Assembly (NCBI RefSeq): GCF_001194135.2
Contig: NC_069000.1
Location: 9,149,604-9,213,603, forward strand
DNA from: Octopus bimaculoides
Lineage: Eukaryota
Length of the DNA stretch: 64,000 nt
Direction of reading: 5' to 3'
Shown here piece by piece: positions 1-64,000 of the stretch. How positions within the stretch are numbered: the stretch's first letter is position 1; every line of letters begins with the position of its first letter. Position numbers and translations under genes: made by a program. Below the pieces are notes generated by a model. It saw only the letters and a program-made list of their open reading frames with translations. It did no database searches and was not told where the DNA came from.

Positions 1-13560: not shown

Positions 13561-13775
13561 CCCTTTTGTTTCCATATTTCTGTTTGACTACATTGGTTTT
13601 GTTTAAATCAACTTTGAAAATAATGAAAAATTTACTAAAATAACTTTGTCACTATTAAGCTGCTGTTCAATATATATTAAAATGAAATTTTGTTGGAAGT
13701 TTTTAATTTAGATCACTTCAAAATGGAAAATTGTATCATAGAACCAAGTGTGGTTTCAGGTTGGTATCAAAAGGG
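13561..13775. mobile_element. TTAA-type MITE (piggyBac-like ends)
   Basis: ttaa|cccttttgtttcca ... tggtatcaaaaggg|ttca: about 14-nt terminal inverted repeats. Confidence 0.65.
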
Positions 13776-15381
13776 TTCAATATAATGGTGTAAGGAATTT
13801 TGAGATAAAAAAAGAAATCTTTTTTTTGTTTATATTTTTATTGGTATTTATTCAAAATATTCAAGAATTATATTTAAGGGGAAGTCACTATAATGATAGT
13901 ATATTGTTATTTAAAAGTTGTATTATTAAAAACACAAATTATGAAATCATTTCAGAATTCTATCAGTAAATGCTATATTGTGTTGATGTAAATGATGACT
14001 AACTCATGAGCATGTGGGAATTAACTTGGTTTCTTTGTTAGATGTTTTAATAAGAAAAGATTTTCAGTTATGTAAAAATTACAGAATGAGTCTGACTGTG
14101 TATAAAGATTGACTGAATCTAAAAAGCACTATTTAATATGGTAGGTTAAGTTATTAATTTTCAAACACCAAATGTTGGTTGCAAAGCTAATGTCTAATCA
14201 CCTCTGTTAACTTCTAAAAGTTTAACTATACTGGTGGTATTTAAGTTTAAATGGATTTGCAGTCAAACCAATTTATTCAATGTTGTGATAAATCTTGACT
14301 GTGACTTAGTAGATAACTGATTTTTTAAGGCAATCATAATTGGCCAGACTAAGTTTAACTGGCGATCACATTTTGCAGTGCTGTTGTTATCTGTGCTTTA
14401 GCAATTTAAATTATTCATAATTTGTTTTATTATTAATGGTTGATAGGATATTAGCAAAGTTTGATAGTGTTTTAACTAATACTGAATGATTTTGTGTTGA
14501 AGATGTTTTTAAATTTACATCATCCAATCTTCCTTTTCCTTATTGTGGATGGTATGAGTCATTCTGAGTGGTATTTGTTTGTTATTTCTATCATGTTGAG
14601 TAACTAAACACTCTTCATTGGCAGCTCATCTCTTTGAAGTCATCAACTTTGGTGACTTCAATGTACACAACACCTTTTGATTCTCCCATCAACACAAAGA
14701 AAGGCACATCGAACAATGTAAACCACTATACATAAAAAAAGAAAAATCAAGATTGTTAAAGCTAGATTACCTCTGGTCATAGGTCTACTCAGTCAAAACT
14801 GACTTGAGACTGGGCAGTAGCAATAAGAATGTGCTTCTCTTCCACAGGTTGTTTTAAGTATTCAGTAAAACATTTCCTCAACAGAAACCACATTAAATAA
14901 AGACAAGAAAGAAGAAACAGTTGTAACTGGTTTATTAAATATATATATTCATATATAAACAAAAACAATGTTTCAAAAGTGTATTAACAGCTGATTGTAC
15001 CAAACAGTTTCTAGTGGTTTGTTTATATATGGAGGAAAAAAAAAAAAATCTACTTTTATTAATTGATGCTTAGATCCAATTAATAAAACGTAAGTCCTTT
15101 TGACTGTTACATCTTTATAAGAACAATGTATTTCTTCTTTGAGAGGATCTCTTTATATCATGTCATGTAAAGTTAGGGTTCAAAAGTTAGAAGACGAAAA
15201 AAAAAAAAAGAATAATAAAAAGCTTCCATTTATCAAAATTGCTTAAAACTCAGTATCGGGTCTATAAAGCTCTTATAAAAGTAGCAAAACTGGAGAAAGA
15301 TCTCAACCAGTACTAATCTGTGACATGTAATTTTTTGTCATGTGCATAATAAACAGTCACCAGGATAAACCTATTCTTTCC

Positions 15382-15382
<1 letters not shown>

Positions 15383-15455
<73 letters not shown>
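15383..15455. repeat. (AAT)n microsatellite
   Basis: Long uninterrupted taa run. Confidence 0.95.
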
Positions 15456-15596
15456 TGGACGGTAAAATGTATCTTACAAAGAGGTCTTGAATTAATGAGA
15501 ATTTTAGGGTTATCCTTATTCATAGGTGTTGACATGTGTGCTTGTACATTGCAGACTATATATATGCATATATATGTGTGTATATGTATATATATA

Positions 15597-15657
<61 letters not shown>

Positions 15658-16457
15658 NNNNNNNNNNNNNNNNNNNNNNNNNNNNNNNNNNNNNNNNNNN
15701 NNNNNNNNNNNNNNNNNNNNNNNNNNNNNNNNNNNNNNNNNNNNNNNNNNNNNNNNNNNNNNNNNNNNNNNNNNNNNNNNNNNNNNNNNNNNNNNNNNNN
15801 NNNNNNNNNNNNNNNNNNNNNNNNNNNNNNNNNNNNNNNNNNNNNNNNNNNNNNNNNNNNNNNNNNNNNNNNNNNNNNNNNNNNNNNNNNNNNNNNNNNN
15901 NNNNNNNNNNNNNNNNNNNNNNNNNNNNNNNNNNNNNNNNNNNNNNNNNNNNNNNNNNNNNNNNNNNNNNNNNNNNNNNNNNNNNNNNNNNNNNNNNNNN
16001 NNNNNNNNNNNNNNNNNNNNNNNNNNNNNNNNNNNNNNNNNNNNNNNNNNNNNNNNNNNNNNNNNNNNNNNNNNNNNNNNNNNNNNNNNNNNNNNNNNNN
16101 NNNNNNNNNNNNNNNNNNNNNNNNNNNNNNNNNNNNNNNNNNNNNNNNNNNNNNNNNNNNNNNNNNNNNNNNNNNNNNNNNNNNNNNNNNNNNNNNNNNN
16201 NNNNNNNNNNNNNNNNNNNNNNNNNNNNNNNNNNNNNNNNNNNNNNNNNNNNNNNNNNNNNNNNNNNNNNNNNNNNNNNNNNNNNNNNNNNNNNNNNNNN
16301 NNNNNNNNNNNNNNNNNNNNNNNNNNNNNNNNNNNNNNNNNNNNNNNNNNNNNNNNNNNNNNNNNNNNNNNNNNNNNNNNNNNNNNNNNNNNNNNNNNNN
16401 NNNNNNNNNNNNNNNNNNNNNNNNNNNNNNNNNNNNNNNNNNNNNNNNNNNNNNNNN

Positions 16458-16499
<42 letters not shown>

Positions 16500-16789
16500 T
16501 ATAGTTACAAATATATGTGTATATGTCTGTATTTGTGGTTGTGTATAGTAATGTTTTGTTGAGGGCATCTCTCAAATCATGTTAAGCATAGATATGTGTC
16601 TATGTGTTTAAAGATATGTACACAAAATAATATTAAAGTCCTACTCAAACAAAACAACAGAAAATAAAATATCAAAATAAATAACAATAACATCAACACA
16701 ACAGTAATAAAACTAATATTAATACTACAAGTTCAACTACTACAACTATTGTTACTACTACAAATAATAATAACAAAGATAACTATTCT

Positions 16790-17165
16790 TGATTTTAGCA
16801 CACGGACACATTCAGAGAGAAGAGGTATAGTGTTAATTTATAGAGAAGGGGTATAGAATCACCCTCACAATATTATTGGTATCTGTTTTGTTATTATCAG
16901 CGAGGTGAAAGGCAAAGTTAGCTCTATAAAATAATAATAACAATAACAATAATAATAATGGTTTCTAATTCAGACAGAAGGCCACAAATTCGAGAAAAGG
17001 GAACAGTCAGTTATGTCATCAAATATATGGCTGGTATTTATCTTATCAACCCCTAAAGGAAGAAAGGCAAGGTTGACCTGGGAAAGATTTAAATGGGGAT
17101 CATAGAGGGACTTAAGCAGACATTGCAAAGCATCTTGTCTAGTGCTCTACTGAATCTGCCAATTC
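16790..17165 (-). mobile_element. Two decayed SINE family 1 copies
   Basis: Reverse complement of the body (gaaaggcaaagtt...; gaaaggcaaggttgacc...ctgaatctgcc). Confidence 0.6.
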
Positions 17166-17592
17166 ACCACCCATATTATTAGTATCAATTATTATTATTA
17201 TTATTATTATTATTGTTGTTCTTACTATTGTTATTTTTACTATTTATTGTTATCATCTTCATCATCATCATCATTATTATTATTATTAATAACAATAAGA
17301 ATATTTCTCCTTAAAGCAAGAAAGAATGTAGATGCATAATAGAGTATATGCATGTGTGCGTGAGAGAGAGAGAGAGAGAGAGAAGAATAGAGAAGAAGAG
17401 AGAGATATAGATAGAGAGAAAGCATACAGAGAAGGCCAGGGACACACAGACATAAAAATCATCATAAAATGGAACCAACAAACTGTGTCTATAACAACAG
17501 TAATAAGTTTCTCCTTTTTTTTTTTCCGTTTTGTTCTCTGGTTTCAACTTCTATCATACTGCTGTGATTTACATGTTCAGAATCGGTCAACA

Positions 17593-17664
17593 TTATTCAG
17601 GGGCTGGTTCCTCAGTTGGGGCCTCTGCAACTTGTTCTACATTTTCAGCATCACCTTCAGTTTC
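17593..17664 (-). CDS. Terminal coding exon ETEGDAENVEQVAEAPTEEPAPE*
   Basis: Manual translation. Acceptor gttttggtag|GAAACT, phase 0, 23 codons plus TAA. Acidic Ala/Pro composition matches the upstream exons. Confidence 0.75.
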   Translation of the reverse strand, partial: ETEGDAENVEQVAEAPTEEPAPE

Positions 17665-17927
17665 CTACCAAAACGTGTCCATTGGAAGAACAAGTGTCAT
17701 TTGTGACAATTCAAAGGTTTATTTTATTATTGAATTGTGTTTTTATTATTATTATTGATATGAAATAAAGAAAAAAGAAAAATTACAGTTAAGATTGGTT
17801 ACAAACATAGATTCTAAACAATATAATGAATAAAAAAAGCACAAAAACAAAAACAGGATATACACATACACATAAAATTTATATTACATTTGAGTGGTGT
17901 ATGTGTGTGTGTGTGTATGTGTGTATG

Positions 17928-18014
<87 letters not shown>

Positions 18015-18998
18015 TATGTATGAGTGTGTGAGTTTACAAAATGCAGTAGCGCAGTGGATAAGAGTGTTGAAACTTTGACAATTGCAAAAATAATACAGTT
18101 AAAGATGAGAGATAAAATCAACTTGAGCACCAGATTACAGAAATTATAGACAAACTTCACAGAAAACCTGCTGCCTACCTATTCCTGACAGAAAACTGAA
18201 CTGAGGTGTAGATAATAAGATACACTAACAAAATATTTACTGAAATATCTGCAGTAGATCTGAAAGCAAGAGTTATTAAGTTGGTAGTCCAATGCTATAT
18301 TCTCTCAAGCATTCTACTGGTATATTCTTAACTTGGGCTAGTGTAAAGATTTTGAAACCTTGGACAAGAAATTTTGAAACTCTAGTGTTATCTTTAATAT
18401 ACAAATGTGAATTGTGAAACCAGTAGAGGGAGAGAACAGAACTGGCACATAGCATTCAAGAGGATGTTATACAATCACTTGATCCTATTAAAAATAGTAA
18501 CCAAATTTGCCTTAAAACACACCCTACCATCTTAGAAAAGGAACAGCTTACTGGAAAATATAATTCTAAATATACTATCTGTAAAAAATAAAGACATGAA
18601 ATAGTCATAAATTGAAGACCTGTGATAATAGATCTGTTCTGTCAAGACCTAATTGTGTCCAGTGGTAGCAATGGCCTTTATTTTAATTAAATAGAGAATC
18701 AGAAATTTGAATTAAAAATGAAATAAAAAGACAAAACAAAAGAATAAATACACAGCCAAGTATGGCACCTAGAGATGATTGGAGAATCATGCTGGCTAAA
18801 CATAAAGTTAGAAACATTACAAAATCCTTACTACACAGATTTAATAAACGGTTTCATTATTCTAAAGGCATGTGCAATTCTTTGCTCAATTGGTCATCTT
18901 TATTGGCTCTGTATCATAATTTCATTTGTTTTTGCTATACTACCACATGTATTCAATGAAAACTTTAAATAATAACGATAATAATAATAATAATGATC

Positions 18999-19032
<34 letters not shown>

Positions 19033-20941
19033 CAACAACAATAATAATGACAGAAACTAACAATGATGACTATGAAACATGAATGATGACTAGCTAGAAA
19101 TAATCCATCATACAACATAGAATTGATCAACCATGCAGCCATGCAGTCATGCAGAAGAAGAAAATACAAACTGTTTTAGCGAAGTCAATAAAGAGAAAAA
19201 CAAAAACAAAAACTTTTCAAAACTCAAAGTAGACTGAAACATTCTTTGTAGATATTTCAAAATATTCCAGATTTTGGTTCCATGAAATTTAAGCAGCTAA
19301 TAGCTTGGTGAAGTTGATAAAGTTCGTGTTTGGCTCAAACTGCAGCAGAGTGGTGTTTGGAGAGAAGCTACAAGCAAGGAGGGAGTCCAGAGCAATTTCA
19401 GTTCCAAAAAACAGAAATAGTGACATTGTAGAGTGACAAGAGGCAGATTCATCAAATGGATTTAGATGAGAGTTATACGGAATTAGCCAGTGACAGGAGT
19501 TGCAACGTGTTTAAGATTAAAGCAACTTAATTCTCTAATATTCCAGCCCACAATAAATAGATTTTTCAATGGTGCATATACAACAAGATGGATTGTGATA
19601 ATTTAAACATATTCCCATTTACATTGACTTCAAAACAACCAAGTGTTAACTAGAATTATTAGAAAGGAAAAGTGTCAGCTTTTATCACTTCCCTAGTATC
19701 ATAAGTGAAGCTGATCATAAAAAATGAATAAGAAATTGAAAAATTGGAAAATATTTACTACTATTGTTTTTATATTTGGTTTGCAACATTCCTGATGTGA
19801 ATTCGTGTGTTGAAAACAAATTTTGTTGTGTCTTGGGAGAGTCGTCATGCCAACCAACTGACTAATAATAAAGAAGTGGAATTGAACCTTATTGGTGTAA
19901 TGACTCTCCTAAGATACAACTAAATTTACGATTATATTATATATCTAGCATAAAAAAACTCAAGACATATAACTGATCTCTTTGTTTAGAGATTGTAGCA
20001 TCAACACACTACAAGACACATGGCAAATAGCAGATGTAGTGGATACTTTCAGAGCAATGGTCATGATATTTACTTCGGCTTATCTAATTAACTTACACTG
20101 TCAGAAACTTTTATGTAATCATAAATGGTACTTCAAAAGTCATACAATTATAAATTAATCTACTCCTATAATGCAAATGTATTTACAACAAATATGTCTA
20201 ACTAATCTGACAGAAGAAATGTTTTTTTCAACTCACGAAAACAATAATTGTGTTTCTTTAAATAAATAATCAACTCCTTCATTCAGATATGAATGAACAG
20301 GTTTGAAGGAGAAGAAAAATATGAAGTTGTAGTGATCATATATTTTCCCAAGTTCATTAATAGACAAAATATAATAACACCAAGTGGAAATCAAAAATTA
20401 ATTGAATTACAATTACAAGCTGATTTGGAAGTTACTTGATTTGTAATATTGAGCTTTAAAATGATGATTACTGAGGAAATATTGACTTTGGTAGTCTGCT
20501 GTTGCTCAATGTCTTGTGTAGTAAATAGGCACTTGCACAAGCAGCATCTCCTTTATGAACACTGTTATACATAATCAAAAACCTCTTAACCGAAGTAGAT
20601 GAAGATCCACATTAGGGCTTTCATGACGACTGGACAATTTTACTATTCCTATTTTGATTTGGACAAGATTTCAACTTCACGCTAAAAACCAATCAAGTCT
20701 AGGAGTATTTAGTAAGTTAAATGCAAAAGTATGCAAAATGCAGACCCTAATTTTTGTTCTTAGGCTCCTACTTCTGTGTTTCTTACTGAAAGTTTGTTTT
20801 AAATAATGAATTTAGCTCTTTTTTATGCAAGAAAGCTTTCTTTCTAAAACTTGTTTTTAAGAAATTATGAAGAAAATATTTAAGAAATCCAATTAATTCA
20901 ACACTCAGCAAACTATCTTTTCCAAACCAAGCATTTCCCAA

Positions 20942-20986
<45 letters not shown>

Positions 20987-21251
20987 CTTAACTTTCTGTC
21001 TACTCCACTTTTTTACTCTCTCACTAACAAATGGAATAAAATATGTGTAGCAGAAGGTGCACATATGAATTTCTTCTGATATTGTTTCTTCCTCAAGATA
21101 TCCCTAAAACATCATCTTAAACAAGATATCAGCAGTTATACTCTAAAACACAAATAAAGTGACTGCAAGAAATAGACTAAAGCAATGGCTTTTTGTAGTA
21201 TTGCTTAATATTCTCAGCAGATTTCTTTGCTATTGTGGCTTGGTAACTTAC

Positions 21252-22615
21252 TTGAACTTCTTCTGCATTCACTTCTGCTGCACTGGCTTCCAGCTGAGAT
21301 TCAGGATCTTCTGCTGTATCAGCAGTTGGACACTGAATAGATGCTTTGCTTCCTGTTTCAGATACACGTGCTTCATCTTGTGTGGGTTCTTGAGTGGCCG
21401 GTGGTTCCGCTGGTAAGGAACCTTGGCTTGGTCTTGGAGACATCTGAGCAGGAGGTGTTTTACTCGGTAAGGAAGATTTGCTTTCTCTTTGAGATAGTTG
21501 AGCAGGAGGTGGTGTTTCAGCCTGCACAGAAGTTTTGCTTCCTGCCTTAGGTGATGCAGGTGTTTCATCTCGCAAGGAAGTTTTGCTTGTTCTTTGAGGT
21601 GACTGGGCAGGAGGTGTTTCACCTCGCAAGGAAGTCTTGCTTGTTCTTTGAGGTGATTGGGCAGGAGGTGTCTCACCTCGCAAGGAAGTTTTGCTTGTTC
21701 TTTGAGGTGACTGGGCAGGAGGTACTTCAGCTTGCAATGAAGTTTTACTTTCTCTCTGAGATGTTGGGGCGGCATCTGCTTCAGCTTGCAATGAAGTTTT
21801 GCTTTCTCTTTTAGGTGACTGGGCAGGAGGTACCTCAGCTTGCAAGGAAGCTTTGCTTCCTCTTTGAGATGATGGAGTACCTGGTACCTCAGCTTGCAAA
21901 GAAGTTTTGCTTTCTCTTTTAGGTGACTGGGCAGGAGGTACCTCAGCTTGCAAGGAAGTTTTGCTTTCCCTTTGAGATGATGGAGCAGCTGGTACCTCAG
22001 CTTGCAAGGAAGTTTTGCTTTCTCTTTTAGGTGNNNNNNNNNNNNNNNNNNNNNNNNNNNNNNNNNNNNNNNNNNNNNNNNNNNNNNNNNNNNNNNNNNN
22101 NNNNNNNNNNNNNNNNNNNNNNNNNNNNNNNNNNNNNNNNNNNNNNNNNNNNNNNNNNNNNNNNNNNNNNNNNNNNNNNNNNNNNNNNNNNNNNNNGAAG
22201 TTTTGCTTTCCCTTTGAGATGATGGAGCAGCTGGTACCTCAGCTTGCAAGGAAGTTTTGCTTTCTCTTTTAGGTGACTGGGCAGGAGGTACCTCAGCTTG
22301 CAAGGAAGTTTTGCTTTCCCTTTGAGATGATGGAGCAACTGGTACTTCAGCCTGCAAGGAAGTTTTGCTTTCTCTTTTAGATCCAGCAGGAGATGTTACA
22401 GCCTGCAAAGAACCTTTGCTTTCTCTCGGAGATTGTTGAATATCACCTACATCACCCTGGACGGAACCTTTGCTTCCTCTAGATAATCGGGGTGACTGGA
22501 TTGCACCTTGCAGGGATTGTTGGCTACCTTTAGCAGATAAAGGAGGGCTAGATATTTTTTCAGCTGCAGGAAATTCTTCAGCAACAGGCACATCACCTAT
22601 TTCCATTAGAGGTTC
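21252..22615 (-). CDS. Large Ser/Pro/Ala/Glu/Gln-rich exon carrying an 18-aa tandem repeat array
   Basis: Acceptor ttctacag|GAACCT at 22616/22615, in frame with ORF 21269..22606 before the gap. After gap 22034-22196 the frame of ORF 21177..22007 continues the repeats. Consensus donor CAA|GTAAGT at 21252/21251. Confidence 0.88.
21430..22430 (-). repeat. Coding minisatellite, 54-nt unit with alternating A/B (108-nt) higher-order structure
   Basis: Unit starts gaagttttgc at 21901, 21955, 22009, then 22197, 22251, 22305, 22359 (54-nt spacing). Peptides SLQAEVPPAQSPKRESKT and SLQAEVPAAPSSQRESKT. Confidence 0.95.
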
Positions 22616-23285
22616 CTGTAGAATTATTTATAAAATATAATAAGTAAAACATGCAAGATTCAACATAAACATAGAACATATTAAACATGCTGCCATTGAC
22701 AAACTGTTTTGATAGACATAAACACAGAATTAAAAAACATTATTTTTGGTATGACAAGGGAAAGTACATTGAAAATTATCATCATCATCGTATTAACGCT
22801 ATTGTTATCCCTAATATCATTAGTTTCTACATCTATTAAATAAAGCTTATATAGTTATATAAGAGTGTGTGTATGTGTGAGAGGGGGAGAGAGATAGGAG
22901 AGAAGAGAAAGAGGGGAGAGGCAGAGGAAAAGAGAGAGTGAGTGGGGGAGGGCCGTAGGCTTCAACCAACAGAGATAAAAGAAGTTTTCAACTTTTAGTG
23001 GTATTAATACAGTATATTAAACCTTGCATAAATTTTTAAAGTTTTAATTATGCAACACTGGGAAATTTGTGTCTCTTGCTGCAAGGGGCTTGAGAAGAAT
23101 ATATTAACATCAGTTCATTGTCCTAAAAGGAAGCCGAAAGGAAAAGTTGATCAGGCATAAAGGTAATTAACTACTACAGAACAAAATATCACAAGGTATT
23201 GTTGATCAATGCACTGATTCTGCCATCTTGTGATGCTATTAACCCATATGCTCAAACACTGCAGTGATAGGTGGAAGGGAGTAAT

Positions 23286-23287
<2 letters not shown>

Positions 23288-23352
<65 letters not shown>
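23288..23352. repeat. (AG)n microsatellite (similar tracts about 10760-10815 and 44008-44080)
   Basis: Direct reading. Confidence 0.95.
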
Positions 23353-23355
<3 letters not shown>

Positions 23356-23657
23356 ATAGTGTCAGGGGTTAATGAGAGTAGTTGGGTTTGGGGTTGAAAA
23401 GGAGGATAATATAGGAAGAGGTAGGAGTAAAGAATTTATGGCTACACTGACTGGCAGAACAGAAAGAATAGTAATGGGTTCTATTTTTCATTAACTTTTG
23501 CCAGAGTAATTCAGTAGATATGAGTGACAAATGGTAGAAGGGAAAGGAGAGGGCCACAAGCATAGACACATATGGAATTTTTATTTTTCTGATGGAAGTA
23601 GAGTTCAACTGTTTCTCTGTTTACTATAAATTTGATTTTTTTTTTTCTAACTTAACT

Positions 23658-23960
23658 TTAAGACCCTTTGATTCCAGGCTTTGCTTCCACACCTAGAATT
23701 TCTTTTTCTGCTAAAATTTCAGCTATAAGAATGAGGTCATCAGCATAAAGGAATTCTGATAAGCAACCAATCTTATAATAAAAACAAAAAAACAAAACGA
23801 AAAAAATCCTTCTTACAGCCTGGAGGTCTATAATGAATGGGAGAGAACTGAGGACTGAGCCTTGGTGAACTCCTACCTGCACACTATCATGGCTGTACTT
23901 GGTGCTAACTCTCAGATTATCCATATACTTTAACTTCAACACCTCACCTATAGTATCTAC
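23658..23960 (-). mobile_element. Decayed RTE-clade LINE, reverse transcriptase core
   Basis: Translation VQVGVHQGSVLSSLPFIIDLQA...FLYADDLILIAE contains the RT QG and YADD motifs. Confidence 0.85.
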
Positions 23961-24329
23961 CCTTTTTCATATTCTCCTTCTTAGTTGTTGGGGCTCTAGT
24001 TTTGTGAATAAAGTCATGCATGACTCCTTTACAGGTGAAGAGATTTATTGAAAATTTCTTATATCTCTACTTCTCATGTCATCTCAGCATGTATCTTTTG
24101 TTTTTAACAATACAGCTAAGATCATTTAGTTAAATGTATGTACTGTACATTGTTTCTATGGGTAAAAGTTATATGTCCATCTTAGAAAATTAGTGATATT
24201 GTGTACAGAGTGAAACAGGTATTGTGTGAGCCCACAGAATTTCAAACTAATTTAAGCAAAGCTATCTACTTAAAACAGTTTCATCAAAAAGGTTCCAAGT
24301 TAAAAATCCAATCTGGGTGTTTATTTAAA

Positions 24330-24363
24330 AGTGGGGGAGAGCTTTTACCTCTGTTGGCAACCA

Positions 24364-24401
<38 letters not shown>

Positions 24402-24545
24402 AAGTGAAAAGAAGATTGTATGATGCATGCATATAAAAGCAATTCTACATGATAGTGAGATGTGGGCCTTGAATGCAGAGGACATGCAAAGGCTAGAGAG
24501 GAATGAAGCTAGTATGCTCTGCTGGATGTGCAATGTTTCAATATT
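24330..24545 (+). mobile_element. Decayed RTE-clade LINE, region C-terminal to the RT core
   Basis: ELLPLLATK, interrupted by (TC)n, then AILHDSEMWALNAEDMQRLERNEASMLCWMCNVS, typical of RTE ORF ends. Confidence 0.8.
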
Positions 24546-27500
24546 CACCAAGATCTTTCAGTATTTTTTATCATTCCTTTCAGTTTGTTTACACACATTT
24601 CCATTTTTATCATGAAAAAAAAAAATCAATGATTCACAAAACCATACACATGCATACAGAAAGTCTATGTCTAAAAAAGATAGTGGGAGGGAGAAAGAGT
24701 GACAGTTTAGGCCAAATAGTACAAACATTATATGTTGTGTGTGTGTGCAGAACACATATATCTTTAATATAAATAGTGCAGAAAGTAATGTTAAAAACTC
24801 AAGATGCAATATTCTTTGAAACACACACATTATTCTTCTCTTGTTCAAAAGGTAAAAAATAATAAATGATATTGTTTAGCTTATCAAGAATAAATAACAC
24901 ATCCTCTCTGTTTCATTTTCTCTCTTATACTTTTATTGTTTTATTGATAGTCTCTTTCTAAATAACAATTATTGTTGCTTCCATGACTCAATGTTGCTTC
25001 ACAACCTATCTAAATTGGAATTTATTTGAGAAATTTTAGTTAAAGTTTTCTAAAATGTTAGCAATAAATTGCTTAACAAACTCTTTGTTTATAGTATAAA
25101 GAAACACTCAATTGTATGTAGGGGCAAGAATTCTAGGCATCTCTACTATATTTTCTATCTTTTGAAAACTTTTATATATGATGCAAGCAATATGAAATAC
25201 AGAATACAAAATTTTTCCTTGACATAAGCAGTTTAAAACATAGATGTGTGCTGAAAATGTTTCATTCAGAGAATTAATATGACTCAAAAAGAAGAGTGCT
25301 GTAGTCACAATTGCAAATACATTAATTGCTAATCAGAAAATAATGCATATGGTTTCAGTGAGTAGATTAGTAAAAAATATTATTCTACAATGCAAGTACC
25401 ACAGTTTGTGGAAATAGAAACAAAATGATAATAAATTTTGTTAGACCAAATTTGAACAAAACACAAAATGGTTAGAATAAAAATCAGAAACAAGGCAAAC
25501 ATTTTTAGCTGTAAAATAAATACTTTCATTGTTATTTCTCATATAAATACTGAAAGAATAATCTAGAATCATTACAAATTTTGTACAAAATAAGCAATCA
25601 AAGCTGTCTTGTCATATTTTACTGCAATAGAAAAAAAATAAATTAGCTATACATTAGATGCATGAATGTGATCAAATCTACCTTTTGGAAATTAGATAAT
25701 AGAAAATTAGACCTTTGTGTGTGTGACAAAAATGTGGCATCAGGTGCTAAAATTTATAAGAGTTTTAACTAAATGCAATAGGAGTTTGAAACAAAATCCA
25801 ATAATTCATTCATAATATAATCTTCAATATTGCAAAATCAGGGCAGTTGAGAGTGGGTGGCAGGAACCTAATATTGGCAGCAATAACTTTACATGATTAA
25901 TGTGACATTTTTAGAATATAAAAAAAAAAAAAAACCCAAATGCAAAGAAGAAATAGTTGAAACCTTAATCAGATGTGCAACTGACTGGGAAGTTACAAGC
26001 AGTGCTTAAGCTTTTACCATGATCCAGTATTGCATACTAATGAAGACACCAAGTCACAATTTAGCAAAGAGAATAATCGATCATATTGAACTAGTATTTA
26101 ACTAGTAATTTATTTTACTGATCATCCCCAAGCATGAGAGGGAAAAAACTGACCCAAGTGGAATTTGATCTCAGAACTAAATATTGCAAGGCATTTTGTC
26201 CTTTATTCTATCAATTCTGACAATTCACTATTCATATATTGCTAAGAATTGGTTATATTCCACTACAAATTAATATTAATGAATGCTATATAGTAAATAA
26301 TTTTATCTAGCTAGGACTGGCTGGAATCTTATGAAGTGTACTAAATTTCTCTATGTAACCATGAAAAAGAAGACATTAAAATGATGATGATGATGTAATC
26401 TAAAGAATACAAACACAATCAGGGAGCTGTTTAATGCATTTTATAATCATTAAATGGCACATGACCTCGCTGCAGGTGTGGCTGTGCGGGTAAGAAGTTT
26501 ACTGTGCAACAATGTAATCCAAGTTTGATCTCAGTGTGTGACATTTGGGGGCAAGAATCTTCGACCACACCCTCAGGTTGTGTGAAATTTGGTTGAAGGA
26601 AATTGTGAAAATTTGTCACACACACACACACACACATGCACATGTGCAAGTGTGTATATGTGTATAACTTTGATGTAAGCTGGTGAAGGCTGTAAATATT
26701 AAGGAAACTGAGTAACTGGTGCTTTTCAAACAAAGTCTCTCACATTATGTGCTTTGCCTCAAGTTTGAAGTTCCCATCATTTTTGCAATAGGAAATGCAG
26801 CGAATCAATGATTGTCCCATTTAAAACCTGTAAACAACAACACTACAATTCACAAATTAGGATATTAAATAAAATATTGCATGATTTAATGCAAGCATTT
26901 TAGTGCAAGAAATTGTCATCACTGCCATCAACATTACTATGACTACCAACAACAAACAATGACCATCACAAACAACAAATAAACATCATCACCACCAGTA
27001 TTTACCATTATCATCACTTATTTTCCCATCTTTTTCTCTGACTTTCTTTTCCTCTCTCCCCTTTGAGTTACTTCCCTCAGTGTAACACAATAGGAAGGTA
27101 AGAATGTATTATGATATCAAATACGATCTATGCTTTTGATTAAGAAACATTTGACCAGAAACCAAGAACAGATATAAGCAACAGAACTTTTCACCACCCA
27201 AATCAATAAAAACTATCAACAAGGGACTCTTTGAGTCAACCTGCTTGAAATAACAATCTCCCTCAAATCACAAGCTGTCTTTAGAAAAGAAAATTTCAAT
27301 ATGCCTAGAAAAGGATTGTGAAGGTCATATATAAAATGTCACTGATTATCATAGGTCTACTCAATCAAGATTAACTTGGAACAAAACAAGTCTTTTTGTT
27401 TTTTTCACAAATTACAACTGAAACTGCACAGCACCAAACAGAACTTCAGTGAACTACAGATGAAACTGATTGATAAGATATCCTCTACAAACTGGTGTAT

Positions 27501-28545
27501 TTCATGTACTTCACAGATGTTGGTTATCTTCTGGCTAAACATAGTACATTGATGAAACTTTATGAGGATGTTTTACATTATGAGTATGTTTTACTGACAG
27601 AATATTGTTATCAAATATCAGCTGGGATACTAAATAGAAACCTGAAGCCTACAAAGCAAGTTTAGGAAATCTTGCAGATGATTGCTCCTGTAGGGCCCTG
27701 GAACTAGACAAGAGTTTCAGCAAGGGATGAGAGGCTGAGGCTTGTTGATGAAGAAATTTTATGAAAAACAGCACCAGAGCAAGACTGGTTGGCAGCACCT
27801 TGAAGTATAGCCACTGCAACCAGGACTGTCACTCACATGTAAGTCTCTACAGTTATAGTAGATGCTATTCTGCCAACAAGATCAGAACAAGACTTTCCAG
27901 GCATGGATCCATGGTTTTGTGGGACTAGTGGATGCCTCCAGCATGATTAAATGAATACATTTAAACACAAGTTTGTGAGGTATTTAACCTTTTCCAAGAG
28001 CTAAAACCTGGAATAGAAATGACATATGAATTTAGTATTTCGGGAGCTTACCTTAATGATACAAGGATACCCAGTGAGCAATGCATACTGTTTGTATGAT
28101 AGAAAATTACCAAAGAACTCACTCCAAAATCCCCTTTCAAACTGAATATAATTTCATAATCAAAGCATCACAATATTTATGAACAAGCCAATGAAGAAAC
28201 CTCTATGTAGCAGACCAACACGCTAGAAATAGCAGCCAAATGGTCTAATAACTAAGAAGAATACATAGGACAACTCAGTTTGAGATACTTCATATAGAAT
28301 ATAAAAAAAAAACAGGATTGGTCATTGCTGAAATGGCTTTGATCATAGTGCTGCAGGTCATCGCAGACCTGGGACTAAACAACAGCATCTACCAAGTTCT
28401 CCAACAGCTCACTAAATAGTCTCCTTTTCATTATGTTTAATGTGACATTCACAATAACTGAATAACTGACCTTCCCTCACAGACACTTTTCAGTAGCTAT
28501 GTAGGTGTATGCATGTGTACAGTGTGAGTGTGTGTATAAAAAGTA

Positions 28546-28581
<36 letters not shown>

Positions 28582-30135
28582 GATGTGTGTGTAATATGAT
28601 GTGTGTGTATATGTGTGCACATGTGGTGTATTGTTTGTGTGAGTGTGAGTGTAAATTAATACTTTGAGATTAAAACCAAAATCCTATGTCCCAGCCTAGA
28701 ATCTCTGATGCTAAGTCTCAAATAGGATTTTGTTGCTGACATGTTTGCTGTTCTATACAATGTGCCACTCCAACTAAATAACAACCACAAAGGTATTTAC
28801 ATCTGATATTATACAGGAAATGTCTTTGTCTGTAAAATTATTTAAAAAAAAAAAAAATTAAGAAAAACAATAAATTCTTTTAGTCTACTTTCTTCACCCA
28901 TGTGTTCCTTAAACAGTTGAAAAATAAGTTAACTTGCTTTAGCTTCTTTTGTTTTTTCTTTTTTTTTTTTCAACAAATTTCCAACATTCCAAAGCTATGT
29001 GTTTAATTGGCGTGATTACCAATTCTATTAGTATTTTGTTTCAGCACATAAAAGGTTACTATAGGAAGATTGATGATGAAAATAACAATAAATTCCTTTC
29101 CATCAAAGTAGACCTTTTATAATTTGGAACACTTCCTCATTTTGGGAGGTTTGAAAAAAAGGCAAAAAAAAAAAACAAAAAAAAACAACAACAAAAAAAG
29201 CAAAAAAAAAATCTTAGAATGTCAACATTCCAGTTGTGTCCTCAATATTTGAAAACATTCTTGGCATCTACAATCAAACTATTTGATATGTAAGAAATTT
29301 GACACTGGAGTATGTTTAAATTCACTGGGAGGCTTCTAATCAGAAACTACAATTGTTTTGAGTTCCAGTATTTCTGTTCAAGTATCTATCAATGCAGCCA
29401 AAAGGGAATAATCCAAGACACTATCAAATAGCAAGTTCAAAGGGGATGTGGAAGCCTTGAAACTAATGGGAATTAAATATTAATGAACAAGAGCGACCAA
29501 GTTAACTACGTGGAACTATGTGAATAACCAATGCGTGTCCAACTTCCAACCAGATATTTTCAGTGCCTCAGCAACTTTCTCTATCTTCACATCATTACTA
29601 GTCCTTTCTACTACTAGGCAGTCAAGCTCAACAGCATGATTGAATAATTAAGAAATTCATTCACTGTCATGATGCTTCAGGCATAGCTTTGTAAGAAGCT
29701 CACTTGGCAACCGCATAGTTTCAGATCCAGTCCAACTACCTGGTGCCTTGGGCAAGCATTTTCTAGTATAGCCCTGGGCCAATCAATGCTTTGTAAGTAA
29801 ATTTGGTAAATAGAAACTGTATTATGGAAGCCCATCACATACAAGATTTAAATAAGAGCATTTAAATCCTATGTATACCAAATGATAACTCTCACAAGAT
29901 GGAATACATATTTTGCTAATCCTACCAATAACAGAGCAGTACAATATATTATCAGTCAATTGTCCGTAAGTCAGAAAAAAGCACACTCAAAAAGAGAACA
30001 TGTGCAGTTATACTTCTCTATTGTTAAATAGTATATTCCTATTATGACATATAACTAGTTAGAAAGTTACCATTGGTTTCATGCCCACTATTGCACTTGC
30101 CAATATAAAGGTACCTATCTATCTATCTATCTATC

Positions 30136-30166
<31 letters not shown>

Positions 30167-30799
30167 GCACTTGCACATCTTTGTCGTTGTTTGCCACCAC
30201 CATTACCACCATTTGACAACTGGTATTGATTAGTTTACATCCCCATAACTTAGCAGTTTGGAAAAAGAGGGTGATAAAAGAATGTATGAGACTTTAAAAA
30301 AATTTTTTTTAAAGCATAAGTACCAGGGTCAATTTGTTTGATTAAAACCTTTCAAAGTGATGCCCCAGCATGGCTGCAGTTCATGACAGAAACAAGTAAA
30401 CAATAAAATATACCACTGTGTGGTATTTGGGTTGTCTTCTAGCTACTGCTTTGGGTGGGTTGACCCAAGCTATAAAGGATAAGCCCAAAATAAACCTTGA
30501 TTCTCACAAAAAAATAGAAGCTAATCATACAAAACTATACTAGATGAATAAGGCAAAACAAGTTGCATTTCTTTAGGTAGAACAGAAGAGATGTATGGTT
30601 GGTGTTTATTAACAAGATGAAACCTTTGAGGAGCAGGCATTGCTGGAGTTAATCAAACAGTTTAGTAAGGCACCTTGGAAAAGTATCTTTTACCATAGAT
30701 TTGGGTTGGCCAATACTTTATGAGTGGAATTGAGTAGATGAAATCTGTGGAAAACCTTGCTGTATATGTAAATATCTTTCAGTGATTTATATCAGCAAA

Positions 30800-31130
30800 A
30801 GATGTGAAACGGCAGCAACATATGACAAATGAATGCCTTTAGAGAGACCTGCCAAAAGTTAGCGAGAAGATCAGGTAAAGACAGCTGTGACTATCTGGTC
30901 ACTGTGTGCCACCCTGAACTGGAAGTATCCAAATTAGTCTTGTGGAACCCATTTTATGGTGATGTGTGAAAAAGAAAACGTTGTCACACTTACATTGACA
31001 ACTTGATTCCAGACACTGGTCTGGAATGTTTCCAGGACCTCGAGGCAGTGATGATAGAACAAGAAGAGTGGCAAGTAGACTTTGTTGCTGCACACCAGGT
31101 TGGAACCTGGCCATTATGATAAAATAATTC
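30800..31130 (+). mobile_element. Decayed RTE/RTE-X LINE 3' ORF end
   Basis: Frame-broken translation RQQHMTNECL*RDLPKVSEKIR*RQL*LSGHC...EVSKLVLWNP...YIDNLIPDTGLECFQDLEAVMIEQEEW resembles RTE-X C-termini. Confidence 0.65.
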
Positions 31131-32067
31131 GTGAGAAAACCTATAAACTGGTATTTTTTAATGAGAATCTCTTGTAATATCGCTCTGCAAAGTTTCACAG
31201 ACAATCCCTTATCACATCTCCTTGCCATCATAGATACAATGACTCAGTGATTGGCCCACTGGAAACCTGAAACCAATTATGCTTTTGTTTACAAAGTATG
31301 GTATAAAATAAATGACATCAAATAATGGACGATTTGAGTTAAAACTGTGTCCTCTACATCTATATTAGTTTCTATCTAATAATAAATGCAAAAGAACTGG
31401 ACTGTAGCATTACTATACGAATAAATAAAATGACTGGCAAGTTTCCGTGCTTCTTTTTTCATTGTATATTTATAGATCTAAATGAATTAAAAAAAAAAAA
31501 ATAATGTCTAAGATGGAAATCAAAACTCTCAATAGGAAATTGTAAAACAACCAAAACTATCAAAAGTAAACAGAATAAACTAAAAGCTAGATGGAACATG
31601 TTCAGTACAGAAGTTGACTACCAAACTACCAACTTTAGTGGCCACTGGTAGGAAAACTTGATACACAAAAGCAGAACACTAATATAAGCTTTGAAAAACT
31701 GAAAGACAAATAAATATTGTAAGATAGAAGCTTTTGCAACCACAATGCTGGACAATGCTCATACTGACAGCACCAAAAAAAAAAAGCAGATTCATTAAAC
31801 CCTATCTTTGGTTATGAAGAATAGCGAAATAACTGAAGAGTAAACTTTATGTACCACTAGAATGAAATAAAAACAAAAATTGCAACAGAAAGATAAAGCT
31901 AAAACATAATGATGGAGACTCAGAGAAATGAAAAGACGCTAACCCACCTGCCCTTCATGATGTGGCCTGCAGGAAAAAAGGAGAAGAGAGAAATCTAGAA
32001 ATCTGTTACAAGTTGAAAGTGAGAGGGAGTTGAATGTCAGTAAAACTAAGAAATGTAAAACCAACTG

Positions 32068-32069
<2 letters not shown>

Positions 32070-32125
<56 letters not shown>

Positions 32126-32141
32126 TGTGTGNNNNNNNNNN

Positions 32142-32192
<51 letters not shown>

Positions 32193-32220
32193 TGTGTGGT
32201 GTGTGTGTGTGGTGTGTGTT
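32070..32220. repeat. (TG)n microsatellite with short gap
   Basis: Direct reading. Confidence 0.95.
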
Positions 32221-34915
32221 ATGGCAGTGAGAAGAAAAGAAACTTGAGAAATGTTAAAATAACTCAGCAAAATTTAACAAACAATGCTTTTAAAATTGAT
32301 CTGAGTTTTGGAAGTAAAAGTTTATCAGAGATACTTTACAGAACTAGAATTATACTGACATTCAACATAATGACCATTTGTTCTTGTCCAACTTTCATTT
32401 GAAATAGTTCATACAAGAGAAAAACAGTCTTATATTTCTGAAAGTTTGAATTTAAAACATTCTACAATGCCTAAAATGCCTAAATATAGGAAAATCTCAA
32501 GAGTTGATTTCAAATACCAATATGATAGTGTATTTGATTTTTGTGATAATTTTTTTTAAGAAAAAGGGGAAAAAATACAAAAAGCTGTAACAGACTAAAA
32601 TAAATTTCAATAGCAAACATTGTGTAATTGGTTAGAGGAAAGTTCAAAAAGAATTATGACAAAATTGAGTGGAGGATGGCTTCCGAGGCTTCTTTGACTG
32701 ATATGAGAGCTAGTGTTCAGTACTAGTGAATGAAAATAAATGAAAACAAAGGATATGAAACATAATTAGGTGAATTGATAAATATGACTTTTAAAGACAG
32801 AATTAAACTGAAGACCTGATTAACGGAAAGAGATGTTGCTTTAGCAAATGATTTAATTTAAGCTTCAGGAAAACTTAAAATATGATATGAGTTTGATTTT
32901 ATTCTTCATGTCAGTATATACTGTCATACTTTATACAAAATTCTAACTTGAGAGAAACAGCCTTTTTAATTTTTTTTTTTTTTTTTTTTTTTTTTTTGTC
33001 ATGCCATTTAGCAGAGAACAGAAATGGAGGAGATGAAATAAAAGTGATGTCTATTTGGAGAATTAACATTGGTTTCAAAGATTGAATAAAACAAAAATAA
33101 AAATAGTTTCATAGAAATCATAAGCACTTAGAGACTAAGACTCTGTTACTATCCGTGACACACAAGTCTTAAAGTAGTAAAATACCTTAAGACTAAATTT
33201 CATAATGAAACGGATATTAACACATACTACATTAAAACTACAAAATTTTCAACACCCATCCAACGCTTGTACAGTTTTTATATATGTGGCAATAAATAAC
33301 TATCAAACAGAATAGAGAAATATGAAATTCACATTTTTAATAAGATCTAGGTTTATTTAGAAAACATGAAATAATCATCACCCAATTAGATTACTATACA
33401 TACGTATACAATACACATACAAACATATGTATGTACTTACATATGTATGTACTTATGTATGTATGATTGCATGTGGGGATGAACAGAAGAATGAGCACTT
33501 AATATAAAAGAAACAGAGTATAAATCATGCAAATTACAGACAGAATGACATGCCAATACTCTGAATTTCTTCTTAGTACACTGAGTTTACCAGTATTTGT
33601 TCAGTCAACAAAAGATCTGATCGTGAGCCAAGATATGGTTGTAGACCAAAATAGCTGCCGAAAACATAAATCTCATGTAGGATTGGATGTTGAATTTCAG
33701 TTTCATTTCTATATATAAATAAATAAATAAATAAATAACAAGGGTAATAAAATGCATTAATTTAGGGAAACAAATCTTGAAGTTTTGGTAAAATCTTCTT
33801 TTTTTTTTTCTTTTTTTTTTTTTTGGTTATTTCTCCTTAGCTGAACTGCAAGCAACATTAAAGGCAACGTTAGAATCAAATGCACAATTGATAATTACAA
33901 AGGAGCACAAACGCACAATAACTGCAAAGAAGTGCATTTGCAATAAAAAGCTGCATAATAATACAACTGCAAAGTGACATTATCATAACATCCCACGCGT
34001 TGTACTCAATTTGCTTTTGTGCATTTTGACAATTTGGAATCATGTATATAATGTGACAAAACGTATAATGTAACCATAGTGTGGCACCTTGGTATCTTAA
34101 TGTATATTGTACATTCACTATTGTGAATGACATTTAGCTCTTGGCAATCCTGGATAATGCACCATGGTTCCCAGATGTTTTAATAATTGGTGCATATCTG
34201 TGTGCACTTGTACTTCATATTCATTGTTCAACAGTTTATGATTTATATGCAGAAGTTTGCCTGGTCATCATCATCATCTTTATCATTGTCGTTGTCATCA
34301 TAATTATTATCATTGTTGTCATCATCATTATCATCTAATGTCCATGCTTGCATGGGTCTGACAGAATTTGTTGAGACAGATTTTCTATGGCCAGATGCCA
34401 TTCCTGTCAGCAACTTACCTATAGGCTAACAGGTTTTTCATGGAAGACTGGAAGCAAACAACTTTGCCTGTATGATGATGACGTTCTACAACCATCATGC
34501 GTATATATAGATATGTGTGTGTGTTTATGTATTTTTTTTTGTAGACACCAATTGTAAAATTGCTGCCTATATGATTTTAATGTTGCGTTTAATGATACCT
34601 GAAATTTAGCTAAGAGGAAATAAGAAAAAATACTTTTAATAAGCATTTTGAACTTGGTTTTTGAATAAAAAATGAGATTGAAATTAAATATCCTGTCCTA
34701 CATGAGATCAGAGTTTTCAGCAGAAATTTTGGCATACAGTTGTAGCTTACATACAGCCAGATCTTTTGCCATCTAAGTGAATGATGGAAGATCCATTCTG
34801 CTAACAAGAAAAAAAAGTATTAACATAGTATCCTGCAAGTAATTTACATAATAAATAGTATATATAAAAAAACCCCAACATTATTATATCAATATATACC
34901 TACATTTATGCATAC

Positions 34916-34946
<31 letters not shown>

Positions 34947-37334
34947 TAAATAATACCATGCATCCATTTCCAAGTAAGTTTATATATATATACATGTAAA
35001 CAGACATACACACATGAATATACATATTTATTCACTTATGTACATGCATACATATATATACACACATACATGCATACATATATATGCACACATACATGCA
35101 TACATATAATACATGCATAAATGTCTGAGATGAGTTATTAATAAGATTATAATTTTGGGGATTATTCACCTATCTTTAGAAATTAAATTGTTTTTCAATA
35201 TTTGCATCTATGGTATGTTTTGGTCAAATGTTTGTAGTATCAGACTGGATTACGACTAGTCACATTTATTTCTAGACATTAAAAACTGACAACATTTCTA
35301 TTTACTAGGCCACTGAAAGATCAAATTGATTGTAACACAGCTTAGAAGTTTAGAAGTGAATATTGGAAAATGTTTTGTATCTAAAACTGAATAGTCCGAA
35401 AAACGATAGTTTTTATACATACACACGACTCACATTAATATTTCATGAGAAATATTTCAAAGATTGTGGGGGAAATGTTAAATTATTTTGTTGCAGAGAA
35501 GAATAAAAAAATTAACAAAATGCTAATGTAAAAATAGGAAAACTTGATTGAGATGAATATAGCTTGAAGGAAACCCTTACTGAGAAAGGAAATAGTATAT
35601 ACATTCTAATCAGAACACTGAACATGCACCTGATAAAGTGATTTAAACATTTGGAAAACCAATAATAAACAATCCCAAACTAAAAATGCCTGATAGGATG
35701 TGCCAACCTGTTTAACTATTGAAGATTTCCTGAATGTAAAAACAACAAATCTTTAATAGATTATTGCAAAATAAATGTGAAACAGCACATTGCAATTCTT
35801 TCTGTTTGGATTCCATCTGTGAGATAGGTAGGAAGTATTTATATAACTTGGAAATGTTGGGGGGGGGGGGAATCTAAGTAGTTGGAATGGGTATAAGAGG
35901 TTAATGTTAATGCCTACCTAGCCTTTGGCTTTCAAGGGATTCAAACACTATTTGATTTATATTATTATCACCACCACAATCAACATCATCATCATCATTA
36001 TCTTCATCTCAATCATCAACTTCTTCCTCATCAAAAGCTATTTTAATGTCTATTTACTATTTTCATGCAGACATGGGTTGGATAGATATTTTATTTTAAA
36101 GGATTTTCACAGCTTTATATACTTTTGAACACCAAATTCCAGCAAAAGTGAGTACATAACTATAATTAGGATGTTGCCAACATTAGAGATATTATCTTCC
36201 ACAACTAAAACATTCCTTCCCGCCTTTGAGGTAAAACTGCAAACCATGATAACCATGTTTTCCTAAAGGTTGTTGGTAATGTGAATGAAATAATGCACCT
36301 GGTAACAGATCATGAACTTTGTTGACTAAGAAGCTATGGCTGTATCAAAACATCCACTACCACGGTTACCACTATAGTTTGGGGTGGTAGGCATTGTAGT
36401 AATTAAAACCAAGTATATATAGACCTGTGTATGTGTGTGTGTGTGTGTTCACTTTTTATGCGAAAATGGTTACGTGAATTGCTTCCATACTTGGGATGCA
36501 TGAATTAATTTGACCTCGGATACATAATAGGGTCATCAGTTTATTTTTTTTATTAAAAATAAATACAGGGATTTCTAAATAGTATCTTATTTTAGAAGAG
36601 GAACCTCTGATTCTTTAATGTAGAGTCAACAACTGATTACAGGCAAAATGCAAGCATTTGGGAAGCAAAAAGAAAGACTTTAGCTGAAGAGGAGTACCAT
36701 GTTTGAAACTATTCTTTGTTGAGATATGTCAAGTTTATTGAGGCAATGTGACTTGCAAAAAAATACCAATACTTTTTGGTAGATATTCAACATCATTACA
36801 GGAATGACCCTGAAATTTAATTGTACAGTTAAAGGGTTAAATCGCATTAATAGGACATAGTTTTATTAAATAGCACCTGAGGCTCTACTTGGGGATCAGA
36901 GTAAAGGAAAGGGATATTTTGGTATCCTTAGATACTGCTTTCTTTTAGTTGTTTCTTTAGTAGAAATCTCAGCTTTGTAAAGTAACTTTGTAGATATGTA
37001 CAATAATGTCATTGTGAGAAAGTGAAAGAAATAATATGTGAAATTATGGTTTCACTGTGATGGACAATGTACAAAGACTAGACAATAAGCTAGCACTCAA
37101 TAACGACAACTTAAGCAGACATGAGCAAAAACTACAGGAAAAATGTGACAATATTTGTATCAAAATGGATGCTGAAAAACAGATGAAATTTATTCATTAA
37201 AAAAGCAGAAAAACTAAATAATATAACACTTTGAAAGTAATGTTATTTTTAGAGTTTTATGAATTATTAATAATATATTCTAAAGTAAATTGGGATTGAT
37301 GTATTAAAAGGTAAATAAAACTAATATTGGCTTC

Positions 37335-37535
37335 AAAGTTTGGCCAACAAATTTTGGGGAGAAGGTAAGTTGTTTACATCAACCCCAGTACTCAACTGGT
37401 ACTTATTTTATTGACCCTGAAAGGATGAAAGGCAAAGTCAACCTCAGAGGTATTTGAACTAAGGACATAAAGACAGATGAAATGCTGCTAAGCATTTTGT
37501 CTGGCACAATAATGCTTCTGCTAGTTCACTCCTTT
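37335..37535 (-). mobile_element. SINE family 1 copy (antisense to the 40.2-40.8 kb copies)
   Basis: ctggtacttattttattgaccctgaaaggatgaaaggcaaagtcaacctc...tttgaact...ctaagcattttgtctggca. Confidence 0.85.
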
Positions 37536-37863
37536 ACAATAATAATATTGAGACCATATACAAGTTTTAAAACAATGAAATTGATTATCTTCCAAAAAAG
37601 GTTTTGGAGATAAATTAAAGGTTGACATGGGGGGTGTTTTTCAACAAAAGCCATTTGATCCAAAGGTAAAAACACATTAATACGACAATACTAAAATTTC
37701 ATGGCAATTTTCAAGTAAAAATATACATACATGCATACACATATAATTATATATATCTGTAAATAAATTATTAAATGCACACAGGAATACCACAAGCAAA
37801 CATGCAATAAGCTAAGGAGCACCACCAATGAGACAATACTGCAGAATAGTTCAAAATCAATAC

Positions 37864-38601
37864 CCTCTTCTTTGCTTCAACAACTTTTTTTTTCTTTCGC
37901 AATATATTGCCTCGGAAATTGGCCTGAATTTTCAAAGCTGCTGCGGCAACATCGGGGTCACCTAGATCAATGTCAACCTCTTCAGTTTCTCCTTGTGTTT
38001 GAGGCACTGTTTCAGCATTTTGTACTTTCTCAATTTCTTTCTTGGAATTTGCATCCTCTTCTACAACCTTTTCCTTGTTTTCAGCATTATCATCGGTCTT
38101 TTCATTACTCTGACTTTCTTTAGCTGTCTGTTCAGCTTGGTTTGGCAACATTTCATTGGTTTTCATTTTTGTATATTCACCATCTTCAGCTTGAGCAGCT
38201 GGTGGAGTTTNNNNNNNNNNNNNNNNNNNNNNNNNNNNNNNNNNNNNNNNNNNNNNNNNNNNNNNNNNNNNNNNNNNNNNNNNNNNNNNNNNNNNNNNNN
38301 NNNNNNNGGTTTTCATTTTTGTATATTCACCATCTTCAGCTTGAGCAGCTGGTGGAGTTTCAACTGCTTCTTGCTGTTCTTTGATACTTTCTTTTACATC
38401 AGTCTTTTCTTCAGTGTCAGCCACAACGGAATGTTCTTCATCTACTTCAGTTTTCTTCTTCTTGTAGCCACGAAAGCCAGATTGTATTTTGAGAGCAGCT
38501 GCTTCAACTTCAGGATCATTTAAGTCAATGTCAATTTCTTGTTCTTTTGAACTTTCCTTATTTGACACTTGAGTGACATTTGGGGAAACTGGTGAGGTAT
38601 C
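37864..38601 (-). CDS. Acidic exon with two IQ modules (EIDIDLNDPEVEAAALKIQSGFRGYKKKK; EVDIDLGDPDVAAAALKIQANFRGNILRKK)
   Basis: Acceptor ccttttag|GATACC at 38602/38601, in frame with ORF 37771..38568. Donor AGG|GTATTG at 37864/37863; past it the ORF turns into intron-like hydrophobic sequence. Contains N gap 38211-38307. Confidence 0.88.
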
Positions 38602-40197
38602 CTAAAAGGTTAGTAGAGAATAAATATAATGTAAAAACAAGCAGTCTCATAAGCATATGACAACCAAAAGTCTGTAATCTACATTATCAAGAATGTTATT
38701 AACTCAACAGTGATTAGTACAAATGCAATGAAATAACAGTTTGTAAATCCAAAACTCAAAATTCAACAAAAGGAAAAATTAACATTTTAAGAAATCAACA
38801 TTCATCCCATATGTTTATCTTAGAGAGATAAACATAGAAATTCTTAACGGATGACTACATAAAATGTATGGTTTTGAAACATGATTGAAGGACCAGTAAT
38901 CACCAAGTATCTGTTGCTTTGAACATTGCAAGATATTATAAGATTATTTGAGGATTAAGTCAAAGAACTGTTACCCAAATAAACTTCCGAGAAATAATTA
39001 GCAAAAGGTGTTTTAAGAATTCCACAAAAAAAAATAATAATAATTTCAAGACTTGGGAGAATTTTAGTTCATGACAGCATGCACAATGAAGGAATTGTCA
39101 AATTAATTAGCTTAGTTTCTGATACTTTAGTCTATAATGATGACAACATAATCATTATCAAGACTACTTTCCTGCATGCAAAGGCTGATAATTAAGTTTT
39201 ATCCACTTAGTCTTGATAGTTGCTAAAACCTAATCTTAACATACTACTAGAAAAAACAAAATGTATAAATAAACGTGATATTCTTGAATAAAATAACAAA
39301 TTTTTAGAATCCTAAAAAGCAGCTGAAAGATCTGCAACTTTATAGGGGATTTTAAAGAACTTTTAAATCTGTTTAAAGAATTGGTGTTCTTTGTACAACA
39401 GTACAGTTGCTGACTCTGGGAAAATGATCGATGAGAAAGATGAGGATATTTAAGCAGCAACTGCTGATTTAATTGTTAAAGTCTTAGACTACTGACTTGA
39501 TAGACCAAGAGATCAAATTAGGCTATAAATACATTACTCTCCCTGCATCACTTCAAAGAGGTGCACTGCTCATCATATCTTATCCCTTCATAGGCTACAA
39601 AAGAGGGATAACTAAATAAGTAGAGTTAATTTTTAACTTGAATTACTATAGCTAAAGATGGTAGGAGGGAGATGGGAATCTTGTGGAGGAAAGTGTGTGT
39701 TGAAATGGATTGGATAAAATGTTTGGTGCAAAATCATTGAGGTTGAGTTTGAAAGGACAGGAGAAAGGTGCATCAAATTAGATCTAAGTGGAGATGATAT
39801 TAGCAATCACAGAACAATAAAGGTCAATGTAGTGGTGGTAGAAAAGAGCACAAGAAAGGATACAGCTAGAAAGAAGATCCATCCTTACATTAGTAAGGGT
39901 GACTTAGTTTTCCTTAAGATAAATGCTTCCTAAAATGTGTCAGTATGGAACTCAATCAACCTAGATATGTGAACAATACTTTAGTGTAATATTATTATTA
40001 TTATTATTGCTGCTGTTGTTTACATTATTGTTGCTCTGTTTTATACAAGCTGCTCCAAGTCTCACCCAGAAACTTCAAGTAACAGCAAGTTAAATGTTTT
40101 ACTATGAGTGTTATTCATGATTGGAAATGATATATTGTACGAGAAGGAAACCAGAATCGGAAAACTAAATTCTGTTATAACCATCATCATTATTATC

Positions 40198-40760
40198 AGG
40201 GTGGTGGATAGGCAGAATTGTAAGAGCATCAAGCAAAATACCTTACAGTATTTCTTCCAGCTCTGAGTTTAAATAATACAGAGGTCAACTTTGCATTTTA
40301 TCCTTCTAGGAGTTGATAAAATAAAGTACCAGTCAAGTACTGGGATTGATGGCACTAACTATCCTCCTCTCCTCAAAACTGCTGGTCTTCTACTAGAAAT
40401 CATTATTAAGGCAGCAAGCTGGCAGAATCATTAGCATGTCAAACAAAATGATTAGCAGCGTTTTCTCCATCTTTACATTCTAAGAACAAATGCTGTCAAG
40501 ATTGACTTTGATTTTCATCCTTTTGCGGGGCCAATAAGATAAGTACCAGTCAAGTAATCCCCCATAATAGTAGAAAGGATTATCATTATTATTAAGGCGA
40601 TGAACTGGCAGAATCATTAGCATGCCAGACAAAAATGCTTAGTGGCGTTTCATGTCTTTATGTTCTGAGTTCAAATTCTACTAGGATCAACTTTATCTTT
40701 CATACTTTCAGGGTCAATGAAATAAGTACCAGTTGAGTACTGGAGATGATGTTATCAAAT
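40198..40760 (+). mobile_element. Three head-to-tail SINE family 1 copies
   Basis: Heads at about 40198, 40408 and 40594 (ggcagaat...agc...caaaatg), each with ataagtaccagt. Confidence 0.85.
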
Positions 40761-41530
40761 AATGGTTTCTCAAATTAACAAAATGCTATAAAGGATTATA
40801 ATCAACTGAATTGGCACTTGTATGTACGAGATACTTATTTTAATAACCCAAAGTAGATAAAATGTAAATTGATCCCAGCAAAATTTCACTTATTATTTTG
40901 AGGTACAAAACTGAATTCTGTAAGGTATTTAATCCGGTGCTCCATCATTTTTTTACAATTCCACCACTCTCAAATGGTAACTAGAGATTATATTGATTTC
41001 TGTCTAAAAATTATTTTAAACGAAGATGTACTGTTCATAATCAAATATACCACAATGTTACAATTTTATTTATTTCACTGAAACTAGAGAGATGAGGGAA
41101 AAAAACAAAAACAACACCCCACCCTCAAAATCTGAAGTTGGTTCCATTGGGAATTGAAATGAGAAACTCGAACCTCTCATCTGCCTGTACAATGATTAGG
41201 CTACTTCCATCATCTGATAACTAGAACGTGCAGTACTTACAGTTTTCAGTTTTGTTACTTCCATACTTTTCTCTTAACAATAGATTTCTATAGCTTAGAT
41301 TGTTCACAGTTTTTTAGCAACATATACTGCCAAGAATATGAATAGGTTCCAATCCATCAAAGGATGATATTATCAACATGAAGATAAGTGAGAGCAAACT
41401 TGTGAGAATGACAAGAATATTCGATTCAGAAGGATAAATCTGTTGACTTAGGACATCTTTCCTTTAAATAGATTCAATTAAAATAAGAATTTTAAAAAAA
41501 CAAAATTTTAATTGGCTGGTCTAATCCTAC

Positions 41531-41692
41531 CTTTTTCAATTCTTTCACATGTTGCCTAGCTATATGACCACGAAAGCTAGCTTGAATTTTGGTAGCTGCA
41601 GCAATGGTCTCTGGGTCAGTTAGATCAATGTCAATATTTGTACTGTTATCAATAACTTGTAAGACATGCCTGCTTTCAGGTGTTTCATTAAG
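41531..41692 (-). CDS. 162-nt IQ exon missed by the ORF track: LNETPESRHVLQVIDNSTNIDIDLTDPETIAAATKIQASFRGHIARQHVKELKK
   Basis: Manual translation. Acceptor gttgcctatag|CTT, donor AAG|GTAGGA, 54 codons, phase 0-0. AATKIQASFRGHI matches the GAP-43 IQ core as I recall it. Confidence 0.9.
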
Positions 41693-41873
41693 CTATAGGC
41701 AACATAAATAAGCATGCAATTAGTCATAGTAATGTGTTTATGAAGCTAATACCAGATGGTGACACCAAATTGTCAGAACATTTTGGAAGAAAATTAAAGA
41801 TTATCATATACATACACACATATACATGTCTATATAGACATATACACACACACAGACACACATATGTACATAC

Positions 41874-41953
<80 letters not shown>

Positions 41954-42606
41954 GTTATACACACACACATCTATATGAATACACATACATAAACACACAC
42001 TCTCTCTCTCTCTCTCACACACACAATATATATATATGCTTGCTGCTTCGCAACCACATAGTCTTAGAATAAGTCCCTTTTACAACATTTTAGGCAAGTG
42101 TTTTCCATAGCTTTGGCTAATTAATATCTTAGGAGTGAATTTGATAGATAGACACTGTGCAGTGGCCCATCATATATACATGTATATATGTGTGCATTTC
42201 TGTATACACACACACACACTGTGAATTCTCCCTATATATATACATATATACATATATACACATATATATACACATCATATAGACATATATATGCATATAC
42301 ATACAGATATACATGTATATAGACATATATATGTATACACCACTCACACACACATGCACAAACATATGAAATGCAGTACCAGTACTCAGCTGGTACTTTT
42401 ACAGCTGAGTAGACTGGAGTAATGTGAATTGAAATGCCTTGTTGAAGGACACGTCATGCCATCTGTGTAATGGATTGAATGCACTACCATATGATCATGA
42501 AACGAAAACTGAAACTACCAGGCCACATGCCTTCACACAAACATTTATATACATGCATGAATATATATATATTTATATACTTATATACATGTATAANNNN
42601 NNNNNN

Positions 42607-42642
<36 letters not shown>

Positions 42643-44004
42643 CAAGCATATATACAAAATATATTTTTCACACACACAAACACACACACACAAATACATG
42701 TACATAACCTCATTACTCACACACAAGCACACAGAGGTTTTGATTTTGTAGTACAAAAACATAACAACCACACAATAGAACTTTGTCTTGAGATGCTGTA
42801 ACATCTGATATGTGTTTATTTATGTATACAAAACATGAAAATACATCCTTGAACCATGGTTTTTTTTTTCTCAATCATACTTTTTGTTGACTGTGTTTGT
42901 GAACAGGTTGAAAAGAAAAGAAAGAGAACGACTGTTAGCAGTATAAATGCTGAAAGTGGTATAAGCGATATGCTTTCTGATAAGGGAAAGAAATGTTTTG
43001 CTAGACTGGTTTTTAAATGAAGGCTGTAAAATTGGTTATACTATATCACATTTTTCTTACAAGGGAGGCCACTAGATGATGATGGCAAGTAACTGACTTC
43101 TGTAAAACCAATGCTGCAAACCATTTCCTCTCCCTAAGCAGAAAATATTTCTCAAAAGGCCACAAATTCCATGTAAATGTGACATAATATTGGGCTACAA
43201 ATAGCTAGCTGCATGAAAAACAGGTCTTGTGCCTTAAGAAGCCACAATGCAAACACTGCAAACAAGAGCAGAATGAAGCAAGCCATGTAATTACTGAAAT
43301 ATCGGGCTCTGACCCTCATAGGGCAAATGAGTACTAACAGGTATTTTATAGCATGTTTTCAACAGTAAGACATCAACATAGTACATAAGGTTTATAGAGC
43401 TCTCCTTCAAAAGTTGCCTGGACAAACACAGCAGCACGTTTCAAAAATATTACAGCGCTTTTAAAGCATATTTGGAAATTGAGAGACAAAGGGGAAGCAA
43501 GCAACAATCAGTTTTAGATAAGGCACAAACATTTAGCAACATATCAAAGTGCTATGAGCTTATTTTACAGGTAAATTGTAGATCAGGCACCACTCTACCC
43601 CAATCTTGAAGGAAAAAACAAGACAAAAAACAAAACAACCTTAGTTTGATATATTGACACAGGTTCAAATTCTTCTGCTTGAATTTCAAAGATGTATGAT
43701 GAATAACAAGATGATAATTGACTTCAATAATTTCCTGTACTTGCAGCACTTAGACTGCCAACAGATATTCTCTGACTTTTCTTTCCAATCCACTGTGAGC
43801 ATCATAACCCAATAGTTGTAGTGTATTCTAAATCTTCTTTCAGATGGTGTTTGTGACATTTGTGCATATAGCAGTAGCAGCATCTCAGATATGTGAACAG
43901 TACTCTGATGTATCTAAGCTTTCTAGATGCTCAATAGGTGAAATAGTTTCTAGACCTGAAAAGGAAACCTTGTCTCTGGGGTGCAATTTTTTCAACCTTG
44001 TATC

Positions 44005-44082
<78 letters not shown>

Positions 44083-46617
44083 CTCAATACAAATTTTGAT
44101 GTCAATTATTTGTTGAAATTTTGAAGACGTTAGTTGTTGTTTTTATGTAAATCTTGGTTATCTTAATCAAGCAGATCTATGACAAATAAGTTGTCAGTAA
44201 AAGATTAGGTGAAATTCTCAGAAATACTTCTCTTTTTGGTGGAAGACCATACTGTGCATTCTAACATGCAGTGGTTTATTGTATGGTGTGTCGTTTGGCA
44301 GCCTGGGCATGCTACATCTTTCACTACACACCAGTCATTTGCTTGCTGTTGAAGCATACCATTGTTGCTTGAAATTATTACTGTGACATGGAATGTGTTG
44401 CTACCGTTGCCAAAGTTATTGATATTGCTAATTACTTTGCACAGTGTTCAACTGCTTCTTTTGTGATTTAAATTGAATAGAAATATTCAATAGTTTTCTG
44501 ATTTCTTTGATTTGTTTCTTGGTTTCAGCTTCTTGGTGTGGAGTATTAATTATTTCTGTTGTGTGTAGTATTGGTGTGCACTGAGGTTGGTTATTTTGGA
44601 TGTATAATTACAGTTCTATATTTTATGATGCATTTTTGCAATATGCTTTTTGAACTTTTACAATTATTTTGTTGAGTGCTGCACAGTGGGGTCTACATTG
44701 CTATGTATGGTGTTGTGGTACCAATGAGCCAGATGCATAAAGTTATGTATCTATCCAGATTGAGCCAGTGTATCTTGTCTTAGGGCATTGTGAATATCAT
44801 GTGTTATGTTTAGGTGCTTTTTATTCAGTCTTTACTCTTTATAATGCAGTGTTTAGCTTTCTTTGTGTCATGCAATTAAGAGGTACATCACCAATTTTAG
44901 TTGTTCTCTCTATTTTGTGAGGGAAATGATTGAGATGGGTGTCTTGGTTAATTTTGATGCTTAGTACTGTATGAGGTGAGATTGCTTTGAGGTCATGAAC
45001 TATTGTTGGAACATAATGGATGCATTCTTGATATGTTTTGTCATGTTGTATTTTGTTGTTTTTGGTTACATTTAAATCAGGCTTGTTTTGTTAAAACTTT
45101 TTCATGTTTTTTGTTAGTATTTATTAGACTCCTATCTTTCTAATTTACAATATGTTTTTAATACAGCCAACACCAATGATTTTTCTCAACAATGGTTGAT
45201 TTTTATGCTTGTTTGTTTTATTGTGCCAACTTTTCAATGTTCCTGTCATGACTATACTATTTTTTTTTTCTGACATAATGCATTCAGGGTTCGGTAAATC
45301 TTTTACTGTTTAAGATAACAGGGTGTGATTTGAGGGAAATTAAGCTGCTAATTCTAATAACAAGTCAAGTAGCTGCATAAAAGCTCCCTCAACATGAGTT
45401 GAGTATTGTAGGGTGTCAGTCAAGACTGTTTCCAGAAGTGTAGTGAGTGTTTCTTGTGACATCTTAAGAAGATGAAGCTAGTTGCTCTCAACGAAAGTTG
45501 TCTTTGAGGTCTTTGTTCATGTAAGCAGTGTATGTTTTGGAAAGAGGTGTCTACCTTATGTGTGGATGTTGCCCATCATGTAAAGTTAAGAAAGAGTTAA
45601 AGATGATATCCTTTGAGTTAGGAGTGTGTGTAGTTAGAAAATCAAGCAGTCATTAATGTGCAAATGTGTGTGGAAGACAGTTAAACCTTGGAATATACCA
45701 AAGTTGACAGAGTGTCAGTTAGTGTGAGCTCAGTCAATGCAGGCTATCAAGAAATTTCTATTCCAAGAATTAGAGATGGCTAAAATTTATGGGCAGGTCT
45801 CCACATCAGATATGGTTAAAGGCTTTGCTAATGGTAAGAGCAACAATATTGCTGTCACCAAAGTTTTCAGGAATGGAAGATCTTTGATATAGGAAGGAAT
45901 TCAAATCCCCAGATTCATTGATTGAGAAAAGAGAAGAACTCAAGACAAAGAAGGAAGTTAATGGTAACAACTATTTACATCCCCTTTGAGATGTTTGAAG
46001 TGAGGGTAACAGGTCATTAGTTGTGTTTTTGGCAATAGGACACACTGTTAAATTTCCTTAAATTCAGACAACTCCTTGTAAAGAGAAAAATATTGGAGAG
46101 TTTGGCAAGTACAGTACTGAGCACATTGTTTGATATAAATGACAGTGCTACATAGAATGAGGAAGTAGAGTTAGAAATGAGTTTGGTTGTGTATGTGCAG
46201 TGTAAAGTCAGAAACAAAATGGTTTCCAAATACAATAGTTTGATCAGGAGGAACATACAATCAGCAACGATATCAAAGCTTTTATATGGTTAAGCAACAA
46301 TATGCACGCAAATGGCATTAAAAAAGTTGGCAGCTATTATTGAGATCTTAGATTGTGTAAATATCTTATCAGTGTGAACTAGAAGTGAGCACGCAATATA
46401 TTTGGCATCAGCATTGTCCCAAAGAAAGCACAGTTAAATACTTTGTTAAATAAAACTTGTACTGGGAATAGAATAACTTACATACGCACAACCATGCAAC
46501 ATTCATAAAACCTGCGAGATCAAATGGTCAGCATGAACCCTGTCAGTCAACAATATCAGTTAACTGATTACCAATTGTTTAACCACCAGCTATGAAAGAG
46601 ATGTACAAATTACTTAC

Positions 46618-46678
46618 TGGTGGGTGATGCGTACATCTTTCCTTCTTCATGGAAACGTTTGTGTGCAACACTTATAAG
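46618..46678 (-). other. Candidate 61-nt exon (LISVAHKRFHEEGKMYASPT, ends phase 1)
   Basis: ttatttgttag acceptor and consensus CCA|GTAAGT donor; one open frame; no homology recognised. Confidence 0.3.
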
Positions 46679-48622
46679 CTAACAAATAATAACGCTTATA
46701 ACACTGAACCATATTTTCCCATTTAACTATAAGTTCGTGGATTGAACTGGCAAAAAATAAAGAGCAAGGTGGTCGACCATCTGTTACTCTTTCCTCTCTC
46801 TCCATAGACAAACTACAAAATAACTTGTAAATATTTTCTGTTATGTGGTATATTAGAGGCCTATTCTTCCCGTTTGTTTCATTCACCTAGATTATAAAGT
46901 CATAACACTGACTACCTGTTGAGTCATTGTGCATTCTAAATGATTAGATATATTGCTTAGATAAACTAAATTTCACTGTACAAGTGTTCATGTGTGTCTA
47001 CTATAAACGTTTACATATACACACTCTTTATGTACATGTACACCCTAAATATTTGTGATGTTTGCCAACTGTTTGCTAAAGAATGTAATGAAGGGAAATA
47101 TATTGAAATTCTAATAATACATGGTGCATGGTAGGCAAAAATTTAAATGGAATCCACTGAATGAATTTCTGATTATATTTTCTCCTTTTCTCTTTCCCTT
47201 TATTATCTCCTACTCATGTTATTCAGCTGATATTATGGATTCATTTTAAAAGGTAAAATATATTTAGATTGACAATAGTCAACATGACTCAATACTAACA
47301 AAACACGCTAACAAATAAACTACATGCAATTCTGTACCAGGAGAACATTTTAGAATAAACATTATTGGCTGTTCCCTCCATGTTGTTTTGCAGTCATTTT
47401 TCTTTCTTTCTTTCTTTCTTTCTTTTTTATTTTGTTAAATAACAAATACAATAAACAGGACAAAGGCTCATTGAATAATTGTTTTCCCTGAATGTCTCAC
47501 ATATACAATACAAGGAGAGATGCTAGCTAAAGGATAGATACATTCTTTGAGAATTTTATTCTCGGACTATTGTGCTGTTAGTTAATAATAATGGCATTGT
47601 TATTTCCTATCAACTGTGATTACTTCTACTGGAGAGAAAAATGTTAACTCAGAAAGAGAGTGACATTTGTGTGCAAGAGTTATTCAGAATATGCTTATTA
47701 CAAACCTTTTGAAAGTATATATTTGTAAGCTGTGGTGACATAGTTTACTGAACCAACTCTTGTCTGTTATTGCTTATACTTATTGAGATTAAATAGAAAC
47801 AAAGTTAATCCCAGCAGATTTTGAACTTGGAACAGGGAAGTGTTGGACTACATAAAGCGAAGTATTTCATCTAACATTCCACTTTTGGCTATGCCTGCAT
47901 GCTTATATGTAGGAGTGTGTACATGCATATACAAACATAGATTTATAGGCACAAGTATATGTAGAGAATGTTCATTAGTCGTAGCAATAAATATGTAAAT
48001 AAAGATACTTGAATCTTTCAATAGGTAAAAAAACAATGACTATGAAAGTATGCCTATATATTTAAGATAATCTTCTTGTTTATCAGTTTCCTTTCGGTCA
48101 TTACTTTTACAGTGTCAATACTACCTTTAACTAAACCATCATTTTTTTTTAATATACATTTCTGGAGTTCCCTTTGACCATGGATGTGACCAAGTTAATG
48201 TAGTCTGGTCTACAGTATTTTGGGGAATATATGTAACATTAGAACTAGTTTTCACTACTACCAAGCATTTTGTGCATATTTCATTATACAACAAATGAAC
48301 ACATGTAAAAACATGCAACACACAACATCCACCCACACACAACACATCCTCACATGCACATTACGTTGTAGAACATTTCTTCCATCATTTTGATTGTGAA
48401 TTACATGGTCTCAACACCTTCTGAGTGTATGTTTTTGTAGCAATGCCAAACAGTATTACTGCAATCACATTTTTGATCTCTTGTCTGGGAAAACATCCTG
48501 TCAAACCTTCTTAATGGTGTCATGTAGCTATCTTCCTTTTACCATTAGATAAAGATAATCTTTTCTTTGGTATTTGCTTACACCTTTCCTACATATACAA
48601 ATCTCTCTCTCTCTCTCTCTCT

Positions 48623-48658
<36 letters not shown>

Positions 48659-49057
48659 TTCGAACTGAGGATTTTGCTCCTACTCAAGTTCCAGGTTCCA
48701 TAATCTTTCAGTAACTTGAAAGATCATATAGCATGAAATGTAAGTAGTGGCCAAATCCTCAATTTAAATAAATTTATGAATAAACTCTATGCTATGTATT
48801 AAGTATTATCTTCTTCTGTTTAAAAACTGTAATCATCATCATNNNNNNNNNNNNNNNNNNNNNNNNNNNNNNNNNNNNNNNNNNNNNNNNNNNNNNNNNN
48901 NNNNNNNNNNNNNNNNNNNNNNNNNNNNNNNNNNNNNNNNNNNNNNNNNNNNNNNNNNNNNNNNNNNNNNNNNNNNNNNNNNNNNNNNNNNNNNNNNNNN
49001 NNNNNNNNNNNNNNNNNNNNNNNNNNNNNNNNNNNNNNNNNNNNNNNNNNNNNNNNN

Positions 49058-49290
49058 NNNNNNNNNCAGAGAGTGTAGTGGGTGCTTTTACGTGTCACCC
49101 TCACGAAAACGGCCACGCTCGAAATGGTGTCTTTTATGTGCCACCCGCACAAGCCAGTCCAGGGGCACTGGCAACGATCTCACTCGAAAATCCTACGGGA
49201 GCCAGTCAGGCGGTACTGGCAATGGCCACGCTCAAAATGGTGCATCTCATGTGCCACCCGCACAAGAACCAGTCCAGGGGCACTGGCATA
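49058..49290 (-). repeat. GC-rich internal tandem repeat (about 112-nt period) of the same retroposon family
   Basis: ggccacgctc[g/a]aaatggtg at about 49111 and 49223; shares gagagtgtagtgggtgctttt with the 51.4 kb copy. Confidence 0.7.
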
Positions 49291-50854
49291 TATCATGCAG
49301 TAATTCCTATTCCAGAATTAAACTGATAAGTCATGAATTAAAGTTAACAATAACCATGTTTACGTTCATGGTAATTAAAAATTAAGTTAAATAGTTTTCT
49401 CTTTCTCCCTACCTCGCTTCATCTACCTTTCATTGATGTAGACATTTTTAAGTTGAACTGGTGTATTTTCAATTTCTGATAAATAAATACTAGTAATTAT
49501 TGATGTTTTAACCGTTGAAAGTAGAGAGTAGGTAAACAGTTAAGAGATTATGTTTAGTTATTAGCACTCATGTGTTGTAGGCTGAGTAACTATAAAAGAA
49601 AGAAATACATTTTACTGCCATAGTATGCAATAAGAACCTTTGTGCTTGATGTGTAATTTGCTAGTTTGCTGTGTTGTACATAAATCTCGCCACTGGTCAA
49701 AACTTACAAGAGACAGAGATCTTATTCTTAATGCCATGAAAACTGGGCTCCACTCAAGTGCTCTCTGTGATGCCTGATTATGGCACAAGATTTAAAAACA
49801 AGAATACTATGCCATGGTCATAATGTCCTTTAACTCAACACAGTCCCTGTGTCTTGGTTACAAAATATTATTATTGTAATATGTCTTTACTTCAATGTAC
49901 TTCAAGCTAAAAGCATCAAGATGATATGGTCGAACAACAATAATATACCTTAATTGTATGGTACTAGTAATGTTATTTACTTTAAAAATAAAACACCTTG
50001 ACAACAATATCATCTTCAGTAATGCAAATTGACTGTAGTGCAATGTTCCTTAAAGTACCCTAACAAAAGGATATCATGACTGAAATGTGCCTTGATTATA
50101 TAGTTTCACTACAGTAATATATCTCAACTCCATGACACTTCAATTATAAGACGTCATAAATCTGTTTACTCCATGGATTATTTTTGAAGGAAATAAGATC
50201 TTATGTTGAAGAATTTATAAGCTTTGAATATTGTGACTACATTTTGCCTAAAACTTTGTCAGACAAATTTATATATTTTCTAAACTAATTAATCTGCTTC
50301 CTTTCATGCCACTGAGAATTGTAGTATCAGAATTTGGTTCCATTAATAGACAACATAGCAAAACTCAATTTTGAGATGCTGTAAAATTACCCAACTGAAT
50401 AATTATTTAATTCTCTGGTCTGAAATTAGTATCTACCAACCAACCAACCAACCAACTAACCTCAAGGAAGGAATTTATAGCAAAAAGCAAAAAATAAGTG
50501 AAAGTAAAACATAGGCAGGGAAAATATTTTAGATGGTTACAGAGCTGAAGAGAGAAAGGGTTAAGATAGTCTATAGTGAGGGGTTTAGGGAATGAAATAC
50601 AGTAAGAATGATAGGGAATTTAGATGGGTATGATATAAAGATTGCGAGTTCAGAGAGGTAGACACCATTAAAGTAGAGGTAGAAGGGAGATAGAAAGAGG
50701 AAGTAGCTGGTATGGGATAATGATTGTAGTATAGCGGTGAGTTAATCTTTGCCAATCAACAAGGCAGTCAGTTTTTGGAAGTGGTCTACAATACTTGGTA
50801 AGGGATTTAGTTTCCTTTTTTGATATATATACACACACACATGCAGGCATACAA

Positions 50855-50892
<38 letters not shown>

Positions 50893-51270
50893 ACATATAT
50901 ATACATAGATACATATATATAATCATTTAACATCCACTGTCCATTTTCCTGTACTTGCATGGGTCAAAAATTTGTTGAGGTAGATTTTGTAAGGCCAGAT
51001 ACCCTTCCTATAGCAAATTCTGACCTATTTCTAAGCAAGGTAATATTTTCCCATAGCTAGAGATGTTTTTCATGAAAGACTAAACAAAGCTTGCTTGTAT
51101 GACAATAGTGCTCATTTACAATCATTATGTGATGTTTAAACATAGGTACACACAAACACACATATGCATAAGTATATATGATGTGCTTATTTCAGTTTCC
51201 GTACCAAATCCACTCACAAGGCTTCAGTTGATTAGAGACATTAGTAGAAGACATATATATATATATATCC

Positions 51271-51465
51271 TCATCATCATCATCATTTAATGTCTGCTTT
51301 CCATGCTAGCATGGGTTGGACGATTTGACTGGGGACTGGTGAACCAGATGGCTACACCAGACTCCAATCTGATCTGGCAGAGTTTCTACAGCTGGATGCC
51401 CTTCCTAATGCCAACCACTCCGAGAGTGTAGTGGGTGCTTTTTACGTGCCACCGGCATGAGGGCC
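51271..51465 (-). mobile_element. Second well-preserved copy of the (GAT)n-tailed retroposon end
   Basis: Near-identical to 966-1110; continues into gagagtgtagtgggtgcttttt, shared with 49060-49100. Confidence 0.8.
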
Positions 51466-53627
51466 AAATACACATATTTACGAGTTAGTAATAGAAGGAT
51501 GCACACCACTTTTATGCCCATATCCTTTGAAGTCTCTCTCAGATTGATGAATCTCATGCCAAATTTGAAAATTATACACACTAAAATATGAAGACATACA
51601 TTTAAAATATTTTACAATTCACTTCAATGCGATTGTCTTGGAATTCAAGCACCATTGCATTCACTGAATGGGAAAGTGATGCAACAAAGGGTATTGAAAA
51701 GGGATTTTAACTGTACATGTAAATCACAGTAGTTTATTTGAATAACAAGCTGGAAATAATTAGGTACAAAGGTAAAAATCAATTGACTTAACCTTAGGAT
51801 ATTACTGGTACTTTTCATTTCCACCCCACTGCCATCTCAGAAAGATGAAACACTGGGAGAGTATGAAGAACTAAACTAGATACTGTACAACATTCCAAGT
51901 ATCTAATTTAGTTCTCCACTCTTTATACCAACTCCAACAACAACAACAACAATGATTCCTAATTAAGGTACAAGAGGGCAAGTTTATGACATTGTGCCTA
52001 AGAAGGGAGGGGGGTGGGTATAGGAAATTAAATTGACACTAGTATTTGACTAGTAATTATTTTACCTATGATAGAAAGATGAAAGACAATGCTGAGCCTG
52101 AGTAATGATGCAGGGAAAAAAGAAATGTAAAGCAACACCACAGGGTGTTTAAGCTTAGCATTTAGCAAAAGTGGCAACAACATCAACAGCAACAATGCAA
52201 CAGCAACACTCATAAGGTAATCTCTTAAAAGAAAATGAAGTTAAGATTTTTTAACAGCTTAAATATAGAAGTGGGATATCATGGACTCACACATAATAGA
52301 TTTTTTTTTTTTTCAAAAACATCTAACAATAAAAAAAATTGCAGAAAACAAACGAAACAAGGAACCAAGAACCAGAATAAGACAAGAACAAGAAAAATAA
52401 CAAAAAGATTAATATTGTGCTGTTAAGTGGTCTCCCTTTAAACAGGAGCGATACTATTGACAGAGTTGGATCAAATCAAATTACTTATACACAACCTTGT
52501 TCCTCAATAGTAATGATTGGTTTTGAATAAACACAGCTAATATTGAAAGAGAGAATGTATCTAGTTGGCTGCATTGATTTTACTGTATATATCTAACACA
52601 TTTAGAAAGTCTGCTTAAAGGATGTAAAGTAGAATTGGCCCTGGGAGGTTTAAACTCAGAACAGAGATGTATTGAATCAGATAGAAAGAAGTAATAATCC
52701 AACTCTGCAGAATTAGTTCTCTCCAAGCCAAAACCATTTTTTTCTTAATTCTAAGCCATTTACAGAATTATTATTTATATCTTTTTAACATAAAATTTCC
52801 AAGTTATTATTATGTGTGGATATATATATATATATATATATANNNNNNNNNNNNNNNNNNNNNNNNNNNNNNNNNNNNNNNNNNNNNNNNNNNNNNNNNN
52901 NNNNNNNNNNNNNNNNNNNNNNNNNNNNNNNNNNNNNNNNNNNNNNNNNNNNNNNNNNNNNNNNNNNNNNNNGTGTATAAGTATTCATAGGAAAAAATAT
53001 AAATAGTATCATTTATTTCAAAGTAATTTATCATCTGACCTGTGCCTCTCCTTGCTCAGCTGCACCCAGGTCAGATTCATGAGCGTGTTCCTGAGAATAT
53101 GAAAAAAAAGAAAGAAAAAAAAACATGCAGCAGGCAATTAGTAAGGAGTGTTAGGTAAAAGATTAATGATAAAACACTCAAAATATTTTTTTTAAATATC
53201 AACCTTTCCCACACAAAATAGAAAAATAGATAAACAAACAAAATAGAGAAAAGGAGAAACTTTAAGGTAATTCTGAAAGAGATAATGAAAATTGGAAATT
53301 AACTATTTCTACCTGAAATTCTAACAATTTGTTTCTTTATTTAGAATCTGTGTACCTCCGAGAATTACTGTGTAAGACTACAGGCTGAAGGCCACCGGTT
53401 CAAATCCTGGCTCTGTGTCAATCAGTATCAAAATAATTAGTTTGGTTTATCCAGACACAGACCAGGAAGCACTGTGCAAGTAATGACTTTTTCAGAAGAT
53501 TGCATTGCTGAGTTCAAGTCTTCCTTTGAGCCAAGTGTAGGTAAAAAGGAAATTACAGATTCTTCAAATTCACAGGATCATTTGTGATTTACTTTCTTTG
53601 TGGTACAGATAGTAATATAAACAAGAA

Positions 53628-53681
<54 letters not shown>

Positions 53682-54677
53682 GGGGGATTCTCTGTCAGTG
53701 TTGACACTGAACATTCCTTTGATCAACTCATGAAATTAACCCATTATCTGCCAAATTTTTTTTATTCATACTTTTTGGCTGTGCCAGGTGGCTTAGGAGT
53801 TAAAATGATATATAGCATTTAAATTTTCTTCATATGTGAATTATTTTGGAAATTATGATAAATTCTTTGAAAAGTCCTGCATGGGGATTGCTGAAAAAAA
53901 GCATATTTATCCTTTTCTATTCGATTACAGTAATAAACATTTTAGTTATTTTGAAACTATAGTATCAAATGCAAATGTGTATGAAATATCAATGAACGAT
54001 GTAGATGGGAAATGCAGAAAAAAAATAGTTTCCAAAGCAGTCAATATTTTTGTAATTCAAAAATTGCGATTTATGACATAAAATGTCCTCTAGAATTAGC
54101 CAGAGCCAATAACGACAAACTTTTAACTACTGAATATTGTTAAAAACACCTCTGCAAATGCAACGATGTGCATAAGCAATTCACTTTAAATACAACGAAC
54201 NNNNNNNNNNNNNNNNNNNNNNNNNNNNNNNNNNNNNNNNNNNNNNNNNNNNNNNNNNNNNNNNNNNNNNNNNNNNNNNNNNNNNNNNNNNNNNNNNNNN
54301 NNNNNNNNNNNNNNNNNNNNNNNNNNNNNNNNNNNNNNNNNNNNNNNNNNNNNNNNNNNNNNNNNNNNNNNNNNNNNNNNNNNNNNNNNNNNNNNNNNNN
54401 NNNNNNNNNNNNNNNNNNNNNNNNNNNNNNNNNNNNNNNCTTTAAAGAGAGAGAAAGAGAGAGAGGGGGGGGAGAGAAATGGAGGGGAGAAAGGGAGGAG
54501 CTGACACCCCCTCCCCCAGTAATAGACTGGTAAAAAGCACAGCTGATGTTGGTGGTATTTGAACTCAGCATGCACAGTGCTGATCTGTAAACTGATTAGT
54601 TCTATCAGACACTAACAATCTTGCCAATCTGCTGGCTGTAAGCAAGCATACACATATTTTGCCATATTCATCTTTAC

Positions 54678-54722
<45 letters not shown>

Positions 54723-55499
54723 AGTTGGAGGTAAAGAAAAAAGTGTAAGAAAAGACCCAACTTTGTAAAGATAGTTTTAGACAGTACTAATGGAATATAT
54801 TAATTTGAAGTAAGACTGTGTTCCCCCCACCTCCTTTCATTTTAAAATTTAAGTGTCAAACAATACAAATAATGCACCAATAACAATACATATAAATATA
54901 GTTAGATTTAAGTATCTGGCTGTCAACATTAACAGCTTCACTTATGTGAGCATATCAAAAAAAAAAATGTAAAAAATTTTATCCTAAGAATATATGTTCT
55001 ATATGTTACCAAACATCATTTTCTTGATGGAGAACCAATTTTACATAACACAAAATAGTTATATTTTTACTTGTCATATTCTGTAAAACAATCTATGTAT
55101 TAATACATATGTGTGTATGAGAGTATGCATGTGTATGTGAGAATGTGCACAGGGGTATGTATACACACATACAGTAGGCTTCCTGTAATTTCCATCAACC
55201 AAATTTCATTACATGGCATTGGATGTATCAGGGCTACAATAGAAGACACTTAACCAAGATGCCTCTCAGCAAGACTGAACTTGAATCCACATGGTTGCAA
55301 AGTGGACATCTAAACCATACAGCAATATACATGTATGTATATATATATATCTATGTATATTAAATACACACACACACATTATGCAGTTTGTTTTACATTA
55401 GTTTTCCATGCTAGCATGGGTTAGACAAGGATTTATTTTGATGTAGCATTTTACAACTGGATGACTTTATTTTTAACTTTTTACTATTTTTCAGCAGGT

Positions 55500-55770
55500 T
55501 GTTTCTTGAGAATATTAAGAACAAAAGAAGTCATGCTGATTCCATGGAATACACTTGTTTTCTGTTGTCCAGTATTAGTGCTTCCGGTGTGAAGCTCACC
55601 ACTGAAGTGGAAGCAATCCAAAAGTTGTATAGAAAGACATGCATCAGCTTAGCATGTATCAGCTTAAGCAACTGGCAAAAGTTGAAAGTTCTAAGACTCT
55701 GTTCCATAGTGTGCAGTAATTTATATCATGAAAATCTTGATAAGACTAGTATCAAACTTTGGCATTGAAA
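55500..55770 (+). mobile_element. Decayed CR1/L2-like LINE, post-RT region
   Basis: ORF segment EVEAIQKLYRK...SLSNWQKLKVLRLCS resembles the CR1-group LExxQRxxTK...LSYxERLKxLxLYS motif. Confidence 0.5.
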
Positions 55771-56547
55771 GCAGTGTGAATCTATGACTTGGCTGCTGCT
55801 ACAGTGTGTCTTCTCTTTGCTAACTTAACATTTGATACTGCAATAGCTTGGAGTTGAAACAACCATAGTTTCTCCTCAGTATTTAAGTTATTTGATCAAC
55901 TGAACTATAAACTCATTATATATATTATATATATTATAGTGTTTTTGTTAAACATTTTATTTAGGTACCTATGTAATTGTGAGCAGATATAGACACCTTC
56001 TTAGGGTCCCTCACCTTTGAGCCAGTGGATTATCTAGGATGTGATAGCTAAAGAGAGAGAGAGGGCTAAAATAAGCAGCCTTAAATGGAATGCTTTTTTC
56101 AAGGACACAGTGCACTGCCTGGTTCAAGAATTTATTATTTATTTATTCATAAAATTTGTCAAATCTTTATATTAAAAGTATGTCTGTTACATATATGATG
56201 GAACTTGCACTATAGTGTAAGTAGTGGATGAACATTCCACTGATGCCTGTTTGTTTAATGTAAAATAAGTAGGTAGAGTCAGTGTGACAGTGTATCTAGA
56301 CTAGCCCTTTAAATTACAAGCATAGAACATCCAACAGGCTTCCTTATACTTCCTGTCTATGCAATTTTAAGTCTCACAAGGCTTGAGTCCTCCTCAGGCT
56401 TTGGTAGAGAATATTTGTCCAAAGTGCTACATACATTCAGATCAAACACGACGGTTGCATGATTGCTAAGTAAACTTCTAAATCACACAGCCATGCCTGT
56501 GTCTGCATGCATCCACACATACAAACACACAGATATACATATACATG

Positions 56548-56690
56548 AATGGCAGAATTGATAAAATGTTGGACAAGTGCCATGTGGTATTTTGTATGTC
56601 TTTTTAAATTCTAAATCCAAATCTCACTGAGGTTCAATTTGCCTTTCGTCTTTTCAGAGTTGATAAAATAAGCACTGGGATCAATATAAG
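56548..56690 (+). mobile_element. SINE family 1 copy
   Basis: ggcagaattgataaaatg...ctgaggttcaatttgcctttcgtc...gataaaataagcac. Confidence 0.6.
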
Positions 56691-59600
56691 TGACAATACA
56701 TTCAAAGGTAGAGTCTCAGCAATGACTGAAATACATATGAGTGCAATATTAAACAACCAGACAACAATCAGAGTAGCACCTGTTCAACTACTTAAAACAT
56801 TATTAAAGAAGTTACTATGAACATTATAATAGTTATTCTCACATGAAGAATATTTGCCAACAATTGATTCTCACTAAGCTACTGATGTTTATTTCAAAAC
56901 AAACAACAAAAGAATAATAGAATTTTCCCTTTAAAAGTAATTCAAAACAAATTATATGTTTAATTGTGCATATAATATTAAAAATATTTTTATTTCATTT
57001 TTAAAGCTATATTTATGAGTATTTATTTGTATATTTCTAGAGACATATTTTGAAATATATTGGCAATTTTTTTTGTTTTCCATTTAGTTATTTTTGCTAT
57101 AATTATGTATACTTTTATCATCACCTCTGTAGACAGATGATTAATTTTAATATCTTTATCAGATGTCCGCTTTTCATCCCCTACCAACACACATCCATCC
57201 TTTTCCTCCATCTTCACATCCCACTCTCATATAATAATTCAAGTTAATTCTGTTCAAACAGTACAGTAGAATCTAACCCCGTAGTTAAAATGCACTCTAA
57301 TAATAACATTTGACCACATCATTAAATATACCAGGCTATGAAAATAGCCAACACGTTCTCTAATTATAAAAGAACAAAGAAATTATTATGACACCAGTCA
57401 GATAATGATCTGTGATAGTAACTGTGGAATATAAAAGATGAAAATAGTCACAACCCACCCTTCACTCCCATTTCCCTGATTCATGTCCCCTTTTTTGTCT
57501 CTAACTAGAGTACTACCTATTTAGAGACTATGTGCATATCTATCTATCATTCTTTTCTAATGAAGCATTAGCTTTCTCTTCACCTCACCACAATTTACTC
57601 TACCTCCATTTGTTTCTTTTTTTCTTGACTTTCTTGTGTGTTACAAGGACATTCAAAATAAATATTAGTTAGCAAACATATGTATGCATGTGTGTTTTGC
57701 ACTTTTTGCAGAGGGTCATATTAGCAATGCCATGTATATGAAAGTATTTATGATAAATATTTCAACCAAAGATTTATGAATTGACATCCTTATCAACCTA
57801 CAAACCAATACATTCTCTATTCATTTCAAATCAATGCATGCTTTAAATACAGCTGTTAAACAGCAAGTTTCTAATTACTTAGAATCATAGAACATAGCAA
57901 CTTAAAAAATGATAAACACTGGTTCTTTTAACACACACCAGATAAGTAAACAGTTGATGGAAAATACACACAAAATAAATAATATTAATAAAAGAACAGG
58001 ACTTCCTCTAAAAAAAATAAGCTTTAAAAGATTCCTTGAATTGAGTGAATTTGAATCTCTAAATTTCTTGTTGTTACATATATCTTAAAACAAAATTTGT
58101 GTGACCATTTTCTAACAGTGTCCATTTATATTTTCCAACTCAGTAAAATGTAATAGGTGAAGTAATTGTACTTTAAGGTAATTAAATATACTAAGTTAAA
58201 ATTTAGGCACAGACACAAATAAAAGGAAAACAAAAGCTTAATGGTATAACTGTGCAATTCTCTACCAAGTAGACTACTGGAAAAAAACATGTAAGTTATT
58301 ATAAAAGAAATTTCAATAAATAAAAAAGCAGTGCTCCAGCATGGCCGCAGTCAAATGACTGAAACAAGTAAAAGAATAAAAGAGGAACTGAAAAATAAGC
58401 TCAGAAAATGCTGATGTTTAAAGAAAGAAACATAAATCAAGTATATTGATGACTCTGCAGACAATTGGTAGAGCATTCACATCACAATATAGGACAGACT
58501 ACCAACCTCCCTCTCTCCCTCTCATTCAGAACAATATAGTTCCTCAACCTACTAGAAATAGCAGCCAGGTCTCAATCTACTAAACCTTACTGAAAATAAG
58601 ATGGATGGAGCTGACTTTGGGATTGAACAGCAACTGCAACAACAACACGAGACTGCACTTGGATGTTATGGCATAAGTTTTGGATGTCATGTTCATAAAG
58701 TTTGAAATTTTTTGAAAACTGGGTTTGAATGTTCTTGGAGCCTTTCCCAAAAGGATTAAGTGGTGTATGTAATGTGAGATGAAACTAACCAGGAGTCAAA
58801 AACCTAATTAGTAAGGAGTGTATAGAACTCTCCTTGTCAGCATATGACACTACCTTCTAACCTTAGTACAGTTTTGTGAGGATGGGTGCAGTCAATGTAA
58901 CTGCCATCACTGCTGCCAAAGCTATTACTTATTTTATTGACCTCAGAAGAATGAAAGCAAAGTCGGTAGGATTTGAACTTCAAACATAAAGAAACACCAC
59001 TACAAATTATTCACTGTTAAATCCTATTTTCTTTACACTCTCTTGTTTGTACACAATATTAATAATGTATTTAATCTATTTTCTCCAGTTTTACTTGCTT
59101 TATTGCCTTGTTTCTGTCATGCAATCATAAGAGAAATGATACACTTACAATCTCATCCTTTAAACACCAGCCAATTGTATGCCTATTTCAGTCTGATATA
59201 CTGAAAGAAGAGGAGTAATATGCCTTGACAACACAATTGCTGTAGCAAAGAGTCAAACTCTTTGTTAAATAATTGAGTAAAGCAGTGCATAGATTTTAAA
59301 AATATCTCTGAAATTGTGGAATGGCTTCTTTTTATCTCTTACTGGGAGTTGAAATAGAGAAAGAAACAAGCTAGCCTGGACAAAGCAAAACAAAAATGCA
59401 GCAAGAGGGAAGTAAGAGTTAAAAGAAAAAGATGGAGTAAGAATCCAGAAGAAAAAAAAGAGGAAAGAGAGTAGGATTGGGATAATAGATAAACATGTAA
59501 ATGAGGAAAGAAGAGAAAGAAATAATCATATTTATATAAAAAATAAAATTAAAATTAAAAAAACTCAGAAAACTTAACCCCAAAAAAACAAAACAAACTC

Positions 59601-60444
59601 AAAGACAGAAACCTTTATTGCAAATACATAGCAAAACTTCATACATGGAGGAATAAATAAAACATTCTTCCAACAGATAAATTACAATAAGACACTTGTC
59701 GACATTTTCATGCGCCATGTTATGTTTGGAGCAAGCTGAAGATTCATTCTTACATACTAGATGTGTTTTTCTTGACAACTAGAAATTGTTGTCTTGTTTT
59801 TTACTTTTGTTTATGTAGTTATTAACTTCAGTCAACTTTACAACACAAATGCCTTCATAATTGAAGCTATAGTAGCTACAAATAAAGACACGATAGAAAC
59901 CTTTTAGACATAAACAATGATTTCAGTATGAAATCAAAGCTGTCATGATTTAACTACATATATTATTGCAATTTTGTGAAGCAAATAAATAAATAAAATA
60001 CATCACTTGTATAACATAAATTTAGATATTTTGATACTTGAATCACAATGAGAAGTTTAAAATATGTAATTTTCAGCATTTCAGAATTTTTTTTGAAAAA
60101 TTTAGGAAAAAATTGATGGTAATATTAGCAATCAGTGGCAACAAATTGGCCAATATAACCTGTATTTATTTTGGAATATTTATGAGTCTAATCAAGAAAT
60201 AACTGCATCAACTTCCCATCCCAGTAACAACAAAAACAACAGCAGTATCATTTATTAAAGGTGTCAGCTAAAAGAAGCAAAGAAGTAAGAAAAAAATTTT
60301 TGAAAAATAAAACTACTGCAAAACAAAACATGATTTTTAAAGCATTCAGGTATTTTCAGAATATTTTATTCAGTTTTCAAAATAAATAATGGTAAGAAAA
60401 CAACAAAAAGTTGCTCAATCTATAAAGTTGACATGTACACATGC

Positions 60445-60475
<31 letters not shown>

Positions 60476-60699
60476 ATTGTTTCTAAAAAGACCCCAATAT
60501 AAATATGTAAATATATAAATACTTAGTTTATACATTCAACTATACAGAAAGCCTACTTTATTAAACTAGTGAAAGCATAATTGTGTATATGTGTGTGTGA
60601 ATATATATATTTATATATACACACACACACATATACACATACATATAATGATGATGATGAATACGATGGTAATGACGATGATGATATTGGTTTCTACTT

Positions 60700-60895
60700 T
60701 TGACGCAAGGTCAGTAATTTCAGGGGAGGGCGTAAGTTGATTACATTGACCCAGAAATTAACTGGTACTTATTTTATCAACTTTGAAAGGATGAAAAGCA
60801 AAGTTTACCTCGGCAGAATTTGAACTCAGAATGTTAAGACAGACGAAATACCACTAAACATTTTGCCTGGCATGCTGGCAATTTTGCCAGCTTGC
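60700..60895 (-). mobile_element. SINE family 1 copy
   Basis: actggtacttattttatcaactttgaaaggatgaaaagcaaagtttacctcggcagaatttgaactc. Confidence 0.8.
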
Positions 60896-63416
60896 TGCAA
60901 TGATAATAATAATAGTAATAATAATAATAATAATAATGATGATGATGATAATATAATCCATTTATTTGTCACCAAGACCACTTATTCATACATGCATAAC
61001 ATCTCACAAAAGGATTTAAAGGACCTACTGGGGAATATGACATGATGCAATATATATGTATATATNNNNNNNNNNNNNNNNNNNNNNNNNNNNNNNNNNN
61101 NNNNNNNNNNNNNNNNNNNNNNNNNNNNNNNNNNNNNNNNNNNNNNNNNNNNNNNNNNNNNNNNNNNNNNNNNNNNNNNNNNNNNNNNNNNATATATATA
61201 TATATATATATATATATAATAGCAGAGAGGCAGATGGAAATAAAAGACACAACAGCAATTTAAATTCCATCAAAATAATGAGTTTGAAGTTCAGCAATAA
61301 ACCTACTACTTTGTAGGAGAGAAATATAGTTGATGGAATAATCACTAGTACATTACTTGTACAGAATGTAACAAGTTGATGTTAAATACAACGATACCTT
61401 TAGTTTGACACTCAAAAAATTTCTGTAACTACACTACCCTTTAAGAACAGTAGCTATGGTTGCCTTCTGTAATCTAGATACAATTCTTTCATTCATTTAT
61501 ATATATATATACATTATTTAATAACAGTTTTATTTGGTTCCATGCAGCTTAAAGTTTTACGGGCTCGTAAAATGAACCTAGCTCTTCAGGCATGGGTAAC
61601 CAAATCACATAATTCCTACCAAATATGTTGAGTGCCGCTGTCTTTCATTCAACTCAAGCATATACACACATGAAAAATAGATGAAAAATACTGTGATCAT
61701 GATTCATTGATTACAATGCAGTAATCTTTGAACAGAAGACATACATTCAAAATCCTTCATAAGTTGAAAGACTGCCCACCCACCCAAAAGTTTAGTTTTA
61801 TCTCTAAGATGATTCCTCTGGTTAAATTTCCAGGAGATAGTTTATAATAATTCTTATCTTGATTAACTAATACAGTTCTAACACAATTTGATGCTAAGCT
61901 ATTAATATATTAATCCTCTGACTTCAACAAGAAATTCGTATTTTCTGATTTCCTATTATTGGGTTGGATAATTCTGCAAATTTGAATATTTGTATATAAA
62001 TTATTACAGCAGTTATTTTTAAAGTTGAGTGCCTTACCTACTCAACTTTGAAGTGTATGCAGCAGGGAAGACATAAGGAATAAGAATAACGGTTATATAA
62101 TATACACTAAATTTATATTCAATATATTATATTTAAAGATCACTCATAAAATACAGTGTACTATTATAAATAATGGGTGAGATTTTGATGGAATAATAAT
62201 AGGATTTAAGGAATAACAATAGGATAACCTTTATAATTTAAACAAATATTTCATCAAGTATGTAATTCACAACCCTGTAAACTAATGTTCTCACACTAAT
62301 ATTATTATAAATGTAAGTTCTTGGTAATTTTTCTCTTAATCTTAATTTTTAGTGTGATTATTGTCAAATTATACTGTATTATTTGTATCCTCAGTGTTGT
62401 TACTGCTTATTATTGACTCATAAGACCATTTTAATAATGAATTGCTAGGAAAACTAAGATTAATCTCAATAATTGAATAGCAGCAATCAGGAACACAGCG
62501 TTGACATTAGGTAGTTATTTATGTAAATAAAACACGCAAAGGTTGTATGGAATGAAATTATATAAAGTAAAGTTCTCAGTAGATTTGAATGATAACAAAT
62601 TTGAAAGTGAAAATAAAATGGGACAAAACATTTATAAAAATTCTAAAAATATTTATAGTCAGAATATTAAGAAGATGTATGTAGAGAAGAATGTAGTTGT
62701 TATTTGAAAAGAGCTTATCTTAGAAAATTTCAGGCTTACATTGTAAGAAGTCTGATTGCAATACATTAAATGAATTGGGCCAAATTTTTATTTTAAAGTT
62801 AACTTATAATTTGATTACACAAACTTAACATCTATAATGACTTGTTAATTAAAACATCTGTGACTGAATAGTTATTTGACATCAGTTTATATATGTGCAT
62901 GTTTGTGCATGTGCATGCTTGCACACACAGATGCTGCTATAACTTTCAATGTAAAGATGAAGAATTATACACACATAGATTCATCTACATCTATATTCAA
63001 TAGTACTCATATACATAAATATTCATAGTCATATCTCTTGTAGATAATTATACATACATGCAGACAACTATGTAAGTATTTGTCCTAATTCTATATAATG
63101 TATTCTACAATCATAAAAGCATACATACAAATAATATTCCAGATATATTTGAAAACTCTACAAAACACTTCACACGGAAATATAAGCATGTCTTTCAATA
63201 ACAAAAAACACACAAAAGAAAAAGAATCAACAAAGGTTCAAATAAATTAAGTTCCGTGGATGATAAAGCGGAGAAGGACTACTGATGGAGCATAAAATCA
63301 TCTTCAAAACGGGTGACTAAAACAGCAAAATGTTGCGAGTCAGTCTATGGGGCAAAGGAGATCTATGGAGCAAGTCTATTGGCAAGAAAGTCAACTCATG
63401 TTTCATGCTTGCCTAC

Positions 63417-63869
63417 CCTTGAGGTATCCTTGTAGTGACTTTTTGAAGGTTTGCCATGGGACCCTCCATGTGCACGATGTCTGTTATGTCCATGTCTATT
63501 CTGAAGTTTGAGCACCTTCATCTCTTTACGAGCTTTACGACCCCGGATCATGGCCTGAATTTTCGTTGCAGCTTCATGAGCTCTTGGATCTTCTGGATCG
63601 ACTGGTGGCAGTGTTTTCTCTGCGTTTGCCTTCACTTTCATCACTTTCATTTGCTGGCGAGCTCGGAAACCACGAAACTGTGCCTGAATCTTGGTAGCAG
63701 CATGGTGAACATTTGGATCATGGAGAAGCACATTTTCATCCTGGGTTTGTGGTGACTCTGGATTCATGCGCTTGTGGTAGACATGCTGCTGCTGGTGCAT
63801 GTGTTTGTGGGGATGGTGACGGTGGTGGTGGTGGTGGTGATGTCCCTGTTGTTGTTTAGACATTTCATC
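63417..63869 (-). CDS. Exon with poly-His tract and two IQ motifs (HAATKIQAQFRGFRAR; EAATKIQAMIRGRKAR); either internal (donor after 63417) or terminal (stop at 63396-63398)
   Basis: Acceptor tcttatcag|GATGAAATG at 63870/63869, in frame with ORF 63396..63863. Possible donor AGG|GTAGGC gives 453 nt (151 codons). Reading through the donor gives VGKHET*. Confidence 0.85.
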
Positions 63870-64000
63870 CTGATAAGATTGACAAACAATTTCTAAAACT
63901 GAGATGGGTTTCTACATAGCGATATTATGTATATTGACAATGTAGACAAAAACAGAGAAGGATCTCAAATAGTTACTCTAGTAAGTATTCCTCTTAATAT

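Follow-up and report, generated by a model that had tools for sequence, protein, structure and literature searches.

The DNA analysed here, a stretch of 64,000 nucleotides from Octopus bimaculoides (the window), very probably contains the 3' part of a gene that spans at least 322 kb, namely exons A, M, B, C and E and, probably, D; the gene represents the invertebrate Sp17 (SPA17)/igloo family in octopus. A known, widespread but poorly studied family gains an octopus member; this is not a new kind of protein. The novelty claimed in a preliminary description of the window did not outlast the finding of an upstream RIIa domain and of orthology to the Sp17 family. What stands, as far as it can be read from sequence, is the picture of a largely disordered protein with multiple IQs and probably multivalent binding of calmodulin. 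In the sister species the gene carries the name 'golgin B1', which is a misnomer: it appears to be an Sp17 orthologue with seven predicted calmodulin sites.

Exons within the window

The assignment of exon junctions rests on splice signals, phases and gene models from sister taxa. Six exons were found in the window, all on the minus strand, instead of the five counted in the preliminary description, in which mini-exon M had been missed.

Exon A (63417-63869) is an internal exon of 151 codons, phase 0/0, with the acceptor tatcag/GATGAAATG and the donor AGG/GTAGGC. It encodes DEMSKQQQ, a His-rich tract (H7-R-HH-P-H-K-H-M-H, 63795-63842), IQ3 and IQ4. Its counterparts are residues 943-1106 of the O. 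sinensis model P0025 (88%) and a segment of the Argonauta model P0021 (78%); in both of these models 'KTMK' from an upstream exon stands before DEMS. The His tract is kept as H10 in O. sinensis and as H9 in Argonauta. AlphaFold predicts long helices at residues 52-86 and 95-125 of exon A (pLDDT >90) and otherwise disorder (pTM 0.27). Because position 63869 is a splice acceptor and the gene runs on for about 275 kb past the window, the protein does not start at the ATG at 63863.

Mini-exon M (53040-53090) comprises 17 codons, EHAHESDLGAAEQGEAQ, in phase 0/0, with a polypyrimidine tract and AG acceptor and a GTCAGA donor. It is present as EHTLETEQGEADQAETQ in every O. sinensis isoform. Exon B (41531-41692) is a cassette exon of 54 codons that carries IQ5 (NIDIDLTDPETIAAATKIQASFRGHIAR; core at 41555-41587). 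Besides its splice sites, O. sinensis isoform X2 contains it with identical boundaries and 89% identity; it is missing from the O. sinensis isoforms X3, X4 and X5 and from the Argonauta model. Exon E (17593-17664) is the terminal coding exon, ETEGDAENVEQVAEAPTEEPAPE followed by TAA, in phase 0 with the acceptor ttttggtag/GAAACT. Isoform X4 of O. sinensis ends in its counterpart (EPEADAENEEQVAEAPTEEPAPE; exact boundaries, 87% identity). Exons B and E and mini-exon M are confirmed by these sister-species gene models. A counterpart of GFGANKNMENQE, the C-terminal peptide in Argonauta, was sought in the window without success, and Pfam gave no match in an RT-like intronic ORF or in two other ORFs.

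Exon C (37864-38601, donor AGG/GTATTG) encodes IQ6, an acidic linker and IQ7. It is interrupted by an assembly gap (38211-38307) that represents an unmerged overlap, with an exact 53-nt duplicate at 38158-38210 and 38308-38360. Since 97 + 53 = 150, the reading frame of exon C is kept whether the overlap is collapsed or not. Collapsing it leaves 196 codons, which is exactly the single-copy reading of three gap-free Logan contigs of a close octopus (L025-L027) that contain the entire exon. The first 52 codons have a 98% match in O. sinensis. Further gaps, at 32132, 42597, 48843, 52843, 54201 and 61066, are intronic.

Upstream exons and alternative first exons

Upstream exons were read by local tblastn of relatives' proteins against 200 kb of upstream sequence. 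IQ1 and IQ2 are located on four short exons about 28-77 kb past the window's right end. A RIIa domain (PF02197, 49.7 bits) was detected 275 kb upstream on the contig and strand of the window exons (G000:C20:9488993-9489100, minus strand). Two alternative first exons are predicted, both of which end in phase 1 and would be spliced to one common exon starting with ETGHDP.

The first alternative encodes the RIIa docking/dimerisation domain and opens a reading of 975 residues, in which Pfam finds RIIa (1.6e-11) and seven IQ motifs (1.5e-37). The Argonauta hians model P0021 links RIIa to the exons of the window, and the octopus phases are compatible with this, with a GC-AG donor (AAAG/GCAAGA). The second alternative begins with MGCSLGK, with Gly2 and Cys3, and encodes an acidic stretch of 856 residues in which Pfam detected no domain. 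MGCSLGK agrees with the N-acylation consensus, as expected for a lipid anchor of the GAP-43/igloo type. The MGC isoform is disordered and domain-free, with a length of up to about 1,780 residues. Compared exon by exon, isoforms X2-X5 of O. sinensis agree at 79-100%; the MGC first exon, skipping of exons A and B, and use of exon E are all seen among them. A search with a two-module consensus peptide revealed the IQ module at no other locus of the 2.34-Gb genome.

These upstream exons bear on the reading proposed initially, a free-standing novel 'calpacitin-like' protein with a unique mixture of PEP-19, neurogranin and GAP-43 modules, no globular domain and a start at or near the window edge. 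In its favor, the module likenesses are real, the MGC-headed isoform has no RIIa, and inside the window neither Pfam nor AlphaFold indicates a globular domain. Yet exon A is not a first exon, the RIIa exon and two further exons with IQs lie upstream of it, and architecture and module are common across invertebrates; we consider a free-standing protein of this kind quite improbable.

IQ modules

The preliminary description had reported five IQ motifs on three exons, and every peptide quoted there was indeed located on the minus strand. Pfam recognizes five IQ stretches (PF00612) in the joined window protein (E=3.1e-26); their cores are of the form IQxxxRGxxxR. A strict regular expression matched five times in the window, compared to an average of 0.005 when the window was simulated 200 times with a first-order Markov model; over 264 kb of the locus it matched seven times, always on the minus strand. 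IQ3 (63657-63689; core IQAQFRGFRAR, lead-in LLHDPNVHHAATK) and IQ4 (63528-63560; core IQAMIRGRKAR, lead-in VDPEDPRAHEAATK) are found by Pfam in exon A, and exon C contributes IQ6 (EIDIDLNDPEVEAAALKIQSGFRGYKKKK, core at 38455-38487) and IQ7 (EVDIDLGDPDVAAAALKIQANFRGNILRKKKK, core at 37897-37929). In the AlphaFold prediction the IQ segments are helical and the rest of the chain is disordered.

All seven motifs of the gene fit the full IQxxx(R/K)Gxxx(R/K) consensus, which in its complete form goes along with apo-calmodulin binding. The modules differ in two respects. An acidic lead-in, (E/N)(I/V)DIDLxDP(E/D), precedes three of the seven (IQ5, IQ6 and IQ7). The serine that is the PKC site within the IQ is present only in IQ1 (IQASYKG) and in exon B, where IQ5 combines the acidic pre-IQ element with a core of the GAP-43/neurogranin type (IQASFRGH); in the remaining five IQs this position is taken by Q, M, G, N or G.

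Exon D

Exon D (21252-22615, minus strand) is a putative cassette of about 374 codons when collapsed, in phase 0/0, with the acceptor ttctacag/GAACCT and the donor CAA/GTAAGT. It contains at least 13 tandem Ser/Pro units of 18 residues (K/Q-R-E-S-K-T-S-L-Q-A-E-V-P-P-A-Q-S-P) and is predicted to be disordered throughout. The assembly gap in this tandem repeat (22034-22196) has an exact 79-nt duplicate on either side; 163 + 79 = 242, and collapsing the overlap gives back one continuous frame. As exon E, which is farther downstream, is used, exon D lies within the transcription unit.

Exon D is probably included in the mRNA of this gene. One open frame spans all 1.36 kb, the non-repetitive ends included, and the strong AG/GTAAGT sites in phase 0 fit exons C and E. 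The GC content of 0.47 is exon-like, similar to that of exons A and E, whereas the introns have 0.30-0.34; the sequence is single-copy in the genome, and acidic or Ser/Pro-rich C-terminal tails are common in the Sp17/igloo family. Alternatively, exon D could lie outside this protein: it might be a tandem repeat, transcribed or silent, within the intron between C and E, or it might open the coding sequence of a nested gene (starting with the Met of EPLMEIGD). Real products would then end by C-to-E or M-to-E splicing or by read-through past exon C. Exon D is found in none of the sister-species models, but the O. sinensis models end in the +1 frame inside exon C and are therefore silent on the C-to-D junction. 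Homologues of exons D and E were sought with a region-restricted word search and an exhaustive phmmer search over 1.84 billion representative proteins. For exon D neither 5.8 billion clustered proteins nor the 1.84 billion representatives yielded a homologue, and the phmmer matches of both exons proved on inspection to be of low complexity only. Moreover, to the left and right of the gap the repeats also leave a second frame open, which tandem repeats permit, and the repeats have no third-position bias (11/13/14 variable sites at the three codon positions, an uninformative result). Taken with the evidence for inclusion, a position outside the protein seems doubtful to us, but it deserves to be kept in mind.

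Relation to Sp17

That the protein might be 'Sp17-like' had been a side guess of the preliminary description, and this guess turned out to be right. Besides the RIIa exon itself, the reconstructed N-terminus aligns with the Sp17 chains 9fqr_Ic, 8j07_K and 7my4_A of the PDB (E=3.5e-26, 2.1e-24 and 2.4e-21). The alignments cover residues 1-136 or 1-71, start at residue 1 and reach the IQ, IQ1 being aligned with the lone IQ of Sp17. PKA-RIIa and RSP7, in comparison, reached only about 2e-6. Two of the PDB entries with Sp17 chains, 8j07 and 9fqr, are cryo-EM structures of axonemes. The likeness to vertebrate SPA17 is colinear over the whole 147-151-residue protein: RIIa, an Sp17-specific extension to about residue 75 (ETGHDP...DRQYN in octopus, DP...EDRFYNN in vertebrates) and the first IQ. 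Vertebrate SPA17 ends after this one IQ, whereas the octopus gene adds six IQ modules, the His tract and long disordered tails, and has an alternative first exon that swaps RIIa for a putatively N-acylated head.

The plan of RIIa with multiple IQs is common to dozens of invertebrate orthologues. Homologues with RIIa, 7-13 IQs and the acidic lead-in occur in Mollusca, Echinodermata, amphioxus, Nemertea, Priapulida and Crustacea; the shared plan is a RIIa or MG... head followed by 7-13 modules of the form EIDIDLNDPE...AAxKIQxxFRG. Among these proteins, annotated as 'Sp17' or 'RIIa domain-containing', are those of Crassostrea (LOC111125839), Liolophura, Haliotis, Mytilus, Holothuria ('Sperm surface protein Sp17') and amphioxus. 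With them the octopus protein shares the head (MAVPFSNTKLRV... in comparison to MSVPFSNTKLRV...), the ETGHDP junction, the EIDIDLNDPE lead-in and the alternative MG... first exons. In Haliotis, Mytilus, Ruditapes and Solemya, alternative heads (MGGKLSR..., MGGKFSR..., MGNNFS...) meet the ETGHDP junction. The octopus gene differs from them by having fewer acidic lead-ins, a His-rich tract, an MG exon enlarged to 856 residues, a length of at least 322 kb and possibly the 374-residue Ser/Pro repeat exon. A literature search found no paper that deals with multi-IQ Sp17 proteins of invertebrates or with the evolution of the calpacitins.

Some relatives bear other automatic names, according to which the gene would encode an ASPM/abnormal-spindle homologue, a 'golgin B1' or a 'triadin-like' protein. 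These names were rejected. In the exons read Pfam gives RIIa and IQ only, the calponin-homology, ASH, golgin and triadin domains that would define such proteins are absent from them, and the N-terminus aligns with the entire mammalian Sp17, which makes any of these identities exceedingly improbable.

Relation to calpacitins, igloo and radial-spoke proteins

A profile of the module placed PCP4, neuromodulin, Sp17, neurogranin and the radial-spoke IQ proteins far ahead of myosins and channels in the PDB. The likenesses to PEP-19, neurogranin and GAP-43 seen initially are thus well founded (profile E=1e-9 to 2e-5). The accompanying view of a new combination of three module types has to be abandoned: the modules are variants of one family repeat, from which arthropod igloo is built as well.

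PCP4 (PEP-19) is the best PDB match of IQ6; acidic element, IQ and basic tail align over 34 residues (E=5.6e-6), and positions 1-31 of PCP4 match the family profile (E=1.3e-9). Unlike the octopus gene with its seven IQs, PCP4 has a single module in 62 residues. GAP-43 (neuromodulin) and neurogranin have the same AATKIQASFRGH core, with its serine, as exon B (profile E=8.8e-7 and 2e-5), but they have a single IQ, and the crystallised peptides are without the acidic DIDL element. The MGC exon of octopus parallels the anchoring of GAP-43 in the membrane through its acylated N-terminus; GAP-43 is palmitoylated on Cys3/4 and carries no myristate.

Arthropod igloo or 'neuromodulin' proteins have an MGC/MG acylation consensus followed by repeats of acidic DIDLxDPE and AATKIQASFRGH, and the octopus MGC isoform is alike. 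The igloo-type module was seen in Scylla, Penaeus, Pycnogonum and a weevil 'igloo'. These proteins are, however, only 130-230 residues long with about three modules, and the sequences seen have neither a RIIa alternative nor the ETGHDP segment. Drosophila igloo was reportedly described as a calpacitin by Neel and Young in 1994. The octopus protein has the calpacitin-type IQ, AA(T/L)KIQxxFRG; it is not small, wholly disordered and free of other domains, as the head of the RIIa isoform is folded.

The IQ half of the module has its top PDB scores with Chlamydomonas RSP23 (NDK6) and FAP91/CFAP91 (3e-11 and 4e-8), which contain tandem AAxxIQAxxRGHxARK repeats in an axonemal calmodulin-binding setting. 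In contrast to the octopus protein, they carry other domains (NDK, CFAP91) and have no RIIa and no acidic lead-in. The best PDB matches of exon B were RSP23, CFAP91, Sp17 (1e-4), the neuromodulin IQ (1e-3) and the neurogranin IQ (2.9e-3).

Possible function

We infer calmodulin binding, acylation, RIIa docking and tissue distribution from the sequence. Each of the seven IQ helices would bind one calmodulin, preferably in its Ca2+-free form. In PEP-19 the acidic element tunes the on and off rates of Ca2+ at the C-lobe of calmodulin, and the acidic element of IQ5-7 could play a similar part. The IQ serine of GAP-43 and neurogranin is a PKC switch that releases calmodulin; IQ1 and the alternatively spliced exon B, which keep the IQAS(F/Y) serine, might be switched likewise. 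How many calmodulin sites there are, and of which type, would depend on the cassette exons A, B, C and D.

The two heads would direct this array to different places. The RIIa head would dimerise and dock the array on amphipathic helices of axonemal radial-spoke/AKAP proteins in cilia and sperm, and the myristoyl/palmitoyl head would keep it at membranes, as in igloo or GAP-43. Across molluscs, one locus appears to yield cilia/sperm-type (RIIa) and membrane-type (myristoylated) proteins from one calmodulin-binding array, the repeat unit of which matches PEP-19, GAP-43 and neurogranin best. A single locus for both Sp17-type and igloo/GAP-43-type isoforms is a lead worth following, and octopus with its large neural, ciliated and sperm tissues is well suited for comparing isoform use.

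A possible origin of the calpacitins

A tentative interpretation, which we regard as possible but rather unlikely, is that the octopus locus preserves an ancestral bilaterian 'Sp17-calpacitin' gene with one module array and two promoters, one for the RIIa head (axonemes) and one for the N-acylated head (membranes/neurons). Igloo as well as PCP4, neurogranin and GAP-43 would then be break-away pieces of the N-acylated/IQ part, and SPA17 a stump with one IQ. This offers a testable route to the origin of the vertebrate neuronal calmodulin buffers and to the relatives of igloo. The alternative MG... first exons in cephalopods, gastropods and bivalves are consistent with such an ancestral gene, as are the lack of a second module locus in the octopus genome and the profile ranking, in which PCP4, neuromodulin, Sp17, neurogranin and the two Chlamydomonas radial-spoke proteins stand above all other IQ proteins of the PDB. 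Also consistent with it, SPA17 and NRGN share one interval, which is no longer than 1.3 Mb in human and 1 Mb in chicken, and zebrafish nrgnb has been named spa17.

Exon structure of the gene

Six-frame translation placed all peptides quoted in the preliminary description on the minus strand of the window. The IQ motifs lie in exon A (63869-63417; two), exon B (41692-41531; one) and exon C (38601-37864; two), and Pfam IQ (PF00612) scored five stretches in the joined window protein (E=3.1e-26). A strict regular expression of the AAxKIQxxFRG type matched five times in the window, compared with a mean of 0.005 in 200 first-order Markov simulations; over 264 kb of the locus it matched seven times, 7/7 on the minus strand. 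On splice-site inspection all in-window junctions were AG/GT and phase 0. The ATG at 63863 is not the beginning of the protein: the frame is open upstream, and an acceptor (tatcag/GATGAA) lies at 63869 which is used in sister-species proteins (…KTMK/DEMS…). The earlier exon set had also overlooked a mini-exon of 17 codons (53090-53040, minus strand), whose product EHAHESDLGAAEQGEAQ is the counterpart of EHTLETEQGEADQAETQ in O. sinensis.

Exon identities between the octopus locus and O. sinensis range from 79 to 100%. In O. sinensis, exon B has identical boundaries in isoform X2 (89%), exon A is skipped in isoform X5, and in isoform X4 the mini-exon is spliced straight onto the terminal exon E (87%). 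Because X4 joins these two, exon E is part of the gene, and exon D thus lies inside the transcription unit.

Two assembly gaps in the window are exonic, 38211-38307 in exon C and 22034-22196 in exon D; the other gaps in the range are all intronic. The gap in exon C has an exact 53-nt duplicate on both sides, and since 97+53=150 the reading frame is preserved. Exon C is present in full, without a gap, in three Logan contigs of a close octopus (L025-L027; SRR11869390/91/94); there it has one ETPPAAQ… copy and 196 codons, in exact agreement with the collapsed reading. The gap in exon D lies within a 54/108-nt tandem array with an exact 79-nt duplicate on both sides; upon collapse (163+79=242) the apparent frame change from f0 to f2 becomes a single continuous frame. 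Exact flanking duplicates (39 and 57 nt) were also seen at the gaps 15658-16457 and 32132-32141, within TA/CA microsatellites. Unmerged overlaps of this kind seem to be common at the gaps of the octopus assembly.

Three O. sinensis RefSeq isoforms (P0025, P0145, P0147) terminate in …KKKKTEEMKNIQLRLTLKKRLM and a stop. This ending is the +1-frame reading of exon C at 38446-38420 after KKKKTE (MKNIPLWLTLKKRLM, then a stop), and the models are probably cut off inside exon C by a 1-2 nt indel in the O. sinensis assembly or by a real difference. Read-through past the exon C donor (37863-37771) gives a hydrophobic 30-residue tail (VLILNYSAVLSHWWCSLAYCMFACGIPVCI, then a stop), the beginning of which is the same in Logan contigs of a related octopus. 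Such agreement may be a matter of chance in species this close, or the read-through may represent an intron-retaining, tail-anchored variant.

Two predicted alternative first exons

Local tblastn on the 200 kb upstream, together with splice-site inspection, located further minus-strand exons (in window-equivalent coordinates, with the window at C20:9149604-9213603): the IQ2 exon at 91877-91800, the IQ1 exon at 121738-121612, a 50-nt exon at 135121-135072 and an exon encoding ETGHDP at 141258-141188. Two first exons precede them on the same strand. The MGC first exon (229930-227362, i. e. 9376965-9379533 of the contig) comprises 856 codons and starts with MGCSLGKQAKKE in a good Kozak context; the RIIa first exon lies at ~339386-339539 (9488989-9489142 of the contig) and has the donor AAAG/GCAAGA. 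Each ends in phase 1 with G, and one common acceptor fits both. The RIIa-headed reading is stop-free over 975 residues, and Pfam found in it an RIIa domain (1.6e-11) and seven IQ motifs (1.5e-37). In the Argonauta hians model P0021 the RIIa exon is joined to counterparts of exons A and C.

The 856-codon product, encoded by a single exon, is very acidic and rich in Ser, Thr and Val; no Pfam domain was found in it. It shows 94% identity with its O. sinensis counterpart and with a 'hypothetical protein' of O. vulgaris which stops at the unspliced donor (…QTEEGML), and its counterparts in other molluscs are short, only ~20-35 residues. Three other RIIa-domain exons were present in the genome, none of them close to the window (C6:81496959-81497063, C5:122685876-122685977 and C22:18700618-18700725); presumably they belong to PKA-RII, ROPN1/CABYR-type or radial-spoke genes.

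Relationship to Sp17 and to the calpacitins

The first 136 residues of the RIIa-headed reading matched mammalian Sp17 of axoneme structures from residue 1 through the IQ motif (9fqr_Ic, 3.5e-26; 8j07_K, 2.1e-24) and the crystal structure of the zebrafish SPA17 docking/dimerisation domain (7my4, 2.4e-21), whereas PKA-RIIa and RSP7 reached only ~2e-6. This SPA17 domain, extension included, has been described as belonging to the RIIa superfamily (PMC8339350). Homologues with both PF02197 and PF00612 were found in molluscs, echinoderms, nemerteans, priapulids and crustaceans, under automatic names such as Sp17, 'RIIa domain-containing', ASPM-like and triadin-like. Most of the NCBI-annotated homologues, chiefly molluscan, start with MAVPFSNTKLRV and have 7-13 IQ motifs, most of these preceded by (E)(I/V)DIDLxDPE. 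With an upstream RIIa domain and orthology to an Sp17/igloo family, the novelty claimed for the protein falls away: the octopus gene adds one more member to an invertebrate family that is already known, though its function is almost unstudied.

In Haliotis, Mytilus, Ruditapes and Solemya, isoforms from the same loci have the RIIa exon swapped for other heads (MGGKLSRLADIVNKRRK…, MGGKFSRLKNFV…, MGNNFSLFQGCTSKKK…) with the ETGHDP junction unchanged. The N-myristoylation consensus has Gly2 and a small residue at position 6; by their sequence these heads fit it, followed by a basic patch.

The proposed parallels to the calpacitins were borne out. The best PDB match of IQ6 in exon C was PCP4 (E=5.6e-6, 34 residues), in an alignment that runs from the acidic element through the IQ to the KKK tail. 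Exon B matched the neuromodulin IQ (1e-3) and the neurogranin IQ (2.9e-3), and also RSP23, CFAP91 and Sp17 (1e-4). When 64 invertebrate acidic+IQ modules were combined into a profile and this was searched against all PDB chains, RSP23 ranked first (3e-11), followed by PCP4 (1.3e-9, profile positions 1-31), FAP91 (4e-8), the neuromodulin IQ (9e-7), Sp17 (4e-6), the neurogranin IQ (2e-5) and SPATA17 (1e-3). Myosins, phosphatases and channels came below all of these (7e-3 or worse), so the resemblances are specific. Yet they belong to the single repeat type of this family, not to three imported kinds of module. A two-module consensus matched the 2.34-Gb octopus genome (145k contigs) at this locus alone.

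Igloo has been classed as a calpacitin (PMC9618489). Arthropod proteins named 'igloo' or 'neuromodulin' (Scylla, Penaeus, Pycnogonum 'igl', weevil 'igloo') consist of an MG(C) head and three modules of this acidic+IQ type. The two-headed arrangement might be ancestral, with igloo and the vertebrate calpacitins as later offshoots of it, though we regard this as rather unlikely; we found no literature proposing such an origin. Human SPA17 and NRGN share an interval of <=1.3 Mb, both chicken genes lie in the first 1 Mb of chromosome 24, and spa17 has been used as a name for zebrafish nrgnb.

Possible roles of the two products

AlphaFold predicted two confident helices in exon A, exactly on IQ3 and IQ4, and disorder in the remainder. 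The consensus IQxxx(R/K)Gxxx(R/K) is complete in 7/7 motifs, pointing to binding of apo-calmodulin. An acidic element of the PEP-19 type is present in three in-window modules; the GAP-43/neurogranin serine is kept only in IQ1 and in exon B, which is alternatively spliced. Judged from these sequence features, the gene likely gives two products. With the RIIa head it would form a dimeric calmodulin rack docked to the axoneme or an AKAP; with the MGC head, presumably acylated, it would be a calmodulin reservoir tethered at the membrane. Splicing could then set the number of sites and their regulation.

Exon D

Exon D (21252-22615, minus strand) is a 1.36-kb open frame containing 18-residue Ser/Pro units (…KRESKTSLQAEVPPAQSP…). 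At 0.47, the GC content is exon-like, compared with 0.30-0.34 in introns; its splice sites are strong and phase 0, it is single-copy in the octopus genome, and it is predicted to be fully disordered. No homologue was found in either of the two protein collections searched, the exon is not in the sister-species gene models, and its repeat variation had no codon-position bias. We regard it as a probable, not an established, cassette exon. In each unit, a site of the basophilic kinase type (K/Q-R-E/T-S-K-T-S) occurs together with an S-P site; if translated, exon D would be a dense phosphorylation array. In the intron between exons C and D, a minus-strand ORF (23661-23966) had no Pfam match; its reverse-transcriptase-like …FLYADDLILIAE… motif suggests a decayed retroelement fragment.
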